From: a virus
Reading direction: 5' to 3' (one strand)
Length of the DNA stretch: 64,000 bases
IMG/VR virus record: IMGVR_UViG_3300028844_003474
Coordinates: 10,144 to 74,143 of that record
Below, piece after piece: positions 1 to 64,000 of the stretch; the stretch's first letter is position 1, and each line of letters begins with the position of its first letter. The notes below the pieces were generated by a model. The model was not told where the DNA came from. It saw only the letters and a program-made list of their open reading frames with translations, and made no database searches. Both the position numbers and the translations under genes were made by a program.

Positions 1-474
1 AGATAAAGAATCTTGCGTAATTGTAGTAGCATTGATGCTAGAAGTTACCATTTGAACCATGTAAGTCCAACCTCCATTAGATTGAACAGGGTCCGCAGTA
101 ACTCTTAATTGCGTGTTTGCTGCATTACCAAACTCAATAATGTAATTCTTAACAAACCAACGGTCGTTAAAAGTTACTGTACCACCGCCAGTAGCAGTAA
201 TAGCACTATTACCCACGCACATGACGCTCTTGTTCAAGCGACCCATAACAGGGTAATCGTATTCTACATCATTGATGTACTTTACATTTCCCATACCTTC
301 CGTAAGGAAAGAAAGAGGGAAACGCTTATCCTCACGCCCAGAAAGGTGCGTAATTACAGGGGACAAAACGTCCGGTTGTGTAAGCAGAGCATTAGCTAAC
401 GAGTTCTCGTCAGTCATGCCATCTGCATTAAATACATCTTCGTATAAACGAAGTTTTTTTAAGTTATCAGACAT
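1..474 (-). CDS. Major capsid protein, crAss-like (N-terminal part; runs off the window edge)
   Basis: Not in the ORF track. Manual translation from the ATG at 474 gives MSDNLKKLRLYEDVFNADGMTDENSLANALLTQPDVLSPVITHLSGREDKRFPLSFLTEGMGNVKYINDVEYDYPVMG..., open to base 1. The 'TDENSLA...LSPVITHL.G....FPLSFLTEG' pattern and the TerL-portal-scaffold-MCP order fit crAss-like capsid genes. Confidence 0.88.
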   Translation of the reverse strand, partial: MSDNLKKLRLYEDVFNADGMTDENSLANALLTQPDVLSPVITHLSGREDKRFPLSFLTEGMGNVKYINDVEYDYPVMGRLNKSVMCVGNSAITATGGGTVTFNDRWFVKNYIIEFGNAANTQLRVTADPVQSNGGWTYMVQMVTSSINATTITQDSLS

Positions 475-493
475 AATTTAGTCAATTTTAAGT

Positions 494-1597
494 TTAGAGT
501 AAGTCTCGTAAATTAGGTAGTGAGACCGATTTTGTAACACTCGACTTACTACGAGACTTCATCCTAGTCGAAGCGGATGGTTTACTCTGAAGCTTTTCTT
601 TTAAGCTTTTAGTCTTCTGGGTGTTACTTACGTTTTTAGCCAGTTTTGATAAATCAAATCCTTGGTAAATTAAATACTCTAGGGCTAGTGCTGTTTCCAT
701 GTCCATACCGGACCTATCTTTATCTCTTTGGGTAACACCAGTTTTCTCAACAGGTTGAGTCATCCAATCATAAAATTGGCGTCTCTGTTTAGTAGGAATT
801 TGCATACCTTTTAACTGTCCATTTTGAATAGTTTCAGATACGCTGTTCCAATATTGAGTTGCTTGTTCTCGTTGCTGATCTGCCTCTATTTTTTGCCTTT
901 CTAAAAGTTGAGACTTATAAGTTTCTTGTTGCTTTTTAAGCTGAGTTAAATATACATCTGCATTGTCCTTCAAGATTCCAGCATCTTCGTATGCTTCAGT
1001 CATACGAGTAACTTCTTCCTCTCCGAACCCTTGGGCTCTCATACCATCTTGAACAACTCTCTTTTGTATAGCAATATCATTATCGCTAATTTCAATAGAA
1101 TTGTAGTCCATTTCGGCTTGCTGTGCTTGGAAATAAGCTTGAGGATCTCCATTATTTGCTCTGTATTGGAAATACTCTCTTACATCAGGGAACTGTTCAA
1201 ATAGTTGCCCTACTTGCTCTTCCGCCATTTTATTGGCTACTGCTGACGTATATTGAGTTAACCCATCAAAATCATCTGAAAAATCTCCGTCTACGCTATA
1301 CCCTAACCTTTCAGTAAGGGTATCAATAATAGAAGATTCTGGGTCAGCTTCTGGTTCTGAAACTAATTCTGGTTCAGAAGCCGCAGCTTCTGGTTCTTCT
1401 TGAACATTATTTACAGCTTCTGTTTCAGGTTGTTCAGGAGTTTGAACTGCTTCTTCAGGCGCTTCTGTTTGTGTTTCTGTTTCCGCGTCCTCTGCAGCTG
1501 AAGTTTCAGGTGTTTCTGCTGCAGGCGCTGGTGCATTATCATTTAGCCAATCAACCTGTTTAAGGTTATCAAGACCAAGTCCTTTGTTTTCTGCCAT
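494..1597 (-). CDS. Putative capsid scaffolding/assembly protein (conserved crAss-like gene between portal and MCP)
   Basis: Acidic, disordered Glu/Pro/Ala-rich N-terminus, helical core and basic C-terminus; lies between portal and MCP. Confidence 0.65.
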   Translation of the reverse strand: MAENKGLGLDNLKQVDWLNDNAPAPAAETPETSAAEDAETETQTEAPEEAVQTPEQPETEAVNNVQEEPEAAASEPELVSEPEADPESSIIDTLTERLGYSVDGDFSDDFDGLTQYTSAVANKMAEEQVGQLFEQFPDVREYFQYRANNGDPQAYFQAQQAEMDYNSIEISDNDIAIQKRVVQDGMRAQGFGEEEVTRMTEAYEDAGILKDNADVYLTQLKKQQETYKSQLLERQKIEADQQREQATQYWNSVSETIQNGQLKGMQIPTKQRRQFYDWMTQPVEKTGVTQRDKDRSGMDMETALALEYLIYQGFDLSKLAKNVSNTQKTKSLKEKLQSKPSASTRMKSRSKSSVTKSVSLPNLRDLL

Positions 1598-1647
1598 CTT
1601 TTTGAATGTAAGTTATATAGTGTTTTTCTCAAAAGAGATTTAAACTG

Positions 1648-3795
1648 TTATTTACTATCGGTTTTTCCGTCATTATTATGATCGGTATCCTTGGATGCTG
1701 CTTGAATTAGAGCTACTTCTATCTTATTTTGACGGTCTAATTCCTTTTGTTCTGCCTCCATAGTCTTCTCTAATTGAATTTCTTGCATCTTAGCTTGAGC
1801 TTCAGCTTGAGTCTTTTGTTGCTCTTGTTGCCCTGCTAATTGAGCAAGTTTTTGCTGCTTGGCTTCAACCTCTTTTGTCAGCTGTTTAATTCTAGAGAAG
1901 TTATCTGCATCTAAGATTTCTGCAATAGATGAAGCACCGACTCCGTTTTGAGCCATAGACTGAAGCATTTGACGCATTTGCTCTAGCTTTTTGTTTTCTT
2001 TACTTGAGTTTTTAGCAAAGATTCCAAACTCTGTTTCAGAGTAAGAAACTCCTTCAATATCAAGCCAGGCATTACGATAGTCGTCCGTAATGTAATTAAT
2101 TTGTTTCCCTCGTTTAAAAGCGTGTTTTGACAAGTCTAATAAACCTTGATTCTCTTTTTGTTCAAACTTTTCATACTTCCGGTAAATCTCTTCAGTAATT
2201 GCAGTAGATTGAGCAATAGCATCGTTAGTCGTACCCGCTCCGTCTGAGGCCATAATCTGACCTTTTCTTTGACGGCTGATACCTATGAGCTCTTCCCACT
2301 CTTCTTTAATAGCTTGAAGTAGTTGTATTTGAGCAGCCATATACTGCCCTAAAGACATGTCTAAAACTTGATATTGGTTAAAGGTAACTCGCTCATTATT
2401 CTTTCCTTCTCCTGTAGAATCAATAAAGGCAAACCCCATAGCATCCGCGTAATACATGAATTTCTCTTCGTCCCAACCATGACGTTTAGGAATAGTATTC
2501 ATTTCAATTAAAGCAATTTTATCTTTGTTTTTAGCTATAGTTAGTTCTAACCGATAGTGAAAAACGTTATATAAAATTTGATAGGGGATACCTAAAGAAC
2601 ATACGCTAATATTTTCAGTATGTCTTTCAGAGTACGCTCTGCCATTGTAGGGCAGTTTGCAGACAGAAATATTTCCCAAAGAGTTGCGTTGACCTACAAC
2701 TGGCTGTATACCGGCATAGATATCTCCATCAAGCTCATATCCTTCCCATACTTGATTTATCCAATACCACTCTACTGCTTCTCCTTCCTCCATGTTTGGC
2801 TTGTAGGTATCTGTGACATAAGACATTTGTTCTATTCCAAACTCGTCTATGTATGTTAGAATACCTACTTTTCTAAAGCTTTTCCAGACGACGTGCAGCA
2901 CTTCGACGTATCTGTCGTTTTCTCCGAAGTTGTCTGCAACACGCTGCAAGAAGGGAATATTAAAAGAGCCAGAACGGTTCCTAGTATGATCCTCGATTTG
3001 GTCAATCTCTTTATCACTAAGTAAATCATAAAATTGGTCTATTACAGCATTAACACTCATAAGTTGACGACGGACTACCCAGTCTCCGTCTTCAATAAAT
3101 TCTATATCTGGGCTTTTAGAAAAATCAATATTTAAAGGGCTGACAATTTCATATTCAACCTCATCCATGCAAATGCCTTTGTAACTGTACACATACCCTG
3201 TTACAAGCCAGTCTAAAAAACCTTTTTGCATTTTATCTTCAAGGTCTAGCTTATCTTTTAAGTAGTTTAAAACCTGCTGACCTACAACAGCTCTTGAGTC
3301 TTGATAAGAACTATTAAAGTGGTTTTCTATTTCTTCAGGAGTTTTAGGCTTTGCCTCTGGCATACCTAAATCAACTCCTTGCTTTTGTACTTCTTGAATA
3401 AACATTTCTTGGAGATTAGCTAAAATTTCTTTTTGCTTTTCACTCTCCATTTTAGATACAGCATCCGAATTGCTTACGGTAACCATATAGTTGCTAGGGC
3501 GTTGTGTTTTTTCTCCAATAAGAAGATCAATAACTGGTTTAATAATATTATAGTTTCGAAGTTTTGCAGGAAAATTACGTTTTTTGCCAGAGCTAGAGTT
3601 GTAAGGATTAACAACATAGTTGTAATCACTCTCTCGCATCTGACCATTATAAGCTTCGTAAAGCTTAAGTAAATCGTGTTTACCAGTTGCGCTAAACGTA
3701 GACTCTTTAATAAAGCCTTTAACGCAATCGATACCCCATTGCTTTGTTTTTTTAGCAGTGGAGATTTTTTGTTTTGGTATGTGATTGTGTGCCAT
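1648..3795 (-). CDS. Portal protein
   Basis: 715 aa with 'PAKLRNYNIIKPVIDLLIGE', 'WINQVWEG', 'KLPYNG' and 'GISRQRKG' motifs and a C-terminal coiled coil; directly downstream of TerL. Confidence 0.92.
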   Translation of the reverse strand: MAHNHIPKQKISTAKKTKQWGIDCVKGFIKESTFSATGKHDLLKLYEAYNGQMRESDYNYVVNPYNSSSGKKRNFPAKLRNYNIIKPVIDLLIGEKTQRPSNYMVTVSNSDAVSKMESEKQKEILANLQEMFIQEVQKQGVDLGMPEAKPKTPEEIENHFNSSYQDSRAVVGQQVLNYLKDKLDLEDKMQKGFLDWLVTGYVYSYKGICMDEVEYEIVSPLNIDFSKSPDIEFIEDGDWVVRRQLMSVNAVIDQFYDLLSDKEIDQIEDHTRNRSGSFNIPFLQRVADNFGENDRYVEVLHVVWKSFRKVGILTYIDEFGIEQMSYVTDTYKPNMEEGEAVEWYWINQVWEGYELDGDIYAGIQPVVGQRNSLGNISVCKLPYNGRAYSERHTENISVCSLGIPYQILYNVFHYRLELTIAKNKDKIALIEMNTIPKRHGWDEEKFMYYADAMGFAFIDSTGEGKNNERVTFNQYQVLDMSLGQYMAAQIQLLQAIKEEWEELIGISRQRKGQIMASDGAGTTNDAIAQSTAITEEIYRKYEKFEQKENQGLLDLSKHAFKRGKQINYITDDYRNAWLDIEGVSYSETEFGIFAKNSSKENKKLEQMRQMLQSMAQNGVGASSIAEILDADNFSRIKQLTKEVEAKQQKLAQLAGQQEQQKTQAEAQAKMQEIQLEKTMEAEQKELDRQNKIEVALIQAASKDTDHNNDGKTDSK

Positions 3796-5822
3796 TAGAC
3801 AAATAATTCGCGGTCAAAGAACCCGTTTGTACTCTCTACTGATTGCTCTACTACCGGTTTATTATATAAATCAACCATAAAAAACATTCCTATTAACAAA
3901 GCAGAAACGCGGTCAAAGTTGCCCTGGTCGTTCCATTTAATGAGCTCATCAATTAAACCTACATCATAAATATTATGCAAGTTTAACTTCCATTCATCCT
4001 TTTCGTTTTTACTTCTTTTATCTTTTAACCAGTCCCTTAAATATAAGACAGCCTGAGCTTTACGCTGCTTACTTCCCATAGAAAGTCCGTAATTACGTCC
4101 TAAGGACTTTGCTTTAAAGTTATTTGAACGATCGAAAATTTCAACTTCTTCCATAAGACGATGCAGGTTTTTTGTACGTTTTGCGTACGGAATTACCTCA
4201 CCTCGATCATTTTCAAATCCAATCTTAGCATTATAATATTCTGCTAAATTAAATAGAACTTCATTGTAATCATCCTGAGTTTCAGGACGTCCTACGTATG
4301 AAGCTACAATCATGTCATCTGGTTTACTAAAAGGATTAGGACGCTTAAGCACATAAGCCGATCCAAGAGAATTACCAGTAGAAGTATCATGAGCATAAGG
4401 GTCATGCGCAATAAAGTATAGATTTGAGGGAACCTGGTCATTTTCATCACGGTATGGAGCTTGATACATAACTACACATCCTGTAATGTCATCACCTCTC
4501 TGGTGAGGAAACTTTGATACAGGACGTGCTCGTTCCGAAGGTTTAAACTTTAAACCATCTTTTGTATTTACGAGAAACCCGGCTGTGCCCACATGTTGCA
4601 TAGATTTTGTGCGGATGATGTGGCCCCTATGATCCACAAGGGCGGCAGTAGGGAACACATTATTACTAGTTTGTAAAAAGGCTTCTCTAGGTTTCCACGG
4701 ATACTCTGTAATATGTTTATCATAAACTGCGACATCTTTTGTTTCTGTTTTTATTCTTGACCGTTCATTCTCTTCTTGAAACTTGGCTTTGTCCTCAAGG
4801 CTATTGCCATCTTTATCAATAAAGCCAATCTTGTTTCTATAAGATGGAAAAAACCAGCCGCAATGAGTCCCTTCTCCTCCATCATCCCATATGTTGCTAA
4901 CTGGCAATAAGTTATAAGGCGTAGGATTGTAAAACATAGACTCAAAATCTATAGTGCCTCCTTCCATATCACCACCTGTACCAAAAATAATCATCTGGCC
5001 TGTAGTAATTCCACCGTCTTCTACAGTTGGACGGGTTGCCATAAATGTGTTTTTCAAATTAGAAAAAGCTCCTGCCTCTTCGAATATTACAAGAGTTGCG
5101 TCTTTACCACGCGCAGCATCTGGGTTGTCTTTAAAGGTAATAGCCTCAACCTCAGACTTGTATCCTTTTTCAACGCCTTGTCCGTTTAAATATTCTAAGT
5201 AGCTTGCTTTTTTATGATTTTGTTTATCGATCATACTTCGGCGTTTAGCCCATCCTGTATGCTCATTAATAAAATCCATATTAGCCGCAGCCATAGTCAT
5301 GATGCCCTTTGGGTACAAGTACTTTTTGTCAAACGCGCAAAGTAAAGTGTAACTGTTTTTTACAGTGTTGTAAGTGTTAGTAGTAACTGCTGCATTCTTA
5401 TATGAAAATCCTTTACGACGTGCCTTTGATACAATTAAATGATGGCCGCCTCCTAACCATTCGTCTTCTACTTTTGTGGATAGATAAAGCTTGTCTAACG
5501 CTTTTGGCGTAATGCCATTTCTGGCTATTTCCATTAACCAAAAATATTCGTAATCTCCGTCCCAGAAATGCGGAAATGCAATACTTTTAGTAGCAGATCT
5601 ACCCTTAATTTCTTCTGTTAGTTTTATTTGACAGTAGTTTAAATAAAAGTAATGGTGTCCCGTAATGGTAGTATCGCCTACAGTATATCCGTTTTTGCAG
5701 CGATCTAGTTCTTCTGTCCAGTAATTAAAGAATTCTTGACTACCTGGAGGCGCATCTGTATAGATACCTCGTTTTAAAAACCGACGTGCAGCCTCTCTAA
5801 AGTATTCAGTGTTCGCTAGCAT
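3795..5822 (-). CDS. terL: Terminase large subunit
   Basis: 'ITGHHYFYLNY', Walker A 'KARRKGFSYK', Walker B 'VIFEEAG', 'FGTGG', and RNase H-like nuclease motifs 'AHDPY' and 'NFDRVSA'. Confidence 0.95.
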   Translation of the reverse strand: MLANTEYFREAARRFLKRGIYTDAPPGSQEFFNYWTEELDRCKNGYTVGDTTITGHHYFYLNYCQIKLTEEIKGRSATKSIAFPHFWDGDYEYFWLMEIARNGITPKALDKLYLSTKVEDEWLGGGHHLIVSKARRKGFSYKNAAVTTNTYNTVKNSYTLLCAFDKKYLYPKGIMTMAAANMDFINEHTGWAKRRSMIDKQNHKKASYLEYLNGQGVEKGYKSEVEAITFKDNPDAARGKDATLVIFEEAGAFSNLKNTFMATRPTVEDGGITTGQMIIFGTGGDMEGGTIDFESMFYNPTPYNLLPVSNIWDDGGEGTHCGWFFPSYRNKIGFIDKDGNSLEDKAKFQEENERSRIKTETKDVAVYDKHITEYPWKPREAFLQTSNNVFPTAALVDHRGHIIRTKSMQHVGTAGFLVNTKDGLKFKPSERARPVSKFPHQRGDDITGCVVMYQAPYRDENDQVPSNLYFIAHDPYAHDTSTGNSLGSAYVLKRPNPFSKPDDMIVASYVGRPETQDDYNEVLFNLAEYYNAKIGFENDRGEVIPYAKRTKNLHRLMEEVEIFDRSNNFKAKSLGRNYGLSMGSKQRKAQAVLYLRDWLKDKRSKNEKDEWKLNLHNIYDVGLIDELIKWNDQGNFDRVSALLIGMFFMVDLYNKPVVEQSVESTNGFFDRELFV

Positions 5823-6391
5823 CAGTCTTCGAACATTCCTTTTTTACCGCCACCTCGTAACTTGCTTTCTCCGCTTTGTTCTTTCTTGACCTTTTCTTCC
5901 AAATCATTAATTACATTAGTAATTTTGGGAAGTTTTTCTGCAATATCCAGCAGTTTGTTTACGTTTTTAACGGCTTCGCCGACCGTATCTACTTCTTCTT
6001 CGTCTGCTGCCAGCAACGTTTCAATACGTTGAGTCAGCGCATTAATTGCTTTTTCGGAACTGATTAAAGCTTGTTTTGTCGTAAGTAATGTTTGTACTGT
6101 AGGTGTATTTTGAAGTTCTTTATACTTGCTAATCGCAGCAATCATACGCTGCGAAGATTTAAAGTCTCCAGGTAAATCTACATCCTTACAAACTCTAATG
6201 TGTCGTTCTTTTTCTTCATACAACTGGTATGGTGACTTATAGTCGTACATGTGGTAGATGTATCCAAACCATTTTGTTGCAAGTTTTTTGTTTCGATCTT
6301 TATCCTCTGCTATAAGCTTAGAAAATTCTAGTATAATCTTTATTTCAGGATCAACAATAACCTGAAATCCTTCTAGCTTAAACAGACTCAT
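5822..6391 (-). CDS. Conserved phage protein, possible terminase small subunit
   Basis: Helical 189-aa protein overlapping the TerL start by one base; C-terminal 'KLRGGGKKGMFED'. The TerS call is positional only. Confidence 0.5.
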   Translation of the reverse strand: MSLFKLEGFQVIVDPEIKIILEFSKLIAEDKDRNKKLATKWFGYIYHMYDYKSPYQLYEEKERHIRVCKDVDLPGDFKSSQRMIAAISKYKELQNTPTVQTLLTTKQALISSEKAINALTQRIETLLAADEEEVDTVGEAVKNVNKLLDIAEKLPKITNVINDLEEKVKKEQSGESKLRGGGKKGMFED

Positions 6392-6620
6392 TTATTCTTT
6401 TTTTACCTTTTTCAATGTTTAAGCGTCTCAGCCTGTAAGGATTAACCGAAAACCGTCCAAAATAGGGAAGTCGTATACTTTCAAATAATCCTTTTGCCAT
6501 AATTTTTGCAATAAATAAAAATTGACTATCTACAACTCCTTCAATCTCCGCAATACTGCTTCCAATCTCCTTTTGGATTTCTTTGTATACCTCGTATTTT
6601 AATTTATTTCTAGCCAACAC
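6378..6620 (-). CDS. HU/IHF-like DNA-binding protein
   Basis: Small basic protein with 'ESIRLPYFGRFSV', resembling the HU/IHF 'L.GFG.F.V' strand; IHF-like genes occur in crAss-like head modules. Confidence 0.7.
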   Translation of the reverse strand: MLARNKLKYEVYKEIQKEIGSSIAEIEGVVDSQFLFIAKIMAKGLFESIRLPYFGRFSVNPYRLRRLNIEKGKKRINESV

Positions 6621-6658
6621 AAATAATTAAAAGAAGTAATAGTAAGGGTATAGCAGCT

Positions 6659-6964
6659 TTATTCTTCATATGTATCAAAGCTTGGAAGGTATCCTGTTAT
6701 AGAATAAGTGAGCGTAGGGATTGGATCTTCTGGTAAAGGCCATAAAGGATCATCTCCGCCACCTCCGTCATCTCCTCCATTCTCATCATCATCATCAGGA
6801 TACCATAGTAAAATAGATATTTCATCTTCGCTAAAACTTATTTCGTGATTAGGGAATATTACACCCTCATCTTTAAACCTTTGGAACTGTTTATCTAAAT
6901 ACCAGAATGCTATGTCCAGCTCCGTAGGAAAGTTAAATTTTACTTCAATCATTCTGGATTTCAA
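6659..6964 (-). CDS. Hypothetical acidic protein
   Basis: Co-oriented 101-aa ORF with a Asp/Gly-rich low-complexity stretch (PDDDDENGGDDGGGGDDP). Confidence 0.6.
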   Translation of the reverse strand: MKSRMIEVKFNFPTELDIAFWYLDKQFQRFKDEGVIFPNHEISFSEDEISILLWYPDDDDENGGDDGGGGDDPLWPLPEDPIPTLTYSITGYLPSFDTYEE

Positions 6965-7283
6965 ACTCTATGCTAGTTAGCTTTTCTTTAGGACAGACTA
7001 AACTGTTGTATTTATATACTCCAGTAATATCCTTGTAAATACATCCTTTGTCTTTTAAAGACTTGATGTAATTATTTAGCACAGCTACATTTTTCATGTT
7101 TAGCCGTTTTGCTACAATTTTTCGAGCTAGAGCTTGCCCGCAAACACGTGCGTCGTACTCAATAAACTCTGCTAACACCTTAAGCTCAGTGCCTGTTAGG
7201 TTTAGCACGCCGTTGAGAAGCTGTAAGTACTCAACTACATAGTTGTTCTTATTCAGCGCTACTTGAACCTTCAGTTTCGCCAT
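6945..7283 (-). CDS. Putative winged-HTH DNA-binding protein
   Basis: 'LTGTELKVLAEF...ARKIVAKRLNM...LNNYIKSLKDKGCIYK...GVYKYN' has a wHTH pattern. Confidence 0.6.
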   Translation of the reverse strand: MAKLKVQVALNKNNYVVEYLQLLNGVLNLTGTELKVLAEFIEYDARVCGQALARKIVAKRLNMKNVAVLNNYIKSLKDKGCIYKDITGVYKYNSLVCPKEKLTSIEFEIQND

Positions 7284-7551
7284 ACTTTTTTACGTTATCA
7301 ATTTTTCTGCTTAAACGTTTTCCAAGCTGTTGTCTAATGCATTTAAGCAAAAGAATAACAACTTGATTTTCTGTGCTAAATCGTTTTTTATTTAATTGGT
7401 AAAAACGATCAATTAACATATCAACTACTTCTTCGTTAGTTGTTCCTGAAACATACTTGCCGTCTGCCTTTTCTGTAAACTGAATTTCTTGATACTCTTT
7501 GCTTTTAAAATTAAAAAGCTTGTATCGAATCCCCACTTTAATTGCTTCCAT
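7249..7551 (-). CDS. Tad1-like anti-defence (signalling-nucleotide sponge) candidate
   Basis: 'QEIQF...GTTNEEVVDMLIDRFYQLNKKRFSTENQVVILLL...LGKRLSRKIDNV' aligns by eye with the Tad1 core (I.FQ.G...GV.D.DLLEIVRDRL..FQ.GPFSSRENA.AL...EEAL.W...R...R). Confidence 0.6.
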   Translation of the reverse strand: MEAIKVGIRYKLFNFKSKEYQEIQFTEKADGKYVSGTTNEEVVDMLIDRFYQLNKKRFSTENQVVILLLKCIRQQLGKRLSRKIDNVKKYGETEGSSSAE

Positions 7552-7635
7552 TATTACTGTCCTGTCTCTCTAACGTAACATATGGATTTAACATACACAA
7601 CATGAGCGAAGCGAAAAAATTTCAAACCAATATAT

Positions 7636-7794
7636 TTAATCGCCATCAAATTCACCCAGTGGCTCCATCACTACGTCAATTATAACAATTTTCCCTACTT
7701 TATTTTGTACTACTACTACAGAACAACCAGGCCAAGACCACGCTGAATAAACATCATTATCGTACCCATAATATTCGTGATCTAGTATCGCCAT
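7636..7794 (-). CDS. Small hypothetical protein (52 aa)
   Basis: Manual translation MAILDHEYYGYDNDVYSAWSWPGCSVVVVQNKVGKIVIIDVVMEPLGEFDGD*; A-rich context before the ATG; co-oriented with the late operon. Confidence 0.45.
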   Translation of the reverse strand: MAILDHEYYGYDNDVYSAWSWPGCSVVVVQNKVGKIVIIDVVMEPLGEFDGD

Positions 7795-7869
7795 TTTTGT
7801 AATGTAACAAGTAATCGCCGTTGGAAAGAATAATTGCGCTTGTCAGAATTTAACAATAACTTTATTCAT

Positions 7870-8097
7870 ATGCTCGTAGGGGTATCCAGTAAACGAATTC
7901 GTAAAATAGAAGCTGACCTCAAGCTTCTTATGGAAGATCGTAAATCCCATCAAAAACAAATTGAAAACTTAATTCAATTGTTTGAGCAATACACTACTGA
8001 GTTAGATCGTCGTAAAACATCTTACAAAGTGTTAATGCGTAAGGCAGGTATGGCCCTGTCATTTATCGCCGGGGTATCCCTCCCCCTTTATATATAA
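7870..8097 (+). CDS. Hypothetical coiled-coil protein with a C-terminal hydrophobic anchor
   Basis: ORF track 7834..8097; the ATG at 7870 is the more likely start. Heptad-rich middle and hydrophobic C-terminus (AGMALSFIAGVSLPLYI). Confidence 0.5.
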   Translation: MLVGVSSKRIRKIEADLKLLMEDRKSHQKQIENLIQLFEQYTTELDRRKTSYKVLMRKAGMALSFIAGVSLPLYI

Positions 8098-8185
8098 GCC
8101 CCCCCCCTTTACTCTGGGGTATTGAGTGTGAAGACCACTTAGCGCGGCACCCCCCGCTCTCTCAAGTTCGAGCAGGTCCCCCCCA
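8068..8185. other. C/G-run-rich element near the strand switch (possible genome end or packaging site)
   Basis: Cluster of homopolymer runs (GGGG, CCCTCCCCC, a long C run at about 8099-8107, GGGG, CCCCCC, CCCCCCC) in an otherwise AT-rich genome, where the early block begins. Confidence 0.4.
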
Positions 8186-8189
8186 CGCA

Positions 8190-8215
8190 AAATTAACAAG
8201 CAGCGATGTGGTAGC
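8190..8215 (+). promoter_or_regulatory. Repeated phage motif copy 1 (candidate phage RNAP promoter)
   Basis: AAATTAACAAGCA-GCGA-TGTGG-TAGC; same spacing as four other intergenic copies. Confidence 0.5.
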
Positions 8216-8281
8216 GCAATGCGGACGAGTCAGACGATGTTGTCTGCCCGTAAAATAGAATCGCACTGCGTTCACACACAC

Positions 8282-8689
8282 ATGGCAAAAGCCACTAACC
8301 TTGCAGCACGCACTACACAGCGCACTGCACGTCTGCTCGACGACACTGAGCGGAAGCAACTCGGACTGCCTGAACTGGCTGACCTGCTGATAGCACCACG
8401 TCCTACAGACGTCTATCATCATGCATTGGTCACCAAGGATGGTGCACCCATCGTAGCTGAGGGACGCGAAATACGCGTTCAGATCCAGAGACGAACAACC
8501 GTGGACAGTAAGACTGAGTACCATAAGCTTGCATGGTGCGACATCTTGGCTCTTCTCGGTGGTCGGGACTGGCGTCACTTTGCAGCTTGGAAGGGATGGT
8601 ATAACACTGCTGATGAATCTAAGGCTGTAGCTGAGGTTCAACTACAAGTTGTACTGACTCCTGCACCTGACATGGCTAAAGCGATATGA
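8282..8689 (+). CDS. Hypothetical early protein
   Basis: ORF track 8219..8689; the ATG at 8282 (MAKATNL...) is preferred because 8219 abuts the motif copy. Confidence 0.65.
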   Translation: MAKATNLAARTTQRTARLLDDTERKQLGLPELADLLIAPRPTDVYHHALVTKDGAPIVAEGREIRVQIQRRTTVDSKTEYHKLAWCDILALLGGRDWRHFAAWKGWYNTADESKAVAEVQLQVVLTPAPDMAKAI

Positions 8690-8916
8690 TCGATCCAGTA
8701 AGACGTACGACTCGAGTCGGCCCTGATTTGATTATCGAAGAGTTTGACTCGGAAGAAGGTCAATGGATCTGCATTGATGTGAGGCATGCTCCGTGTTGCC
8801 ATCATTGTGGTGACGATGATCATCACAGTTATGAATGTACAAACAGCGACCTGAACTGGACGCCTGAAGAGTCTGAACTGTCCATTGAGGATTCACCTCA
8901 GTATGGAGACTGCTAA
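8686..8916 (+). CDS. Hypothetical protein with a Cys/His cluster (possible Zn binding)
   Basis: ATGA overlap with the upstream gene; contains 'CCHHCGDDDHHSYEC'. Confidence 0.55.
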   Translation: MIDPVRRTTRVGPDLIIEEFDSEEGQWICIDVRHAPCCHHCGDDDHHSYECTNSDLNWTPEESELSIEDSPQYGDC

Positions 8917-8937
8917 GCGAATTTGATTCGCACACCT

Positions 8938-8965
8938 AGGGGTGGGGATAGTCCTCACCCCTTTA
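8938..8965 (+). terminator. Putative intrinsic terminator
   Basis: AGGGGTGGGGA-TAG-TCCTCACCCCT stem-loop followed by TTATT. Confidence 0.65.
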
Positions 8966-8990
8966 TTACCTATAATACACACTAATAAAT

Positions 8991-10091
8991 ATGTGTAACG
9001 ACAATAACCTGGCTGAAAAACTGCCGATCAAAGACACAAATCTTCCTCAAGCTCTAACGCCTGGCTACAATCCATGTAGAAAGTTCTTTCCGGCCTACAG
9101 TCCATTATTTGACACGTGGACCAGAGCAGATTATGTGACGTCTCTATCTAATGCTGCACATACTTGCGGTATAAGCATGGGAGAGTTCAAAGAGTGTATG
9201 CACACCTTGGTTTGGTATAATCCTGACATCTTCAACAGCTTGCAGTTAAGCATTTGGCACGCGTCTACTACTGATCCTGTACACAGGGTTGCAGCAGACT
9301 ACAGCGATGCGGCTCTGCATGCACAGTGGCGAGATACTTGGATGACGTATCAATCAAGAGATTGTAAGACACGAACTCGTATCATGGGTGTTGCATCTCA
9401 AGAAGCAATGCTAGACAATGAACGGCTTGCAAACTTGCACGCTGAACACTGGTTGCGTACGCTGAACGAAGCACTGAGTAAGTTGCATGTTGCACGTGGA
9501 TCACAACAGATGTCTCGTGCATTGTTTACGGATCCACACAAGGTGGGTTTTTACCTTGCCAGGTGGTTTGTAATGGAGTCGTATCATAAGCGTGATGAAG
9601 GCATCATAAATGCTACTCGAAGTGTTAGCAGAATCTACTCTAAGATGCAGCGTCACGTTAGACAGCTTGAAAACGCGATGTCAGAATCAAATTACGATGG
9701 ATACATAGATTTGAAGAATGCACAGACCACATTAAATGAGGTTCAGCATGAGATAGAGTCTATGGATAACGTTAAGACTAAACCTTGCGGCTGTCCTCAC
9801 TGTCAGTGTCAGGATCCAGACTATGTAACTGCTACTAAATCAGCAGAAAAGCTGAAGGAACAGATAGCAATGTTCAAGGAGCTTGGTGGCGATAGAAATA
9901 CCGAACGGTACACCGAGTTGTGGAATGCATTGCAGAATCAGCTTAATAAGGTGAAAGACATAGTATATGCTGTCAATAGTAAGTCAGAAGTAGAGTTTCT
10001 TATGACTGACGACTATCACGTTGTAGGCAAGCATATGGTTTGCTTTATTCACTTGGATTTAGTTCGTATGAGTAACAGAAAGAAGAAGTAA
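8991..10091 (+). CDS. Hypothetical early protein (366 aa)
   Basis: Long ORF with coiled-coil segments and a 'CGCPHCQC' cluster; no family recognised. Confidence 0.7.
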   Translation: MCNDNNLAEKLPIKDTNLPQALTPGYNPCRKFFPAYSPLFDTWTRADYVTSLSNAAHTCGISMGEFKECMHTLVWYNPDIFNSLQLSIWHASTTDPVHRVAADYSDAALHAQWRDTWMTYQSRDCKTRTRIMGVASQEAMLDNERLANLHAEHWLRTLNEALSKLHVARGSQQMSRALFTDPHKVGFYLARWFVMESYHKRDEGIINATRSVSRIYSKMQRHVRQLENAMSESNYDGYIDLKNAQTTLNEVQHEIESMDNVKTKPCGCPHCQCQDPDYVTATKSAEKLKEQIAMFKELGGDRNTERYTELWNALQNQLNKVKDIVYAVNSKSEVEFLMTDDYHVVGKHMVCFIHLDLVRMSNRKKK

Positions 10092-10170
10092 CGTGTTTGA
10101 GAAAAGCATCACATTTAACCGTGTGGTGTTTTTCTTTAGATATGACTCTGCCATCGCAAGCTCGACAGAG

Positions 10171-10196
10171 AAATGAAACCACGGCGACAGTGTAGC
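10171..10196 (+). promoter_or_regulatory. Repeated phage motif copy 2
   Basis: AAATGAAACCACG-GCGA-CAGTG-TAGC, upstream of the ORF at 10253. Confidence 0.6.
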
Positions 10197-10252
10197 GCAA
10201 TCGCGGCACACAGTGTGCTACGGAGCGCAGAAATTCCAAATACCTATACAGC

Positions 10253-10615
10253 ATGGCTGTAGCAACTAACATGGCGACTCGTAAAACTACGGGAAGCCGA
10301 CAGCTCACAACCGAAGAGCTCAAAGACGTAAGTCACATTGACTTGAGCGACAAGAAAGCGGTTGTGGCAAGACTCACTGAAGCGGATGGCAAGATGCGCC
10401 GTTTCTTGGTTGACCCTGCAGATGGTGAGTTCATCACTGTTCGCGGAAAGAAGATTCAGCTCTATGGAGTTGACAAAGACCCAGTCCGTAAGGCTGCGTG
10501 GCGGAAGAACGCTACGTGGAAGTGTGCGGATGACGTCGAGGAAGGAGAGGGCACCACGCGTGCTTACCTCGTGTACGAAGTGCCGATTAGCTTCGTAGAG
10601 GACGAGGATTGCTGA
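10253..10615 (+). CDS. Hypothetical early protein
   Basis: 120-aa ORF between a motif copy and a terminator; the N-terminus (MAVATNMATRKTT) resembles that of the 8282 ORF (MAKATNLAARTT). Confidence 0.7.
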   Translation: MAVATNMATRKTTGSRQLTTEELKDVSHIDLSDKKAVVARLTEADGKMRRFLVDPADGEFITVRGKKIQLYGVDKDPVRKAAWRKNATWKCADDVEEGEGTTRAYLVYEVPISFVEDEDC

Positions 10616-10634
10616 TATTGTCAGTGTGTGTGAT

Positions 10635-10666
10635 AAGCAGGGGAGTTAGTAGCTCCCTTGCTTTTC
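10635..10666 (+). terminator. Putative intrinsic terminator
   Basis: AAGCAGGGGAGTT-AGT-AGCTCCCTTGCTT stem-loop followed by T residues. Confidence 0.7.
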
Positions 10667-10688
10667 TACTTAGCGACTAGTTCATTGC

Positions 10689-10864
10689 AAGCTAGTTTTT
10701 CGACTAACTAACTATTTTACTGTCTAACTACCGTAATTAAGCTATGTTTTTTCGACTAACTAGCTATAAAGTTCGATGGTAGATCTTCAAATGAAACCCT
10801 CGCTACGTGATAGCAAGACAGAGTGAGTACGGGCCAAGCCATATACCACCTGTTTAGCTATAAA
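10689..10864. repeat. Short direct repeats in a non-coding AT-rich region
   Basis: TTTTTCGACTAACTA at 10696-10710 and 10748-10762, each preceded by AAGCTA; TAGCTATAAA at 10761-10770 and 10855-10864. Confidence 0.7.
10789..10814 (+). promoter_or_regulatory. Repeated phage motif copy 3
   Basis: AAATGAAACCCTC-GCTA-CGTGA-TAGC. Confidence 0.65.
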
Positions 10865-10931
10865 TCCATGGCTATACCTTAACTACCTTAGTTATTGTAT
10901 AGTCTTTTATTAACCTAATAAGTTTTTTATC

Positions 10932-11345
10932 ATGTGCAAAAAAGATAAAGAAGAAAAGCCAGAAGACTTTATTTGCAAAATAACATGCGGTAACGAAGGC
11001 ACTGCGTGTCTACTTACCTTCACAACTCATTTTACATTACATAGTTTCTTTCAAGCTATCGCAGCTAGCTATCCAGATGTAAATTCTGACAATCCAGTAT
11101 TGTTACGCTTCTCTGAAGACTATGATGGGTTTCGTATGACCCTTACTTGTACGGGCTATGCAGACAGTACGTTTTCTTTTAACATATCTGATTCTAACGT
11201 TGATTCTTTTTGTCAGTATGTTATTGGTGACCCTATTAACTATACTGTCAAAGATGTCTTCATTGGATGTATTCGCAATGAGATGACTAAGGTTACAGGT
11301 CGTTATGTTTCACACCTAAAAGAAGAATACCATGTCTTCCAGTAA
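10932..11345 (+). CDS. Hypothetical protein
   Basis: 137-aa ORF overlapping the start of the next gene. Confidence 0.6.
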   Translation: MCKKDKEEKPEDFICKITCGNEGTACLLTFTTHFTLHSFFQAIAASYPDVNSDNPVLLRFSEDYDGFRMTLTCTGYADSTFSFNISDSNVDSFCQYVIGDPINYTVKDVFIGCIRNEMTKVTGRYVSHLKEEYHVFQ

Positions 11346-11889
11346 TATGACAGAAAGGAACATCATCATATTTGATTTAGATGGTACTCTTGCTAATGTG
11401 AGTGTAAGACGTAGTCTTGCTGACTCTGCTAAAGCTAAAGTATTAGGTGAGGTTACTCATCCTTATGCTGATAAGGAGTTAGTGCAACAGGCTAATGAGG
11501 CTTGGTGGCATGAGTGGGAGGGAGTATCCGCCAATATCCAGTATGATAGACCTTCACCGGTTGCTGATATACTGCGTGGCTTCCATATGTTGAATAGATT
11601 TCACATTGTTATATTTTCTGGCCGTAATAATCGGCTTCATAATGTAACTTTGCGTTGGTTAGACAAGCATAGAATTCATTTTGATGATTTCTTTATTCGT
11701 CCTGCTAACGACATGCGACCTGACGAGGTGTTAAAGAATGAGATGCTTATGTCTAAACCTGAGGGGTGGCGTCGTAGAGTAAGAGTTATTTTTGACGATC
11801 GTAATAAAGTCGTCAAAGAATGGAAAAAGCTTGCATTGCTTCCTGAACACAGCTTTTCTCTAGTTCAAGTTGCTGATGGTGACTTTTAA
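11332..11889 (+). CDS. HAD-family phosphatase (T4 PNK 3'-phosphatase-like domain, stand-alone)
   Basis: Motif I 'IIIFDLDGTLAN', motif II 'FSGR', 'RP.D..LK', motif IV 'IFDDR' and C-terminal 'QVADGDF'. Confidence 0.85.
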   Translation: MSSSNMTERNIIIFDLDGTLANVSVRRSLADSAKAKVLGEVTHPYADKELVQQANEAWWHEWEGVSANIQYDRPSPVADILRGFHMLNRFHIVIFSGRNNRLHNVTLRWLDKHRIHFDDFFIRPANDMRPDEVLKNEMLMSKPEGWRRRVRVIFDDRNKVVKEWKKLALLPEHSFSLVQVADGDF

Positions 11890-12101
11890 AAAAAAATCCT
11901 GCTGCGGCAGGTATGGGACGTGGTTGAGAACTGTGACCGCAGTCGGTTTAGTACCGCCACTCCCATTAAACAGGTGATAAACACAGCCTTAAATGTGTTT
12001 GATTTTGGTTGACCATGACAAGATGGTCGTCAGTAGATTGTTAGGGGTAGGGGATCAAAACGTTGGTTCCCTACTGCTACCAACAAAGAGTACATAATTT
12101 T

Positions 12102-12186
12102 GCCACTGTGATGAAATTGGTAGACATGACAGACTTAAAATCTGTTGGACAGTTTGTCCGTACCGGTTCGAATCCGGTCAGTGGTA
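12102..12186 (+). tRNA. tRNA-Leu(TAA)
   Basis: Acceptor GCCACTG/CAGTGGT, D-loop TTGGTAGAC, anticodon arm ACAGA-CTTAAAA-TCTGT, long variable arm, T-arm GGTTCGAATCC; no encoded CCA. Confidence 0.95.
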
Positions 12187-12220
12187 CTAAAACATTTAGC
12201 ACACCTAACGTGCTTTTTAT

Positions 12221-12294
12221 ACTCCTGTAGCACAACCGGATAGTGCAACATCCTTCTAAGATGTAGGTTGTGGGTTCGAATCCCGCCAGGAGTA
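12221..12294 (+). tRNA. tRNA-Arg(TCT)
   Basis: Acceptor ACTCCTG/CAGGAGT, anticodon arm ACATC-CTTCTAA-GATGT, T-arm GGTTCGAATCC. Confidence 0.95.
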
Positions 12295-12310
12295 CTTTTA
12301 TTTTAATATT

Positions 12311-12442
12311 ATGTCAAAGATTGTATCCGTAGCTAAAGAAACTGTCTCTACTAAGAGACCAGGTATTCACAGCAAAACCAAAACCTCTAATCACAAGAGC
12401 AGTAAATGCTATCGTAAAAAGTATAGAGGTCAAGGTAAATAA
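12311..12442 (+). CDS. Small basic peptide ending in YRGQGK (43 aa)
   Basis: Manual translation MSKIVSVAKETVSTKRPGIHSKTKTSNHKSSKCYRKKYRGQGK*. I recall a C-terminal YRGQG(K/R) motif in small proteins of aquatic phages. Confidence 0.75.
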   Translation: MSKIVSVAKETVSTKRPGIHSKTKTSNHKSSKCYRKKYRGQGK

Positions 12443-12444
12443 AA

Positions 12445-12851
12445 TCCCTATACCGTCTGATTAGAGTCAGACACTTAGGGCTGGTCAGTTAAAGACCTTA
12501 AAACCCATGAGAGGCTATGGTTCCTCTCGGTTTGTCGGTGGTGTTAGCCGAAGTAATCTCCACCTAATGGTACATGAACGTACAAGTGGCCTCTGTCTCA
12601 TACTCTCTAAAGTTGGCAGAGGCTGCGGATCTCATTGGGGTCTGACTGAGCCTTATTACCCAAATCAGTTACTATCTAAAAGTCCTACGCTAAACAATCG
12701 TAGGCATTATTTATCAGTCAAGCAATAGTGTACGTGTTACCGCTTGATGTATAGACCACGTACCTGTCCCAACTTGGACAGCTTAGTCATAGTTAGAGAG
12801 AGTGTAGCTGTTATGCCAGCCTACGGGTCGCAGTGCACTCTCTTGTTTTTT
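12445..12851 (+). ncRNA. Candidate large structured ncRNA (unassigned)
   Basis: About ten consecutive stem-loops plus a putative pseudoknot, ending in a long hairpin with a U-tract, between tRNA genes; no convincing ORF. Confidence 0.55.
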
Positions 12852-12862
12852 CACAAATAAAT

Positions 12863-13303
12863 ATGGATAGAGAAACAGAAATTACCGACAAGCTATTGCA
12901 GCTTATGAGAGTACAACAGATTAACCACAACCTTGAGAATGAGTGTATTAAGCTGCGTCATGAGGTCGGAAATTTGGAAGAGCGTGACAATGGTCGTCTT
13001 ATCGAAGATTTGCGCAAAGAAAACTCTGATCTTAGAGGTGAACTCTATAAGCTCAAGGGGCGGGTGCAGCTCATGGATAATATTGTGTATCTCTACGAGG
13101 CTGAGAGGTACTTTGATTTCAAAAAGCCACGACTGTCAAAAGTTTGTCGTGAGCTTAATATGGATATGCAGGATGCAGTTGATGTTCTAGCACAAACAGG
13201 CCTCATTGAATGGTCTCGACGTGAGACATTCTGTAAACCAAACACAAAGCTGGATATGATGCAGTACTGTGTGTTGAGGTTTATAGATCACAAAAACAAG
13301 TAG
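12863..13303 (+). CDS. Coiled-coil protein with a C-terminal IF2 N-terminal-like domain
   Basis: Likely start MDRETE at 12863. The C-terminal 'PRLSKVCRELNMDMQDAVDVLAQTG...KPNTKLDMMQYCVL' resembles the Bacteroidota IF2 N-terminus (RL.KV.RELN......V.FL..KG....P.TKI....Y..L). Confidence 0.65.
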   Translation: MDRETEITDKLLQLMRVQQINHNLENECIKLRHEVGNLEERDNGRLIEDLRKENSDLRGELYKLKGRVQLMDNIVYLYEAERYFDFKKPRLSKVCRELNMDMQDAVDVLAQTGLIEWSRRETFCKPNTKLDMMQYCVLRFIDHKNK

Positions 13304-13305
13304 AC

Positions 13306-13713
13306 ATGGACATTAGCAAGACAAAGTTCATCAAGAACTTCGTGTTTAAAAAGATTAGCAAAGAAGGGTCTTACGGTGACAACCAAAGATATATCACTTA
13401 TCAAGCTTGGCTTCACTTACCAAACAACTACAGGCTTTCGATAATAACCAGCCCTGTTGGTACAGGACTTACTTCAGTTCCTAACACGTATGAAATTGGG
13501 TTCTTTTCTAATCATCATCATAATGGGATGATTAAAGCACACAAGGAAGTGTATTGTTTTAACATCAAAGGTGTAGAAAAAGAGGTTGTTGCGTATCATA
13601 CGACTGCTGAATATCTCACTCTTGAAGATCTTGAAGAATACCTTGTAGAAATCAGTGAGTGGCCTACTCGCACCAAAGAGATGGATATCGAAGAAGGTTA
13701 TATTGACTCTTAA
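13306..13713 (+). CDS. Hypothetical protein
   Basis: 135-aa ORF in the operon; contains 'F/LPNNYRLSII...YEIG'. Confidence 0.65.
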   Translation: MDISKTKFIKNFVFKKISKEGSYGDNQRYITYQAWLHLPNNYRLSIITSPVGTGLTSVPNTYEIGFFSNHHHNGMIKAHKEVYCFNIKGVEKEVVAYHTTAEYLTLEDLEEYLVEISEWPTRTKEMDIEEGYIDS

Positions 13714-13735
13714 AATAAATAACCCCTTCGTTTTA

Positions 13736-13812
13736 GCGCTTGTAGCTCAGTTGGTCAGAGCATCCGACTCATAATCGGCAGGTCGTAGGTTCAAGCCCTA
13801 CCAGGCGCACCA
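13736..13812 (+). tRNA. tRNA with CAT anticodon, most likely Ile2 (lysidine-modified) rather than Met
   Basis: Acceptor GCGCTTG/CAGGCGC with encoded ACCA; anticodon arm CCGA-CTCATAA-TCGG as in bacterial ileX-type tRNAs; lacks the three GC pairs of initiator tRNA. Confidence 0.85.
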
Positions 13813-13924
13813 TAAGGTTGAAACGTCAATCTTGCAGAGCAAACAAAACTGAGTATAGGTTTGGAATAATCTTCATGATTAGTTTTTTTGGTTTAGGAGT
13901 TTTCCAGTTCTCCTAGCTCTGCTT

Positions 13925-13950
13925 AAATGAACCCTACGCTACGTTGTAGC
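13925..13950 (+). promoter_or_regulatory. Repeated phage motif copy 4
   Basis: AAATGAACCCTAC-GCTA-CGTTG-TAGC, 30 nt upstream of the ORF at 13980. Confidence 0.65.
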
Positions 13951-13979
13951 AAATATATATAATACACAAACACAAAATA

Positions 13980-14408
13980 ATGCAAGAACTATTTTATGCA
14001 GTTGTAGCAGTTGCCATGGCTATGGCTGCAGTCACAGTTTTCTATCTATCGTACAATATTTCAGAAGCTAAAGCTTTGCGTAAAGCGTGCGATCATTGTA
14101 ATTCTTATCTTAAAGAGTTAGAAGCAAAGAACACTAAGTTAAAATCACAGATAGAAAGAGCAGAAACAAAGTCTGCAATGTACTATGCTGTGAATCGAAG
14201 TCTAAAAGAGACTATTGACGTAATCCATACAGATCATAAAACGCTTGTAATCAAGTGGAGTACAGTTGAATCTGCATATCATAAGCTTCTTGAGCAACTG
14301 GAACAATTTACTTCAGAGGCTGAAGATCTAAGAGAATTAGAAAAAGACAATAATCAGCTTAGTATATTCTCTCAAATTAATAACGCAATAAAAACCCCTA
14401 TGGAATAA
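13980..14408 (+). CDS. Membrane-anchored coiled-coil protein
   Basis: N-terminal hydrophobic helix (LFYAVVAVAMAMAAVTVFYL) followed by heptad repeats. Confidence 0.7.
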   Translation: MQELFYAVVAVAMAMAAVTVFYLSYNISEAKALRKACDHCNSYLKELEAKNTKLKSQIERAETKSAMYYAVNRSLKETIDVIHTDHKTLVIKWSTVESAYHKLLEQLEQFTSEAEDLRELEKDNNQLSIFSQINNAIKTPME

Positions 14409-14731
14409 TGATAGACGAGCTTCTTTACGAAGAGGACGACAACCCAGACAAAAACGAAGACTCAACAAAAGAACTATCTAATGATTTAACTACTGTTAAA
14501 TGGTGTACAGTAGTCCTTAGATCTATTAAAAGAGCTTTTAAAGAGAATCGAACACAGGTTATTTTATCTGATGAATTCCAGGCTACGTATCCAATGGGTG
14601 CGTGGCCTATTTTATTAGATCAAATTAGAAAGCTCATGGAAACTATGGAAGACTATGAGCGATGCATTGAAATAGTAGAGTTAAAAGAAGATGTAAATAT
14701 AAAATTACTTACAGAAAATGTTTCAGAATAA
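14408..14731 (+). CDS. Hypothetical protein with a UVR-like C-terminal motif
   Basis: 'METMEDYERCIEIVELK' resembles the UvrB/C 'EDYE.AA.lrD' motif. Confidence 0.55.
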   Translation: MIDELLYEEDDNPDKNEDSTKELSNDLTTVKWCTVVLRSIKRAFKENRTQVILSDEFQATYPMGAWPILLDQIRKLMETMEDYERCIEIVELKEDVNIKLLTENVSE

Positions 14732-14951
14732 AGAATGGCAACAAAAATTAAACGCTAGCATAAACAAGGGTGACTTCCTATTATTCCTGTCACCTGAAAA
14801 TACAGAGCGATACGATTTTTTAGTTACAAGCCTTCCCCCAGAGTATCAGCCTCTCATACATGCTGCATTTTACGTGTTTCAAGATGAGAAAATGATACAA
14901 GAGTTATACAAGGCGGTGCCTGCCTTAGTAAAAGGTGCAATTAAGTCATAA
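14718..14951 (+). CDS. Hypothetical protein
   Basis: 77-aa ORF with overlapping junctions in the operon. Confidence 0.55.
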   Translation: MFQNKEWQQKLNASINKGDFLLFLSPENTERYDFLVTSLPPEYQPLIHAAFYVFQDEKMIQELYKAVPALVKGAIKS

Positions 14952-14968
14952 TATATAAAAATAAGAAC

Positions 14969-15439
14969 ATGGCTACAACAGAATATTTTAGTGAAGTCGT
15001 AGAAGTTTCTAACGACAAGCAAGACAAGAGCGGTAACACTTACCGTACTATTAGAGTTCAGGCAACGCCTGCAGTGAGTCGGACTAATCCGTTTACAAAA
15101 CAAGAGGAAGTGTGCCCCGGTACATCACGTACGTTTACTGTCAATTCATGGCAGGGCGGCGTTGATTCTCCATGGAATCACATTTTTAACATGCCTGCAG
15201 GTACTCCAGTACTTGGAACACAGGTTAAGTTAGATGTGCAACCGTACGAGATTGACGGAAAAACGTTTACCACAGCCACTATTCTCGTTCCTGATACAGA
15301 GGATAGTCCCACATGGACACGGAGTTTAGACACTGTGTTACGCTGGGACAACTTTACTCCTGCAGGTAGTTTCGTCCCTCCGATTAATGTTATCGAAGAG
15401 ACTGCTACAGAAGAAGTTACAGAGGCTTTAGAAGTCTAA
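14969..15439 (+). CDS. Possible single-stranded DNA-binding (OB-fold) protein
   Basis: Beta-rich ('QDKSGNTYRTIRV', 'PYEIDGKTFTTATILV') with an acidic C-terminal tail; followed by a terminator. Confidence 0.4.
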   Translation: MATTEYFSEVVEVSNDKQDKSGNTYRTIRVQATPAVSRTNPFTKQEEVCPGTSRTFTVNSWQGGVDSPWNHIFNMPAGTPVLGTQVKLDVQPYEIDGKTFTTATILVPDTEDSPTWTRSLDTVLRWDNFTPAGSFVPPINVIEETATEEVTEALEV

Positions 15440-15486
15440 TTTAACTTAGGATAAAACAAAAACTAGACTAGTGTTTCATAACTCTT

Positions 15487-15511
15487 GGGGGGTTTTCTAG
15501 TTCCCCCTTTT
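15487..15511 (+). terminator. Putative intrinsic terminator
   Basis: GGGGGG...TCCCCC stem followed by TTTT. Confidence 0.5.
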
Positions 15512-15528
15512 CCTAAAAACATTACAAA

Positions 15529-16197
15529 ATGCCAAACAATACTTATTGTGAAGTAATAATTCAAGGGTTAAACCCTGAAATTACATTGGTAGCAAATCGT
15601 TTAAATACTTTAGAAACAGATCCTCACGACCGTGATGGGTTTTTAAAAAGTTTTTTAGATGATCCAGGAGAGGATGCTCAAGGCAGAATAAAAAAAGATG
15701 CAAATAACATTCGTTCTCAAGAGTGGGGAACTAAATGGGATGTCTACAGTGTACGCAATGTAAGTTTCACTGAGATTCCTGAAGATCAAAAAAACCACTT
15801 TACTTATGACGGTGAAATTGAATGCATTTGGGAATCAGCTTGGTCTCCTCCTATAGAAGGGCTTATAAAGCTATCTAAAAAACATAAGCTTACTATTCAA
15901 ATTAAGTACGAAGATGAAGGTATGGCTTTTGTTGGCATGTATAAAGTGATTGAAGGTGAGCCTGTCTTTGATTATTGTTTTCAAGGTGATCAAATCATTG
16001 AGGGTTTGTATCGAGTATTTGGAATAGACAGGCTGCGAGATTATTTCAAATTTCACTTTGAAAACAACCATAATAGCGCTTTTACATTGCTTACAAACCA
16101 AAAGCACTGGATGTCCAGAGACATTATGCTAGACTTAATCAATGATTTTTTGATTAAGCTAAAACCAAAGGACATTAGACCTTTAATACTAGATTAA
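15529..16197 (+). CDS. YubB/DUF1281 ferredoxin-like domain protein
   Basis: 'MPN..YC', 'WGTKWD', 'ESAWSPP' and 'YEDEGMAFVG' motifs. Confidence 0.8.
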   Translation: MPNNTYCEVIIQGLNPEITLVANRLNTLETDPHDRDGFLKSFLDDPGEDAQGRIKKDANNIRSQEWGTKWDVYSVRNVSFTEIPEDQKNHFTYDGEIECIWESAWSPPIEGLIKLSKKHKLTIQIKYEDEGMAFVGMYKVIEGEPVFDYCFQGDQIIEGLYRVFGIDRLRDYFKFHFENNHNSAFTLLTNQKHWMSRDIMLDLINDFLIKLKPKDIRPLILD

Positions 16198-16200
16198 AAT

Positions 16201-16629
16201 ATGATTACAAGAAAAAACTCTCCATATACTCCTGAAATAAACGATTACATACTTAAAAATATGAATTTGCGTTTATTGCGAGGGAGATACACTCGTTATT
16301 CCGCAGCAAAAGGTGTAGCAAATGAGCTTCATGTTAAGTTTAAAAAGAATTTTAAAGCCAATGCTATAATGCAAAAGTGGACAAAGCTGAATAATGCAGC
16401 TATTCCAGAGCATAGAATCAAATGGAATACTAGTAGACGCTGCTATATACCCTTTATGGCAGGAGTTCAACGCGTTTCTAACATTGATTTAAGCAAGAGC
16501 ATTGAAAAAACTGTAAATGAAGTCAGGCAACTTACTGATTCATTTCAAGTCTTAAACTATGTCGATCCTAAAAGTATTGAAATTCATTCTACCCCAGGTA
16601 GCTTGAAAGTTCGTATTAACATGGATTAA
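16201..16629 (+). CDS. Hypothetical basic protein (possible HTH/Myb-like)
   Basis: 'YTPEINDYI...VANEL...ANAIMQKW'. Confidence 0.55.
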   Translation: MITRKNSPYTPEINDYILKNMNLRLLRGRYTRYSAAKGVANELHVKFKKNFKANAIMQKWTKLNNAAIPEHRIKWNTSRRCYIPFMAGVQRVSNIDLSKSIEKTVNEVRQLTDSFQVLNYVDPKSIEIHSTPGSLKVRINMD

Positions 16630-16635
16630 TACATT

Positions 16636-16677
16636 TGTAATGTTAGAGGAGTCTAAATCGGGCTCCTCTACATTACA
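16636..16677. terminator. Long hairpin (terminator or processing site)
   Basis: TGTAATGTTAGAGGAGTCT...GGGCTCCTCTACATTACA inverted repeat. Confidence 0.55.
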
Positions 16678-16711
16678 TTAATGTTGACTAAAAAATTTGT
16701 CACATTTAGTC

Positions 16712-16798
16712 ATGGAATTTATAAAAGAGAATTGGATTGATTTTACGTGCGCTGTTTACTTTGTAGCAGCCTTTATTTTATTTACACTACTGACATGA
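16712..16798 (+). CDS. Small membrane peptide (28 aa)
   Basis: MEFIKENWIDFTCAVYFVAAFILFTLLT*, with an ATGA overlap into the next gene. Confidence 0.45.
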   Translation: MEFIKENWIDFTCAVYFVAAFILFTLLT

Positions 16799-17082
16799 AT
16801 AAAAGTTTTTACTTCCTCTTGTTGCTTACGCCAACTGCGTGCACTGGTCCTGATATTCAAACAGATGTATACACCTATGGATACTCTAATGGTGTAGAAA
16901 CTTATGAAGGATGGCAGCAATGTGATTTTAAAAGTTGCGAGGAAGTAGAATGTTGTATAACTTCAAACATAGATGGAGCTATTATAACCTATGCTCCGTA
17001 CGGGTACGATAGTTTAGTCATACAAATAGACTGTTGGACTAATGAGTGCCCAGACACAGTTTACACACATCTATACAACTGA
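16795..17082 (+). CDS. Putative lipoprotein
   Basis: Start at 16795 gives MNKSFYFLLLLTPTA|C, a lipobox-like signal; Cys-rich mature part. Confidence 0.5.
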   Translation: MNKSFYFLLLLTPTACTGPDIQTDVYTYGYSNGVETYEGWQQCDFKSCEEVECCITSNIDGAIITYAPYGYDSLVIQIDCWTNECPDTVYTHLYN

Positions 17083-17528
17083 TGAACAAGAGAGATTTAA
17101 GTAGTATTGACACTATTGTCATTCATACTACTGCAACCCAAGAGAATCAAGAGGTTACTATCGAACAAATCGATATGTGGCACAAAAAGAGAGGATGGGA
17201 CATGGTGGGTTACCACTATGTTGTAGATCTGCAAGGTAAAGTTCATAAAGGCAGATGTATTACTCAAGTTGGAGCCCATGTTAAAGGGCACAACAAAACG
17301 AGTATAGGCATTTGCTATGTAGGAGGCCTTGATGAGAATGGAGACGCCAAAGACACTCTTAGGCCTATTCAAAAAAATGCTATTGGCTTTATGCTTTTAG
17401 CTTTAAAAGCGGTCTTGCAGCAACCTATGGTTGTAAAAGGCCATAAAGAATTCACTAATAAAGCATGTCCATGTTTCGAAGTAAAAGACAAATTTGCATG
17501 GGAAATAGAGCAGTTAGCTATGGAGTAA
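17082..17528 (+). CDS. N-acetylmuramoyl-L-alanine amidase (Amidase_2, T7 lysozyme-like)
   Basis: 'IVIHTTAT', 'WHKKRGW..VGYHYVV', 'GAHVKGHN..SIGICYVGG' and 'GHKEF..KACPCF'; TGATG-coupled start at 17082. Confidence 0.92.
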   Translation: MNKRDLSSIDTIVIHTTATQENQEVTIEQIDMWHKKRGWDMVGYHYVVDLQGKVHKGRCITQVGAHVKGHNKTSIGICYVGGLDENGDAKDTLRPIQKNAIGFMLLALKAVLQQPMVVKGHKEFTNKACPCFEVKDKFAWEIEQLAME

Positions 17529-17911
17529 TATCCTTTTGTTTACTGTTTTTCTCTTCCTGTTACATACAACGTGAGCCCTGTCCTGCTTATGTAGATGACG
17601 CTGTGCCTGCGGGTACATATGACTACAATGGACCTTACGAATGTTCTAGATGGTACGAGCATAGATACGGATGGATTTGGAGTTCCGACAGCAAAGACGA
17701 TGCTTTGTATCTCTGGTGGGAAATAACTCAACGTCCTATGTACTTTGAACAAGACGGAGAGTTTCGTTTTACAGTACGTTCTGACGACCAATTCGAATAT
17801 AACTTCTTCGCGTTAGTAGAAAGCGCTAGCTGGCAAGACACTATTGGTCACATGCAGTATTACATTACTACTGATAGGGCTCGTAAATATTGGGACAAAG
17901 TACCACTATGA
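17465..17911 (+). CDS. Putative lipoprotein
   Basis: 'YGVISFCLLFFSS|CYIQREPCPAY' lipobox-like signal; the true start may be the downstream MGNRAV. Confidence 0.5.
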   Translation: MSMFRSKRQICMGNRAVSYGVISFCLLFFSSCYIQREPCPAYVDDAVPAGTYDYNGPYECSRWYEHRYGWIWSSDSKDDALYLWWEITQRPMYFEQDGEFRFTVRSDDQFEYNFFALVESASWQDTIGHMQYYITTDRARKYWDKVPL

Positions 17912-19797
17912 TATACTTAGTGTCACCTCAACAAATTATACTGACAGACGTAGTAAAACAAATTACAGCGTCTGAAGCGCACCGAATACTAAAAGATGCA
18001 ACCTACCTTCAAGTAGATTGTGAGACTACAGGCTTAAATCATATTGAGAATAAGCTGTTATTAATCCAAGTTGGTACAGCTGAACACCAAGTATTATGGG
18101 ATGTTCGAGATGAAATGTATCTAACGTTACGATTAATCTTAGAAGATCGTCGAATCAAAATATTGCACAATGCAAGTTTTGACTACAAATTTCTCAGACA
18201 AGCTGATATTCAGCTTTTTAAAGTCTGGGATACCCTTGTAGTAGAAAAGTTATTACATAACGGAGAAACAACTCCTAGAGGGTTTTTTAGGCTAATTAAC
18301 CTAGTAGATCGTTATGAAAATGTAGAATTAAATAAAGAGCAACAAAAAAGTTTTATAGATCATGGAGGAGAATTTAGTATGGATCAGCTCGTATATGCAG
18401 CTAACGACGTTCGATATCTGGAGTCAATACGAGAACAACAGCTTAAGCACTTAAAACAAAACGCTTTACTACAATGTGCTAAACTTGAGTGTGAAGCTGT
18501 GCTTGCTTTTGCTGACATTGAATACAATGGCATGACTGTTAATAGAGAAGCATGGCTTAATCTAGCTAACAAGGCCAAAGACAATGCTGTTTCTAGCCAA
18601 TCTAAATTGAATCAGATTTTACTAGATGATTCTAAATTTAAAAAGTTTGTTCCCAAAACGTATCAATCGTCATTGTTTGGAGATGAGACAAATGACAAGT
18701 TAAATAGCATTTCTGTCAATTGGTCTAGTCCAACTCAAGTGTTGCCTATACTGCAACAGATAGTACCAGAGCTTGAAAATTGTGACACAAAACAGTTAGC
18801 ATTAGCTTACAATGAAAGACATGAGCTAATTAAGCTTTATATTAAGTTTAGAGAAAACAGCAAACTGTCTACTTCATTTGGTCAAGAGTGGCTTGATAAG
18901 CACGTTAGTAGCGATGGCAAAGTTCATACAAACTTTCAACAAATATTACGTACGGGTCGAGTCTCAAGCTCAAACCCTAACATGCAACAAATACCAGCTA
19001 ATAATGAATATCGCAACTGTTTTATCTGCCCTGAAGGGTGGTCGTACATTTCGTCTGACTTCTCGTCCCAAGAACTTTGCATTATTGCCTATGGTTCAAA
19101 AGATCCTGTTTGGCTCGAGTCCCTCGAAAGAGGAGAAGACCTTCACTCAGTCTGTGCGGATCTCGTCTACGGTGATACCTGGCAACAGGCAGCGGAACCA
19201 GACTGTGATTACTTACAATCCAGACAAAAGTGTTCGTGTCCAAAGCACAAAAAATTACGAACTGCAGTAAAGAGCATTAATTTTGGCCTTGCATATGGTA
19301 TGGGACCAAATAAGCTTGCAAATCAATTACAAATCAGTGTTGATGAAGCATCTGAACTTATTAATAAGTATTTTAAAGTCTTTCCATCCATTAGAAACTT
19401 TCTTGACACCAACGCCAAGTTTGGTAAAGAGAAAGGATTCATTAGAACAATGGAACCTTATCGACGCATACGTTATTTCCCTAGTTGGAAAGGACGAGCT
19501 ACAGACAAGGCTGATATGGGAAAAATTGACCGAATGTCTCGCAACACTCCCATCCAGGGAACAGCGGGAGACATGACTAAAGAAGCTATGATTAGATGTC
19601 GTCGTGAATTTATGAATAAAAGCGACATTAAAATGGTTATGGTGGTACATGACCAAATTGACTTTATAGTCAAAGATCATACAATTGAATATTACACTAA
19701 AAGAATAACCCGCCACATGGAAGCTGCTGGTAAATCTATTATCACTAATGGTTTACTTAAAGCAGACACCACTGTAGCTAAAGCATGGGAAAAATGA
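17908..19797 (+). CDS. polA: DNA polymerase family A with 3'-5' exonuclease
   Basis: ExoI 'VDCETTGL', ExoII 'HNASFD', ExoIII 'YAANDV'; 'TGRVSSSNPNMQQIP', motif A 'DFSSQEL', motif B 'RTAVKSINFGLAYG', motif C 'VHDQI'. Confidence 0.96.
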   Translation: MIYLVSPQQIILTDVVKQITASEAHRILKDATYLQVDCETTGLNHIENKLLLIQVGTAEHQVLWDVRDEMYLTLRLILEDRRIKILHNASFDYKFLRQADIQLFKVWDTLVVEKLLHNGETTPRGFFRLINLVDRYENVELNKEQQKSFIDHGGEFSMDQLVYAANDVRYLESIREQQLKHLKQNALLQCAKLECEAVLAFADIEYNGMTVNREAWLNLANKAKDNAVSSQSKLNQILLDDSKFKKFVPKTYQSSLFGDETNDKLNSISVNWSSPTQVLPILQQIVPELENCDTKQLALAYNERHELIKLYIKFRENSKLSTSFGQEWLDKHVSSDGKVHTNFQQILRTGRVSSSNPNMQQIPANNEYRNCFICPEGWSYISSDFSSQELCIIAYGSKDPVWLESLERGEDLHSVCADLVYGDTWQQAAEPDCDYLQSRQKCSCPKHKKLRTAVKSINFGLAYGMGPNKLANQLQISVDEASELINKYFKVFPSIRNFLDTNAKFGKEKGFIRTMEPYRRIRYFPSWKGRATDKADMGKIDRMSRNTPIQGTAGDMTKEAMIRCRREFMNKSDIKMVMVVHDQIDFIVKDHTIEYYTKRITRHMEAAGKSIITNGLLKADTTVAKAWEK

Positions 19798-20039
19798 CAT
19801 TATCCATTGACAATGACCGGTACCTACAACCGGAAGAACCTGATACTCATACGTTTAAAGTAGATTTAATAGTAACTGTAGTCTACAGTTTTACTACAGA
19901 AATTGAAGCTGTAGGCAGAGAAAGCGTAAAAGGTATAGTTGAAGAGAATCAACGCTCTCTAATAGAAAAAACAGTTGATTTAGGAGAAAAAGATGAAGTT
20001 ATGTTTGATATAGACTATATTTCTGAAGGACCTGACTGA
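19794..20039 (+). CDS. Hypothetical acidic protein
   Basis: ATGA overlap with the polA stop. Confidence 0.6.
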   Translation: MTLSIDNDRYLQPEEPDTHTFKVDLIVTVVYSFTTEIEAVGRESVKGIVEENQRSLIEKTVDLGEKDEVMFDIDYISEGPD

Positions 20040-20117
20040 CATACATACGTTTTATCTATTTGCAATAAGAGTGGTATGCATTACATTGGTGATGCGTACT
20101 ACTCTTATTTACATCTA

Positions 20118-23100
20118 ATGAAAAGTATTTTATCATCAATAGCGTTAGTACTTACAGCGCTTTCAATAACAGCACAACCGCCTACGCCTGATTTTTCTTG
20201 CGGTCCAAGCACTTGGGATGGCCTAGGTAATAACCCTACGCCGGATGCGCAGGCTTTTATCTGCTATACTACCTCAGCTCCAATAGGTAAATATATTTAT
20301 TGGAACCCGTTTGTTCATAATCCTGACATGACTGAACTTGCAATGCCTGCTGAGGACTTTGCAGACTGGAATTGGGATAATATTTACGGCATGAAAGGTC
20401 GTTATGGAATTAATTTTCCTAGCTATTTAGGAGATGGAGATACATTATCTGCTCAAGTTTTTGAAACAAAACTGAATCCAACTAGTGAACCAGATGGAGA
20501 TCTTCAAACTTTTACAGATCACCAATTTGATTTTTATGGAGGAAACTACAAGTTCAATATTTTACACCTTGAGCAAGGTACTATTGTAAAAGTGCATCCG
20601 GGAGCAAGCATTGAGATTCATACTGCGTTAAGCATTGAGTACGGAGCTGTTCTAGAAATTATGCCTGGTGCAACTGTATTGCTTAAAGCTACTAGAGACA
20701 ATATAGCTGTGACTGACGTTCAAGGTGCGATTGAAGGTACTCTACAAAAAGAAGTTTACTTTGATGTAAGTGACACTTGGCAAAGTCTTTCTCAATTTAA
20801 TAAAGAACTTAGGTTTGTATTTAATCCGGGTATGTATAACGTAGACTTACATAAAGTTGCTTTAGACATACAGGCAGCTGCCACAGTACCATTGGCTTTT
20901 GGAAATTCAGAGCCAAGTGTTCAAATTGGTTATTGGGGAAAACGACCCACTTTCATAGAAACTCAATCTATGTATGACTTTGCTGCAATCCACACATATG
21001 AGTCTCCTTCTAGTTCTTTTGAACTTGTTGGAGACTCTAATCTTTTTGTAGGAGAAGCTGTTTTAAACACAGATGGATTTGTAATTAGCGAAAACGTCGG
21101 TCAAGAGTTTGCTTTAAGAACAAACAGCATGGCAGGTCATTTTTATAATTACAACGAGGGAGTTAGTATTCTCCCGATCTATCCTCCTACAGAAGACATT
21201 GGAACATCAGATGAAGCATTGCTAAACCACTGGTTTAACAGCGATGACTTTACAGGATTTGCAGATGAGACTATTAACACAACCTCTGATATATCTAGTT
21301 TTTCAAAGACTCCAATAGAGTTAGATAGAACTTTTGCAGTGTCTTTAATGGGAGTAACTAACAGTTTAGAAGACTTTAAAATTGTAGTTGAAGGTAAGTT
21401 TGACAGCAATAAATTTATTTCTGTCCAAAACTCTACTATAAGCCCGACCTTATTTGGAGTTGAACTCCCTTACCCTGGAGCTACTGCTACTTATATTGGA
21501 TACCCAGATGCATATCCTGAACAAAGTGTTTTCTTTGAGTCTACTGCTATTGCAGACCCTCCAAACAGTCTTTTATTTGGAGTGGATTTGTATTCTAGAA
21601 CAGGAGCTGATGATTACTCTTTGTACAGAGGAGTAGATTTTAGCGGCTTGTCTGTTTTAAATAACAGAACAGGAAATTATTTAGATACATATGAAACCTT
21701 ATTTACACTGCTTGCAACAGCTTTAGACGCTCAGTTAGCTTTGTTTGACATAGCTCCTCTTATAGGAAGACAAGATAGTCGAGACTTTAAGATTGACGCA
21801 GACACAGATAAGATGTATGAGTCTACAAGTGGAGAAGCTTTTCCTATTCCTGTTTCTAATTTACTTATTTGGGACGACACCGCTCCTCAATACCCAGGCG
21901 TAGAAATCACAGACTTTTATAACATAGAAGACATGAAAATCTTCTATGCAATCGGAGATACGATTAGACCTGACGAAATGTTAGCCTATAATTACAATAA
22001 TCCTTGTGATCCACAAACTATTGAAGGTGTAGGATATGACAATTATTCTACGTTTAAAGAAATAGGACTTAACTGGCTTAATAAAGGAGGCGTTTCAACT
22101 AGTGGAGCTCCTGTAGGCTCTCCTCCTGGAAGTGACACTGTTTATGCAACACGTACTAATGCTCCTGTATACAGAAAGACAGAGCAAGCTTATGTAAATA
22201 ACAAACCTGTTTTAGGTTCTATGAAAGAAGCTAGAGTTCCTGTAGGACCTGGTAATGTTGGAAGTACCGAGATTTACGATTGGACTATTGAAGAATTAAA
22301 CGACATGAACGAGTTTACTCTTTTGCGATTAGCAGGAGTAACTTTGTTAGGCGATACGCTTACCATTGCAATTGTTCCTTTAGCTACAGATGAAGACTAC
22401 AGTGCTACAGACATTGATTTGTTTGAGTCATCGGTTGCTGTAAATCCAATCATGTATTTGTTACCTCCAACAGATGTGCATGTAATGAGTCGAAAGTGGG
22501 GGTCTTACGGAAGAGGAATTAATGATTTCAATGACTCTCTTCAACTTGTCATAGACTTTGAGGCTTTAGACTTTGTAACAAATGGAGCTAACAGTTTTTC
22601 AAAGCTATTTATTGATGCTCCTGTCAAACAAGTTGGAGCTTGTGGTCTTTCCGGAGACAATCTTGTAGTAGCTACATCTACTGGTAATTTATATACCTGG
22701 GCTCCAGATTTTGAGTATGAAATTGATATGAATAGCACGTACAATATGCCAAATGAAAGTGGCAGTAGTGGAGACTACGGTAGCGGAGCTGTAGTTGACT
22801 TGTATTTTACTACTACTCAAGCAGACTTTAACGGAGACGGCTGCGTCACAACTGCTGATCTTCTTATATTACTTGGTCATTTTGGTACCAATGTTACTCC
22901 TGGTAATTTTCAAAGTGTTGCAGCTGATTTAAACTGTGATGGTGTTATTAGTACATCTGACCTTCTTATCTACTTAGGCTTTTTTGGACAATGCGCTTCT
23001 GATAGTGAAATTCCTTCTGAAGAAGCTGGAACTGTCTTACAAAAAAGAGCAGCGTGGTATTTTGGAAATAACTTTAATAATGATCATGTCAGCTATGATA

Positions 23101-23486
23101 TTATTGACGATTATCCTTCGTTTTCTCAAAGTCAAAGGGATTTTCTAAATCTGTGGCCTTATCCTGGTAAAATAACAGTTGTAGATGATTTAAATATGGT
23201 CATAGCTGACAAATGGCTAAACGGTCCTACGACCAATAATGGCGTTACTGGGTATTCAATAGAATTACCTGCTAATATGCCTACTTCAGCGCAATTAGAC
23301 ACAACCTCTGCTAAATATAGTGTTGATCTCCCTCAAACAGATCCTTCATATCGCATTTACATCGAATGGCGTGATGCTGTAAGAACTTTCCCAGGTATAC
23401 CTGGCTCAATAAACCATATATGTTTAGGGTGTAAAGAAGATCCTAATGCAATTTTCCCCCTGACTCCAACTTTTGTTGCCAATTAA
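20118..23486 (+). CDS. Large secreted protein with a dockerin-like Ca-binding repeat pair
   Basis: Sec signal MKSILSSIALVLTALSITA|Q from the ATG at 20118; repeats 'ADFNGDGCVTTADLLILLGHFG' and 'ADLNCDGVISTSDLLIYLGFFG' at about 22820-22995. Confidence 0.8.
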   Translation: MKSILSSIALVLTALSITAQPPTPDFSCGPSTWDGLGNNPTPDAQAFICYTTSAPIGKYIYWNPFVHNPDMTELAMPAEDFADWNWDNIYGMKGRYGINFPSYLGDGDTLSAQVFETKLNPTSEPDGDLQTFTDHQFDFYGGNYKFNILHLEQGTIVKVHPGASIEIHTALSIEYGAVLEIMPGATVLLKATRDNIAVTDVQGAIEGTLQKEVYFDVSDTWQSLSQFNKELRFVFNPGMYNVDLHKVALDIQAAATVPLAFGNSEPSVQIGYWGKRPTFIETQSMYDFAAIHTYESPSSSFELVGDSNLFVGEAVLNTDGFVISENVGQEFALRTNSMAGHFYNYNEGVSILPIYPPTEDIGTSDEALLNHWFNSDDFTGFADETINTTSDISSFSKTPIELDRTFAVSLMGVTNSLEDFKIVVEGKFDSNKFISVQNSTISPTLFGVELPYPGATATYIGYPDAYPEQSVFFESTAIADPPNSLLFGVDLYSRTGADDYSLYRGVDFSGLSVLNNRTGNYLDTYETLFTLLATALDAQLALFDIAPLIGRQDSRDFKIDADTDKMYESTSGEAFPIPVSNLLIWDDTAPQYPGVEITDFYNIEDMKIFYAIGDTIRPDEMLAYNYNNPCDPQTIEGVGYDNYSTFKEIGLNWLNKGGVSTSGAPVGSPPGSDTVYATRTNAPVYRKTEQAYVNNKPVLGSMKEARVPVGPGNVGSTEIYDWTIEELNDMNEFTLLRLAGVTLLGDTLTIAIVPLATDEDYSATDIDLFESSVAVNPIMYLLPPTDVHVMSRKWGSYGRGINDFNDSLQLVIDFEALDFVTNGANSFSKLFIDAPVKQVGACGLSGDNLVVATSTGNLYTWAPDFEYEIDMNSTYNMPNESGSSGDYGSGAVVDLYFTTTQADFNGDGCVTTADLLILLGHFGTNVTPGNFQSVAADLNCDGVISTSDLLIYLGFFGQCASDSEIPSEEAGTVLQKRAAWYFGNNFNNDHVSYDIIDDYPSFSQSQRDFLNLWPYPGKITVVDDLNMVIADKWLNGPTTNNGVTGYSIELPANMPTSAQLDTTSAKYSVDLPQTDPSYRIYIEWRDAVRTFPGIPGSINHICLGCKEDPNAIFPLTPTFVAN

Positions 23487-23487
23487 A

Positions 23488-26400
23488 ATGAAATACATTA
23501 AAAATACATTAATTAGCATCTTCTTAATAGGTGCATCTTTTGGAAGTCATGCGCAATATGCAGGCCAGTTCTCTGGAGTTCCTATAAATCTAGAAAGTGT
23601 TCCTCACCTTGAATATCTAATAGAGCTTGGTAGTATAGCGTGTACTACTGCTCCTTCGTGTGTAGTAAACGCTATGTCTTTTGATAATCCAGGAGCTGTA
23701 GAAGCTCTTCAAGGATATTCTTATGTAGGCACATCCGATCTTATTATTCAAAATTCTCAACATTTATCGTTGTGCCAAGGTTCAGCTCCTAATGATCCAA
23801 ATGGAGTTACTAAAATTATACCTCTCAATACAATGTTTGAGAAAGGTATTAACATTGATAGACTTTGGGTAGGTAGGCAAGTTACTCCAGTTTCAATCCC
23901 TCAAAGTCATTTAATTATAGACACTCAATATGATAGTCTTATTGTTGATGAAGTATGGGTTCCTTATGGTGCTACTCTTGAAATTATAGGACCCAATCCT
24001 TTAATCGTTAGAAAAGAGCTTCACAACAGAGGCACTATTATATGTGATGAAAACTTGTTAATTCCTGTAACCACGGATGATCCAGACGCTATAAAAGGTT
24101 TTCATGCTTTGTTTGAACAGAAAGGAGAAGTTATAGGAAGATACAGTGCTGAAGTTATGCGAAACGAACGTCCTGAGTTTCTTAACTGGGATTGGGTTAT
24201 AGAGAACTTTGGAGTTCAAGCTACTTTTATAGACTCGCTTCAAATGCTAGGACTAGATCCATATGCTATAGGATTGTATGAAGAGATCTATGAGTCACAT
24301 TTACTAGAAGGAGACCCCTGGTATATGTACAAATTAGAGCTAGATGGTGTAGAAGAAGTTTATAATCAGTTTTCAATGTCAGGAGTCCCTGTAAAAGGGG
24401 TTCGGTTTGGAGGTCAATATAAAGATTTTGCTCGAGTTGCACTGTACAAAGATGCAAGTCCTAGATTCCCATATAAATGGCAATTTCCTGAAGAAACTAC
24501 ATTACCTACTAGTTACAGTTTTTTGAGTGAACTAGGTGACGAAATTGCAGCTATTTATATGAAACAGGAAGATTTAAATTATTATCATAATGTAGTATTG
24601 AACAATGCGCCTGAATTTTTTTCTAGCGGAAGTCTAAACGATTATGAAAATTACAGTGATTCATACACTACTGGAGAGTGGGAGCGAGTTTCGTTTATGA
24701 GACCAGAGCTAACGAATGAAATTGGTTTTAGCACTGGAATCCGCACTAGATATCAATATGGCTACGATGCTGAAACTGATACTTATATAGGAGAAGGCAA
24801 CTGGTGGCCTTGGCAGTATGCAGACGGGGACCCTGGTTACCCTGATAATGTTCCTCTTCCTTGGGTAGATCCTGAAACAGGAGCGCTTGATTATAGTATT
24901 GAACAGATTGCACCAGAATATCTTGATAAAATATCTTATCAAGATTATAGAAACTTAGGTACTTATGTCAACGGTTCTGCATTTACTACTATAGATACAG
25001 ACTTAGAAGAAATTTTTGTAAGCTTTGAGTACTGTTTGTCAGAAAATATAATTCATACTTTAGAAGGACCAGAAATTTTACCAAATACAAGATTAGTTAA
25101 TAACCCTATTGCTCAAGGACTTGACACTGTTTGGACTTGGAGACCTGGAGGGTGTACAGATACTATTGTATCTACATATGGATTGTTTGACGCTGCACAA
25201 TCAACAAACTCAGGAATTCTTTGGAATTTTTATTTAATGAATGATCCAACTCAAGACAACATTTGGAATTTAACTGAAATGATGGAAAGAGATACTACAG
25301 TAGCGGGCTACGATAGTATTTATGATTACAATTGGTATTACAGAAATGAGTTAGAAGCAAGTCAAAGTATTTTTAATGGATGGGATATATGGTTTTCAAA
25401 AAGTCCAGATGTTGGGCCTAATTCTTACAGAGAAGGAAGTTTTTTTGGAGATGTAGAAACCATGGGTAGCAACGGTAACCAAATATGGGAAAACCCTATT
25501 AAATCATTCATAGCAGATACTGCAGGTCGTTTTATGCCTCAGTTATATGGAGATGCGATAAATTGGGATTCAATTCTTGCACAGAATAGTTATTATGGTA
25601 ACATAAATCTAGCTCCAAAGTTAGATAGCTGGCTTCCAGATATTCCAGAGCTTGGTTACATGATGGATTTTTATCCAGATAGTATGAGAATGGATCCAGT
25701 AGAAACAAATCCTGCTTATGCTTGGTGGGGTGCTGATTGGGTTGCTCCTGATCATTCAACGCCTCAGCCGTTTCCTACCATGTCATTTCAATATGTTGGA
25801 GGTGTTCAAAATACCGAGTGGATTGATAGGTATACTGGATATTCTTGGATGAATACTTTAGATGCATACAACGATTCTAGGATGACTTATCATCCACAAA
25901 CGTTTGAATCAGATCCAATAATACCTAATCTTCCGCCAAATAATAGTGAAGACCATCTTATATCATATAAGTTACCTACTGCTACCGATTGGGTTTATAC
26001 ATACGCGCCTAACGGCTTATTGTATGAAGCTCAAACATGGAGTGAATGTCTTGAAGTAAATGATACAACCTTTTGTATTAATTATTTTAACGGAGTTAAC
26101 CAAGCTTATGATGAGTGGGGTATTTCGATAGAAAATGATTTAACTAGTATTTCTAATAGCGCATACGATGACGCTGATCTAGAAATAGCTTTTAATAACT
26201 ATTATACTCGACGTAACAGATGGGGTTCTCTAGCAAATCCTTTACATGGTTATTTAGACTTGGATTTAGTTGCTGACCGCTATTTTGAAGATTATCCTGA
26301 ATCTAATCACTTAGAATTTGCTTGGTGGAATCCTCAAAACACTACTGGCACTTCTAATACAAATCCTGGAAATGTTCTTAATGGTACACGAAAATACTGG

Positions 26401-29400
26401 AGACGTAAGTATCATAGATATGGAGACGAAATTGTTCAAGACGAGATTGAATATTTCCTTACGTTGCTGACAGAGCAGTTTTTTGCTCAAAATGGAGAAG
26501 GTTTTTCTAATGAGTTAACTGAAGTCATTCTATCATTTTTAAATGAAGACGGAATAGCACCCGGTACTCCTGCATTTAACTGGTTAATAAGCGCTCCTGT
26601 TAATCCTAATGGTTATGTCGGTATTGGGCAATATGCAATGCCCGGATCAGGAGTTTGGGCACAAAATAGTTCAGGATCTCCCGTAAGTCTGGAAATAACT
26701 GCAGATATGGGTGTCTATGATTTTGAATTTCCTTTAAGCACAGGTAATGAAGTTTATCTCGGATCAGCAGGTCCTGGAAGTGATGGAACTGGATACGGAG
26801 GACGTGCAGCAGTTGCAAGTCAATCATCTCAGAATTACACTCCTGCAGATCATTCTACAATAGTTGTACTTGACTATGTAAATGACAGTACGTATATGCC
26901 TTGGATCTTTTTACACCATCGATTTATGGACGATGCTACAAATGGTTCTGAGCAAATTTTTGAAGACAACCATAACTCTATGCCAAACTTTCCATGGGTC
27001 TTTACAGACTCTACTAAAGTTAGAGCTTCTAATTACGTTGAAGAATATGGTCCACACAATCAACAACCCTTGTATGTAAACATTCCTCAACCTCTAGATA
27101 CTAATGAAGGTGCTTGGTGCTTTATCCCTACTCTTTTTCAAGACACGGGATCTACTTGGTATGATGTAGAGTCTGGCAACATTTATAATAGACTTGGATT
27201 AGAGTTGTTTGATAGTAATGGGGATATTACTAACATCATTTATTTAGATGAAGGAGATACTCTGTGGATAAGGCATAATGATCCGTACGATTGGCCTATT
27301 AAAGGCAAAATGTATTTTACCAACTTATATGGAGACATTAATGGAGATGGTATAATTAATATTAATGACCTTATAGAGTTGTTTACATACTTTTTGTTAT
27401 GTGAGGATGAAGCTTCTGAAATTGCATATTTTGACGCAAATGGAGACGGGTGTATTACTACATCTGATTTCATAGTAGTCTTAGCAAACTTTGGAGGTAC
27501 TGTAGGTAGTGCTATTGGTGACTTTAGCGGAAGTGTATGGGATGAAGTAGGCCCTGAAAGATTGGCCTACAGTGGAAATAGATGGGATCACCCTGATTGG
27601 CCTACTGCAGACATTGAAGCAGCTTTTGTTGGAGGTACTTTCCCAAGTATCTATGAAATTGGAAACGTTAATGCTACAAAGATTTTAAATATGCCTGGAG
27701 AGAAAATTCAGGTGTTTAACAGCAGATTAAACAGTTTTATAGAAGGTCAAAACTCTATTCAACTGCCAACAACTGGAGGTCCTTACTTTATTGTTACAGA
27801 CAGAACAGTCTCATATTATGATGTAACTGAAGTTCCTGACGTTGTTACTGTAACTGCTACAGATGCTACTATTAGCGATGCTAACGGAGGTAAAACTGCA
27901 GTTCTTCCTTCTTTAGCTGCTGCATACGTTGGGGGCGCTAATCAGTTTTGGACAAACTTCTATGAAGACATGAAGACAATAGATGGAGGATTTGATGCAG
28001 ATAATGCTGATGCTCCTACGTTGGCTCAGGTTTATTACGGTATTAACTCTGGAGTAAGCGCTAATCCTCTTAATTTAAACAATGCTAAAGTTGAAGGTTT
28101 AATTGACATGTTTGGCGCAGGTGATGCTAGACATGGATATACTCTTGAATCTTCTATTGGCGTTCAAAATGACGATCGATGGACTAAAACTGCTACAGGA
28201 TACACCAACTTTAAGCTAAATAGAGATTATCCACTTTTTCAGCCTACTATGGTTCCTCTGGCTTACGCTTTACCTAGAGTTAGAAGTTCTAGAGACGAAG
28301 AGCAAATTTTACCAAGATTTGAAACACAGGCAAAAATAGATAGACTTTTTAACGACGGTATAGCTGAGAATTTTGATGAGTTTAGCGAACTTTCTGGAAG
28401 AAGAGAGCCTGGCGTTACAGAATGGGGAGGAGACATTAAAGTACATTATGATGTTCCTTTACATAATGGTGTATTAGCAATGTGTGATTTCATGACACTG
28501 CAAGATTATTTTGAATTTAAGATGTATGGAGTTAGTCCTAAGTTTGGACAAACTAATGCAGGTTCTTCAAATCCTAGAACTGTTACTGAAAGCTTTGGTA
28601 CCGTTTACAATACTGGAGCAGTTGAAGGTGTTCCTAACGCTCCTGGTATTGGATACGCTCCAAGCTTGTGTAACAATCTTGCAGATTACAGCAGTAATAT
28701 TGTAATTCCATTTTTAACTGCTAACATTGGAAATACCGTAGTATTACCTCAAGATCCTACGCCTGTTACTCAAGACGGAATTCAGCGTAATACTGATGAT
28801 GCAGGTCACCAAAACTGGTTTGGAAATTCTGCTGCATTTGTACATAACGGAAGTTTTGGACCGCTTGTATATGATTTTAATATGAATGGTACTTGGGATG
28901 CAGATGATTTGACTATTTGGAATAACTTGGTTACAGTATGGACTGACAATAATATCAGAGAAGGTCAAGAATCTTATTCTGATGCAAGTTATTACAGGCC
29001 TGCAACAGACGCTTTAAATGAAGCTGTTAACGTCATACATGACTATGAGGATGGAGGATCTTATTATGCTTCTTGGAATTTTAACAAATGGTTTGATGCT
29101 ACTGCTACTGCAGATCCATTCGGCTACGTTGACAACTGGCATGCTTGTTTAAACCAACCAGAATGGAATTTAAACCTAATAAACCTTGTAGAATTAACTA
29201 CAACTGCGTTTAAAGGAACAAGTGTTAAAGAAGATTCATTTTTGTACAACACTGATAGAACTGGATTTAATCCAAGTTTACTTGTTCCTACAGTCTTAAA
29301 CAATTATGGAAAAGTTGCTATAGGCGACTATGTACCCGCCGGAGATTTACTTGAATATCAAGTTGTACCAAGTAGTAATTACTTTCCAGTTACAATGTAT

Positions 29401-29412
29401 TGGCATCCTTGA
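23488..29412 (+). CDS. Very large secreted protein with dockerin-like repeats (probable paralog of the upstream gene)
   Basis: Signal MKYIKNTLISIFLIGASFGSHA|Q from the ATG at 23488; 'GDINGDGIININDLIELFTYF', 'FDANGDGCITTSDFIVVLANFG' and a third 'YDFNMNGTWDADDL'; acidic and rich in aromatic residues. Confidence 0.8.
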   Translation: MKYIKNTLISIFLIGASFGSHAQYAGQFSGVPINLESVPHLEYLIELGSIACTTAPSCVVNAMSFDNPGAVEALQGYSYVGTSDLIIQNSQHLSLCQGSAPNDPNGVTKIIPLNTMFEKGINIDRLWVGRQVTPVSIPQSHLIIDTQYDSLIVDEVWVPYGATLEIIGPNPLIVRKELHNRGTIICDENLLIPVTTDDPDAIKGFHALFEQKGEVIGRYSAEVMRNERPEFLNWDWVIENFGVQATFIDSLQMLGLDPYAIGLYEEIYESHLLEGDPWYMYKLELDGVEEVYNQFSMSGVPVKGVRFGGQYKDFARVALYKDASPRFPYKWQFPEETTLPTSYSFLSELGDEIAAIYMKQEDLNYYHNVVLNNAPEFFSSGSLNDYENYSDSYTTGEWERVSFMRPELTNEIGFSTGIRTRYQYGYDAETDTYIGEGNWWPWQYADGDPGYPDNVPLPWVDPETGALDYSIEQIAPEYLDKISYQDYRNLGTYVNGSAFTTIDTDLEEIFVSFEYCLSENIIHTLEGPEILPNTRLVNNPIAQGLDTVWTWRPGGCTDTIVSTYGLFDAAQSTNSGILWNFYLMNDPTQDNIWNLTEMMERDTTVAGYDSIYDYNWYYRNELEASQSIFNGWDIWFSKSPDVGPNSYREGSFFGDVETMGSNGNQIWENPIKSFIADTAGRFMPQLYGDAINWDSILAQNSYYGNINLAPKLDSWLPDIPELGYMMDFYPDSMRMDPVETNPAYAWWGADWVAPDHSTPQPFPTMSFQYVGGVQNTEWIDRYTGYSWMNTLDAYNDSRMTYHPQTFESDPIIPNLPPNNSEDHLISYKLPTATDWVYTYAPNGLLYEAQTWSECLEVNDTTFCINYFNGVNQAYDEWGISIENDLTSISNSAYDDADLEIAFNNYYTRRNRWGSLANPLHGYLDLDLVADRYFEDYPESNHLEFAWWNPQNTTGTSNTNPGNVLNGTRKYWRRKYHRYGDEIVQDEIEYFLTLLTEQFFAQNGEGFSNELTEVILSFLNEDGIAPGTPAFNWLISAPVNPNGYVGIGQYAMPGSGVWAQNSSGSPVSLEITADMGVYDFEFPLSTGNEVYLGSAGPGSDGTGYGGRAAVASQSSQNYTPADHSTIVVLDYVNDSTYMPWIFLHHRFMDDATNGSEQIFEDNHNSMPNFPWVFTDSTKVRASNYVEEYGPHNQQPLYVNIPQPLDTNEGAWCFIPTLFQDTGSTWYDVESGNIYNRLGLELFDSNGDITNIIYLDEGDTLWIRHNDPYDWPIKGKMYFTNLYGDINGDGIININDLIELFTYFLLCEDEASEIAYFDANGDGCITTSDFIVVLANFGGTVGSAIGDFSGSVWDEVGPERLAYSGNRWDHPDWPTADIEAAFVGGTFPSIYEIGNVNATKILNMPGEKIQVFNSRLNSFIEGQNSIQLPTTGGPYFIVTDRTVSYYDVTEVPDVVTVTATDATISDANGGKTAVLPSLAAAYVGGANQFWTNFYEDMKTIDGGFDADNADAPTLAQVYYGINSGVSANPLNLNNAKVEGLIDMFGAGDARHGYTLESSIGVQNDDRWTKTATGYTNFKLNRDYPLFQPTMVPLAYALPRVRSSRDEEQILPRFETQAKIDRLFNDGIAENFDEFSELSGRREPGVTEWGGDIKVHYDVPLHNGVLAMCDFMTLQDYFEFKMYGVSPKFGQTNAGSSNPRTVTESFGTVYNTGAVEGVPNAPGIGYAPSLCNNLADYSSNIVIPFLTANIGNTVVLPQDPTPVTQDGIQRNTDDAGHQNWFGNSAAFVHNGSFGPLVYDFNMNGTWDADDLTIWNNLVTVWTDNNIREGQESYSDASYYRPATDALNEAVNVIHDYEDGGSYYASWNFNKWFDATATADPFGYVDNWHACLNQPEWNLNLINLVELTTTAFKGTSVKEDSFLYNTDRTGFNPSLLVPTVLNNYGKVAIGDYVPAGDLLEYQVVPSSNYFPVTMYWHP

Positions 29413-29417
29413 TCATG

Positions 29418-29443
29418 AAATGAAACCCTGGCTATGATATAGC
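29418..29443 (+). promoter_or_regulatory. Repeated phage motif copy 5
   Basis: AAATGAAACCCTG-GCTA-TGATA-TAGC filling the 33-nt gap before the helicase gene. Confidence 0.65.
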
Positions 29444-29445
29444 AT

Positions 29446-30693
29446 ATGATGAAAGTAAACAGCAAAAAATTAAAAAGACAGAAAGAAGTATTACGTAAAT
29501 GGGTAGCAAATAAGTGTAAGGGCACGTTAGAAGCGTGTACAGGATTTGGCAAAACTTACACTGCAATATTAGCTATTCAAAAGACGAACGAGCAATATCC
29601 AGATTACAACATACTCGTTGTAGTGCCTACAAAGCACTTAAAGACGCAATGGAGTAATGAAATTAAGAACCACGGCCTCACTAATACTGAGGTCGTGGTC
29701 ATTAATACGGGTATTAAACAAGCGAGAAACTGTGATTTTTTAATTCTTGACGAGATACATAATTACGCTAGTTATGTATTTAGCAAAATATTTTCACTGG
29801 TTTCTTACAAATGGGTTTTAGGATTAACTGCAACTTTAGAAAGACGAGATCAAAGAGATGTTTTAATTAGAGATAAAGCGCCAGTTATTGATAGAATAAC
29901 ATTAACAGATGCTTTAAAAGAAGGTTATGTTTCAGAGTTTGTAACTTATAACGTACCGCTTATCCTTAGTGAAGCTCAGAGTAAAGATTACCAAGAGATG
30001 AGCAATGAGTTTAGTTTTTACTTTTCTAAGTTTGGTCATGACTTTGGTTCAGCAATGCACTGTCTTAAAAGCAAACCTGCTCGTGAAAACATAGCTAGAA
30101 AACAAGGAGTTACAGAAGGTCAAGTAATGGGATGGGCAGCTCAGTTTCAGAAAAACCTAGCTCGTAGAAAAAGTTATTTGTACAATCACCCTATTAAGCT
30201 AGAAGCAGCTGGTCGCATTGTAAACAGTGTGGATTTAAAGATGATAACTTTTAGCGAAAGCATAGATTTTACCAAAAAACTTACGGATATTACACATCCT
30301 TGGTCTGCCGCGTATCACGGCAAGATGGCTAAGTACCAAAGAGATGCAGTCCTTAAAGATTTTGAGGACGATAAGAGAGACATCAGAGTAATCAACGCAG
30401 CTAAAGCGTTAGACGAAGGATTAGATGTACCCGGAGTAGAAGTGGCGTTGATCTGTAGTGGTACCTCGGGGGGTAGGCAAAACATCCAACGCACAGGACG
30501 TGCAATTAGATTTCAAGAAGGGAAAAAAGCATTCATCATTAACTTGTATATAAAGAATACACAAGATGAAAAATGGTTGCGAAAAAGACAAGAAAAGAAC
30601 ACTAACACGGTGACTCTAGAAGGAGTTGATGATTTGCTTTACAAGATTGCAGGAATCGAATCAGATAGAGTCACATTTGACCTATTTCAATGA
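29446..30693 (+). CDS. Superfamily 2 helicase (DExH, XPB/ResIII-like)
   Basis: 'ACTGFGKT', 'VVVPT', 'LDEIH', 'GLTAT', 'LDEGLDVP' and 'QRTGRAIR'. Confidence 0.92.
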   Translation: MMKVNSKKLKRQKEVLRKWVANKCKGTLEACTGFGKTYTAILAIQKTNEQYPDYNILVVVPTKHLKTQWSNEIKNHGLTNTEVVVINTGIKQARNCDFLILDEIHNYASYVFSKIFSLVSYKWVLGLTATLERRDQRDVLIRDKAPVIDRITLTDALKEGYVSEFVTYNVPLILSEAQSKDYQEMSNEFSFYFSKFGHDFGSAMHCLKSKPARENIARKQGVTEGQVMGWAAQFQKNLARRKSYLYNHPIKLEAAGRIVNSVDLKMITFSESIDFTKKLTDITHPWSAAYHGKMAKYQRDAVLKDFEDDKRDIRVINAAKALDEGLDVPGVEVALICSGTSGGRQNIQRTGRAIRFQEGKKAFIINLYIKNTQDEKWLRKRQEKNTNTVTLEGVDDLLYKIAGIESDRVTFDLFQ

Positions 30694-31250
30694 CCATAGA
30701 TCTAACCCGTTTCGTAACATTTTTGCGAGATGCGAAAATAACACCAGGCCAGTACATATTTCTGGCTACTATGTATGAGAAGAAATACAATCTCATATAC
30801 ATGCTTAAAGAAATAAGAAAAAACATAGTTACTAAAGAAGAATTAGAGGATTTAATTGATCGGAAGTTCATATACAATTGGAATCCTGAGGGCAGTTATG
30901 CTCTTGATCAATATGAGGCTACACAAAAGTTTATAGACTTGTATGAAGGCAAAGCTGAATGGGTTTGTGCCGAGCAGTTTATAGATGCTTTTCCAAGATT
31001 CATAAACATAAACGGCAAGCAAGTGCCTGCTCGTAATTGTGATTTAGATGTACTTGAAAAAAACTATTATCGTAAGATAGTAAAAAGAGGTTTACACGAA
31101 GAAGTCATGAAACAACTACTATGGGCTGTAGGTAACCACAAGGTATCTATGGGTATAGAAAAATGGTTTGTGTCTCGACAGTGGGAAGCTATAGAAGAAA
31201 TGAGAAATTTTGAAAGCAATGTCAGCCTCCCAAGCGAACAGCAATTCTGA
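30690..31250 (+). CDS. Conserved replication-region protein (possible initiator or helicase loader)
   Basis: wHTH-like N-terminus and 'FIDAFP' C-terminal domain; located between the SF2 helicase and the DnaB-like helicase. Confidence 0.5.
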   Translation: MTIDLTRFVTFLRDAKITPGQYIFLATMYEKKYNLIYMLKEIRKNIVTKEELEDLIDRKFIYNWNPEGSYALDQYEATQKFIDLYEGKAEWVCAEQFIDAFPRFININGKQVPARNCDLDVLEKNYYRKIVKRGLHEEVMKQLLWAVGNHKVSMGIEKWFVSRQWEAIEEMRNFESNVSLPSEQQF

Positions 31251-32208
31251 AGGATTGCTAATTAAACAAATAGGTGCTTCGATAAAAGAAACTGAGCAAG
31301 AGATTTATTCATCAATGACAGGTGATCGTAAAATTATGCGATCGCGTTGGAACTCGTTGAATAGATATTTGCTTGGAGGATTTGAATTTGGGCAGACCTA
31401 CATGCTTTGTGGCGCTTCAGGCCATGGCAAGAGTTATATGCTTAACAACTTGTTGCAAGACTTTATTGACCCTACTATTCAAAAACATCGTTGTAAGATT
31501 TTACACTTTTGTTTTGAAATGAGCGCCAGCTCAGAAATCATTAGGAAATTAAGTAGCATTACTAGTATATCATATCGAGACATTCTTTCAGCAGATAAAA
31601 CTTTAGGTCAAGATGAGTTTGGAGTTATTCAAGAGAAGTTACAAGAGATTAAAGAACAGCCTATCTATTTTTGTGAAACGCCTGGCAATCGTGCAGATTT
31701 GTACAACACGATTAAAAAGATGCGTCAAAAGTTTCCTGACGACAACTTAGTTGTTACGCTAGACCATGCTTTACTGGTACAGCAAATGACAGGAGAAAAC
31801 GAAGTGCAAACTTTAGCAGAATTAGGTAAAATGTTTATTCAAATCCGCAAAGAGTTCAACACTTTAAATATTCTACTGTGTCAGTTAAACGACAAAATAG
31901 AATCTTCAATTCGTAGAGATCCAGGAGCAGCATCGTTGCACTTTCCTACTAAAACAGATATTCATGGTTCTAAACAGTTGTATCATGCTACTGACGTTTG
32001 TCTAGTAATGCATCAGCCTGCTTTATTAGGACTGGAAGTCTATGGTAGACAACATGTTCCAACTGTGACTGAAGATGGGCGTAACTTGATAGCAATGCAT
32101 GTGTTAAAAAACAGGCATGGTACTCAAGGGTACACTAGATTTGTGTCTGACCTGCATGCAGGTAGAATTACAGAATGGGTTGACACAAGAACACACATAA
32201 ATTTTTAA
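31210..32208 (+). CDS. dnaB: Replicative DnaB-like (SF4) helicase
   Basis: Walker A 'GASGHGKS', 'FEMS', 'VTLDH', 'LCQLN' and 'KNRHG'. Confidence 0.9.
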   Translation: MKAMSASQANSNSEGLLIKQIGASIKETEQEIYSSMTGDRKIMRSRWNSLNRYLLGGFEFGQTYMLCGASGHGKSYMLNNLLQDFIDPTIQKHRCKILHFCFEMSASSEIIRKLSSITSISYRDILSADKTLGQDEFGVIQEKLQEIKEQPIYFCETPGNRADLYNTIKKMRQKFPDDNLVVTLDHALLVQQMTGENEVQTLAELGKMFIQIRKEFNTLNILLCQLNDKIESSIRRDPGAASLHFPTKTDIHGSKQLYHATDVCLVMHQPALLGLEVYGRQHVPTVTEDGRNLIAMHVLKNRHGTQGYTRFVSDLHAGRITEWVDTRTHINF

Positions 32209-32210
32209 AA

Positions 32211-32879
32211 ATGGAACTACCTAGTAAAAAAACAAAAGCAGTAATTCAAGACCCTAAGTTTTTATTGCTTTATGGATCTCCCAAAGCGGGTAAGACTTCG
32301 ACACTGGCTAAGCTAGATAATTGTCTTATTATCGATACAGAACAGGGCACAGATTATGTAGAAGCATTAAAGGTTAACGTTAACAGTTTAACTGCTTATA
32401 CAGCGATGAGCAAAGCGTTTGCTGCTACTGATGTAAAGTATGATTACATTGCACTTGACACTATTGACAACTTAGCAACCTGGGTTGAACAATATGTATG
32501 CAAGCAAAATAATGTAGCTACTATTGGTGACATGGAGTATGGTAAAGGTTTTGCACTTGTACGTGAAGCTGTTATTAAAGCTATTATGAAGTTGCAAGAA
32601 TTTGCTACTAAGGGTATTATAGTTGTAGGTCACACTAAGACTAATACAATTATAGATGAGGATCACAACAAGGTTATTAATATGAATGAGCTAAACCTTA
32701 CAGGTAAGCTTAAGAATGAGTTAATGGCTAATGCAGATGCTATTGGATTTGTGTTTAGAGAAGAAGGCAAACTGAAGATTTCATTTAAAAGCGGAGAAGT
32801 TGCTACAACAGGTAGCCGCTGTCACCACTTAGCAGATCAGATTTTAGAATTTAATTGGAAAAATATTTATATCGACTAA
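32211..32879 (+). CDS. AAA_24/Sak4-like ATPase (ssDNA annealing)
   Basis: 'LLYGSPKAGKTS', 'IIDTEQG', 'IALDTI', 'YGKG', 'VVGH' and 'ADAIG'. Confidence 0.85.
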   Translation: MELPSKKTKAVIQDPKFLLLYGSPKAGKTSTLAKLDNCLIIDTEQGTDYVEALKVNVNSLTAYTAMSKAFAATDVKYDYIALDTIDNLATWVEQYVCKQNNVATIGDMEYGKGFALVREAVIKAIMKLQEFATKGIIVVGHTKTNTIIDEDHNKVINMNELNLTGKLKNELMANADAIGFVFREEGKLKISFKSGEVATTGSRCHHLADQILEFNWKNIYID

Positions 32880-33511
32880 TGTTTACAATAGACAACACAC
32901 CAATAAATCGGGGGTTTCAACCTATGCCTGCCGGTACTAACGAGAATGTAAAACTCGTAAGAGTTGCATACGAGCCCTTTAAAAATGACGGAACAGGCGA
33001 CAACGTCTTAAAGTTTGAATTTAAAGATGAGCAAAACAGGAGCTTTACACATAACGAATGGGAGATAAAACCTGATCGTATTAAGCAAAATGCTCAAGCT
33101 TGGAATACCGACTACAAAGAGCTTCTTGAAAAAGAACTTGCTAGTATGTCAGAACGCATTAAGCATATTATGGCTGCGTTTATGCCGTATGAAGACATTA
33201 AAGTTGCTGGTTCAACCTGGGCAGACTTTGCTAGAGCTATAATAGACAATCTTGGAGATCGGTTTGAAGACGTACCGGTTAGGATTAAGCTAATCTTGAA
33301 TAAAAAAGATTATTGTACGTTCCCTAAAAGAGCTATCAATGATTTTATTGTCAAGATGAGCGCTCCTAATACCTTTTCATACAATCCTAAATACGATCGT
33401 ATAGAACCGTTAGGTAAGACAGATTCTGATCTTAATGACATTTTAAACGGCACGCCTGCGCTTGAAGAGCCAATAGCAACACGTGCAGAAGACGATGATT
33501 TATCTTTTTAA
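32879..33511 (+). CDS. Putative single-stranded DNA-binding protein (DUF669-like)
   Basis: TAATG-coupled to the Sak4-like gene; acidic C-terminus 'AEDDDLSF'. Confidence 0.6.
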   Translation: MFTIDNTPINRGFQPMPAGTNENVKLVRVAYEPFKNDGTGDNVLKFEFKDEQNRSFTHNEWEIKPDRIKQNAQAWNTDYKELLEKELASMSERIKHIMAAFMPYEDIKVAGSTWADFARAIIDNLGDRFEDVPVRIKLILNKKDYCTFPKRAINDFIVKMSAPNTFSYNPKYDRIEPLGKTDSDLNDILNGTPALEEPIATRAEDDDLSF

Positions 33512-33562
33512 TTCGTTACACCGAAAGTGTAATGGAGTTTCGCTATAAGTGAAACCTTAGGT

Positions 33563-33592
33563 GAGGGGGGCTTTCGAGTCCCCCTCTACTTT
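33563..33592 (+). terminator. Intrinsic terminator
   Basis: GAGGGGGCT-TTCG-AGTCCCCCTC hairpin with a UUCG loop followed by ACTTTT. Confidence 0.7.
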
Positions 33593-33596
33593 TAAT

Positions 33597-33773
33597 ATGA
33601 ATTTAGAATTTCATCTTCACGGAAGATCTCCAGGATATTCTGCAGCTCCCCATAAACGATTTTATATGGGGTGCTACCAATCAAAATACGAGCTTATGCG
33701 CGCACACGCATGGTTCTCTAAATTTTATTATGACATGACTATTAAAACAGTTAGCTATGCTATACGAGATTAA
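33597..33773 (+). CDS. Small hypothetical protein
   Basis: The ATG at 33597 lies just after the terminator; overlaps the primase start. Confidence 0.45.
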   Translation: MNLEFHLHGRSPGYSAAPHKRFYMGCYQSKYELMRAHAWFSKFYYDMTIKTVSYAIRD

Positions 33774-34743
33774 ACAAAAGATTACAAAAGACTGGATATT
33801 AGAAAAAGTTAGTCAAGAGCAAGTAATGGAATACTATTTACACGTTCCTGTACAAACTCGAGTCAAGTTTAAATCGCCTTTACGTCAAGACAAAAATCCG
33901 TCTTGTTCCTTTTTCTACAGTAAACAAGGCAAACTCTACTTTAGAGATTTTTCTAATAACAAGAGCTTAGATTGTTTTGACGTTGCGTGTCAAGTAACCG
34001 ATCTGCCTTTTAAAGAAGTACTGGCTCAAGTGGTTTCTGATATGAATTTGCAAAGTGAATCTTTTATAGTTAAGAACTATGAGCATCTTAATGCAGCTAA
34101 AGAAGACGCTAAAAAAGATACTCAAATCACAATTGCTCCTTTATTAGACGAGGATCAGTGGGCTTTAGACGCTTACGGCAAGAATTTTTGGCTGGAATAC
34201 GGTATTACACCTAGTACTTTACGCAAGTTTAAAGTGTTTCAACTAAACATTGCTTACATAAACAACTCTCGAGTTTTTACATATAACGGAGTAGAACCTG
34301 CCTTTGCCTACTATTTTGAAGCGGGACTTTTCAAATTATATTTTCCACACTCCACAGGCACTAGGTTTATGCAAAATACAACGCATATTCAAGGCTTACA
34401 GCAACTGCCAAGTAAAGGAGACTTGTTAGTTATTACCAAAAGTCTAAAAGACGTAATGGTATTTAACGAATATCGTGTTCATGCAATTGCTCCTCAAAGT
34501 GAAAGTTACAGTTTTTCTGAAGAAGATGTCTTAGATTGGAGCAAACGGTTTAGTCGCATTGTTATTGTATACGACTTTGACTATACCGGAGTCACCAATG
34601 CTAATAAGTGGAGAAAGAAGTATAACTGGGAATACAAGTTTGTACAAGGAGCTAAAGACATTTCAGATTTGTACAAAAGCTCCCCTTATCATGCAGAACA
34701 ATGGATCAATTCTTTAAAACATGATAGTAATCGAGATACCTAA
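33757..34743 (+). CDS. DNA primase (crAss-type, Toprim)
   Basis: 'SPLRQDKNPSCSF...FRDF', 'ITKSLKDVM' and Toprim 'YDFDYTG...AKDISD'. Confidence 0.9.
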   Translation: MLYEIKQKITKDWILEKVSQEQVMEYYLHVPVQTRVKFKSPLRQDKNPSCSFFYSKQGKLYFRDFSNNKSLDCFDVACQVTDLPFKEVLAQVVSDMNLQSESFIVKNYEHLNAAKEDAKKDTQITIAPLLDEDQWALDAYGKNFWLEYGITPSTLRKFKVFQLNIAYINNSRVFTYNGVEPAFAYYFEAGLFKLYFPHSTGTRFMQNTTHIQGLQQLPSKGDLLVITKSLKDVMVFNEYRVHAIAPQSESYSFSEEDVLDWSKRFSRIVIVYDFDYTGVTNANKWRKKYNWEYKFVQGAKDISDLYKSSPYHAEQWINSLKHDSNRDT

Positions 34744-35368
34744 CTATTTAACACACGTCCAATTAACAAAAGGAAGACGCCCAAAGTATTACAGTAAAAA
34801 CGGCCATATTCCTAAAAAATATCAAAAGTATAAAGACTATGATGTTAAAGGAAGGCTGCTTGACGAATCTGGCAAACCGTTAATTGCTAATCCTGCATCA
34901 ATTAACAAGCCTAGAATCAAGAAGATAAACGGTCAAGAATTATATAGTGGCAATATGCCTCCTCATCTAAGAAGCAAGATTGTAAACTGCATTAAAGAAC
35001 AGTTTCAAGCTGTTGTTTGCAAATGTAACCCATTAAGCGAATTTCCTATAGCTATCGAGGCGGAGTTACACACAATTCCCGGTATAATGAATTGGGACTT
35101 AGATAATCAATGGATTTACCACAAATGCTTTCAAGATGCATTAGTAGCAGCAGGACTTATACCAGATGACAACATTTTCTACATCACTAAAGCTCCATCC
35201 TTTTCCTACTACCCGGTGGAGAGGCTGGAAGACCGCAAACTCATTTATAGAATTACCAAGGATGATCGACCCGAACTCCGAAGTCACCCCAACTACAAAG
35301 CGCACTACAGCTCAAAACAGATTTTATTGGAAAATAGTAGTCCCAATAGTTTGCTCAACCTTGACTGA
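34721..35368 (+). CDS. rusA: RusA-like Holliday junction resolvase
   Basis: 'WDLDN...YHKCFQDALV..GLIPDDN' RusA catalytic motif. Confidence 0.8.
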   Translation: MIVIEIPNYLTHVQLTKGRRPKYYSKNGHIPKKYQKYKDYDVKGRLLDESGKPLIANPASINKPRIKKINGQELYSGNMPPHLRSKIVNCIKEQFQAVVCKCNPLSEFPIAIEAELHTIPGIMNWDLDNQWIYHKCFQDALVAAGLIPDDNIFYITKAPSFSYYPVERLEDRKLIYRITKDDRPELRSHPNYKAHYSSKQILLENSSPNSLLNLD

Positions 35369-35630
35369 TCACGGGTGGGATCGTTCAACTGTTATTGACG
35401 GTGCATTGCCTGCGCCTTTAACTTACACTGATACACACAATTGGCTTAAGGCTAATTTTGCACTTACAGATGAAATAAGAGAAGACGGAATTGTTTTAGG
35501 CATGAAGATTATGTCTACTACAGATATGACAATAAAAAGATTTAGTGTCTACATCGAAAGCATTCGACAGTGGGCAGCAGAGTATATGAATACAGAGATT
35601 CCAGATCCACAATTACAATATGAATTATGA
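35166..35630 (+). CDS. NinB/YbcN-like recombination protein
   Basis: 'KRTTAQNRFYW' and 'STTDMTIKRFSVYIESIRQWAAE....IPDP'; start is at 35166 or 35262. Confidence 0.75.
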   Translation: MTTFSTSLKLHPFPTTRWRGWKTANSFIELPRMIDPNSEVTPTTKRTTAQNRFYWKIVVPIVCSTLTDHGWDRSTVIDGALPAPLTYTDTHNWLKANFALTDEIREDGIVLGMKIMSTTDMTIKRFSVYIESIRQWAAEYMNTEIPDPQLQYEL

Positions 35631-37861
35631 AAATAGCAAAACAACAACGCCAGTATGAATCCAATATAACTGGTCAAAAGAAAAGCATGGGCTTTGCTCC
35701 AGATGCTGCATCTCATCTAGCAGAGTTAATGTCTAATTCTGTGTATTCTGATAAGTACGGTAGTATTATTCGCGAAGTTGTGTCTAATGCGATTGACGCA
35801 ACTAAAGAAGCAGGATCTAAAGAGCTTGTAACAATTACAGTTGAAGCTGCAGCACAGATGTCTGAGCAAGTAAGCACCTTAACAGTAAGAGATTACGGCT
35901 TAGGTATTACTCCAGATCGTATGGATAATATCTTTACTCAATACTTTGCATCTACAAAAAGAGACACTAACGAACAGATTGGTGGTTTTGGCATTGGTGC
36001 CAAAAGTCCTTTTGCATACACTCCTTTATTCTTTGTACAAACGCACATAGATGGAGTTACACGAAAGTACATTCTTGAAAAGACAGAGTCAGATAGAACA
36101 TGTACTCTTATGGATGAGTACGAAGAAGCTACAGCAAATGGCACTAGCATTACAATTCCTATTCACTCTAGCAAAGCAGAAAAACAGTTTATTAAAGCAA
36201 TTCAAAAGCAACTTGTATTCTTAAGCGATAAGGTAACAATCTATGTACCTCATAAATACAACTTTAAAATGCCTAAGGTTGTAGATTATGGGTCTATTCT
36301 CTGTATATCAGATCTAGACTACGATACGTATGACTCGGAGTCAAGGTATACTAACACCGAAGGCATAATGATCTGTCTAGGTGATATCTATTATGAAATA
36401 CCGGCTATAGATGACAGAAAAGGAAGTAGAAATTTTGCAATTAAATTTCCAATCGGAGCGCTTAGTCCTACTTTGTCTAGAGAGAGTATAGAAATTAACG
36501 ATACAGCTAGAAAACTTATTAGTGACAAGCTTGATGAAATAGATATATTGTTTGAAACCTGGCGTGTAGACCAATCTAAGCCAGTGTTTAAGATGGAAGA
36601 CATTTTAAACAGGAACAATAGATATGTTGTGTATCCAGAATCTGATATTACTGTATACAGTGGCAAGAATATGGGTTACAATGGAAATCAGATATCTGTT
36701 AGAACGATATATGAAGGATGGCCTGAAAAGATTACTTATTACAGTGCTATAATTGATAAAATTATTACTTGTAAAAGCTACAAACGAGACGGAAAATGGA
36801 CTTCGTCTAAAGTATGGGATTTTTCATCAACTGTTATTCGAAGGACAGACTGGAAGATAAGAAAAGACAATTATCAGATAATGCTTAAAGGATCTGATTT
36901 TAAGCTTGGAACTATTGGTAGGGAATATATTTCTCACAAATTTCCAAATGAAAATGTCATGCTTCTAAACGTAGAACGCGATATTAAAAGTGTTATACTT
37001 GATGTTTGCGGTAAGCATGATTTTTTAAATGAAGAAACCTTAACTGCTGCAGCTAAAACCTTAACTCGCACTCTTAATGAGTACTTTAAACGTAAGTGTA
37101 TTCGTCTTAAAGACTATCAACCAGATGATGAATGGCTTGAAGCTCGCAAAGTGCGTGTTAAAAATGAAAGAGTTCTAAATAATACTTGGACAAAAGAAGC
37201 TCTTCAGGTAGAATGCCCTGTTAAAAAAGTATGGGCAGAGGGTAAGTTAACTAGAGAGATAATTAAGTATGAAGATGTAAAGAAGCATCAAGATCGATAC
37301 ATTTTTATGCCATATCAACTGGCTAAAACGCTTTATCTTAGTTCAGAACCTACTAAGCCTGTTACTATCTATGCTGCAAGCGTTCCTAATCTTAAGAAAC
37401 TTACGAGTTTAGGTGCTCATGTTTGGGATGAAAACCGATTAGCCAAGCACAATGCTAGAGAATATAGTAAATATGAGATTGAAATATTACGAAACTCTTT
37501 ATTGAAAGCAATATCTAGAGAGTTAAACGATAATAATCAAAGTTTTGTAGAGTTTATAGATAGTATGATTTCTAACGTACTTCCAAACTGTACAGAGTCT
37601 GCAGTAACTTTTGGTTACACTAAAGCACCGAAGTATTATTGGGAGATTGAAAAAGAATCTATGGCTAATGGAGTGTACACAATAGATGGTACAAAATACA
37701 ACGTTAAGAAAATAGCTAAACAAGTTAGATTGTACAAAAAGAGATTATGCAGAAGCGTAGAAGGCAAAGTACTTTGTTGCCAGATCTACGCTTTTGATAG
37801 ACCCCATTTAGAGATTACGTTTTCAGAATATAAGAATTTATTTCACACTTTAATTAAATAA
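35627..37861 (+). CDS. rIIA: RIIA-like protein (GHKL ATPase N-terminal domain)
   Basis: 'VYSDK..SIIREVVSNAIDA', 'RDYGLGI', 'YFASTKRDTNEQIGGFGIGAKSPFAYT'; followed by a RIIB-like gene. Confidence 0.88.
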   Translation: MKIAKQQRQYESNITGQKKSMGFAPDAASHLAELMSNSVYSDKYGSIIREVVSNAIDATKEAGSKELVTITVEAAAQMSEQVSTLTVRDYGLGITPDRMDNIFTQYFASTKRDTNEQIGGFGIGAKSPFAYTPLFFVQTHIDGVTRKYILEKTESDRTCTLMDEYEEATANGTSITIPIHSSKAEKQFIKAIQKQLVFLSDKVTIYVPHKYNFKMPKVVDYGSILCISDLDYDTYDSESRYTNTEGIMICLGDIYYEIPAIDDRKGSRNFAIKFPIGALSPTLSRESIEINDTARKLISDKLDEIDILFETWRVDQSKPVFKMEDILNRNNRYVVYPESDITVYSGKNMGYNGNQISVRTIYEGWPEKITYYSAIIDKIITCKSYKRDGKWTSSKVWDFSSTVIRRTDWKIRKDNYQIMLKGSDFKLGTIGREYISHKFPNENVMLLNVERDIKSVILDVCGKHDFLNEETLTAAAKTLTRTLNEYFKRKCIRLKDYQPDDEWLEARKVRVKNERVLNNTWTKEALQVECPVKKVWAEGKLTREIIKYEDVKKHQDRYIFMPYQLAKTLYLSSEPTKPVTIYAASVPNLKKLTSLGAHVWDENRLAKHNAREYSKYEIEILRNSLLKAISRELNDNNQSFVEFIDSMISNVLPNCTESAVTFGYTKAPKYYWEIEKESMANGVYTIDGTKYNVKKIAKQVRLYKKRLCRSVEGKVLCCQIYAFDRPHLEITFSEYKNLFHTLIK

Positions 37862-37863
37862 AA

Positions 37864-38994
37864 ATGCCTAATAAGGTAAACGCGTCTCGACATGATGAAA
37901 CAGTTCATGTCATGTTTGAAAACCAGATATTTGCAAAGCACTTTGACACGTGCGAAGAATCGGCAAATTTCTATCAGCAGGTTCAAACTGTCTCTGTTAA
38001 CCCGTCTGAGGTTAATATTAATACGTTAAGATCTCAACTTGATTTCAGCTATCGGTTGAGTCTTGAAGAATTGCTTGTTAGAAAAGGAGGACTTTTCTAC
38101 TTGAAAGGATATGAAACAGCTCCTCTTCCTGATGAATTGGTAGCTAAAATCAAGAAAGCTCTTGATAATGGCAAGTCTATTATGCCGCTTGTTAACTTTT
38201 GGAAATTGCTTATGTGCAATCCAGATACGCATGTGCGTAACGACTTGTTTAAGTTTATGGAACACTATGATTTTCCAATTACTGATAACGGTTACTTCAT
38301 TGGTTACCGAGCTTGTAAGCAAACTAACAAGACGTACAACGCTGTTACAAACTTTATCCCTAAGGAGTATTTAACGCTTAAGGCTGAAGGTCGTAACCCG
38401 TCTGATTACACTGCGGTTAAAGATCCTAAAGGAGGAGATTTAAAAGCTGTGCTTACAGAGGTTATTACAGATGACACTGGTAATTTCATTGCTCCTGAAA
38501 ACGTGCTTGGCAACTTAGAAGAAATGTTTGAAGAGCAGAACAACGGTCTTGTAGAAGCGCCTGAGTTTACAGACTTCTATAGCGGCACTACTCAAGTACG
38601 TCTTGGTGGTACAGTTAGTATGCCTCGTGACCAATGTGATAATAATCCTAATCACGCTTGCAGCCGCGGTTTGCATATTGGTACTCCTCAGTATGTACAG
38701 AACTATGGAGGTTCTAAAGCTGCATACATTGCGTGCTTAGTAAATCCAATGAATGTTGTTGCAGTACCTGGTGACTACAGCTACATGAAGATGCGTGTAT
38801 GTGAGTACTATGCATATGGTATGCTTGACTTGAGTAAAGGTCAGGAAATTCGCACTCCGTATTTCGAGATTGATTACAAGACCTGGGAAGCTCGTGAGCT
38901 TGATCGACTCTTGAAAACAGTAGAGGCTGAAGAGCAATCTACTATAGTTGAAGGGTATCGAGAGATCCTTGGCGAACGTGTAGTCGTTGCATAA
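37864..38994 (+). CDS. rIIB: RIIB-like protein
   Basis: 'PLVNFWKLLMCNPD', 'PITDNGYFIGYR', 'MPRDQCD.NP..ACSRGLH' and 'VNPMNVVAVP.DY..KMRVCEY'. Confidence 0.9.
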   Translation: MPNKVNASRHDETVHVMFENQIFAKHFDTCEESANFYQQVQTVSVNPSEVNINTLRSQLDFSYRLSLEELLVRKGGLFYLKGYETAPLPDELVAKIKKALDNGKSIMPLVNFWKLLMCNPDTHVRNDLFKFMEHYDFPITDNGYFIGYRACKQTNKTYNAVTNFIPKEYLTLKAEGRNPSDYTAVKDPKGGDLKAVLTEVITDDTGNFIAPENVLGNLEEMFEEQNNGLVEAPEFTDFYSGTTQVRLGGTVSMPRDQCDNNPNHACSRGLHIGTPQYVQNYGGSKAAYIACLVNPMNVVAVPGDYSYMKMRVCEYYAYGMLDLSKGQEIRTPYFEIDYKTWEARELDRLLKTVEAEEQSTIVEGYREILGERVVVA

Positions 38995-39000
38995 TTGATA

Positions 39001-39031
39001 GGGAGGGGAAGGTTTAAGACTTTCCTCTCCC
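39001..39031 (+). terminator. Hairpin after rIIB (possible terminator)
   Basis: GGGAGGGGAAGGT...ACTTTCCTCTCCC inverted repeat without a U-tract. Confidence 0.45.
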
Positions 39032-39041
39032 AACAATTACT

Positions 39042-39896
39042 ATGGTTAAAAAAGTTGTACGTAAGTCTATGAAAATCCGCGCTAGTGGACGCTCTACAGA
39101 CTATATCAGCCCGTCTTTCGGATATGGATGTTTATTTAATTGTAGCTATTGCTACATGAAACGACATTTATCTACAGGACTTACTATTGCTACCAACACA
39201 GATAGTATATTACAGGAGATTGACAGGCACTCTCACTTTTACGCTGACGTAGTAAAGCCTAATCAAACGCACGCAACCTATATTACTTACGATATTAGTT
39301 GTAATGAAGATTTTGCATTACACTCTAAGTACCATGACTGGCAAAAGATTTTTGAATTTTTTAAAAATCATCCTACAGCTATGGGGTCGTTTGCTACAAA
39401 GACAGTACCTACAAACTTCTTAACTTTTAATCCTAATCAAAAAATTAGAATTAGATTTTCTCTTATGCCTCAAAAACTAGCAGACATATTAGAACCAAAC
39501 ACTGCAAAAATTACAGATAGAATTAAAGCTATTGATCAGTTTGTAGAAGCAGGTTACGATGTGCATGTAAACTTTAGTCCTATTGTATTGTACAAGGGCT
39601 GGAAAAAAGATTACACAGAATTGTTTTATGAGCTAAATACAATACAGAGCAAGAGTGTTGTAAAAGCCGAGTGTATTATGCTTACCCACAACAAACAAAA
39701 GCATGAATACAATATTGAAAATAACTTGCCAGGTGAAGATTTATTGTGGAATCCTCTTATTCAAGAAAATAAAGTTTCTCAATATGGAGGTCACAATCTT
39801 CGATACCAACTACCAATTAAAGAGTTGGCTATAGAAATGTTTAAGGAAACACATGAGCGTGTGATACCTTGGAACACTATTCGTTACATATTTTAA
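39042..39896 (+). CDS. splB: Spore photoproduct lyase (radical SAM)
   Basis: 'GCLFNCSYCYM' (CxxxCxxC), 'YDISCNEDF', 'SFATK', 'IRIRFSLMP', 'AGYDVHVNFSP', 'KVSQYGG..LRY' and a C-terminal 'IRYIF'. Confidence 0.88.
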   Translation: MVKKVVRKSMKIRASGRSTDYISPSFGYGCLFNCSYCYMKRHLSTGLTIATNTDSILQEIDRHSHFYADVVKPNQTHATYITYDISCNEDFALHSKYHDWQKIFEFFKNHPTAMGSFATKTVPTNFLTFNPNQKIRIRFSLMPQKLADILEPNTAKITDRIKAIDQFVEAGYDVHVNFSPIVLYKGWKKDYTELFYELNTIQSKSVVKAECIMLTHNKQKHEYNIENNLPGEDLLWNPLIQENKVSQYGGHNLRYQLPIKELAIEMFKETHERVIPWNTIRYIF

Positions 39897-39905
39897 TTAA
39901 ACATT

Positions 39906-40544
39906 ATGAAACCAGAAATATATGCAGGTTTGGAGCCTGGTGTAAAAGCTTTTGTTGTTTGTAAACTTGTTCCTGAATTTACTCCAACAACAAGAATAGA
40001 ACGTGTTGAAGCAGGCATACACGCATTGTCAAAAATATATGGAATAGATGAAAAGAATTTACGAAATCCTCCTGATCGCCGCATGATGTGGGTGGAGCCT
40101 CGGAGTATGCTTTTCTTTTATTTACGATTGTGTGGAGATACTTACGCCGGTATAGGTAGAGAGTTTAAACGTAATCATTGCTCTATTCTTAATAGCGTTA
40201 AGAATATTTCAGCTAGACTTACTTTTTATAATAGTCCAGAAAGAGCTGGATTAATACAGTTGTTAAATGAGTTAGGACATATACCAAGTGTTATAGTAAA
40301 CACATGTGCAGGCAGTATGTACTTGGATGAAATATTTGATAGCCAGAATTATGGAAGATTTTTTAGACTTGACATGGCACGGTATGAAGCTATAATAAAC
40401 AAGTACAATAGCTTAGCTTTAAAAGCTAGAATGACTAAAACAGAAGGGCCTAGAGTTAAGACTTATGCAAACAGGATTTCTGAAAAGCCTTTAAACCATT
40501 TATACGATCGTAAATTTAAAGTGAAACATAATGCTAGTGCATGA
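39906..40544 (+). CDS. Protein with a DnaA C-terminal-like HTH domain
   Basis: 'EPRSMLFFYLR...TYAGIGREFKRNHCSILNSVK' resembles the DnaA domain IV pattern (PRQ..MYL...S...IG..F..RDHTTV.HA). Confidence 0.7.
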   Translation: MKPEIYAGLEPGVKAFVVCKLVPEFTPTTRIERVEAGIHALSKIYGIDEKNLRNPPDRRMMWVEPRSMLFFYLRLCGDTYAGIGREFKRNHCSILNSVKNISARLTFYNSPERAGLIQLLNELGHIPSVIVNTCAGSMYLDEIFDSQNYGRFFRLDMARYEAIINKYNSLALKARMTKTEGPRVKTYANRISEKPLNHLYDRKFKVKHNASA

Positions 40545-41547
40545 CCCTTACTATGATGTTAAAGCTGTAAGCAACAGCTCTCTTAGACATATTAACCCAG
40601 CGGAAGGTGGGTCTGCTAAACTCTTTAAACAGCACTGGGAAAACTTAGGACCTAAGCTTAAAACAAGCAGCTTAGAGTTTGGAAGCCTATTACATCTTGC
40701 TGTATTAGAACCACATCTTTTAGACTATCAAGTTGATCAGAGCAATACCCCTGATAAAATTCGAGACATCTTAAAAGATTTGTATACTCAAACTATTGAA
40801 AGCGATGCACTTGCAGCCACTATTGTAGGAGAAGAGGTTGAAGTAGGACCGATCGAAGACTATGCCTACTCTATTATTGGAGTATGTGACAAGCACGCTT
40901 ATGGCAGAACTTGGAAGACAGAGACAAGGATGAACAAAATACTCTCTTCTGGATATGAGTATTGGAACTTGTTGCGTAATTCTAAAAAGTTTATTATTAC
41001 TCAAGCACAGCACGACTTAATGCAAGTCTGCTTAGAGTCTATTAAAAACAATTCAGCTGTAAATCAAGCTTTGTATGGAATTACAGGAAAAGGCGAGTGC
41101 GAAACTTTTAACGAGTTAGAAGTACACTGGTCTGATCCGATGCTTTCTTTTCCCCTTAAAGGAAAGATTGACAGGCTTCAAGTTAATCATACTGAAAAAA
41201 CCTTTCAGATCATTGACCTTAAAACTACTAGCAAAGCTTTAGGTCAATTTCATGAGTCGTTTGAACACTATCATTACTATAGACAAGTAGCTTTTTACGA
41301 AGAAGCTGCTCGTTACTGGCTTTCTCAAAAGTATCCAGGGGAAAAATACGAAGGAGAAAACCACACAATTTGTGCTGTAGAAACTAAGCATCTTAATCAG
41401 TGCAAAGCTTTTACAATAAAGTCAGATAGTACAATCCGAGGCAATAATGAAATGTATGATTTGTTAGTTAGACTTGATCATCATTTTAAAAACAATGCTT
41501 GGAATAATGATTTAGAAACACTAAAGAATATAAGAGTATATTTATGA
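40531..41547 (+). CDS. PD-(D/E)xK exonuclease (RecE/ExoVIII-like)
   Basis: 'VSNSSL', 'FGSLLHLAVLEP', 'KGKIDRL', 'IIDLKTT' and 'YYRQVAFY'. Confidence 0.88.
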   Translation: MLVHDPYYDVKAVSNSSLRHINPAEGGSAKLFKQHWENLGPKLKTSSLEFGSLLHLAVLEPHLLDYQVDQSNTPDKIRDILKDLYTQTIESDALAATIVGEEVEVGPIEDYAYSIIGVCDKHAYGRTWKTETRMNKILSSGYEYWNLLRNSKKFIITQAQHDLMQVCLESIKNNSAVNQALYGITGKGECETFNELEVHWSDPMLSFPLKGKIDRLQVNHTEKTFQIIDLKTTSKALGQFHESFEHYHYYRQVAFYEEAARYWLSQKYPGEKYEGENHTICAVETKHLNQCKAFTIKSDSTIRGNNEMYDLLVRLDHHFKNNAWNNDLETLKNIRVYL

Positions 41548-41548
41548 T

Positions 41549-42058
41549 ATGGATTTACTCTCAGATTTAATTCAATCTATCGATTGGAAATCAGATTATA
41601 ATAAAGAATTAAAAAGAATAAGATCCGAAATATCTAAGGCCTTAGGTATTCCCCGGTCTTCTTTGGTTATCGGGCAAGACTCAGATGCTGAACGTCTTTA
41701 TTGGAAACTATGGAATTTAGCGCGGGAGGATAGAGCTGTAAAGCGAAAACTCCGCATTAAAGAAATAGCCAATACTGATTTTAAGCATCTGAGTAATGCT
41801 CGTGCCAATGATCTTGCAACTTTACAGTACGCAAAAGAAATAGAAGCTTCAAGAGAACATGCTATCTACAGTCCTGACAACAAGACTGTGTATACTGCAT
41901 CTAGTATTGAGCGTGCACAAGCGGCACACGATAAAAACATGAAGACTTACAAGAATTGTAATAAACGAATTAACAACATGTTGAATTTAGATTACAGTCA
42001 TTTATCTCAAATACAAGTTTGGTACGGAGCTGAAGACGAGCCTGATAAAAGAGATTAA
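41549..42058 (+). CDS. Hypothetical protein
   Basis: Last plus-strand ORF; its stop overlaps the stop of the convergent RNAP gene. Confidence 0.65.
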   Translation: MDLLSDLIQSIDWKSDYNKELKRIRSEISKALGIPRSSLVIGQDSDAERLYWKLWNLAREDRAVKRKLRIKEIANTDFKHLSNARANDLATLQYAKEIEASREHAIYSPDNKTVYTASSIERAQAAHDKNMKTYKNCNKRINNMLNLDYSHLSQIQVWYGAEDEPDKRD

Positions 42059-45000
42059 TTACCGTACAAGGAGTAAGCTTGGTGATTTGCAATGCTTTCT
42101 TCTAAAGCGGTGTAATGTTTCCAGCCAAACGTTCCTCTAGCTAAGTACGACGTTGCTTTAACATCTCCGTATCTAAAGCCGCCTTCAAATCGATCCCATT
42201 CCCCTGTCCATATAGCTTTTAACGCTTCTACCCCTGCAAGTGCAATAAAGCTTATTGTTCGAACGGAAGGTATTGGATCTTTACCAATACGTTTTAAAGT
42301 GTCGCCAATTTCAAAAGGAGATACAAAAGTCAACATCTCTTTCTTTAAACGCTCTACATGATAGAGTAACTTTGCTTTGTAGAATTCATCGTTAACCAGG
42401 AAGAGTTCATCGTCATCAGAGTCTTCAATTTTAATCATTGAAGCAAGCAGCCAGAGAGCTGCAGTACTCGCCATGCCAGTCATCATTTCATACATAGCAC
42501 GTTTAGCAGCATTAACAACGTGAGGTTGATCCTTGTATTGCTCCATTAAAAGACTGAATTTCATGAGTTGTTTTTCATTGTAGCTCGTCATGAAATACGT
42601 ATGCATCATTTTACCAAATCCACGGTACCAACCAATTTCAGTTTCTTCGCGTGCTTCGCTAAATTCTTCAGCTGCAAAACGTTTAAAAATGCCGTGAGGA
42701 ATCCATTTACGATATTGTAATCCTGCTTGACCTAAAGCATGTCTAGCAATTGTACCTTGATCTTCCTTGTTGTAAGCACCATGAATTCGCTGCAACCGAC
42801 TAAGCAACTTTTGTTTAAAGTTTGCCAGCTCGTCTAAAGTCAGATCTACTTCACCGTAAGGACGAATGATTTTTGCTCCTTCTGGAAGTACAACTCCTTC
42901 TGCAGCCGTGTAATTCAGAGCTTCATACAAATTAGTCTCACTACCATCGGCTAAGATTACCTTTTGTCCAAGCATGTGTGCAATCATAACTTGATTTTGC
43001 ATCAAGATTTCACCCATGTTTTGACCGTAAAACAAACGATTCATCCACACTCCCATTCTATCACGGACAAAAGAGATTTCTTTTTGATCCATAGTAACGT
43101 CGAAGAACTTGATCAGTCCGACTGTTTTGTTATCTGTAACAAACCCAGCCTTCTTTTTCCCATGTGCCATTCTGTGTAGCTCGCCATAGTTAGCGGCTAT
43201 TTTTTTACGGGCATTACGCGAATCCTTGTTTGTATAGTAGATACCTCCTGCGTTTTCAATTCTTTGTTGAACCGAACCATACAAAAAGTTGTTTAACCAA
43301 GAAGAAGGGTTAAGACCAATACCCATCATAGAGTTGTAAGTCAGTATGCGATCTACAATTTTAGAAAAAGCATCTTGATCAACCCAGCCTTGACCAAAGT
43401 ATCCTTGCAACATATGTTCCAACGATTTTTTAGCACGACTTTCACTTCCTGCAATGGTCTTCTTTTTAACTTGTTTTTCTTTACCAAATCCAATAACTGA
43501 TTTGGCATCAATCTTAGAACTAATTAAACGCATGTTGTCGATCTGATCTCGAGAAGCCAGCGAAAATGTTTCAATAGTATCTAAGGCTTTTTGTTGGGAT
43601 GCACTAACAATAAACTCTGCAATTGTTTCTTGCAGATTAGTCATAACTTTTTGCCCGTCACGAGTAAATAAGAACGAAGGTTGAGATCGCACATAGACAG
43701 GTTTATCTTCTGCATCTAATCTTTCTTGCAACTCTTCACCTGTAATTGTAATAAGCTTACGAGCTTTGTCTTCAAGCTCTGTAAATACAGTAAGCTCTCC
43801 CTCACTAAACTGAGGAATGAGGTTTCGGTCAAAAAATTTATGATCTCTGCCTAAAGCCGAACGCATTAGAGTTTTAAGATCCTGTATAGTTTGTTTTTGA
43901 ACCTCAGTAAGCAGATCATACTTGTCATTTTTGTACTTGTCAATGACTTGAAGTCCTCCGTTTGGATCCCACTGGTCGTTCCGGAATTCATCTTTTACTT
44001 TCTCTTGCTTGTACTTACTAAAAGCTTTTGGCTGACGTTGACCTGCTCGATTGACTTCACTGTATTGGATGTCCCAGTCTCGTAACGCTTCTTCACCTTT
44101 AGCTTTAGCTGCAGCCCGATCTGTTCTGTAAGTTTTTAAATCTATTTCCCAAGTGTGATACTTCTTCCAAACTTTTTTGTCTACGTTAGCAAGCATGTAT
44201 TCAATCTCTTCAAGACGAGCTTTGTCTTCTTGACTCATAACCCCGATCCGCTCGGCATTTTCTTTGATTGTAGCTTGCTCTTGCTCTAAAGCTTTATACT
44301 CTTCAGTCCGCTTTCGATGCTTGTACTTTGTATAGTACTCAGGCGTAAATTCTTGGATAGTATTTTCTGCTTCAAAAATTTTAACATCCTTAGAATTATC
44401 TCTATCCATATAGTATCTACCAGTAATAGGTGAGACAAACCGTTTGCGGTCTTCGTCTAAAATTTGCTCCCACTGATTACCTGCATCCAGGTACGTCTTG
44501 CTAATTTTATTCAGATTTGAAATCTCTTGTTGTGCTTCTAATCCATGTCTATCAAGCGTGCGTTTAACTTGAAGACTTAACAGTTTAAGCACAACTGCAG
44601 ATTGTTCTTTAGACCCCATAAAACCTTCTCTCCAGAAACCACTATCTAAAGCGTATTTCCAGAGGTTACCGTCATCAGACAAATCAAAAATGTTAGTTGC
44701 TAATTTTCTAATGATAGGATCAGCTGAAGCTTGCTTAAGTTTTTCGCTAATAGCCTCTTTTAATACATTGTCTATACGTTTTACTTGACCCGTAAGCGTA
44801 TCACCTAACTGACCTAAGCGCGCAATGTCTGCACTAGGAGCACGGCTTTTTTCTCCCGGAGCTTTTGGATTAAATCCAACTGCAGCTTGTTGCATATTTA
44901 ACAATATCTGCCTTGCGTTGTATGCCCGGTTGTAAAACTGACGATCAATTTCAGTCCATTCTCTGCCTTTTATATTATCCAGGTAGCCAGCACTTTGCTC

Positions 45001-48000
45001 TAACAGCATATTAGTGTCAGAAACAACTTCTTCAGTTAAATCTGCTATACGCCCTACAATTTGAGAACGCATGTCACTTGTAAGTCTACCCAGAGTACGG
45101 TTATTGTTCATCAACGTTTCTAACAACTTAATCTCTTCGTCTTCAGAAATACCAAGACGACGCATATGTTGAATACGTTCTGCAATAACTTCTCTTACGC
45201 CTGTTAGCATTTCCATCTCATTTAAATGAGACTTTAATCTTTGCTCAGCTTCAAAAGATAAAAGGTTATTGATGTGTACATCTTTACCTCTAAACATGTT
45301 ACGAGCCAGCTGTTCTGCAGCGTCTACTGTAACTTCTCTGCCCATAACACGGCTTAAGAATTTAGAAATAGCTCTAAAAATTCTACGGAAAACAGTTTGG
45401 ATTTTACTTACACCTAACTCTTCTGCATACACCGTGTCGCCTTTTAAGCCCATAGCTGTAGCCAGGACTTCCATATCAAGATCACGCGTTGTTTTTTCAG
45501 AGTACAATGCTTGTGTGTCTCGGTAGAGCTGCGTGCCTCTTAATTCTTTAATAGCTTGCTGAACCAGGGGGTGGTTGTAGCCAAGCATTTCGATATAGAT
45601 GTGTGCAAACTCGTGAATTAACGTGTCGCTTCTCATCTTGTCAGGATGAATTCTAATCTCGGCTTTACCCTCAACCATCTGCACTCCACCGGCACCTTCT
45701 ATACTACTGTCAAGAATAACTTTAACTTCGACACCTGCATCTCTAAAGAGTTGTGTAAGCTTGGCTTTACGTTCAGCAAACTGACGTTCAGGTTTAGAAC
45801 TTCTTCCTACTTTGCTTTCCTCTTTTATTTCAGATTTAGACATACTTTCAGTGTCTTCTACGCCGCGTTCAAACTCAGCGCGGAGTTCACTCATAGTTCT
45901 GTCTTCATGAAATCTGCTTGAAGTTAGAGGCCTAGTGATATAACCACGCTGTCCTCCAACTGTGAAATAAACACGTTGAACTTTATCTAGTGTAACCGCA
46001 ACCATGCGATTAGTTTGGATAGCTTTTAAATGAGAGTTCTTACCTATTATTTCATAGACATTAGGACTAAGAGCAGCCAACAGTTTTATCTCAAGAGGAT
46101 CTTGTATAGGATTCTCAAGCTCTCTAAAAAATACTTCTGGTAAGAACTTTGTTAAAGTGTCTCCACCAAAACGCCAGCCGCTACGCTCTGCTTCATATTC
46201 AGCCAGAGCATAGGCAAATTCTTTTACGGCGTTGTCTTCGCTTTCAGTTAGTTCTTTCCATGCTTCATAAAAATCTTGACCCATTTCAGGATCATGAATA
46301 CGTTGATGATGATTAACATCAATAAATATGTTTCCGCTACCTACACCAAAGAGATTGCTAGAAGCCATAACAGCAGTATCACGGACGTATAAGTTTTCTA
46401 GTACAAACTTTAAGCTTGAGTCATTAGCAACTTTTTTACGACCAGCGTTACTCTTGAAGTAATCAAAAAAGTCTTGAATGTTCCAAGTCTGGTACTGCCC
46501 TTTTTTACGGGCAGGTCTAAGCTGAGATACATTCTCTACTCCTTTAAGCTCTCCCATACGCAAGTAAGAGCTAGTACCTTCCTTGCGTCTAGCAGAAATA
46601 AAAGCTTTAGATGCCATATATTTCTGGTGACGATCAGATTGGTCAAACGTAATACCTTCGCTTGACTCTAAAGCTTCGCTGAAATAAGGTATACCAAGAG
46701 ACATTAAAATGTCTAATGTAGTTTGAGCAATGTCTAAGTTCTCTTTGACTACAGGCAAGTGCGTAATGTCTAACGGACTTCCTGCACCGCTTAACAAACT
46801 TTCAACACCTTCAAAAGTTTGTTGACCTGTAAGGAAAGGAATAAAAGTTGTACCTAACTCTGACAGCTTTTCTTCTTGAGTGCGCATCAACTTTTTAAGC
46901 GGCTCAAGTTTAAGGGAAAGCTCTGTGTTCCAAGCAATTACAGCTTTTAACCTCCAGTTGTCTTGGATTTTATTTTCTATTTCTTCCTCGGTCAACTCAT
47001 TGTTGATATAGTCAATAGAATCTTGATCGGTTGCAGCTTCCCAAGCTTCCTCCATCGTAAAGCCAATCATGTGTAGATCCTGCCAAATCTGAAAGTTGTT
47101 AAGTCCAATACCAAGTTGACCGTACACAGGGTCTATAGCACCGTCCATAGATGCACCAACTGTTTGTGCATTAAAACGAATACGGTCTGGCGTTAATGAT
47201 CTCCACGTTACTCTAGAAATCATCTTACCTCCCGGAGTTTCAATGTCTGCATCTAAATCAAATGCAATTTGATACCGTTGCAGATTCAACCAGAACGTAT
47301 TGTTCTTTGCAGAAATACCTTTTAGTCCAATACCTGCAATGTTGTCTTGGAACATACGCTGGTGAGACAAATAGGAGTATGGGTTTTCCGCAACATAAGT
47401 ATCAAGATTAACGCCTTCTATTTCCCTGCCTGGAAGTTTACCAGCTTGGTTTAAAGTCTCCCTAAAATTTCTAAGAATTACAAAATCTTGTTCTTGCAGT
47501 ACTTCTTCCTCAAATATTTTAGGATCAGTAAGAACTTCAAATACAAGTTGCAAATACTCATTCCATACAGATTCGTATGCAGACAAATCTTCTTTAGACT
47601 TGTGTACTTTCCAGTTGAGATACAACTTGTCGTTGTCAAAGTCAGAACCCATCTGCGCAACAAAGTCCGGCGGTACAAGCATACCGTCTTGACCTTCAGG
47701 GAGGAAGCCTATTACTTTAATTACTGCAGAAGTGTTTTTATGCTCGCCTGGAATACGATAAGCCAGCATAGTGAGAACACGATCCGGAATAGATTCGATA
47801 GGACTGTTTCGATACTCTGCCGGTAAGAAAGCTTTAGACACAATAACTTCAGCAGGAAGAACCTTACCGTCTTCTAAACGCATACCTTTTAAGCCATCTT
47901 TAATTCCCAAGTCTGGCATTTGCACCTGCATACCTCCCGGTATTTTTAAATGCTTGTAGTCTCTATGTAAAATAGCAAACAATGCGTTTACCATAGGACG

Positions 48001-51000
48001 AGCCATCATAGGATTGTTAAGAGCCCTATCCTTACTACGCAGCATTTCAACCAGAGCTTGGTTGTTTTCGTCAACGTGCTCCAACAAGAACTCGCGTAAC
48101 TTATTTCCTTTTAAAACAGGTATAACGCCATCGTACTTAATCTGACTATTACCTTCTTCGTCTAGCTCAGTTTCAAAGAAACGATTTAACAGTTCTGCAT
48201 GCTTCATGCTTAACAGCTTGCGTTCTTTACGAAGCAACTCAGTAACCATCTTAGTTCCAGAGACACCTCTAGGACCAACACGTTCTCTACCGTGCAGATT
48301 TCCTGTAACAATTTTACTAACCTGTGTCATCCAACCTGTAGTGTTGTTGACTGACATATGCTGCGGGTTGTGAACTTGGTGACGGTAGTGGTCAACTGGT
48401 AACTCCTGTACAATCGAAGCAATTCCCTCGTCTAAACGATCTTCAATAAAATTACCTTGAGCGTCAAACAGTTCAACCGGAGTATACTCTCCTGATTTTT
48501 GTGCAGACTCTACATGAGCTTGATCCAAATTTTTGGCCTCTATGTAACGCAACATACCTTCAAGCCCTGCTCTCTCAGAGAGAGGATTACCTTTACTGTC
48601 TCTAAGAAGAGCAGGCACAAGAGGTAAAACAGCTGTTTTTAAAAAGATTGTTTTACCCTTATGCTTTCCAAAGTACATAGGTTTGTACGGTGTAATTAAC
48701 GCAACTGTATCTTTGTTATTAAGCTCCTGGTTGTTCAGTGCTTTGTCAATAGCAATGCGTTTTGCATCAGTTAGCTCTCCGTGGTCTTCAAGTAAATCAC
48801 GATAAAACTGCAAGGACATATAAGTCACACCGTCTGCACGGTCTACTTGTGAAACCCAGTCTAAATCAATCTTAGGTTCTTTTATAACTACAGATCTAAA
48901 GGTTTGTCGGTCTTGGTAACGAGCAGATTGTCTTGCGTTTGCTGTACCATTAGACTGAGGGCCTTTAGCTCTCTTTTGCATCTTGACCGTATTGTATCCA
49001 AACTCTGCATGAGTACCAGAAACCCAATGCGCGTAGTCTCTATGCGAGATATAAGTAGCAGTTACTAAATCATTGAGGTGATCTGCAACATGCTCAGTAA
49101 AGGTCATACCTGCTATGGGACCTGCGTCTGTCATCTGTCCTATTTCAAGAAAACGTTGACGCACAAAAAGATCAGCAGCTTTTCTTAGTTTAGGATCAGC
49201 CATAATTAGCTTAACCTCTTTTTCAAAATGCGCTTCTATATGTTTTACTGGATCTTGTGCTTCAGCAAGACCTGGAATAGAAGCATTTTCTCCATGTGCT
49301 GCAATTTCTTCACGAGCAATACGAGTAAGCAACTCTCGTTTTTCGTTGTCTTTCATGTCGTGCCACGCACTACGAACTAACCATGTGTTTTCTGCATCAG
49401 AAGGTGTGGGTACTGCAACATAAGAAAGCTCCATAATTGCTCCATCCGATTGAGGAACTCTATGAAACAACGCATGTAAATCATAAGCCAGCTTTTGCTC
49501 TCCTCGTAAATTGGTATAAGGGGTGTTGTTTAGATACCCAAACCTTACAATGAAAGGAGAATGTGCATTACTAAGCCAAGACGTTTTAGTGCCTTCTCTA
49601 GACACCCAACTCGTGCTTCTCAAACTTGGATCTTCTTCAAGCCTTTTATTAAAGTGTGCTGGATCATTAAGTAACCGTTCGGTCTCTTCAGTAACATACG
49701 ACGGAAGCATGCGAGAGTAAACATAGGTTCCCTCACCATTTCTATACTTCAGCGCAACGGCTCCCATATCAACCTCAATAAGCTGACCTAAAATGTTAGA
49801 TCTAAGCTTAGCAACAAACTTATTGGTAGCAATACGCTTAGTCTTTAAGTCTTGTGCTTGAGTAATGGGTTCTACTTGTTTTAAAATTTCAATAAAATTT
49901 GTAGAAAATGCACGAAGCTCGCTGTTTGTCATAGTTGACAAACGGAACTCTAATGCTCCAATTTGAATTGTGTTTAGTCCAAAATCCTGAACCGCTTCTG
50001 CCAGAGCTTCACGGTCTTTAAAAGTTTGCAATGCTTTGATACGATTCAAGAATGTACCATCAGAAATATATTCTGCTGTTGTTTGAATGATACTGGTTCT
50101 GTTGTAATTAGTTAAAACGTCAAGAGGCTCTTGTGCTTTGTGAACTTTAGGAGCCTTAGACAATTCACGTTTTTGCTGACCGTACATGTCGTAATAACTA
50201 ATTACATTATTACTAACATTAAGTTCGGCTGTGTCCGCTTTCTTCATTGATACGAAGAACTGAGTCTGCAATATTTTATCTGAAGTTTTAAGCTTAGAAT
50301 ATAGAAACAATAAATTAGGATTCTTTACAGACATTTGTTCAAGCCTGTACATCATATCTTCTAAAGAAGTAGCGTCATTTAAATGATGCAATAAGTAACC
50401 AAAAACTTGATTAAAGTCCATTACTCTGGGAAGACCCGTCCGACTCATCTTGTCAAACTTGCCTTCCTCTTTGATCTTTTCCATTAACTTCTTTAACAGC
50501 TCCGCCTTTTGTTTAGAAGGCATAGAACGGCGAAGCAATTGTCTTAAATCAGATGTACCGGATGTAGGCAACATAGGAACAGATCCAATAAGGTTCCTAA
50601 CACTTGCAGGAATTTTACTTTTAGGATCAATCGTTTCCATACTCTTACCGCCGTATTGTTCAGCAGCAGTAGTACCAGTAATTGCATCTGCTTTTAAAGA
50701 GTCAAATATTCTGTTACGAATAGAAGTCTTACTTGCAAAATATTCAACCAGGTTTTCAGAGCTTTCAACCATCTCTTCAATAAGAGGATCAATAACGTCT
50801 GTATTTACGCCGTCTTCTCTCATGAAGTGCAGTGCACCGTGTATAATGCCATAGCGTCTAAACGCTAATCGAAGCATGCTTTTTGCGATGTCTGCTTTTA
50901 CTTGGTTATTTACAACCACTTCACCTGTATCAGGATCAATTTCTTGAGAAAGTCTATTTATGTTAGTTACAATCGAGATAACATCAGAAGCACCTTCGAC

Positions 51001-54000
51001 AGATCCGAACTTTTTAGTAAGATAACCAGTAGCATTATTTATGCCCTGTTCTAACGAAGGAGCAGTTTCTAATATACCCTTATACTCAAAGACAGTGTCT
51101 ATCACTTTGGCAATAGCCATGGGCAAATGCTGTTCGAATTCTTTGCGAGTAGGTGTGTCAAAGGGCGGAGCCTTCATAAACCTATTCATAAACTGCAAAG
51201 ATCTCTGACTAGGCTTCTGAGCAAACTTACCCTTATTGATGTGTTGCATCAATCGACGCGTTTGGTACTGTCTTTGGAAAATAGATTTAACTAATTCATA
51301 CAACTCAGAGAAAAACCTACGGATAACGCTCTTGTCTTTCATAGACAAGCCTTTTGTTACCATATACTCTCTAAAGGTCTCTGCAAGTTTTTCATTTAAA
51401 GCATAGTCTTTTAACTCTGCATTTGTAATTGGCTGGGTGTCAAAGTCTCTTTGCGGATTAGCATCGATAATCTCAGCACGCGCAGCTTCTAAATCTTTTT
51501 CTGTAATTGTATACTTACGTTCAGCCTCAGCCATCACCTTAGCTCTACGTGCAGGAGACAAAAACACATCAGTTACCGCGTGAAATGCCTCGTGATACTC
51601 TGTACCTACAACAGCCTCGTCACTAACAACAAGCATCCCTTGCTCCCATACTCCATACGCGCGTGTGCCGCCACGTACAATCAAACCTTTTACACGTTTA
51701 AAGCCAAGTTGAGGTAAGTTTTCTGCAAACCAAGCTTCAGCTTCTGCCATATCTTGATCAGTTGCAAGTACGTTAAGTACACCAGAGCCCATAGCTCTTT
51801 CATGAGATAAGAAAGCTCCACCAAATGGAAAGAAAGGATCAGTACCTGAAGGGTCTTCTGTGTTTGTAGGCTTAGAAGGCTTGGGAACTCCAGATGTAAT
51901 TAGCTTTTCAGCTGCAACAATTCTGAGTTTAATGTGAGTACGCTCTGTATCAGGAAAATACCTACTTCCTTCTTGTCGATTAGGAGCGCCTGGATATGTA
52001 AAAGAAATTGTTTCTCCTGATGCATTTGTAACAGGAGCAATTGGAGAGTTTACAGACTCCATTAACCTGTCTATTAAAGCTTTACCTCCCAGGTAATCAT
52101 CAACTTGACTTAGGTCTTGAATAAGAGTACCATCTTTACTTACAACAATAGAAGGGCTGAATGGAAACTCTCGCATCATTTCAAGATCTTGCAACTCACT
52201 GTCGTCAAGAGCTTGCATTCCGCTTTCTTCATGGCGAAGTCTAAAGACGTCCCTTCCGTTCTGCCTAAGCAAGAAGCTACCATCAGCTTCATTGTAAACA
52301 ATACCTGTATCAATGGTACTATTAGGTGTTGCAACTACAGTGTACTGACGAAGTTTAGATGCTTTAGTTGCCGCATCAAGTTTAGGATCTTTAAAAAGAT
52401 CTATGACTGCATTGTCAATGCCCATTTTTTCCAAGGACACTTTAGGCACACGAACATAAATAAGGTTACCTCTATCATATACAGGAGCATAGACTTGACC
52501 AATACCATAGTTAATTCCATCTTCTTCTAAAAGCAAACCATCTTGATACGGATTGTCAATTGCTTCTCCTGTTTGAAGACTGTACATACGTATATTGCCG
52601 TCAGCATCAGGTAGCATAACCGCAACCCCATGCTCATTGATAGCGTCTCTTATCTCAACAATATCTCCTAACTTAACCGTAGAATCTGCAGAAGGTCTAA
52701 GTAGATTACCTCGCGCAGACCCTTGATCGTTAGGAAGTTGCTGAAACTTAAACACATCTTCAGCCAAACCTAGTACAACAGTATCTGTATTTTGAGCAGC
52801 AAGAGCTTCTCTAAGTTGTATTAAACGATCTATATTAATCAGGGCATCAATAGCATGTGTATGCGTATTGAGATGCATCTGATCTTTAAGATTTAAGGTA
52901 ATAGACTCTTTATTAAACGCTTCTTGTTGACGTTGAGCCTGTCCCATCAAAGTATTAATCTTAGGCAAATAACCTAAGCGTACTTTTTCTCCACCTATTT
53001 TAGCAAAAATAACCCAGTTAGTCTCAGACCCTGGATCAACGTCGTATTTAAACTCAGTACTATCCTTGTTATTTGGGTTATGTTGTAGCTTTTTAAGCCC
53101 TTCAAGCCCTTGACCTTTAGTATTGACGCCTTTGTTAAGCTTTACGCTTGATACTTTTTCAGGAGATTTATATTCAGTATCGTCCTTTTCAATAGTAATC
53201 TTAACGTTAGTCTGCTCACCTTCATTTTGAGCTTCAATAACTTGTAAGATTAACCCCCAAATTCTTGCCTGTTCTTCATTTAATTCCAGGCTATCTCCTT
53301 CTTTTAAACGAGTTTCTAAAAACCCAAGACCAAAGAGATCGTCTCCAACAGTTAAAGGACCGCCTTTAGTAAGAGCCTCAAACAATTGATCCATATAGAT
53401 GGCAACTCCATCAGGAACAATCATACCCTCACGTTGTATTGTTCGGTCTAAAGATTCTGCAGCTCCTTGAATTTCTCGAGCCACTCTAATAATATGATTA
53501 CCAAAAGGCTGTAAGTTTAATTCTTCTGTAAGGCTAAACAGAGTATTATTAATAGTAAAAACATTAGAAAGATTTTTACTAGACGCTTCATCTAAGACAA
53601 CTCTTTTCTGTTCGCTTTGAGCGTTTACCTGAGAAATAATTTTTGCAAATGTTTCTCCTTTTTCTAAACCTTCAAGAATAGCACCTGCTATTTCATTAAG
53701 GTTTTCCATAGCTTCATCAGCTTGAATTAAATCTTTTTTAATAGCGTCATAAAGATTTACTTCTTCGCCTTGCGCTGTAATTACTACAAAGTTGGGAACA
53801 AAGTCTTCAATAGCTTTATTAACAATAGAATCTGAGATGTCTTGCATGTTACTAGACATAGACAACCTCGAGTTTCCTAAAATATCTTTAATAGCAGCAG
53901 CCTTTTTATTACGCTGACTTTTTAAGTTTTCTAATTCAGAAGGATCCAATTCAGAAGATGCAAATCGAATAGCAGTTTCAATATCACTTAACTCTTGAAG

Positions 54001-57000
54001 TAATGGTTTTAACTGACCTCGTACTGCGCTTTCACTACGTGCAGGCTTTAGCTTTCTACCTTCAACTGTATCTAGCGGGTCCAGTGGAACAATAGTTTGA
54101 AACTGAATATCACTAACTTCTTGAACTAATGTGTTTTCGGCGCTAGGGTACTTAAGGCGGATAGCAATAATGTTAAGATCCTTGGCAACAAATCCATAAC
54201 TGTTTGCCATAAGAATCCGATACAGACTTAACTGACGTTGATACCGTTCTCTCTTAGAGAGCTCTCCAATATTGTAAGGAGTATCAAATTTACTTTCACC
54301 CTTGTTAGCTCCACTTTGATGCACGTCTTGAAGACTATGCTTCATAGTTTTCATATCGTAAATCCGAACATTGCCTTGCTTATCTATTGTAATCAAGTCA
54401 GCACTTCCAGCAATCCCTAACTCCTGATTAACTAAGAGTAAATCTTCAGTGTATGCAGTTTCTCCGGTTTCTTGAAAATCTTGTCTAAGTTGTTGAAGCT
54501 GAGCAAGAAACGCATCAAAACGAGCTTCTGCCTCAGGTACATCCATATTCATAAGACGCTGCATTGCAACTTCTTTAACAAGGGTGTTAGCAAAGAAGTC
54601 TCTTACAATTTGGTCTACAACATTACCTAAGATTAAAGCAGATTGAAGTTGAGGCGCAGATGTATCAAGCTCTTCGCTACTTACAACTTTACTTACACGA
54701 GTATAATATTTATCAGTACGAGTGTCGTAATAAGCATTAGGAACCTTACCAGGGTTTTTGGGATGACCTGGTTCTAATACAAACTCAGTAAGCGCAGCCA
54801 TATTAGCAAGCATAGCTTCTGCTTCTGCAACTGCTTGCGGATTCTCCGTTTTACCTGGAGGTGTAGGAGGTTCTTGTTTTTTTCCTTTGTTCTTTTTAAG
54901 ATCTTCTAACCTTTGTTTTGCAGCTTTTAAGATGGTGTCTTTACCCATCATTTTAGCACGCTTAATAATGTCTTTTAAAACCTTTTTATCTGAAGTCTTT
55001 TTAATGGTTGCAAGTGCAAGTTTTTCTGAGTTTTCTTCTCGTGTAATACGATCTTGTTCCGCAGCTTCTTCAATCTCTTCAATTCCTTCGTCAGATTGCA
55101 TATAAGCCAGTCTTTGCTTAATTGCATTAAGACCAAGCTCTTCCATCATAGCAGTTTTTTCCTCGTCTGTAATCTCTTTTTTCTCGTCTTTAACCTCATT
55201 TAAATCAACGTCTTCAGCAAGAAGATCTGCTTCAATTTGACCTTCAATTGCTTCATATTGAGCAATACGATCTTCAAGCATTGCTCTACGAGTATCATCG
55301 TTTTTAAGCCGTGGATCTTCGAGAAGACTTTGTATGACTTCGCGTTCAGTGCGAAGCTGCTGAAGCATAGTCTTTCTAGCATAATTTTTTCTATTACCGG
55401 AAGGAAGCTCAATACCTTGATTCTTAAGCTCTTCCATAATCGCCTCTTGCTGGCGAATGTCTTTTACAGTATTTGCATATCTAGCAATGTAATAACCAAT
55501 TGCATCTTCACTAAGACCTTTCTTTCTACCAACTTCTATAGCTTCTTTTATGGTGGCTTCTTCGGCGCGAAGCGATTCAACCATCGCATCTTGCTCAGCC
55601 ATTAACTCTTCTTTAGTGCCCAAGCCCATACGAGAAAGCTCTCCCATAAACTCTTCGCTCTGTATTTGCTCAACCAATTGATCTATGCGACCTGCAACAG
55701 TAGCGCGTTGTCCCAAGAAAGAGAGCATGTCTTGCTTAACTTTATCAGCCTCTTTATACTTGCCTTCTTTAGTAAGAGTTGAATGTTGCTTTATAAATGT
55801 TTGTATAATGTTATGAGTCTCTTTGTAATGCTCAAGCTCAGTATTATCCTTTTTACTTATTAAAGAACCAAGCCCATTAAAAACTCCGCCACCAAACATA
55901 CCAAAAAACGCACTCTCCCAGAAGCGATCGTCTTGAACATAATTATTAAGACGATCTGAATGTGATCCAATAAAGTTATTTTGAAGTCTATGTGCAAGTG
56001 CAACACCTTCCTCTGCACCATAAAAGTTGACCATCTCTTCAACTCCTTCAGACCCAGATACAAGTCCAAACTTTCCAACTTTCCCTAACTTTTGCGCATA
56101 AGTTTTTGCCCACGATGGCATAACCATGCCTTTTGTAGCGTTACCTCCTTCTCTAATAGCCCTACGAGTAGTGGATGCTCTTCTCCCTGTTCTGCGTGCA
56201 AGCTGAGCTGCACGGCCCAATCGCATGATAGATCCAACCTGTATTAAATCAAAGAAGAGGTTTGTGCTATTTATAGCGTAAGAGCGCATAGCAGCTCTAT
56301 CTCCTACGTATTCTGCTAGTTCGTACTTATTTCTAGGAGCTCTTCCATTCTTAGCAACAAAGTTTTTGTAAGCCATAGTTCCTTCCATTTCAGACACAGT
56401 CATAGAACTGTTTAGGAATTCACTTTCTGCTCGTAAAAAAACGTCTGCTCCTTCACGAGTGTTTTCAGCATGACGCATAAATGCTGCCATATTAAAACCT
56501 TCAGCCAAACGTCCTGCCGCTTTAGCTTGAATCTGAGAAGCTTTAAAAGCTTTTCTATAACCTTTACCTAATTTAGCAGCTCTAGCTAAATAACTTGCTG
56601 CTTTCATTCCACTATAACCAGGAATAAGAAGACTAAACGTACTTAAAATATTGGGTATGTTGGTTCCCCACCAACCTGGATCAGCCCATTGAAATGACTT
56701 TTGTGGATTGTATTGAAATATAGGAGCATACGTTTGCATGTCTTCACGCGTAGCGCCTCCCATACGAGTAAGCATGTTAGTACCTCCTGGGTCACCTATA
56801 AGTCCTAGAGAACCAAAGCCTTCTAACGCACCTCCAAAAACTTCACCAATAAGACCTTGATATAAAGTGCCATTAAGTATTTTTTCACCTGGTGTTTGAT
56901 TTTTAGCAGCTTGCGTTTCTCGTAAGTTTGACATGGCAAAATCAGGAGAATAACCAACGTAGCGTTGAACTCCACCTTCAGAAATACCTAACTGAAGACC

Positions 57001-57915
57001 GCTGCTACCATACGTAATCTGAAGAGGCTTATTAATAATTTCTTTCTCTTCTACTCCTAGACTTTCTAAGTTGTTTAAATAAAATTCAGCTGCAGCAACA
57101 TCAGTGGTACTTACACTTTTTGATAACGTATCTGCTATGTCTTCCGGAATAAATCCATTTTGAGCTAAAACGTAATAAGCTTGAGGCGTTTCAACTCTTG
57201 CAATAGCAGCTGCCCATTGCTCTGTGGGAATGTCCTTGATAGGAGTATCTCTAGTAATGTCGTAACCCGAGCTTTTAAAAAACTTTTCAAGAGTTGTAAT
57301 GTAGCCTTCAGTGTTATTTTCAGTTTTAGGAGAATACACTTCCATAACTTGAGCTAAGGTGTAATCACCTGTAACACCAGTACCTGTTTTTTCTCCAGGC
57401 TGAGTCCCCTGGTACAGTTTAAGCTGACGCAAAAGCGCATTCCAACCTGTAGTCATATCAGGAAAGACTGCAAAGCCGTCGGCTATGCTAGTCTGACCTT
57501 TACCTTGTCTAAGCGCACCTGGATTAAAATTTCGAAGCCCTCTTTGATAATCAGAGTTAGCAACTTTAGCAGGTTCTTTTGGCTTGTTAGAATACAAGCT
57601 TGTCTTGTTAAATTCAGCGTTGTCAAATATGACGTTACCTCCTTTATCAAGATTTTTGTTTTCAGCAACAACTACTTCTGGCTCTTTAGGAGATTCAACT
57701 GTAGCCGTTTCCGGTTTAGCATCTGAAGTAACTTCCGGTTTAGGAAGCTCAGGCTCTTTGACTGTAGTAGTATCTTTTTGAGGTTCTTGTACTACAGGGC
57801 TTTCGTCCTCTGGACGATCTGTAGGAACAGTTTCGTTTTCAGGCGCAACCCTAGCTTCAAGTGTAGCTGTAGAATCAGGGACTTGAGTATCAGGAGTAGT
57901 AGTCTTATCGTCCAT
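42055..57915 (-). CDS. Giant virion RNA polymerase polyprotein (two-barrel RNAP with lysozyme-like, PD-(D/E)xK and two zincin-like domains)
   Basis: Catalytic 'YRIP...IKVIGFLP...MGSDFDNDKLY' (DxDxD) at about 47630-47760; 'RADGVTYMS...KPMYFG...FLKTAVLPL'; HEAFH at about 51590 and HEFAH at about 45605; nuclease 'IAGSADL...IYDMKT...YQRQLSLY' at about 54210-54420; 'RGLRNFNPGALR...FAVF..TGW.A...L..Y' lysozyme-like region at about 57180-57545. Confidence 0.9.
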   Translation of the reverse strand: MDDKTTTPDTQVPDSTATLEARVAPENETVPTDRPEDESPVVQEPQKDTTTVKEPELPKPEVTSDAKPETATVESPKEPEVVVAENKNLDKGGNVIFDNAEFNKTSLYSNKPKEPAKVANSDYQRGLRNFNPGALRQGKGQTSIADGFAVFPDMTTGWNALLRQLKLYQGTQPGEKTGTGVTGDYTLAQVMEVYSPKTENNTEGYITTLEKFFKSSGYDITRDTPIKDIPTEQWAAAIARVETPQAYYVLAQNGFIPEDIADTLSKSVSTTDVAAAEFYLNNLESLGVEEKEIINKPLQITYGSSGLQLGISEGGVQRYVGYSPDFAMSNLRETQAAKNQTPGEKILNGTLYQGLIGEVFGGALEGFGSLGLIGDPGGTNMLTRMGGATREDMQTYAPIFQYNPQKSFQWADPGWWGTNIPNILSTFSLLIPGYSGMKAASYLARAAKLGKGYRKAFKASQIQAKAAGRLAEGFNMAAFMRHAENTREGADVFLRAESEFLNSSMTVSEMEGTMAYKNFVAKNGRAPRNKYELAEYVGDRAAMRSYAINSTNLFFDLIQVGSIMRLGRAAQLARRTGRRASTTRRAIREGGNATKGMVMPSWAKTYAQKLGKVGKFGLVSGSEGVEEMVNFYGAEEGVALAHRLQNNFIGSHSDRLNNYVQDDRFWESAFFGMFGGGVFNGLGSLISKKDNTELEHYKETHNIIQTFIKQHSTLTKEGKYKEADKVKQDMLSFLGQRATVAGRIDQLVEQIQSEEFMGELSRMGLGTKEELMAEQDAMVESLRAEEATIKEAIEVGRKKGLSEDAIGYYIARYANTVKDIRQQEAIMEELKNQGIELPSGNRKNYARKTMLQQLRTEREVIQSLLEDPRLKNDDTRRAMLEDRIAQYEAIEGQIEADLLAEDVDLNEVKDEKKEITDEEKTAMMEELGLNAIKQRLAYMQSDEGIEEIEEAAEQDRITREENSEKLALATIKKTSDKKVLKDIIKRAKMMGKDTILKAAKQRLEDLKKNKGKKQEPPTPPGKTENPQAVAEAEAMLANMAALTEFVLEPGHPKNPGKVPNAYYDTRTDKYYTRVSKVVSSEELDTSAPQLQSALILGNVVDQIVRDFFANTLVKEVAMQRLMNMDVPEAEARFDAFLAQLQQLRQDFQETGETAYTEDLLLVNQELGIAGSADLITIDKQGNVRIYDMKTMKHSLQDVHQSGANKGESKFDTPYNIGELSKRERYQRQLSLYRILMANSYGFVAKDLNIIAIRLKYPSAENTLVQEVSDIQFQTIVPLDPLDTVEGRKLKPARSESAVRGQLKPLLQELSDIETAIRFASSELDPSELENLKSQRNKKAAAIKDILGNSRLSMSSNMQDISDSIVNKAIEDFVPNFVVITAQGEEVNLYDAIKKDLIQADEAMENLNEIAGAILEGLEKGETFAKIISQVNAQSEQKRVVLDEASSKNLSNVFTINNTLFSLTEELNLQPFGNHIIRVAREIQGAAESLDRTIQREGMIVPDGVAIYMDQLFEALTKGGPLTVGDDLFGLGFLETRLKEGDSLELNEEQARIWGLILQVIEAQNEGEQTNVKITIEKDDTEYKSPEKVSSVKLNKGVNTKGQGLEGLKKLQHNPNNKDSTEFKYDVDPGSETNWVIFAKIGGEKVRLGYLPKINTLMGQAQRQQEAFNKESITLNLKDQMHLNTHTHAIDALINIDRLIQLREALAAQNTDTVVLGLAEDVFKFQQLPNDQGSARGNLLRPSADSTVKLGDIVEIRDAINEHGVAVMLPDADGNIRMYSLQTGEAIDNPYQDGLLLEEDGINYGIGQVYAPVYDRGNLIYVRVPKVSLEKMGIDNAVIDLFKDPKLDAATKASKLRQYTVVATPNSTIDTGIVYNEADGSFLLRQNGRDVFRLRHEESGMQALDDSELQDLEMMREFPFSPSIVVSKDGTLIQDLSQVDDYLGGKALIDRLMESVNSPIAPVTNASGETISFTYPGAPNRQEGSRYFPDTERTHIKLRIVAAEKLITSGVPKPSKPTNTEDPSGTDPFFPFGGAFLSHERAMGSGVLNVLATDQDMAEAEAWFAENLPQLGFKRVKGLIVRGGTRAYGVWEQGMLVVSDEAVVGTEYHEAFHAVTDVFLSPARRAKVMAEAERKYTITEKDLEAARAEIIDANPQRDFDTQPITNAELKDYALNEKLAETFREYMVTKGLSMKDKSVIRRFFSELYELVKSIFQRQYQTRRLMQHINKGKFAQKPSQRSLQFMNRFMKAPPFDTPTRKEFEQHLPMAIAKVIDTVFEYKGILETAPSLEQGINNATGYLTKKFGSVEGASDVISIVTNINRLSQEIDPDTGEVVVNNQVKADIAKSMLRLAFRRYGIIHGALHFMREDGVNTDVIDPLIEEMVESSENLVEYFASKTSIRNRIFDSLKADAITGTTAAEQYGGKSMETIDPKSKIPASVRNLIGSVPMLPTSGTSDLRQLLRRSMPSKQKAELLKKLMEKIKEEGKFDKMSRTGLPRVMDFNQVFGYLLHHLNDATSLEDMMYRLEQMSVKNPNLLFLYSKLKTSDKILQTQFFVSMKKADTAELNVSNNVISYYDMYGQQKRELSKAPKVHKAQEPLDVLTNYNRTSIIQTTAEYISDGTFLNRIKALQTFKDREALAEAVQDFGLNTIQIGALEFRLSTMTNSELRAFSTNFIEILKQVEPITQAQDLKTKRIATNKFVAKLRSNILGQLIEVDMGAVALKYRNGEGTYVYSRMLPSYVTEETERLLNDPAHFNKRLEEDPSLRSTSWVSREGTKTSWLSNAHSPFIVRFGYLNNTPYTNLRGEQKLAYDLHALFHRVPQSDGAIMELSYVAVPTPSDAENTWLVRSAWHDMKDNEKRELLTRIAREEIAAHGENASIPGLAEAQDPVKHIEAHFEKEVKLIMADPKLRKAADLFVRQRFLEIGQMTDAGPIAGMTFTEHVADHLNDLVTATYISHRDYAHWVSGTHAEFGYNTVKMQKRAKGPQSNGTANARQSARYQDRQTFRSVVIKEPKIDLDWVSQVDRADGVTYMSLQFYRDLLEDHGELTDAKRIAIDKALNNQELNNKDTVALITPYKPMYFGKHKGKTIFLKTAVLPLVPALLRDSKGNPLSERAGLEGMLRYIEAKNLDQAHVESAQKSGEYTPVELFDAQGNFIEDRLDEGIASIVQELPVDHYRHQVHNPQHMSVNNTTGWMTQVSKIVTGNLHGRERVGPRGVSGTKMVTELLRKERKLLSMKHAELLNRFFETELDEEGNSQIKYDGVIPVLKGNKLREFLLEHVDENNQALVEMLRSKDRALNNPMMARPMVNALFAILHRDYKHLKIPGGMQVQMPDLGIKDGLKGMRLEDGKVLPAEVIVSKAFLPAEYRNSPIESIPDRVLTMLAYRIPGEHKNTSAVIKVIGFLPEGQDGMLVPPDFVAQMGSDFDNDKLYLNWKVHKSKEDLSAYESVWNEYLQLVFEVLTDPKIFEEEVLQEQDFVILRNFRETLNQAGKLPGREIEGVNLDTYVAENPYSYLSHQRMFQDNIAGIGLKGISAKNNTFWLNLQRYQIAFDLDADIETPGGKMISRVTWRSLTPDRIRFNAQTVGASMDGAIDPVYGQLGIGLNNFQIWQDLHMIGFTMEEAWEAATDQDSIDYINNELTEEEIENKIQDNWRLKAVIAWNTELSLKLEPLKKLMRTQEEKLSELGTTFIPFLTGQQTFEGVESLLSGAGSPLDITHLPVVKENLDIAQTTLDILMSLGIPYFSEALESSEGITFDQSDRHQKYMASKAFISARRKEGTSSYLRMGELKGVENVSQLRPARKKGQYQTWNIQDFFDYFKSNAGRKKVANDSSLKFVLENLYVRDTAVMASSNLFGVGSGNIFIDVNHHQRIHDPEMGQDFYEAWKELTESEDNAVKEFAYALAEYEAERSGWRFGGDTLTKFLPEVFFRELENPIQDPLEIKLLAALSPNVYEIIGKNSHLKAIQTNRMVAVTLDKVQRVYFTVGGQRGYITRPLTSSRFHEDRTMSELRAEFERGVEDTESMSKSEIKEESKVGRSSKPERQFAERKAKLTQLFRDAGVEVKVILDSSIEGAGGVQMVEGKAEIRIHPDKMRSDTLIHEFAHIYIEMLGYNHPLVQQAIKELRGTQLYRDTQALYSEKTTRDLDMEVLATAMGLKGDTVYAEELGVSKIQTVFRRIFRAISKFLSRVMGREVTVDAAEQLARNMFRGKDVHINNLLSFEAEQRLKSHLNEMEMLTGVREVIAERIQHMRRLGISEDEEIKLLETLMNNNRTLGRLTSDMRSQIVGRIADLTEEVVSDTNMLLEQSAGYLDNIKGREWTEIDRQFYNRAYNARQILLNMQQAAVGFNPKAPGEKSRAPSADIARLGQLGDTLTGQVKRIDNVLKEAISEKLKQASADPIIRKLATNIFDLSDDGNLWKYALDSGFWREGFMGSKEQSAVVLKLLSLQVKRTLDRHGLEAQQEISNLNKISKTYLDAGNQWEQILDEDRKRFVSPITGRYYMDRDNSKDVKIFEAENTIQEFTPEYYTKYKHRKRTEEYKALEQEQATIKENAERIGVMSQEDKARLEEIEYMLANVDKKVWKKYHTWEIDLKTYRTDRAAAKAKGEEALRDWDIQYSEVNRAGQRQPKAFSKYKQEKVKDEFRNDQWDPNGGLQVIDKYKNDKYDLLTEVQKQTIQDLKTLMRSALGRDHKFFDRNLIPQFSEGELTVFTELEDKARKLITITGEELQERLDAEDKPVYVRSQPSFLFTRDGQKVMTNLQETIAEFIVSASQQKALDTIETFSLASRDQIDNMRLISSKIDAKSVIGFGKEKQVKKKTIAGSESRAKKSLEHMLQGYFGQGWVDQDAFSKIVDRILTYNSMMGIGLNPSSWLNNFLYGSVQQRIENAGGIYYTNKDSRNARKKIAANYGELHRMAHGKKKAGFVTDNKTVGLIKFFDVTMDQKEISFVRDRMGVWMNRLFYGQNMGEILMQNQVMIAHMLGQKVILADGSETNLYEALNYTAAEGVVLPEGAKIIRPYGEVDLTLDELANFKQKLLSRLQRIHGAYNKEDQGTIARHALGQAGLQYRKWIPHGIFKRFAAEEFSEAREETEIGWYRGFGKMMHTYFMTSYNEKQLMKFSLLMEQYKDQPHVVNAAKRAMYEMMTGMASTAALWLLASMIKIEDSDDDELFLVNDEFYKAKLLYHVERLKKEMLTFVSPFEIGDTLKRIGKDPIPSVRTISFIALAGVEALKAIWTGEWDRFEGGFRYGDVKATSYLARGTFGWKHYTALEESIANHQAYSLYGN

Positions 57916-60284
57916 TATTCTGCGTTTTTATCTGCATTCAACCGAAAGTAACGATGGATTAAGCTACTTACAGCCAATTCCATCGTACCAAACTCCTCGT
58001 TCAAAATATTATTTTCGTCTTCATCCTCAAAGTAAAATCTTCCACTATCATTTCGTTGAGGAACAATTTTTTCTACGTTTAATAAACGTTCCATTTGAAT
58101 TATTCCCGGAAAGGTTAATCTTTCTAAAGAATCAGAAGTACTATTTTTATTTCTTATAGCGCTTGCACTTGCGTCCCTAGTAATTTCAGGAACCGAGTGA
58201 GCTATATAAACTGGAAGAAGCGGGTTATCTGCATTTGATCCCTCACTGTCTAATCTCTTTTGTACGGTCCTAGCTACACCTTGAGAGATGTTAAGCATCT
58301 TATTGTCAGGAAGTACCATTTGAAATACTGCTTTTTTAACTCCGTCTTTTCTGTTAGAGCTAAAGGGTATGGTTACCTCAAACATGCCGGGTGCATTTGT
58401 AGAACCAACTTGAGTCAATTCTAACTTATCCCATTGGAAAAACTCTTTCTGATCTAGTTTATCATAAATGTCTTTCCAATCTTTAATCTTACCATCTTCT
58501 GGATCAACTGCTTGTATAACTCCAGGTCTCATATTACCGTTTCCTTGAGGAAGCATTGTGTTTGCTAAAAGCATACTAGCTTGGTCTAAAGCATCTTTAT
58601 CTGGAGTTATGTTACCGTTTTTAGCAATGTCAACAAACACACTAGATGCTGGAACGTATTGAGGAGACATAGAAATATCAGCGATTCCTTCATCGGTAAT
58701 GTAGTCTTCTAAGTTTTGTTGGAAGATAGTCTTACCTGTGTACGCTTCTAAAGCGTCTTGCATCTCTTGCGCTTGTTCTTCACCTAAATTAAATCGATCA
58801 GACTTTAACATTCTGCCAACCTCATCCCAATCATATTGGTTTCCTGTTGAAGCTGTTATAGGATAGTTTGAAGGATTTTCAATAGTGTCAAAAAAAGCTT
58901 CAGGGGTATCAGAGTAGTCTAACATTTCCTCAAAATAGCCTAATAACGCAGGTGAAATACTTTCGTCTTCGTTCGGACCTAAAGGCACCCCTCCAGAAGC
59001 TGTACTAAATTGAGTATCCTTTAAAAGCTTTTTTATTTGCTTTTTATAATCTTCGCTAGGATTTTCTTCATACCCATTTCTAACTATGTCAATAACGGTT
59101 TGAGCTTCGACAGATTCATCTCGATCTTGATAAAAAAGACCTCGAATCTCTTCGTCTGTAAATTGCTCAAGTATACTAAGCTGCTCTGCATTCAGGTCAA
59201 CACCACGACCTTTTTCAAATCCTTTACGAATCGTTTCAGTCATGGCTTGACGCTCGTTAAAAATTTCATATGTTTCTGCACTAGATGACCCTCCTTTTTC
59301 AAGTTTTTGATCTAACTCAAATACATAAGGTCCCGATTTACCAAATGTTTCAAACTTCTCAACCTCAAATGGTTCCTTAACAATATAGCTAGGCTGGTTA
59401 GATTCAAATATGAAATCACTATACACACCATTTCCACTGCCACTGCTGCCTTTGTTTCCAGAAACAGAAAAAGATATATCTGTACCTGCATACTTTTCGA
59501 CAACCGGTTGAACATATTTAGCCTCAACCCAGTTTTGAAGGTCTTGGGATGTTTGTGGATTTTCACCTTGGTTGTAACGGTAGCGATCAATTAACTCTCT
59601 ACGAGTTTTCGGATCTTGAAGAAGTCTATTGGCAGCAATGAAAGCAACGCGTTCAGGAGTTGTATCCGTTTTTTTGATCTGAACTCGGTTGTTGTTTTCA
59701 TCCGTGTAATATGCTCCAACAAGATTGTTATTTTCGTCAAATTGACCTTTCTCTATTTCAGTGTTAATACCTGCAACTGATTTGTCAGCAAGTCCTTGCA
59801 TATCAAGCTCCTCGTAAAATGGAGTTTGTCTAAACACTTGTAAGTCTTCTGCACCTCCTGCTTGAGTATACTTATTAAGGGACTCTTTAATCTTTTGCTC
59901 TTGGAATGGAGATACTCCTTTTTCTCGTGCAGCTGCTACATCTGCCATATAATTCTTGTAAGTCTGTTGAACAGATCGAAGTTGAGGATTAATGGCAAAG
60001 TCTCTAGCCATAGACATAATGCCTGCAGTAGCATGCTCTGGAGCTTTACTATATTCTTCAATATCTTTTCTTAGCTGCTGTCCGTAGGAATCTAAATACG
60101 GTTGATCTCCTTCAACCGCTTTAATGTTACCATAAGCTCGAGCTAATTGATCCATAGTAGCAAGACTCGTATCATGCCGAGTTTGCAATGTTCCAAGTGT
60201 ATTTCTAAGCTCTTCAATAGGAGAACCGACATACGTTTTTACATAGGGATTTACCCTAAGGCTTTCAAATGGGTTGTTGCTCAT
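57915..60284 (-). CDS. Virion cargo/ejection protein (putative)
   Basis: 789 aa, TAATG-coupled to the RNAP gene; 'NPYVKTYVGSPIEEL' N-terminus as in crAss-like cargo genes. Confidence 0.55.
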   Translation of the reverse strand: MSNNPFESLRVNPYVKTYVGSPIEELRNTLGTLQTRHDTSLATMDQLARAYGNIKAVEGDQPYLDSYGQQLRKDIEEYSKAPEHATAGIMSMARDFAINPQLRSVQQTYKNYMADVAAAREKGVSPFQEQKIKESLNKYTQAGGAEDLQVFRQTPFYEELDMQGLADKSVAGINTEIEKGQFDENNNLVGAYYTDENNNRVQIKKTDTTPERVAFIAANRLLQDPKTRRELIDRYRYNQGENPQTSQDLQNWVEAKYVQPVVEKYAGTDISFSVSGNKGSSGSGNGVYSDFIFESNQPSYIVKEPFEVEKFETFGKSGPYVFELDQKLEKGGSSSAETYEIFNERQAMTETIRKGFEKGRGVDLNAEQLSILEQFTDEEIRGLFYQDRDESVEAQTVIDIVRNGYEENPSEDYKKQIKKLLKDTQFSTASGGVPLGPNEDESISPALLGYFEEMLDYSDTPEAFFDTIENPSNYPITASTGNQYDWDEVGRMLKSDRFNLGEEQAQEMQDALEAYTGKTIFQQNLEDYITDEGIADISMSPQYVPASSVFVDIAKNGNITPDKDALDQASMLLANTMLPQGNGNMRPGVIQAVDPEDGKIKDWKDIYDKLDQKEFFQWDKLELTQVGSTNAPGMFEVTIPFSSNRKDGVKKAVFQMVLPDNKMLNISQGVARTVQKRLDSEGSNADNPLLPVYIAHSVPEITRDASASAIRNKNSTSDSLERLTFPGIIQMERLLNVEKIVPQRNDSGRFYFEDEDENNILNEEFGTMELAVSSLIHRYFRLNADKNAE

Positions 60285-60286
60285 GG

Positions 60287-61294
60287 TTAATCATCTTCCG
60301 GTGTTAAAGTTCCGTCTTGCAACGCTTGTAAAAAACGTTGAAACATTCCTTGATCGTAGGCTTGACTTTGAATTGATAATCCTGTTCTAGCCAAATCTCG
60401 TTCATACTTATCTTGTTGTAAGTTACTAAACTTAGTTCCCAAATCCTGTCCAAAAGTAGCTTTAGCGTTAGCCTTGTTTACATCAAATTGGTATTGATTT
60501 GTTCTATTAGCAAAATCTACATTTTGACGTTCTCTTCTAGTGTCTGAAGCTTCACGACTTGCAGCATCCCTAAGCTCAAACTCTTTAGTTAATTGATCTG
60601 CAGTAAGTTGTGCTCTGTTGCCAGCACCTTCTCCATACATTCTACTAAGTGCAGCTGCAGTCATTTGAGGATTACTAAACTGGCTTTCCACACCTCGTTT
60701 ACCCGCAGCTAAATCTTCTCGCAACCCAGCTTGTGCAGGATTATAAACCATACTCATATCTGTTTGCGTATTACGATACTCAGGCATACTCATTTCAGGA
60801 GGAGCCTGCATTTTGTGAATAGTTGCAAACGTATTGATATCTGGAATAAACTGTGCAAACTGCGAAAGGTTTGAAGGGTCAGGAACTAATCCTTCTATCT
60901 GTTCAGGAGTATATCCAGCATCTTGCATTTTAGGCAAATAACCACCATAGCCCATCATAGGATTTGCTTGCGGAGGCATCATTTCAGGAGGCGTCATTTG
61001 CGGCATACCTTGAGCAGGTCCTTGAGGCATACCAGGAGGCATACCTTGCCCCGGCATTTGCCCTTGTCCTTGCATCTGTTGCATCTGTTGCATTTGAGCC
61101 ATTTGCTCTTGCATCTTTTGACGCTCTTGTTCCTTAGCCAACTCGTTTTGAACTCGTGTAAGTTTTGAAATACGGCGTTGATAGTCTGACTCTGTTACAA
61201 AATCATCTTCAACGCTTCGCATTTTCTTGCGGTATTTTTCAATAGCAGCAGTGACATCTGCCATTGCGTCCGCATATGTTTTTTTCTTAGCCAT
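60287..61294 (-). CDS. Putative virion cargo protein with a Gln/Met/Pro-rich linker
   Basis: 'KKTYADA' N-terminus, QMQQMQ/PGQGMP repeats and an 'MGYGG' motif. Confidence 0.55.
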   Translation of the reverse strand: MAKKKTYADAMADVTAAIEKYRKKMRSVEDDFVTESDYQRRISKLTRVQNELAKEQERQKMQEQMAQMQQMQQMQGQGQMPGQGMPPGMPQGPAQGMPQMTPPEMMPPQANPMMGYGGYLPKMQDAGYTPEQIEGLVPDPSNLSQFAQFIPDINTFATIHKMQAPPEMSMPEYRNTQTDMSMVYNPAQAGLREDLAAGKRGVESQFSNPQMTAAALSRMYGEGAGNRAQLTADQLTKEFELRDAASREASDTRRERQNVDFANRTNQYQFDVNKANAKATFGQDLGTKFSNLQQDKYERDLARTGLSIQSQAYDQGMFQRFLQALQDGTLTPEDD

Positions 61295-62439
61295 TAGAAT
61301 CGAAGTTTTCCGTTTGATCCGTAGATCTTTTTTTGCATCTCTTTAGAGAGCTTCAGCTTATCGCTGTATATAAATGCACTTTCATCCTGTCCCATCTTTA
61401 CGCCACCACTTGATGCAGAGTGTTTATCTCCGTTAATCATTTTTACATTAGAACCAAGGCTAGTTAAATAGCCGTTTTGATCCGTATTAGGTACATCACC
61501 AGGTTTGTGAACTATAACTTCACCGCCTTCTGCGATGTAATCAAACTTATCTGTATTGCCTCCGTATTTATAAGGAGAAAGTTCTTGTTGCCTTTCTTTT
61601 AAAGGATAATCTTTAGCAAGATCAGTGCTCATTAAATCAAGACCCAGTGCTTGCTCAAAACCTAGAAGAGGAGCTTCTCGTCTAATGCCCTGCACAGCTT
61701 CTCTCTTTCCATACTTACCTAAAGGAAATCCTACATTACGACCTTGTGCATACTTTTTTACACCTTGTAAAGCGGTACGTTTAGCTAAGGTTCCTGCAAG
61801 TTTTGAAAAAGGTACAAGACCTAACATAGTGTCTACAGGACCAAACACATAGTCTGTCCTACCAGAAGGAGGAAGATTTAAATCTGCATAAGGATTACGA
61901 AGACGGTACATAGCTTCTGCACGAGCTTTAGATGCATCAAATCTAGGATCGTCTGCTCTAATACTAGGTCCTTGATCTTTCCCTTTAGGAGTAGAACCTC
62001 CGTTTTGAAAAGAATACTTTTCTTTATATGCAGTAATTTCCTCCTTAGTTAAAGGAACTTCTTTCCATTGTTTACGCTTGTCATCCCAAACACGCTTTGC
62101 TCTAGGGATTTGACCAGTGCGGGTTGATCCAGAGCCTCCAGTATTAGCCGCGTTATAAATGTAAACCGGTTCTGGTTTTGCCTTTGGTGCAACCGGAGTC
62201 TCCTTCTTTTTAGGAGTAGGGGGAGGCGTTGTTTTTTTAACAGGCTCTGGTTTTTGAGCAACAGGTGCAGGTGTATCAATAGGATCGGAGCTTCCAAGTC
62301 CAACTGAATCTAAAGGATTACTAGTTAAAGTTTTTGTAATGTAATTCTTAGTAACTGGAGCTAATTTTACTTCTTGAGTAGGCTTATCATATGTAGCATT
62401 GTAAGAAGAGTAAGGATCCATTCCTACTCCTCTTAACAT
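61294..62439 (-). CDS. Putative virion cargo protein (probably the 3' part of a frameshifted gene)
   Basis: 'AEGGEV...INGDKHS..SGGV...FIYSDKLK' module and 'FQNGG'/'YKYGG' linkers; the frame stays open upstream to about 62588, overlapping the stop of the previous ORF. Confidence 0.55.
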   Translation of the reverse strand: MLRGVGMDPYSSYNATYDKPTQEVKLAPVTKNYITKTLTSNPLDSVGLGSSDPIDTPAPVAQKPEPVKKTTPPPTPKKKETPVAPKAKPEPVYIYNAANTGGSGSTRTGQIPRAKRVWDDKRKQWKEVPLTKEEITAYKEKYSFQNGGSTPKGKDQGPSIRADDPRFDASKARAEAMYRLRNPYADLNLPPSGRTDYVFGPVDTMLGLVPFSKLAGTLAKRTALQGVKKYAQGRNVGFPLGKYGKREAVQGIRREAPLLGFEQALGLDLMSTDLAKDYPLKERQQELSPYKYGGNTDKFDYIAEGGEVIVHKPGDVPNTDQNGYLTSLGSNVKMINGDKHSASSGGVKMGQDESAFIYSDKLKLSKEMQKKIYGSNGKLRF

Positions 62440-62551
62440 ACGCTGCTTAAAGCTATCACCGCTAGTGGCATCATAGATGCCGGTAGGTTTAATAGAAGGA
62501 TGACTTACTTCATAGTGAGTAAGTTTTGTAGGATCTTTTGCAAACTCTTCT

Positions 62552-64000
62552 TTAAATCGTTTCAGATAAATTAAAATACCGGTTTTCTGTCATAGGAAAA
62601 GATTGTTCTTGAGGAACCATCCTATTTTCTGCAAAAAAACTAGAACCGCCTCCAGTATCCCTAGCCGAAGGAACTCCATCCTTTAACTGTTGAGCAAAGT
62701 TATATAGATTTAAACTATCCATATAAGCGGTAAGTGCAGGATCTTTAGAGCTCTCAACAAGTTTAGCTGGATCTGTTTCTCCGCCTTCTTCAAAGCTAAT
62801 CTTAACTGTATCAGGCTTAAACTCTTCCGGGTTTATAGGAAGACTTCCAAACATAGCCGGGTTGTACGGAGCCTGTACATTAGGAACTAACATATCCATT
62901 TTAGGCTCAGACTTCGGTTTAGGCTGAGCAGCTTCTGCTTTATACTTAGGTAATCCAAGTGCCTTAGCAGCTTTACGATGTATTTCAAAACTGTTTTGAC
63001 GAGTAGTTCGTAAAGAGTCTGCTCCCCTCCAATGATGGTCTGCCCAAAAATCTTTAAGTGGCTCTTCTCCCATTCCTAAAGCTGCAAGATCTACAGTTTT
63101 ATCCATGAGTTTATCTGCCATCCACAACATTTTTTGTTGCTCTACAGTAAGCTTAGAAAAATCTTCGGTTCCCTCAGCTGTATTCCATTTGGGATTTGGC
63201 TTTTTCCAAAGTTTAGATAAATCTCTAAGCCTGTTACTTGCAGCTAGTGCAGAAGGTTTATCGTATTGACCAATACCGCGACCTGGACCACTTCCCATTT
63301 GCTGCCTTTGCGGATCCATTCCAGACTCATGATAAGCCATAGTATCTATAGCTGCTTCAAAATCATAAGGATTCGCAGCAGTAGAACGAGTATCCGTCAT
63401 ATACTGGTTAATCATGTCTAGAGTTATGCTGTCACCTTTAGGAATGTACTTTGCTTTTGCAGGACCTTTTTTATCTCCACCTTGAACTAACCCCCCTTCT
63501 TCATAAATCTGGTCTTTAACGCCTTGAGTTGGAACGTTAGCTAAAATTTGTTTAGACTGAAGTCTTGTGCGTGCATTGTCTTTAGCAAGAATAGTTTTAG
63601 TTGTAAGCTCTTCTGCTCTTGCGTTATTTTCAAACTTTTTTCTTTGTATTTCTCCAATGCCTGCGCCTATAAGGCCTCCAGCCACTGTACCTAGAGGACC
63701 AATCATAGAACCCAAAGCAGCTCCTTGTAAAGCTCCTCCTCCCATAGCACCTAATCGACTATAGTTGCCATCCTTTTTATCTAGTTCTTGAATTCCTTTA
63801 CCTAAGAGACCTACTCCTAAACTTGCAGTCGCGCCAGCCTTAGAACCTAAAAAGGTTCCAAACTTAGTTCCAGCTTCTTTTGCACCAGCTGCTGCAACTT
63901 TAGCAGCTAGTTTTGGTCCAGCCTTTCCTGGAAGTTTAGACAAAAGCTTGGCTGCATGTGATTTAAAAACGTCTTCGCCTACTATTTTTTTAAGTGTACT
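62552..64000 (-). CDS. Putative virion cargo protein with a glycine zipper and a lysozyme/transglycosylase-like domain (5' end outside the window)
   Basis: Frame is open to the window edge (STLKKIVGEDVFKSHAAKLL...); glycine zipper 'GGALQGAALGSMIGPLGTVAGGLIGAGIG'; 'AYHESG...GPGRGIGQYD'. Confidence 0.6.
   Translation of the reverse strand, partial: STLKKIVGEDVFKSHAAKLLSKLPGKAGPKLAAKVAAAGAKEAGTKFGTFLGSKAGATASLGVGLLGKGIQELDKKDGNYSRLGAMGGGALQGAALGSMIGPLGTVAGGLIGAGIGEIQRKKFENNARAEELTTKTILAKDNARTRLQSKQILANVPTQGVKDQIYEEGGLVQGGDKKGPAKAKYIPKGDSITLDMINQYMTDTRSTAANPYDFEAAIDTMAYHESGMDPQRQQMGSGPGRGIGQYDKPSALAASNRLRDLSKLWKKPNPKWNTAEGTEDFSKLTVEQQKMLWMADKLMDKTVDLAALGMGEEPLKDFWADHHWRGADSLRTTRQNSFEIHRKAAKALGLPKYKAEAAQPKPKSEPKMDMLVPNVQAPYNPAMFGSLPINPEEFKPDTVKISFEEGGETDPAKLVESSKDPALTAYMDSLNLYNFAQQLKDGVPSARDTGGGSSFFAENRMVPQEQSFPMTENRYFNLSETI

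Follow-up and report, generated by a model that had tools for sequence, protein, structure and literature searches.

A lineage-private 26-nt element as a candidate promoter of the replicative block in a marine crAss-like phage

CrAss-like phages inject an RNA polymerase of unusual structure, and the locus described here raises the question of whether the signal from which such an enzyme starts can be recognized in the DNA. In phi14:2, the one studied case, the enzyme is active in vitro on single-stranded DNA only, and the early transcripts made by the virion polymerase gp66 have no common upstream motif (bioRxiv 10.1101/2020.03.07.982082). A literature search found no paper defining a crAss early promoter. 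The phage under study is uncultured, marine and crAss-like, with a record of 74,143 bp that is 87% complete, and a 64-kb stretch of this record (the window; 64,000 nucleotides) contains a repeated 26-nt element that represents a testable candidate for the start signal.

The original prediction had listed five 26-nt elements on the plus strand between genes, and their coordinates, strand and intergenic placement are confirmed (Table 1). All five are exact matches to the pattern, where none would be expected by chance, and no match occurred in 100 shuffles. Scanning the whole record with the pattern returned the same five sites and no others, while a weight matrix applied to both strands scored the five copies at 35–43 bits and every other position at 7.5 bits or less, a gap of ~28 bits to the next-best site. 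A repeat finder independently put the copies at the head of its direct repeats, in families D1 and D4. Each copy falls outside the credible genes, and the element is confined to the plus-strand replicative block, with no copies on the strand of the structural and polymerase genes. Neither scan placed a copy at the convergent junction near 42058, where the block ends.

Table 1. Positions of the element copies and associated features in the window
Feature	Position	Strand	Context and evidence
Strongly conserved junction region with many runs of C and G	8060..8300	+	Holds copy 1; alignment to L009/L010
Motif copy 1	8190..8215	+	Divergent member, 5' block AAATTAACAA; pattern match and weight matrix
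Motif copy 2	10171..10196	+	56 nt upstream of the 120-aa ORF at 10253
Terminator-like hairpin with T-rich tail	10635..10663	+	Follows the ORF at 10253-10615, upstream of copy 3
Motif copy 3	10789..10814	+	117 nt upstream of the ORF at 10932
Motif copy 4	13925..13950	+	After tRNA-Met; 29 nt upstream of the ORF at 13980
Motif copy 5	29418..29443	+	1979-aa ORF (stop 29412) upstream, helicase gene (ATG 29449) downstream
5286-aa ORF with crAss-type RNA polymerase region	42055..57915	-	tblastn; DFDND loop

Like that of phi14:2, the genome has its replicative genes in a rightward module, opposite leftward modules for the polymerase and the capsid. The entire rightward module of phi14:2 belongs to the early class made by the rifampicin-resistant gp66 (bioRxiv 10.1101/2020.03.07.982082), and by analogy the plus-strand block of this phage would correspond to that class. 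Copy 1 is the first copy past the divergent junction and lies 66 nt upstream of an ATG at 8282; the ORF start at 8219 is probably an over-extension. Copy 3 heads a unit of the ORF at 10932, a polynucleotide kinase, tRNA-Leu and tRNA-Arg, and copy 4 a block with an amidase, DNA polymerase A and two giant dockerin-bearing ORFs. Beginning 6 nt past one stop codon and ending 5 nt upstream of the next ATG, copy 5 heads the block of helicase, DnaB, primase, rIIA/B and exonuclease. Some genes of the block have no copy before them, which speaks against the promoter reading. Ahead of the first motif, on the near side of the junction, there are one or two short ORFs in the same orientation (for example ~7870-8097 here; 14978-15358 in G001, a complete 85-kb relative), and a 366-aa ORF (8991-10091) behind a terminator-like hairpin likewise lacks a copy.

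Among the genomes and contigs scanned, only a small subclade has the signal. The 26-nt layout is kept in G001 and in two further relatives, G006 and G007 (the present record being G000), with AA..GAA..C at positions 1-10, G at position 19 and TAGC at positions 23-26. The 5' block reads AAATGAAACC in this phage, AAAAGAAGAC in G001 and AAGTGAAAAC in G006 and G007, and within each genome all copies have one private spelling. There are eight layout copies in G001, five in G006 and three to four in G007, always on the replicative strand, and ~19 of the 21 sites in the four genomes lie outside long ORFs. All four genomes have the element directly before the helicase gene, as variant copies in the three relatives. 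When the matrix was built without a given genome and the sites of that genome were then ranked, those of the present phage ranked 6, 8 and 9 of 148,286 positions; the sites of G006 ranked 1, 2, 3 and 6 and those of G007 ranked 1, 3 and 4, although these two genomes share a spelling and train each other.

Closer and more distant sequences delimit this distribution. An exact-pattern scan of viral contigs gave three single matches, among them L007, a true close relative in which copy 5 is conserved at 26/26 positions while the flanks and adjacent coding sequence diverge. The same scan of metagenome contigs gave 52 matches, of which the only related contigs were L139 and L155; because these strains are 97% identical to this phage they add little information on the motif, and copy 2 in L139 has one substitution, at a variable position. 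Around copy 1, the junction region has 91% column identity to L009/L010, as against ~79% over the 9-kb alignment, and within the copy these two relatives retain the 5' AAAT.AA and the 3' portion through TAGCGCAATGC but not the GCGA box. No recognizable motif family was found in the more distant relatives G002-G004 (terminase 64% and helicase 46% identical between G002 and this phage) or in ~60 contigs whose helicase is at most 55% identical, and in most of these a coding gene, or an AT-rich element of another kind, precedes the helicase. In phi14:2 and FpV4 the degenerate core of the motif matched once each, which is the chance level and no enrichment.

The arrangement of the conserved positions suggests a linear two-part signal, in which a 10-nt upstream recognition block would be followed by a 12-nt spacer, genome-specific and semi-conserved with G at position 19, and then by TAGC as the initiation block. 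Transcription would start 1-2 nt past TAGC, usually at a purine, and leaders would be short or absent. Position 27 is a purine in 16 of the 21 sites. In G006 and G007 the motif ends 1 nt upstream of the ATG of an orthologous 80-aa ORF, whose proteins align from residue 1 at 61% identity, and several copies end 1-5 nt upstream of a conserved start codon, which points to leaderless or nearly leaderless transcripts. The distance from the motif to the next ATG ranges from 1 to >100 nt, which argues against a translational role.

The most plausible reader of this signal would be a crAss-type two-barrel RNA polymerase that lies inside the 5286-aa ORF and is delivered with the DNA, and this ORF is the candidate on the following evidence. 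Its polymerase region spans approximately aa 3000-3450 with the catalytic loop DFDND at aa 3425, and tblastn linked the ORF to crAss genes annotated as 'putative RNA polymerase', with E values as low as 1e-14, and to the 2180-aa gp66 gene of phi14:2 (E 1e-4). Three relatives have the DFD.D signature unchanged. When the sequences of solved structures were searched with this region, as a single sequence and as a three-sequence profile, no informative match came back and the gp66 entry was not reached, and a T7-like polymerase search of the record, which had no working control, was empty. Between these phages the giant polymerase protein is 28-33% identical, versus 85% for the large terminase, and this divergence combined with the private spellings of the 5' block agrees with a signal that has evolved together with a phage-encoded reader. 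Phi14:2 and the present phage are alike in module layout and in a homologous polymerase with the DFD.D loop, but the polymerase is here embedded in the 5286-aa ORF; that phi14:2 has no common early motif, and no enrichment of the present core, counts against the reading proposed here.

Other phages offer precedents for the parts of this arrangement. Promoters of the T7 group are contiguous, ~23-26 nt long, and composed of an upstream specificity part and an initiation part that ends at the start site, with spellings that differ between related phages and match the polymerase of each. The element resembles them in length, two-part layout and phage-specific spelling, but its reader would be a two-barrel enzyme and not a single-subunit one. 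In Thermus phage P23-45, pre-early promoters are read by the virion two-barrel RNA polymerase gp96 (bioRxiv 10.1101/2022.12.01.518664). The likeness there is a conserved linear motif immediately before the transcription starts of the genes expressed first, limited to related phages with the virion polymerase, which is itself part of a giant virion protein. The differences are that P23-45 belongs to another phage family with another polymerase lineage and an AT-rich motif, and that its start sites and polymerase occupancy were measured, whereas the start sites of the present phage are predictions from sequence.

The original prediction proposed a promoter of the virion RNA polymerase. Its promoter-like part is supported by the strand, intergenic position, restriction to an early-type replicative block, conservation in relatives and presence of a crAss-type polymerase homologue, and the element is most likely a phage-specific promoter that would start the transcription units of the plus-strand early and replicative block. 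The function, the start point and the polymerase that reads the motif are what we infer from these patterns, and for the full reading, a phage-specific promoter read by the virion polymerase, the chances appear about even. A shade less probable is the broadest formulation, in which the element would be the first sequence-defined promoter class for a crAss-type injected two-barrel RNA polymerase, a co-evolving linear 26-nt two-part signal giving leaderless or near-leaderless early messages.

The alternative that survives best keeps the promoter and changes the enzyme: host RNA polymerase, redirected by a phage specificity factor, would read the motif and the motif would mark delayed-early or middle genes. 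Candidates for the factor would be a divergent sigma-like protein and a MotA-like activator binding the 5' block. Middle promoters of phage T4 use just such a phage-private upstream box, lineage-private spellings would fit any phage-encoded reader, and the early region has many small ORFs without an assigned function. The replication genes of crAss001 fall in the middle class and not in the early one, and for this reason the injected enzyme may not be the reader of copies 3-5. Against redirection of the host enzyme, a search of the 87%-complete record found no sigma region 2 and the ORFs scanned yielded no DNA-binding domain, though the incompleteness of the record makes an undetected phage-encoded specificity factor possible. 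Additionally, no -10-like or -7-like host element occurs at a fixed offset, copies 1 and 2 stand at the very head of the block, before any phage protein would be made, and the replicative module of phi14:2 is rifampicin-resistant. Redirected host transcription is on balance unlikely, though it deserves some weight.

Host-type signals in general do not accompany the motif. As had been claimed, it is not the Bacteroidota sigma-70 TAnnTTTG consensus: scans for sigma-70 and Bacteroidota-type promoters were unenriched (11 found versus 14.8 expected, and 14 found versus 13 expected), and on inspection neither TTGACA/TATAAT nor TTTG/TAnnTTTG boxes lie inside the motif or at a fixed offset from it. 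This absence of boxes at a constant offset disfavors the second alternative raised at the outset, that the motif is an operator, a site at which a phage regulator represses or times the early units and which is itself no promoter. A conserved 26-nt site heading transcription units, partly palindromic in three copies, could be so used, but the motif is strictly strand-specific, the palindrome is missing from copies 1 and 2 and from all relatives, and no separate promoter consensus travels with it; at copy 5, and at several sites of relatives, the gap from the upstream stop codon to the downstream ATG is too short for a second promoter. An operator is therefore retained at low weight, as an improbable explanation. 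Equally improbable is an action on RNA or at the end of transcription, as a processing site or as a sequence-specific pause site or terminator of the phage polymerase: the copies lie between genes on one strand, some directly after a stop codon (copy 5), and T7 early RNA is cut at intergenic RNase III sites, but there is no stable or shared fold, no Rfam match and no pairing of the stem positions in relatives, and the block ends at its convergent junction without a copy. The structured RNA was rejected on fold z-scores of -1.5 to +0.9 with flanks, and the Rfam search returned tRNAs only.

The palindrome was also considered as an N4-type hairpin. In coliphage N4, early promoters are extruded DNA hairpins read by an injected T7-like polymerase that is active on single-stranded templates (PMC13434306), and a few copies heading early genes are common to both systems. 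The original prediction had distinguished two classes of copies, with GCGA-N5-TAGCGCAAT common to copies 1 and 2 and GCTA-N5-TAGC carried by copies 3-5. Both spellings are present as described; the palindrome that defines the second class is not kept in other genomes, and because of this it is, on the comparison with relatives, not a structural feature. Of the 21 clade sites, 3 have the full 4-pair stem, namely copies 3-5 of this genome, whereas copies 1 and 2 have a G-A mismatch in the stem and the G006 sites pair at 0-1 of the 4 positions. Folded as DNA, the palindrome is weak (-1.7 to -2.6 kcal/mol). Lacking conservation, it does not make the element an N4-type hairpin promoter, and the polymerase families are unrelated.

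With a linear promoter as the preferred reading, the subclade provides three natural spellings (in G000, G001 and G006), each paired with a strongly diverged polymerase. With them, initiation in vitro and swaps of specificity could be tested on defined templates, and for uncultured marine crAss-like phages the early transcription units could be predicted.

The early region in which the first copies lie is hypervariable, and the stretch from the junction to the tRNA cluster has no nucleotide similarity to G001 while both flanks are similar. Repeated regulatory signals that box small early ORFs in a hypervariable region are also a trait of the PeSL cassettes of T4-type phages, where sigma-70-like promoters are always paired with a stem-loop terminator (PMC2839356); here a clear upstream terminator is found at copy 3 only, among the five copies, and the motif is not sigma-70-like. 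The tail common to copies 1 and 2 may reflect a duplicated promoter-plus-gene unit, but the similarity of the ORFs downstream of these copies is slight (E 0.068), and paralogy is no more than weakly suggested. In G001, four units of motif plus small ORF stand in tandem.

The motif AAAT(G/T)AA-N6-GC(G/T)A-N5-TAGC, 26 nt in length, matches the window at exactly five places, on the plus strand only, and inspection of the ORFs placed all five copies between genes, just as the original prediction had located them. None of 100 dinucleotide-preserving shuffles of the window produced a match, and the 74,143-bp parent virus record (estimated 87% complete; the window is bases 10144-74143) held the same five sites and no further match. 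In a scan of both strands of the whole record with a weight matrix trained on the five copies, these scored 35-43 bits and the next-best position on either strand 7.5 bits. A general repeat finder, run independently, also ranked the motif elements at the top (families D1 and D4).

Motif copies, gene blocks and selected ORFs (window coordinates), with examples of the second element in the related genome G001 (G001 coordinates)
Feature	Position	Strand	Context
Motif copy 1	8190	+	in divergent junction
Motif copy 2	10171	+	small ORFs on both sides
Motif copy 3	10789	+	small ORFs on both sides; clear terminator-like hairpin upstream, 10635-10663
Motif copy 4	13925	+	downstream of tRNA-Met
Motif copy 5	29418	+	nearly fills the 36-nt gap from the 1979-aa ORF stop to the helicase start
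Plus-strand block	8.2-42 kb	+	small ORFs of unknown function, polynucleotide kinase, three tRNAs, amidase, DNA polymerase A, two dockerin-bearing giant ORFs, helicase, DnaB-like helicase, primase, rIIA/rIIB, exonuclease
Giant ORFs, 1136 and 1979 aa	20076-29412	+	between DNA polymerase and helicase
rIIA-like and rIIB-like genes	35627-38994	+	
Minus-strand blocks		-	portal, terminase, 5286-aa ORF
5286-aa ORF	42055-57915	-	
AACTCTCTA in G001	76359, 74911, 70848, 67419, 11220, 9012, 3114	-	examples
AACTCTCTA in G001	30783, 51217	+	examples

The motif is conserved among close relatives and recurs in altered spelling among more distant ones. Two 97% identical metagenome strains (L139 and L155) keep all copies with one change, at a variable position, and in contig L007 (helicase 92% identical) all 26 positions of copy 5 are unchanged next to coding sequence that has diverged. 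Contigs L009 and L010 (terminase 89% identical) retain copy 1 in part only, keeping its initial AAAT.AA and its 3' half up to and including TAGCGCAATGC but with another sequence in place of the GCGA box, in a junction that is 91% conserved compared with ~79% in the surrounding genes. The 26-nt layout, with its own spellings, is found in G001, a complete 85-kb genome (terminase 85% and helicase 65% identical) with eight copies on the replicative strand (5' block AAAAGA(A/T)G(A/G)C, end (T/G)AGC), and in G006 (75.6 kb, five copies) and G007 (38.9 kb, three or four), which both carry the 5' block AAGTGAAAAC. A copy lies directly upstream of the helicase gene in these three and in the phage under study, and across 21 sites A1, A2, G5, A6, A7, C10, G19 and T23-A24-G25-C26 are near-invariant. 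On the sequence evidence the motif families of these genomes are homologous rather than look-alikes, because matrices trained without the target genome still rank its sites near the top: 6, 8 and 9 among 148,286 positions for the phage under study, and 1, 2, 3 and 6 for G006 and 1, 3 and 4 for G007, two genomes whose common spelling makes them mutually trained and not independent. The motif was not found in relatives with terminase at ~64% or helicase at ≤55% identity, and in Cellulophaga phage phi14:2 and the comparison phage FpV4 the degenerate core occurs no more often than chance. Another lineage of relatives, with helicase at ~46-49% identity (L187, L190, L193, L198, L199, L201 and L205), carries a different conserved element, AT-rich and ~60 nt upstream of the helicase gene. 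It includes AATTTGATATG and a box resembling TATCTTAA, and may be a host-type promoter or a private signal of that lineage.

The palindrome GCTA-N5-TAGC, proposed to mark a class of copies, does form a weak DNA hairpin in copies 3-5, with a G-A mismatch in copies 1-2, and its stem positions pair incompletely in relatives (0-2 of 4 in G006 and G007, mostly 2 of 4 in G001). As full pairing is limited to copies 3-5, the motif is a linear sequence signal and an N4-type hairpin promoter was rejected. A structured RNA was also rejected, the motif with its flanks folding no better than shuffled sequence and matching no Rfam family. Sigma-70-type and Bacteroidota-type boxes occur at chance level and none accompanies the motif, which speaks against a host-type promoter and agrees with the earlier view that the motif is not of the Bacteroidota sigma-70 type.

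A candidate reader is encoded in the 5286-aa ORF, which has a DFDND loop at aa 3425 and matches, over aa 3000-3450, 'putative RNA polymerase' genes of many crAss-like phages (E down to 1e-14), the crAss002 catalytic-subunit gene among them. The ORF also matches (E 1e-4) a 6543-nt gene of phi14:2, the length of the gene for gp66, a characterised virion polymerase of 2180 residues, and DFD.D is unchanged across this ORF and two aligned relatives. The same chain carries an N-terminal lysozyme/endolysin-like stretch (aa 102-208) and a PD-(D/E)XK nuclease (aa ~1086-1250), and it reads DFDND where DFD(I/V)D stands otherwise. Both portal and large terminase hit families characteristic of crAss-like phages, with the best cultured terminase matches (~40% identity) in Flavobacterium, Cellulophaga and Bacteroides crAss-like phages. 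The rightward replicative module of phi14:2 is early class throughout and transcribed by rifampicin-resistant gp66; for the polymerase and capsid modules, which run leftward, the host enzyme uses sigma-70-like promoters (bioRxiv 10.1101/2020.03.07.982082). The window shares this module layout, and the motif is restricted to the block matching the early class.

The motif copies of each genome all use that genome's own version, and the giant polymerase protein is 28-33% identical among these phages compared with 85% for terminase; both fit a phage-encoded reader co-evolving with its signal, not a conserved host sigma factor. The distance to the next start codon varies from 1 to >100 nt (five cases at 1-5 nt), which suits a promoter rather than a translational signal. 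A single base separates the motif from the ATG of an orthologous 80-aa ORF in both G006 and G007, and the two encoded proteins are 61% identical and align from residue 1; a promoter at this place would thus have to start transcription at about position 27-28, and position 27 is a purine at 16 of the 21 sites. The 10-nt block at the 5' end would be the recognition part, separated by a genome-specific 12-nt spacer from TAGC as the initiation block ending just upstream of the start point, and copies with short gaps would give leaderless or near-leaderless messages. Strand, intergenic placement, early-type block and the presence of a polymerase homologue all agree with the predicted virion RNA polymerase promoter; promoter function and the enzyme that would read the motif are both inferred.

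The main rival is a promoter for the host polymerase helped by an unrecognised phage factor, as T4 middle promoters are read. It gains weight because the replication genes of crAss001 are classed as middle and because the present record is incomplete with many small ORFs unannotated, yet the 74,143 bp available (87% complete) encode no sigma region 2. Reading by a phage polymerase is itself weakened because phi14:2 early transcripts showed no upstream motif (bioRxiv 10.1101/2020.03.07.982082), because small same-strand ORFs lying after the junction but ahead of copy 1 have none, and because the 366-aa ORF at 8991-10091 is the sole early-region unit without one. A pure operator, the alternative offered originally, is unlikely given a strictly strand-specific signal without symmetry and several sites that leave no space for a separate promoter. 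An RNA processing site or sequence-specific terminator is also unlikely, as the motif has no fold and the block ends near 42058 without a copy.

If the motif is a phage-polymerase promoter, it would be an unproven variant of kinds already known from P23-45, N4 and T7. Among systems known to work, Thermus phage P23-45 comes nearest, with a pre-early promoter that serves a two-barrel virion polymerase joined to a giant virion protein (bioRxiv 10.1101/2022.12.01.518664); N4 (PMC13434306) is like in biology and unlike in signal type, and T7-group promoters are like in signal architecture and unlike in enzyme. A literature search found no defined promoter for a crAss-type polymerase. The tandem motif-plus-small-ORF units resemble the PeSL cassettes of T4-type phages (PMC2839356), also in that the relatives' early region lacks nucleotide similarity although its flanks are conserved, but a paired terminator occurs at only one motif copy and exchange at the motif is conjectural.

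At least 12 start codons on both strands of G001 (L092-L096) have another short element, AACTCTCTA, 0-19 nt upstream, which may represent a second class of promoter or a start-site signal; the example at 51217 falls shortly before the region matching the giant polymerase (from ~51398). The window showed no counterpart of this element. The copy-1 junction (8060-8300) is abundant in C and G runs, and the 2.5 kb after it (8.1-10.7 kb) has 47% G+C compared with ~37% elsewhere. Two related contigs end ~850 bp beyond the junction and a third starts ~1.7 kb before its own first motif copy (L009, L010 and G006), and the region may mark the physical end of the genome or a variable stretch at which assemblies break. 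A G/C-rich hairpin ending in a T tail lies within 8930-8991 (+), and after it comes an exact TATAAT hexamer ~15 nt upstream of the ATG at 8991. Strain L139 differs across 11892-12849 by gaps and an 87%-identity patch in the tRNA cluster (~11892-11970 and 12445-12638). The replicative block of this crAss-like phage also includes the rIIA-like and rIIB-like genes, and its 1136- and 1979-aa ORFs carry type I dockerin-like and EF-hand-like calcium-binding repeats.

Follow-up and report, generated by a model that had tools for sequence, protein, structure and literature searches.

To our knowledge, the structured RNAs that phages encode beside their tRNA genes, such as T4 RNA C and RNA D, GOLLD and ROOL, have had no function assigned to them for decades and, as far as we know, the RNA biology of crAss-like phages of marine Bacteroidota is almost unexplored. 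Positions 12445-12851 of the DNA analysed here (the whole stretch of 64,000 nucleotides, hereafter the window) had been proposed, in an initial annotation made from the sequence alone, to encode a pseudoknotted non-coding RNA of about 400 nt inside a tRNA cluster. The proposal raises several questions: whether this stretch is a non-coding RNA at all, whether it is one RNA or more, whether it belongs to a known class, and what such an RNA may do for the phage.

The phage and the setting of the RNA cluster

The window is contained in a 74-kb IMG/VR virus record that is 87% complete according to CheckV. Its TerL and portal proteins match crAss-type PHROG families, and TerL is about 40% identical to that of Flavobacterium psychrophilum phages and more distantly related to those of Bacteroides crAss-like phages and of Cellulophaga phage phi14:2; the source is thus an uncultured marine crAss-like (Crassvirales-type) phage, and its host probably belongs to the Flavobacteriia. 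A single ORF of 5286 aa (42055-57915, minus strand) may include the crAss-type virion RNA polymerase.

The features of the locus, including the two modules (A and B) into which the stretch is divided below, are the following:

11332-11889, plus strand: gene of a PNKP-type (polynucleotide kinase-phosphatase) HAD phosphatase, from PHROG/Pfam scans
11895-12100: about 210 nt free of ORFs, between the PNKP-type phosphatase gene and tRNA-Leu
12102-12187, plus strand: tRNA-Leu(UAA), ARAGORN; Rfam tRNA score 57.8 bits
12221-12295, plus strand: tRNA-Arg(UCU), ARAGORN; Rfam tRNA score 67 bits
12311-12442, plus strand: ORF of a basic 43-aa peptide, from the ORF list; its stop codon lies 2 nt 5' of module A
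12445-12626, plus strand: module A, 80% identical to L006:1693-1871
12627-12636, plus strand: linker of 10 nt that joins A to B; L006 has about 170 nt in its place (alignment)
12637-12843, plus strand: module B, 234.5 bits with covariance model R1, a family of 12 variants; the U-tract continues to 12851
12844-12851, plus strand: U-tract TGTTTTTT, read from the sequence after helix H5
after 12851, plus strand: two small ORFs, then tRNA-Met(CAU) at 13736

The position next to tRNAs was borne out, as ARAGORN located tRNA-Leu and tRNA-Arg 150-340 nt upstream of the stretch and tRNA-Met about 900 nt downstream.

Several other elements of the neighbourhood were observed. The segment 11895-11970 is conserved, non-coding and matched in the related contigs L019 and L106 (there downstream of module B), and it folds as a long stem with a branch resembling a tRNA T-arm; a second conserved non-coding piece, 11968-12100, matches L091 and L050/L090. 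The 43-aa ORF is Lys/Ser-rich, ends in KKYRGQGK and has no PHROG or Pfam family. Its homologue in L008 has the same length, ends in KKYRGQGR and is diverged at the DNA level, L091 carries a near-identical copy directly 5' of module B, and a contig from an RNA library covers the ORF; it is likely a real small protein. RNA-repair-type genes are found just upstream of the RNA islands in the window, L046, L006 and L050, and in the latter three they encode P-loop proteins of 230-241 aa with the motif ILRGLPGxGKT; no RNA ligase was found among the about 30 window ORFs scanned. The 146-aa protein encoded downstream of module B (12863-13303) has 15 homologues, all from uncultured marine sequences. It had been described as IF2N-like, a description that receives no Pfam support at E <= 0.01, and none of the homologues has a Pfam domain. 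Its gene lies upstream of module B in L097 and L089 and occurs in L103 without module B.

Folding energy and searches against known families

The minimum free energy of the stretch was compared with that of dinucleotide shuffles, with the following z-scores:

whole region, plus strand: -2.74
module A: -3.01
module B: -1.99
whole region, reverse complement: -3.63

The stretch therefore folds better than its shuffled controls, modestly; the reverse complement folds equally well, so that energy proves little and does not distinguish the strands, and it is covariation that decides.

A search of 11800-13900 against Rfam, at gathering thresholds and at E <= 10, returned only the three tRNAs and chance matches, with no match to GOLLD, ROOL, tmRNA, RNase P RNA or group I/II introns; with the same two cut-offs, the modules themselves found no counterpart in Rfam, whether taken from the window or from four relatives. 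The initial annotation had offered GOLLD or ROOL as one option, which is thereby not supported; its other option, a new class, is the one that agrees with the search, which places the RNA in a class outside Rfam. Nothing was found by blastn and megablast of the region against public phage records, a consensus promoter/terminator scan with a loop limit of 8 nt listed nothing on the plus strand in 12445-12851, and the motif ATAGTTAGRG is not enriched in the window.

Relatives and the shuffling of modules

Relatives were obtained by an nhmmer search of a TerL-based collection of related viral contigs, and further ones by conserved-motif pattern scans of viral and metagenome contigs followed by covariance model R1. 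The resulting family is small, with 12 distinct variants of module B, all in marine crAss-like phage contigs and scoring between 91 and 234.5 bits with R1 (234.5 bits in the window, 91-229 bits in the 11 others). Positions 12637-12838 are 92.6% identical to L046, though the TerL proteins of the two phages are only 64% identical; weaker nhmmer matches to module B are present in L006 and L050. Where it is found, the module has one copy per genome, including two genomes (G002 and G010) that are 100% complete according to CheckV.

Nine of the 12 variants of module B have no module A. In L091, a close relative of the window phage, the stop codon of the peptide ORF is followed after 8 nt by module B, with no module A between them; the three sequences in which module A was seen (the window, L095 and L006) all have it upstream of B, with some 170 extra nt separating the two in L006. 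Module B itself is divisible, since L105 and L106 have only its 3' domain (H3-H5) and lack the 5' domain, and the terminal hairpin of L050 differs. The neighbouring ORFs vary between the genomes carrying module B, and the modules are without exception on the strand of the genes, in a position between tRNAs or tRNA-like elements and short ORFs. These distributions demonstrate that the modules have been shuffled independently among related but divergent marine crAss-like phages. The original proposal of a pseudoknotted non-coding RNA of about 400 nt stands as regards the RNA, its structure and its pseudoknot, and fails as regards a single 400-nt unit.

The search for relatives outside this group gave null results: a pattern scan for the loop motif in 185,579 bacterial and archaeal genomes had 0 matches, and a covariance model search of the cultured Flavobacterium phage Fpv20 and Cellulophaga phage phi14:2 gave a best E of 0.06 over 19 nt. 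No related locus was reached via two neighbouring proteins, and an alignment of the 146-aa family used as an anchor led to one locus, L103, which has neither module.

In the complete 85-kb relative L006 the RNA genes form an ORF-free island of about 1.3 kb (L006:250-1870, minus strand, about 1.27 kb), in which module A, the 170-nt insert, module B, a module of about 170 nt common to L006 and L050 (closed by AAGGCAG/CTGCCTT) and more are found. The same island contains, at L006:717-793 (minus strand), a sub-threshold match to the HDV-like drz-agam-1 family (24.8 bits, E 0.03, gathering score 37).

Structure of module B

The elements of module B, all on the plus strand, are the following:

12643-12649 with 12665-12671: helix H1, TGACTGA/TCAGTTA, with a 15-nt loop
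12684-12689 with 12699-12704: helix H2
12718-12723 with 12742-12747: helix H3
12764-12769 with 12776-12781: helix H4
12797-12843: helix H5, with a bulged G, a CUG/CAG step and a small UACG-tetraloop hairpin
12730-12763: H-type pseudoknot PKb, H3 loop GTACGTG (12730-12736) with CACGTAC (12757-12763)
12638-12641 with 12658-12661: possible 5' pseudoknot, GGGU with ACCC in the H1 loop

In the model-derived alignment of the variants, standard pairs occupy 90.7% of the cells, against 31-42% when the partners are slid by 1-3 columns; both sides of the pair change in 24 of its 52 pairs, and none of 500 shuffles reached any of the pairing measures. The pairing of module B therefore lies above both the slid and the shuffled controls. 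Across the curated helix arms of the 12 variants, 455 cells are Watson-Crick, 36 G-U, none A-C and 6 other, with compensatory changes at 29 of 45 positions, a count that leans toward pairing because the arms were picked by hand. The ratio of 36 G-U to 0 A-C identifies the plus strand as the RNA strand.

Most of the stems originally listed for the stretch are at the places given for them, and RNAfold recovers nearly all of them; two pairings fail the comparison. In module B, the stems CCTACG/CGTAGG, TCAAGC/GCTTGA and CTGTCC/GGACAG, together with the terminal hairpin at 12797-12843 and the TGTTTTTT that follows it, are supported by the relatives. The stem GGATCTC/GGGGTCT is contradicted: it spans the junction of A and B, and in the relatives GGGG stays while the sequence upstream of it changes completely. 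The other failure, in module A, is described below.

H1 was absent from that list, as was the possible GGG/CCC 5' pseudoknot. This helix covaries in L104, where it reads UGACAUA/UAUGUCG, and its 15-nt loop, GCCUURUUAYCCAAW, is nearly invariant, as are several junction nucleotides of the module; a search of the window for a site complementary to the loop gave only the loop itself. The YCC of the loop can pair with the 5' GGG, variation there being a GC/GU alternation only, and the two may thus form a second, 5' pseudoknot.

The alignment of module B was fitted to the nested helices and not to the pseudoknot, and for this reason PKb was tested separately, by asking, for each variant, how many consecutive Watson-Crick pairs the H3 loop can form at most with the segment that precedes H4, so that the pseudoknot strands were not hand-picked. 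The runs are 6-8 bp long, and each was matched by 6-47 of 2000 shuffles. The H-type pseudoknot had been predicted from the window, and its pairing is kept in five different sequence versions: besides that of the window, GCAATCG/CGATTGC in L006, GCAAGTG/CACTTGC in L050, ATACGTG/CACGTAT in L095 and L097, and ACACGTG/CACGTGT in L104. The comparison of variants demonstrates, for module B, a fold of five helices and one H-type pseudoknot.

Structure of module A

Only two effective sequence variants of module A are known. The hairpins of the window copy lie at 12446-12480 (nested), 12483-12497, 12537-12564, 12570-12583 and 12586-12626, and a tentative pseudoknot would join CCAT (12505-12508) to ATGG (12517-12520), interleaved with GAGAGG (12509-12514) and CCTCTC (12523-12528). 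An nhmmer match to L006 covers 12452-12627 at 80% identity. Among the 41 differences between the two copies are at least 6 compensatory pair changes: two pairs change in CCCUA/UAGGG, and further compensatory pairs are present in GUCUGA/UCAGAC, GGUC/GACC, GAGAGG/CCUCUC, GGUGG/CCACC and the tentative CCAU/AUGG. L095 differs from the window at one position, 12596 U to C, which turns a U-G pair into C-G; the same U/C is also a variant in three sequencing runs.

The relatives thus favour the earlier assignments of CCCTA/TAGGG (12446-12450 with 12476-12480) around GTCTGA/TCAGAC, of GGTC/GACC, GAGAGG/CCTCTC and GGTGG/CCACC, and of the 12-bp stem 12586-12597/12615-12626. The extension AAACC/GGTTT is broken in L006. 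GTAC/GTAC is present in the sequence and identical in both variants, so that the comparison neither supports nor rejects it. Tentatively, module A may carry the pseudoknot CCAU/AUGG.

3' end of module B, tRNA-like elements and expression

H5 is followed in the window by UGUUUUUU, and the hairpin with its U-tract was unlisted by the consensus scan under the 8-nt loop limit; the U-tract suggests that H5 doubles as an intrinsic-terminator-like 3' end in the window phage. The U-tract is found only in the window, L091 and L092 and is absent from most variants, and in L091 and L092 a tRNA or tRNA-like element comes right after it. Such an element, either a tRNA or a tRNA-like one without anticodon, begins 4-10 nt after module B in 6 of the 12 variants: L091 has a tRNA-Met starting 6 nt after H5, and in L046/L105, L092, L104 and L050 the distance from H5 to the start of a tRNA-like element is 4-10 nt. 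No tRNA-like element follows module B in the window. The anticodon-less elements are located as follows:

L046, 5265-5346, minus strand
L105, 1403-1485, minus strand
L092, 751-830, plus strand
L104, 3350-3436, minus strand
L050, 2843-2899, minus strand

They have a 7-bp acceptor stem, a conserved CACAG/CTGTG core and a T-arm of the GGTTCGATTCC type, and one long closed hairpin replaces the D and anticodon arms. The element of L104 ends in an encoded ACCA and is called 'tRNA-??? (gggg)' by ARAGORN. All of them are self-contained and placed after module B, with no joined ends of the tmRNA type.

At the other end, the conservation of module B starts exactly at the first G of GGGG, whatever the sequence upstream, which makes a dedicated promoter unlikely and processing from a longer transcript likely. 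Moreover, a putative RNase P substrate directly after module B in half of the variants suggests that tRNA-processing enzymes define the 3' end. Contigs from three RNA libraries of two studies cover 12174-12346, 12285-12432, 12439-12710, 12491-12635 and 12665-12822; they are a weak hint of expression only, because they give no ends or strand and DNA carry-over is possible. The flanking ORFs 11391-12027 and 12847-13665 are covered by a DNA run and by no RNA-library contig, an absence that is not evidence.

Proposed role and alternative explanations

The explanation that we favour, with a probability of about one half, is that stable small RNAs produced from the tRNA operon act in trans, through the invariant loop and junctions, on a host or phage partner. 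The modules would be transcribed with the neighbouring tRNAs as one precursor, which would then be cut to release them as stable small RNAs. In the window phage the 3' end of module B would be set by the H5 hairpin and the U-tract; in the relatives RNase P would produce it by cutting at the tRNA or tRNA-like element 4-10 nt past H5, a route suggested by the relatives only. The released RNA would act in trans, with the loop GCCUURUUAYCCAAW and the conserved junction nucleotides facing the host or phage partner, most likely a protein of tRNA/RNA metabolism or of an RNA-targeting defence.

The modules could instead be cis-acting parts of the tRNA or early transcript, serving in processing, as a block to exonucleases or in termination or antitermination, with no function as free RNA. 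The resemblance of H5 and its U-tract to an intrinsic terminator in the window would fit such a role, and so would the constant setting of the modules (same strand as the genes, flanked by tRNAs or tRNA-like elements and by short ORFs), the absence of promoter-like conservation upstream, where conservation starts exactly at GGGG, and the module A loop UACUCUCU, a possible competitor of the 3' arm of H5, to which it is similar. However, the neighbouring genes vary by genome, which leaves no fixed regulated target, the U-tract is missing in most variants, and the near invariance of 15 loop nucleotides and several junctions goes beyond what stability or a terminator hairpin needs. Module A is absent from 9 of the 12 variants, so that a switch between A and H5 is not the general function; the alternative pairing between this loop and the terminator, which had been put forward earlier, likewise has no support as a general mechanism, since module A is missing from most of the genomes that have module B. 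We consider a role in cis a possibility to be kept in mind, on the unlikely side. Self-cleavage or another catalytic activity of module B, or of its 5' domain, defining the 5' end of the RNA at the invariant GGGG, appears highly unlikely to us. The start of conservation at G1 after unrelated sequence is as in HDV-like and hatchet ribozymes, the fold is pseudoknotted, and the weak drz-agam-1 match falls elsewhere in the L006 RNA island; yet, even at E <= 10, none of the module B variants has a match to a ribozyme family of Rfam, the P3/L3 and P4 elements and the J4/2 cytosine of HDV-like ribozymes cannot be fitted into the GGGG/H1 pseudoknot, and L105 lacks GGGG while keeping the 3' domain.

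A divergent member of a known large RNA (tmRNA, RNase P RNA, group I intron, GOLLD or ROOL) would share with the stretch a size of about 400 nt, several pseudoknots and a place beside tRNAs; an AAAGUCC motif, which we take to recall conserved region I of RNase P, and the tRNA-like elements that follow module B in the relatives may be added to this side. Against it stand the Rfam result in the window and four relatives, the lack of any tmRNA call by ARAGORN and of a conserved tag frame, and the separate occurrence of the modules, which a single catalytic core would not tolerate, and these leave it only a very slight chance. A still slighter one is given to small proteins, encoded by the 73-aa ORF 12507-12728 or the 38-aa ORF 12744-12860. 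Open frames do exist in the window, but the 73-aa ORF has no third-position bias (the differences between the window and L006 are 4/8/6 over codon positions 1/2/3), and in L006 its ATG is gone and its frame is broken by an earlier stop; it spans the junction of A and B, which is absent or interrupted in other genomes, and has no PHROG or Pfam match, and the lengths of the indels in hairpin loops are not divisible by three. A conserved coding signal in this ORF, which would have spoken against a non-coding RNA, was thus not found. By these comparisons both modules are demonstrated to be non-coding and conserved in their predicted base pairing.

Some candidates were rejected individually. For tmRNA, ARAGORN gave none and no Rfam tmRNA model matched; there are no tRNA-like ends, as had been noted from the start, and no tag frame, all three frames of the module A stretch having several stops in the window and L006, and one long frame ending at different places in the two. 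RNase P RNA (bacterial type A/B models, P4 core) had no match at E <= 10. A group I intron was discarded with no Rfam match and with only about 6 nt between the 5' strand of H3 and the pseudoknot strand, too few to accommodate P4-P6. HDV-like, hatchet, pistol and twister ribozymes had no Rfam match in the window or in module B of the relatives, and an HDV-like fold for the 5' pseudoknot was excluded with no P3/P4 and no position for the catalytic cytosine.

Comparison with known systems and implications

The plus strand of 12445-12851 is a non-coding, densely structured region composed of two separately inherited modules. They represent an RNA family that is new relative to Rfam, and in kind they are structured phage RNAs beside tRNAs.

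T4 RNA C and RNA D are small stable RNAs encoded in the tRNA gene cluster of T4, and they are the nearest analogues by position. The host of T4 is E. coli; the RNAs described here belong to marine crAss-like phages, and they are larger, pseudoknotted and shuffled as modules. According to PMC9697503, rnaC and rnaD still have no known function. In GOLLD the 3' region is conserved and the 5' region variable, and tRNAs are in some cases linked to the RNA (bioRxiv 10.1101/2024.12.08.627333). Module B resembles GOLLD in that the 3' domain H3-H5 is constant and the 5' parts vary. With GOLLD and ROOL the family shares a phage or prophage origin, a frequent location near tRNA islands, multiple pseudoknots and an unknown function; the stretch is in fact phage-encoded, as judged by the crAss-like TerL and portal, and lies beside tRNAs. 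Unlike those RNAs, it matches no Rfam model, and its size of about 200 nt for each module and about 400 nt for both compares with roughly 580 to more than 800 nt for GOLLD and ROOL.

In MALAT1-mascRNA and MEN-beta, 5' cleavage of a tRNA-like element by RNase P makes the 3' end of the upstream RNA. The layout in L046, L092, L104, L105 and L050, and in L091 with a true tRNA, appears analogous. The likeness is one of architecture alone, as the present system is bacterial/viral and has no triple-helix element, and the window copy uses a U-tract instead of a tRNA-like element. A catalogue of 10,006 candidate structured RNAs has been derived from IMG/VR (PMC10690425), and it likewise reports covariation-supported RNA motifs in uncultivated phage contigs, including tRNA-like ones.

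The shuffling of modules between distant phages indicates that each of them probably carries a selectable function. A broader view, distinctly unlikely and offered as speculation, is that A, B, further modules and the tRNA-like elements make up a recombining RNA-gene toolkit of these phages, in which the double-pseudoknot RNA, matured by the tRNA processing of the host, would be a decoy or inhibitor of a tRNA- or RNA-directed host defence or of a translation factor, or else an RNA-only assembly like those of ROOL and GOLLD. For the biology of phage RNAs beside tRNA genes, the present work contributes a family that is small and tractable (about 210 nt) and has a covariation-supported pseudoknot, an invariant loop and a modular architecture; its recurrent occurrence next to tRNAs or anticodon-less tRNA-like elements is suggestive of maturation by RNase P.

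Follow-up and report, generated by a model that had tools for sequence, protein, structure and literature searches.

Two large dockerin-bearing proteins with predicted signal peptides are encoded by a gene pair of marine crAss-like phages

Between the polymerase and helicase genes of an uncultured, lytic-type crAss-like marine phage lie two adjacent genes whose large products each carry an internal type I dockerin and a predicted Sec signal peptide. About 11–12% of the phage genome is devoted to this pair. Because host-style export signals are combined with dockerins, the envelope of the infected cell is probably where the proteins act, and the reading that we favour, with confidence a little above even, is of a lineage operon of exported proteins that act on the host envelope, probably by masking, modifying or destroying a variable surface structure. 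Few phages of Bacteroidota are as abundant as the crAss-like phages, yet, to our knowledge, almost nothing is known of their products in or on the host envelope during infection. The conserved operon would offer a concrete handle on cell-surface remodelling, whether by excluding rival phages, destroying receptors or altering how the cell adheres to particles. The window analysed here is a stretch of 64,000 nucleotides (positions 10,144 to 74,143 of IMG/VR record IMGVR_UViG_3300028844_003474), and all coordinates are positions within it.

Results

An intact gene pair in the replication block

The two genes lie in the replication block, on the strand opposite to the structural genes.

20118..23486, + strand: gene 1, intact ORF encoding protein 1 (1122 aa)
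23488..29412, + strand: gene 2, intact ORF encoding protein 2 (1974 aa)

Two tandem intact ORFs of ~1120 and ~1970 aa, occupying more than a quarter of the early/middle block, had been predicted; both are as described, and together they take up 9.3 kb of the ~34-kb + strand block (~27%). When alternative starts are included, the intact + strand ORFs span 20076/20118–23486 and 23473/23488–29412. The preferred starts are MKSIL at 20118 and MKYIK at 23488, and a single nucleotide separates the gene 1 stop codon (TAA, 23484–23486) from the gene 2 ATG. Residues are numbered here from 20076 for protein 1 (P0001) and from 23473 for protein 2 (P0002).

The region is not a chimera: both junctions are spanned in an independent marine metagenome, where contigs of another study cover 18189–20663, 20646–25743 and 29177–29991, which excludes the chimeric assembly that had been raised as a possibility. 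The region was found in marine metagenomes of seven studies, with one sample being a viral fraction. Short contigs with at least 99% identity, covering parts of both genes, were also present in two metatranscriptome libraries. These give a weak hint that the pair is expressed, and only a weak one because carried-over DNA could give the same contigs, from which neither strand nor level can be read.

RNA and DNA elements flank the pair on either side.

20064..20109, + strand: stem-loop with a 21-bp stem and 4-nt loop (RNA fold −30.8 kcal/mol, z −8.3 against shuffles)
29411..29444, + strand: intergenic motif copy, AAATGAAMCC plus a GCTAY..RTAGC hairpin, directly upstream of the helicase gene

The stem-loop falls between a small upstream ORF and gene 1, ending 9 nt 5′ of the ATG at 20118. 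A complete 85-kb relative (described below) has a hairpin at the equivalent place (−31.2 kcal/mol, z −6.8), in which the flanking stem sequence differs and still pairs; each of the two genomes has the 5′ arm, GGTATGCRTTACATT, only once. An ‘MHYIGDAYY’ extension in gene 1 calls is probably spurious though conserved, its conservation being explained by the stem-loop at 20064–20109. A sigma-70/terminator consensus scan, uninformative for a Bacteroidota phage, did not call this hairpin a terminator. The motif predicted directly after the pair proved real: AAATGAAMCC with a short hairpin occurs four times on the + strand (10171, 10789, 13925 and 29418) against 0.55 expected, and every copy sits just upstream of a gene.

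Predicted signal peptides with glutamine at +1

Signal peptides were called by a hydropathy and motif heuristic.

20118..20174, + strand: gene 1 signal peptide MKSILSSIALVLTALSITA, cut before Gln (hydropathy heuristic; family conservation)
23488..23553, + strand: gene 2 signal peptide MKYIKNTLISIFLIGASFGSHA, cut before Gln (hydropathy heuristic; family conservation)

By this heuristic, both N-termini have a basic n-region, a hydrophobic h-region, a small residue at −1 and Gln at +1, reading ...LSITA|QPP in protein 1 and ...GSHA|QYA in protein 2. The Sec signal peptides with Ala-Gln cleavage named in the original prediction thus appear in both proteins, and the layout of a small residue followed by Gln recurs in 18/18 protein 1 relatives and 12/13 protein 2 relatives, although the most distant family members share only 23–31% overall identity. 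The Gln+1 rule is particular to the signal peptidase I substrates of Bacteroidota (PMC5837995, PMC10653852), and phage-encoded proteins that follow it are reported for P. gingivalis prophages (PMC10367356). From these sequence features, export of both proteins is very likely.

A screen of all ORFs of at least 80 aa in the 74-kb record found such N-termini, among the larger ones, only in proteins 1 and 2, apart from a few exceptions. The exceptions were one spanin-like lipoprotein candidate and short ORFs that overlap larger genes.

No T9SS C-terminal sorting domain (Por_Secre_tail PF18962, TIGR04183 type A or TIGR04131 type B) was detected in either protein at E ≤ 1 with Pfam/NCBIfam; a search of 34 family members at E ≤ 0.05 likewise gave none, and neither a lipobox nor a recognisable outer-membrane anchor was found in proteins 1 and 2. 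No route past the periplasm is therefore evident, which is a point against our main reading.

Cysteines are conserved pairwise in protein 1 (42/63 and 1116/1119) and in protein 2 (859/868, 1310/1327 and 1733/1892). The pair is acidic, with 4.8% K+R compared with 12.6% in other phage proteins, and rich in W, Y, N and D.

Internal type I dockerins

Each protein contains one complete dockerin, and protein 2 has a further single repeat.

22812..23000, + strand: protein 1 internal type I dockerin, residues 913–975 (Pfam Dockerin_1 match)
27328..27495, + strand: protein 2 internal type I dockerin, residues 1286–1341 (Pfam PF00404; PDB profile match)
28870..28923, + strand: protein 2 extra single calcium-loop-plus-helix repeat YDFNMNGTWDADDLTIWN, residues 1800–1817 (near-invariant in alignment A3)

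Pfam Dockerin_1 (PF00404) scored 27.3 bits at residues 916–965 of protein 1 and 33.4 bits at residues 1286–1336 of protein 2, both above the gathering cut-off of 22.9 bits, so that what had been predicted as paired, dockerin-like calcium-binding repeats are genuine dockerin modules. A six-frame search of the record recovered the two (32.4 and 37.3 bits) and no others. Each consists of two tandem DxNxDGxxxxxD calcium loops, each followed by a helix (DFNGDGCVTTAD and DLNCDGVISTSD in protein 1; DINGDGIININD and DANGDGCITTSD in protein 2), and the loop residues are invariant or nearly so in the family alignments. A dockerin was detected (E ≤ 0.05) in 15/21 members of the protein 1 family and 11/13 of the protein 2 family. 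The modelled dockerin of protein 1 superposes on solved dockerins (TM 0.82, rmsd 1.1 Å), and a PDB profile search matched that of protein 2 to 2y3n_B (E 2e-7). The extra repeat of protein 2 (1800–1817) aligned weakly with the protein 1 dockerin in BLAST; gene 2 of the 85-kb relative has, downstream of its main dockerin, another weak Dockerin_1 half-match that probably corresponds to this repeat. A cohesin (PF00963) search at E ≤ 10, which divergent cohesin folds would escape, gave nothing for either this record or the complete 85-kb relative.

A β-helix fold in protein 1

The AF2 model of protein 1 (pLDDT 75.3, pTM 0.72) has, in order, an N-terminal right-handed β-helix of adhesin or lyase type, β-sandwiches, the dockerin and a C-terminal domain.

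20199..21410, + strand: protein 1 N-terminal right-handed β-helix region, residues ~42–445 (core 42–256), from the model
23016..23483, + strand: protein 1 C-terminal α/β domain with a conserved CxxC (HICLGC) and a near-invariant FVAN ending (alignments A1 and A2; model; Cys conservation)

The last 100 residues of the model form four strands plus helices, not a seven-strand sandwich. The top match in BFVD was a ‘putative hemin binding protein [uncultured marine phage]’ (E 2.9e-7). Foldseek matches to the PDB outside the dockerin (lectin, jelly-roll and capsid-like) were discarded, all having a probability of 0.25 or less, and neither protein 1 nor the C-terminal third of protein 2 had a usable match in the ESM Atlas. 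For protein 2, no domain match was obtained apart from the dockerin, and an AF2 model of residues 780–1979, built from 13 sequences, reached a pLDDT of only 42.7 and was not usable.

Relatives and origin of the pair

Profile searching of 1.84 billion representative proteins returned only ~14 full-length relatives, with otherwise ~1000 dockerin-only matches; the full-length relatives that were looked up were all metagenomic, on contigs of at most 85 kb that were phage-sized or smaller. Gene 1 has 7 close and ~14 distant full-length relatives. Gene 2 has 12 (31–93% identity), which are always accompanied by a gene 1 relative where contigs permit checking, the context of most relatives being inferred. 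In the complete 85-kb relative, an IMG/VR genome with direct terminal repeats, the pair occupies the equivalent slot; the flanking genes there are 54–72% identical to those of our phage, whereas the pair is 25% and 31% identical. In FpV4, the nearest cultured relative, the pair is absent and the helicase gene follows the polymerase gene after 200 bp. The predicted insertion between polA and the helicase gene therefore holds in a comparative sense only, because the polymerase–helicase interval of FpV4 has no such genes; a recent insertion is contradicted by the slot being kept in the 85-kb relative.

Megablast and tblastn against 50,697 cultured-phage records gave no match to the region or to either protein. 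Pattern scans, which distant relatives could escape, found no homologue in 185,579 species genomes, no match in JGI metagenomes and nothing in IMG/VR with P0001, P0002, alignment A1 or P0007; in IMG/VR the 85-kb relative was recovered only via P0026.

The GC content and codon usage of the pair are the phage’s own (RSCU r 0.9). Comparison of protein 1 with protein 2 by BLASTP and profile–profile hhalign found only the dockerin in common, and the N-terminal regions compared alone gave a probability of 2.5%. Of the shared architecture first proposed, the signal peptide and dockerin stand; the YGAVLEI/YGATLEI and LNNRTGNYLD/LANPLHGYLD resemblances are not significant. The small number of relatives, the dockerin as the only shared part, the phage-like codon usage, the common slot and the low identity of the pair together indicate an old, lineage-specific and fast-evolving operon.

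Alternative readings

The pair might instead encode virion components, such as tail spikes or fibres with a receptor-binding role, that are encoded outside the structural block and whose hydrophobic N-termini serve for membrane staging or stay uncleaved. Receptor-binding proteins are typically large and diverge fast compared with neighbouring genes, as the pair does, and these features, together with a β-helix, are also expected of tail spikes; the region is moreover present in the viral-fraction metagenome, though this shows only that the DNA is packaged. However, tailed-phage virions assemble in the cytoplasm, and a Sec-type leader with Gln at +1 is found in essentially all members of both families. 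The pair is co-oriented with the replication genes and opposite to the structural block, where the 85-kb relative has separate large tail-type genes of its own (644, 843 and 1145 aa). Neither protein had a PHROG match at E ≤ 0.1 or a match to a tail family, and the best fold matches of protein 1 were non-phage adhesins, not tailspikes. We consider a virion role unlikely.

Secreted proteins that degrade or bind polysaccharide, working on capsule, biofilm matrix or algal glycans and thereby aiding progeny escape or feeding the infected cell, would fit with the dockerins, which in bacteria typically tag carbohydrate-active enzymes, and with the W-, Y-, N- and D-rich composition, which resembles that of carbohydrate-binding proteins. 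Yet the 34 family members contained no CAZy-type Pfam family, no catalytic residues, motif or enzyme family could be identified in either protein, and no route across the outer membrane is evident, which leaves this role rather improbable.

Recent capture of a host-like cell-surface cassette from a flavobacterial host, followed by its duplication in the phage, as first predicted, would account for host-type signal peptides, for a module common in bacterial exported proteins (hence the ~1000 dockerin-only matches) and for FpV4 lacking the pair at the equivalent position, but it is largely refuted and must be very improbable: outside the dockerin, the profile search of 1.84 billion representative proteins and the pattern scan of 185,579 species genomes gave no bacterial homologue, only the ~14 relatives, which were metagenomic where looked up; the pair cannot be told from the remaining phage genes by GC content or codon usage; the 85-kb relative, with flanking genes 54–72% identical, keeps the pair in its slot; and proteins 1 and 2 are not paralogues beyond the dockerin.

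Discussion

We propose that the gene pair is one old operon specific to a lineage of marine crAss-like phages infecting Bacteroidota, and that its products act on the envelope of the infected host. Both would be synthesised in the infected cell, cross the inner membrane via host Sec and be cleaved by host signal peptidase I so that glutamine becomes the first residue, as happens to most exported Bacteroidota proteins. The mature proteins would fold outside the cytoplasm as acidic, calcium-binding and probably disulfide-bonded molecules. Protein 1 would then display a β-helix of the kind used by adhesins and by polysaccharide-binding or polysaccharide-cutting proteins, and the internal dockerins could clip both proteins to a partner. 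Because the pair evolves much faster than the surrounding replication genes, it most likely touches some variable component of the host envelope, for instance a surface glycan or phage receptor. The pair would most plausibly mask, modify or destroy that structure, so that other phages are excluded or progeny are kept off debris; alternatively, the pair may alter what the infected cell adheres to.

A more specific version, to which we give little credence, has the proteins fold in the calcium-rich, oxidising periplasm and then clip by their dockerins onto a socket that escapes recognition as a cohesin by sequence models, on the host surface or on released virions. If this were true, a socket on the host surface would give the infected cell a phage-made coat, and one on released virions would mean that adhesins are added to a tailed phage outside the cytoplasm, after lysis.

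Among known systems, the envelope superinfection-exclusion proteins of lytic phages (T5 Llp, T4 Imm and Sp) are exported during lytic infection and block or mask further phage entry. They are our working analogy for the function of the pair; they are small (under 100-ish residues) and sequence-unrelated to it.

Phage tailspike depolymerases (CBA120 TSP3, 5w6f; phiAB6, 5js4) are likewise large and rapidly diverging and also have a right-handed β-helix. In contrast to the pair, they have no signal peptide, their genes stand with the tail genes and they start with a domain that binds the particle. Also among the closest known systems are the tapirins (4wa0, 6n2b and 6n2c), cellulose-binding β-helix adhesins on the cell surface of Caldicellulosiruptor.

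The Gln+1 proteins of P. gingivalis prophages, which are of unknown function and have been proposed to alter the host envelope, are likewise phage-encoded, with Bacteroidota-type signal peptides exposing an N-terminal Gln (PMC10367356). There they belong to temperate siphophages of an oral anaerobe and the available text mentions no dockerin, whereas the present proteins, of 1122 and 1974 aa, are dockerin-bearing and belong to a lytic-type crAss-like marine phage.

Full-text literature searches found no paper describing phage-encoded dockerin proteins. Known type I dockerins (PF00404; for example, 2y3n_B, 2ozn_B and 2ccl_B) have the same two calcium-loop-plus-helix segments and likewise occur on Sec-exported proteins. 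Compared with these, the modules of the pair are phage-encoded and internal rather than C-terminal, have conserved cysteines inside the loops and come without an attached carbohydrate-active enzyme domain or a cohesin found in the phage; the pair thus extends dockerin modules to phages of marine Bacteroidota.

Genome context of the gene pair

The DNA spans positions 10144-74143 of a linear IMG/VR record (74,143 bp), and by its gene content the source is a crAss-like phage. The portal and large terminase (TerL) matched phrog_6547 and phrog_6681, TerL was 40% identical to that of Flavobacterium psychrophilum phages FpV4 (the nearest cultured relative) and FpV21, and the nearest polA matches were crAss001-type phages. 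Between 8.2 and 42 kb, a block of genes on the + strand comprises tRNAs, an amidase, a spanin-like lipoprotein candidate, polA, a small ORF, genes 1 and 2, and a helicase, followed by a DnaB-like protein, Sak4, primase, rIIA and rIIB. The features considered here are:

10171, 10789, 13925 and 29418, +, AAATGAAMCC motif with GCTAY..RTAGC mini-hairpin, intergenic
17046-17528, +, amidase (phrog_822)
17890-19797, +, polA
19785-20039, +, small acidic ORF (9678-9925 in L005, the locus of the 85-kb relative)
20064-20109, +, stem-loop directly 5' of gene 1 (21-bp stem, -30.8 kcal/mol, z -8.3)
20118-23486, +, gene 1 (1122 aa)
23488-29412, +, gene 2 (1974 aa)
28870-28923, +, isolated repeat within gene 2
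29446-30693, +, helicase
42055-57915, -, 5286-aa ORF

The 5286-aa ORF presumably encodes the giant RNA polymerase protein found in virions of the crAss type; its 5115-aa counterpart in the complete 85-kb relative G001 (51227-66574) is 32% identical over 2031 aa. A lysis cluster (16747-17911) lies immediately 5' of polA, where a 148-aa ORF overlapping the amidase has a lipoprotein-like leader (LLFFSSC) and is a spanin candidate, and a preceding 111-aa ORF has an internal lipobox-like leader, MNKSFYFLLLLTPTAC.

Both genes were intact ORFs separated by 1 nt, and the starts originally predicted, ATG 20118 (MKSIL...) and ATG 23488 (MKYIK...), are preferable, as a classic leader opens at each. Relatives also keep the 14 codons 5' of 20118 ('MHYIGDAYY...'), but these overlap the stem-loop, so that the extension seen in gene calls is probably spurious and its conservation not that of coding sequence. 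A chimeric assembly was ruled out, since contigs of one run from another study bridged polA/gene 1 (18189-20663), gene 1/gene 2 (20646-25743) and gene 2/helicase (29177-29991). The stretch was present in marine metagenomes from seven studies (2017 to 2025), including one viral-fraction sample. Short contigs of at least 99% identity in two metatranscriptome libraries covered both genes, which is not proof of transcription.

Two large dockerin proteins with conserved predicted export leaders

Pfam Dockerin_1 exceeded its cut-off once in each protein, bearing out the predicted dockerins, and these two were the only ones in the record. Beyond dockerin, neither protein nor any of 34 relatives matched a Pfam, NCBIfam or PHROG family. 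AF2 gave a model of protein 1 (pLDDT 75.3, pTM 0.72), while the attempt on protein 2 was too low for a usable model (pLDDT 42.7), so that the latter is described at the sequence level.

Domain architecture of proteins 1 and 2
Protein 1, N-terminus: leader, the first element in the AF2 model
Protein 1, residues ~42-256, reaching ~445: right-handed beta-helix (AF2 model)
Protein 1, residues 455-500: linker, poorly modelled (AF2 model)
Protein 1, residues ~503-912: beta-rich domains (AF2 model)
Protein 1, residues 913-975: dockerin (AF2 model)
Protein 1, after the dockerin: C-terminal alpha/beta domain in which a CxxC is conserved (AF2 model)
Protein 2, residues 1286-1341: one dockerin, with a leader at the start of the protein
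Protein 2, residues 1800-1817: single extra calcium-loop-plus-helix repeat, YDFNMNGTWDADDLTIWN, near-invariant across the family; the third such unit, ~460 residues past the dockerin

The leaders end ...SITA|QPP in protein 1 and ...GSHA|QYA in protein 2. In a heuristic screen by hydropathy and motif, all 18 members of the protein 1 family and 12 of 13 of the protein 2 family began with a basic n-region and a hydrophobic core, ending in a small residue and then Gln, in keeping with the Ala-Gln signal peptides first proposed. In Bacteroidota, signal peptidase I substrates typically carry Gln at +1, the 'Q-rule' (PMC5837995, PMC10653852). Such leaders support a Bacteroidota host, and so do the set of crAss-like genes and the marine origin of the sequences. 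The composition of both proteins is acidic (K+R 4.8%), with N, D, G, P, T, Y and W abundant, and their cysteines are conserved in pairs, features consistent with extracytoplasmic folding. Neither protein had a lipobox or a T9SS C-terminal domain (Pfam, NCBIfam), and no cohesin was found in the 74-kb record or the complete 85-kb relative.

The pair is an old insertion that diverges faster than its neighbours

Close relatives of protein 1 (n = 7, 49-98% identity) and relatives of protein 2 (n = 6, 36-93%) were all metagenomic. A protein 1 profile run against 1.84 billion representative proteins returned ~14 full-length relatives (995-1148 aa) and about a thousand more matches confined to the dockerin. 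All clusters looked up came from metagenome assemblies with contigs of at most 80 kb; relatives of both genes occurred on contigs of the same sizes (14785, 17245, 15125, 15845 and 70539), indicating that they travel together.

One of the relatives, P0026, is encoded in IMGVR_UViG_3300017728_000002, a genome of 85,481 bp that is complete and bears direct terminal repeats. This relative has, in the same order, the amidase, spanin-like gene, polA, small ORF, gene-1 homologue, gene-2 homologue (1847 aa) and helicase, and then again in shared order a 187-aa ORF, DnaB-like, Sak4 and a 218-aa ORF. The small acidic ORF is kept there with its DNDRYL.../...FDIDYIS motifs, and matched no family. Flanking proteins were 54-72% identical between the two phages, whereas the pair reached just 25% and 31%; the leaders were nevertheless retained (...GASA|QPD and ...FFAQS|QTS). 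The linear 74,143-bp record ends inside the tail-gene region (matched against G001 34096-47400), where the 85-kb relative has ~10 kb extra, including 843-aa and 1145-aa ORFs; a record broken within the tail genes and ~10 kb short agrees with its CheckV completeness of 87%.

FpV4 has 200 bp and nothing else between its polymerase gene and a helicase homologue (28% identical to that of the window), and no large FpV4 protein has a leader of the pair's type. With the same slot occupied in the 85-kb relative, the pair is thus an insertion relative to FpV4-type phages, as predicted, but not a recent one, being old within the marine lineage. The adjacent helicases are homologous, yet window polA had no BLASTP match (E <= 0.01) to FpV4 DNA polymerase gp62, which suggests polymerase replacement between related crAss-like phages.

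The original prediction of capture from a flavobacterial host and duplication, read as recent events, is contradicted: the relatives looked up are all metagenomic, the pair has GC of 0.37-0.38 and codon usage like the rest of the phage (RSCU r 0.9) with no foreign signature, it is not traceable by sequence to any host gene, and BLASTP and hhalign found only the dockerin in common (N-terminal regions alone, 2.5% probability).

The stem-loop before gene 1 has a counterpart at the same position in the 85-kb relative (L005 ~9950-9985), with stem changes that preserve pairing. Each of the two genomes has its 5' arm, GGTATGCRTTACATT, only once, and the stem-loop could be a processing site, attenuator or promoter hairpin. 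The promoter-like motif predicted after the pair is real, with four copies against 0.55 expected, each 28-143 nt 5' of a + strand gene, although as a phage promoter it is a candidate only. Bracketed by hairpin and motif, the pair may be separately controlled.

Possible function

The pair is most likely an accessory operon of predicted exported envelope proteins. Both would be exported to the envelope of the infected cell and there contact a variable structure on the host surface, as suggested by a helix of adhesin type, by modules for docking and by a divergence far above that of flanking genes. Contact would mask or destroy a receptor or glycan (the favoured effect, with altered adhesion as second choice), so that rivals would be excluded or progeny protected. 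That the proteins are instead virion spikes would agree with the fold and evolutionary tempo, but sits poorly with conserved leaders of the cleavable type, with where the genes lie and with the 85-kb relative having tail genes of its own elsewhere. The reading as a secreted glycan-degrading enzyme is weakened by the failure to find a catalytic family.

In the papers searched, no crAss-like phage from the sea was described as keeping two giant exported proteins with dockerins, conserved as a pair, among its replication genes. The components are known individually: dockerin, the beta-helix adhesin fold and Q-rule leaders, and phage-encoded Q-rule proteins have already been described, P. gingivalis prophages being reported to encode them (PMC10367356).
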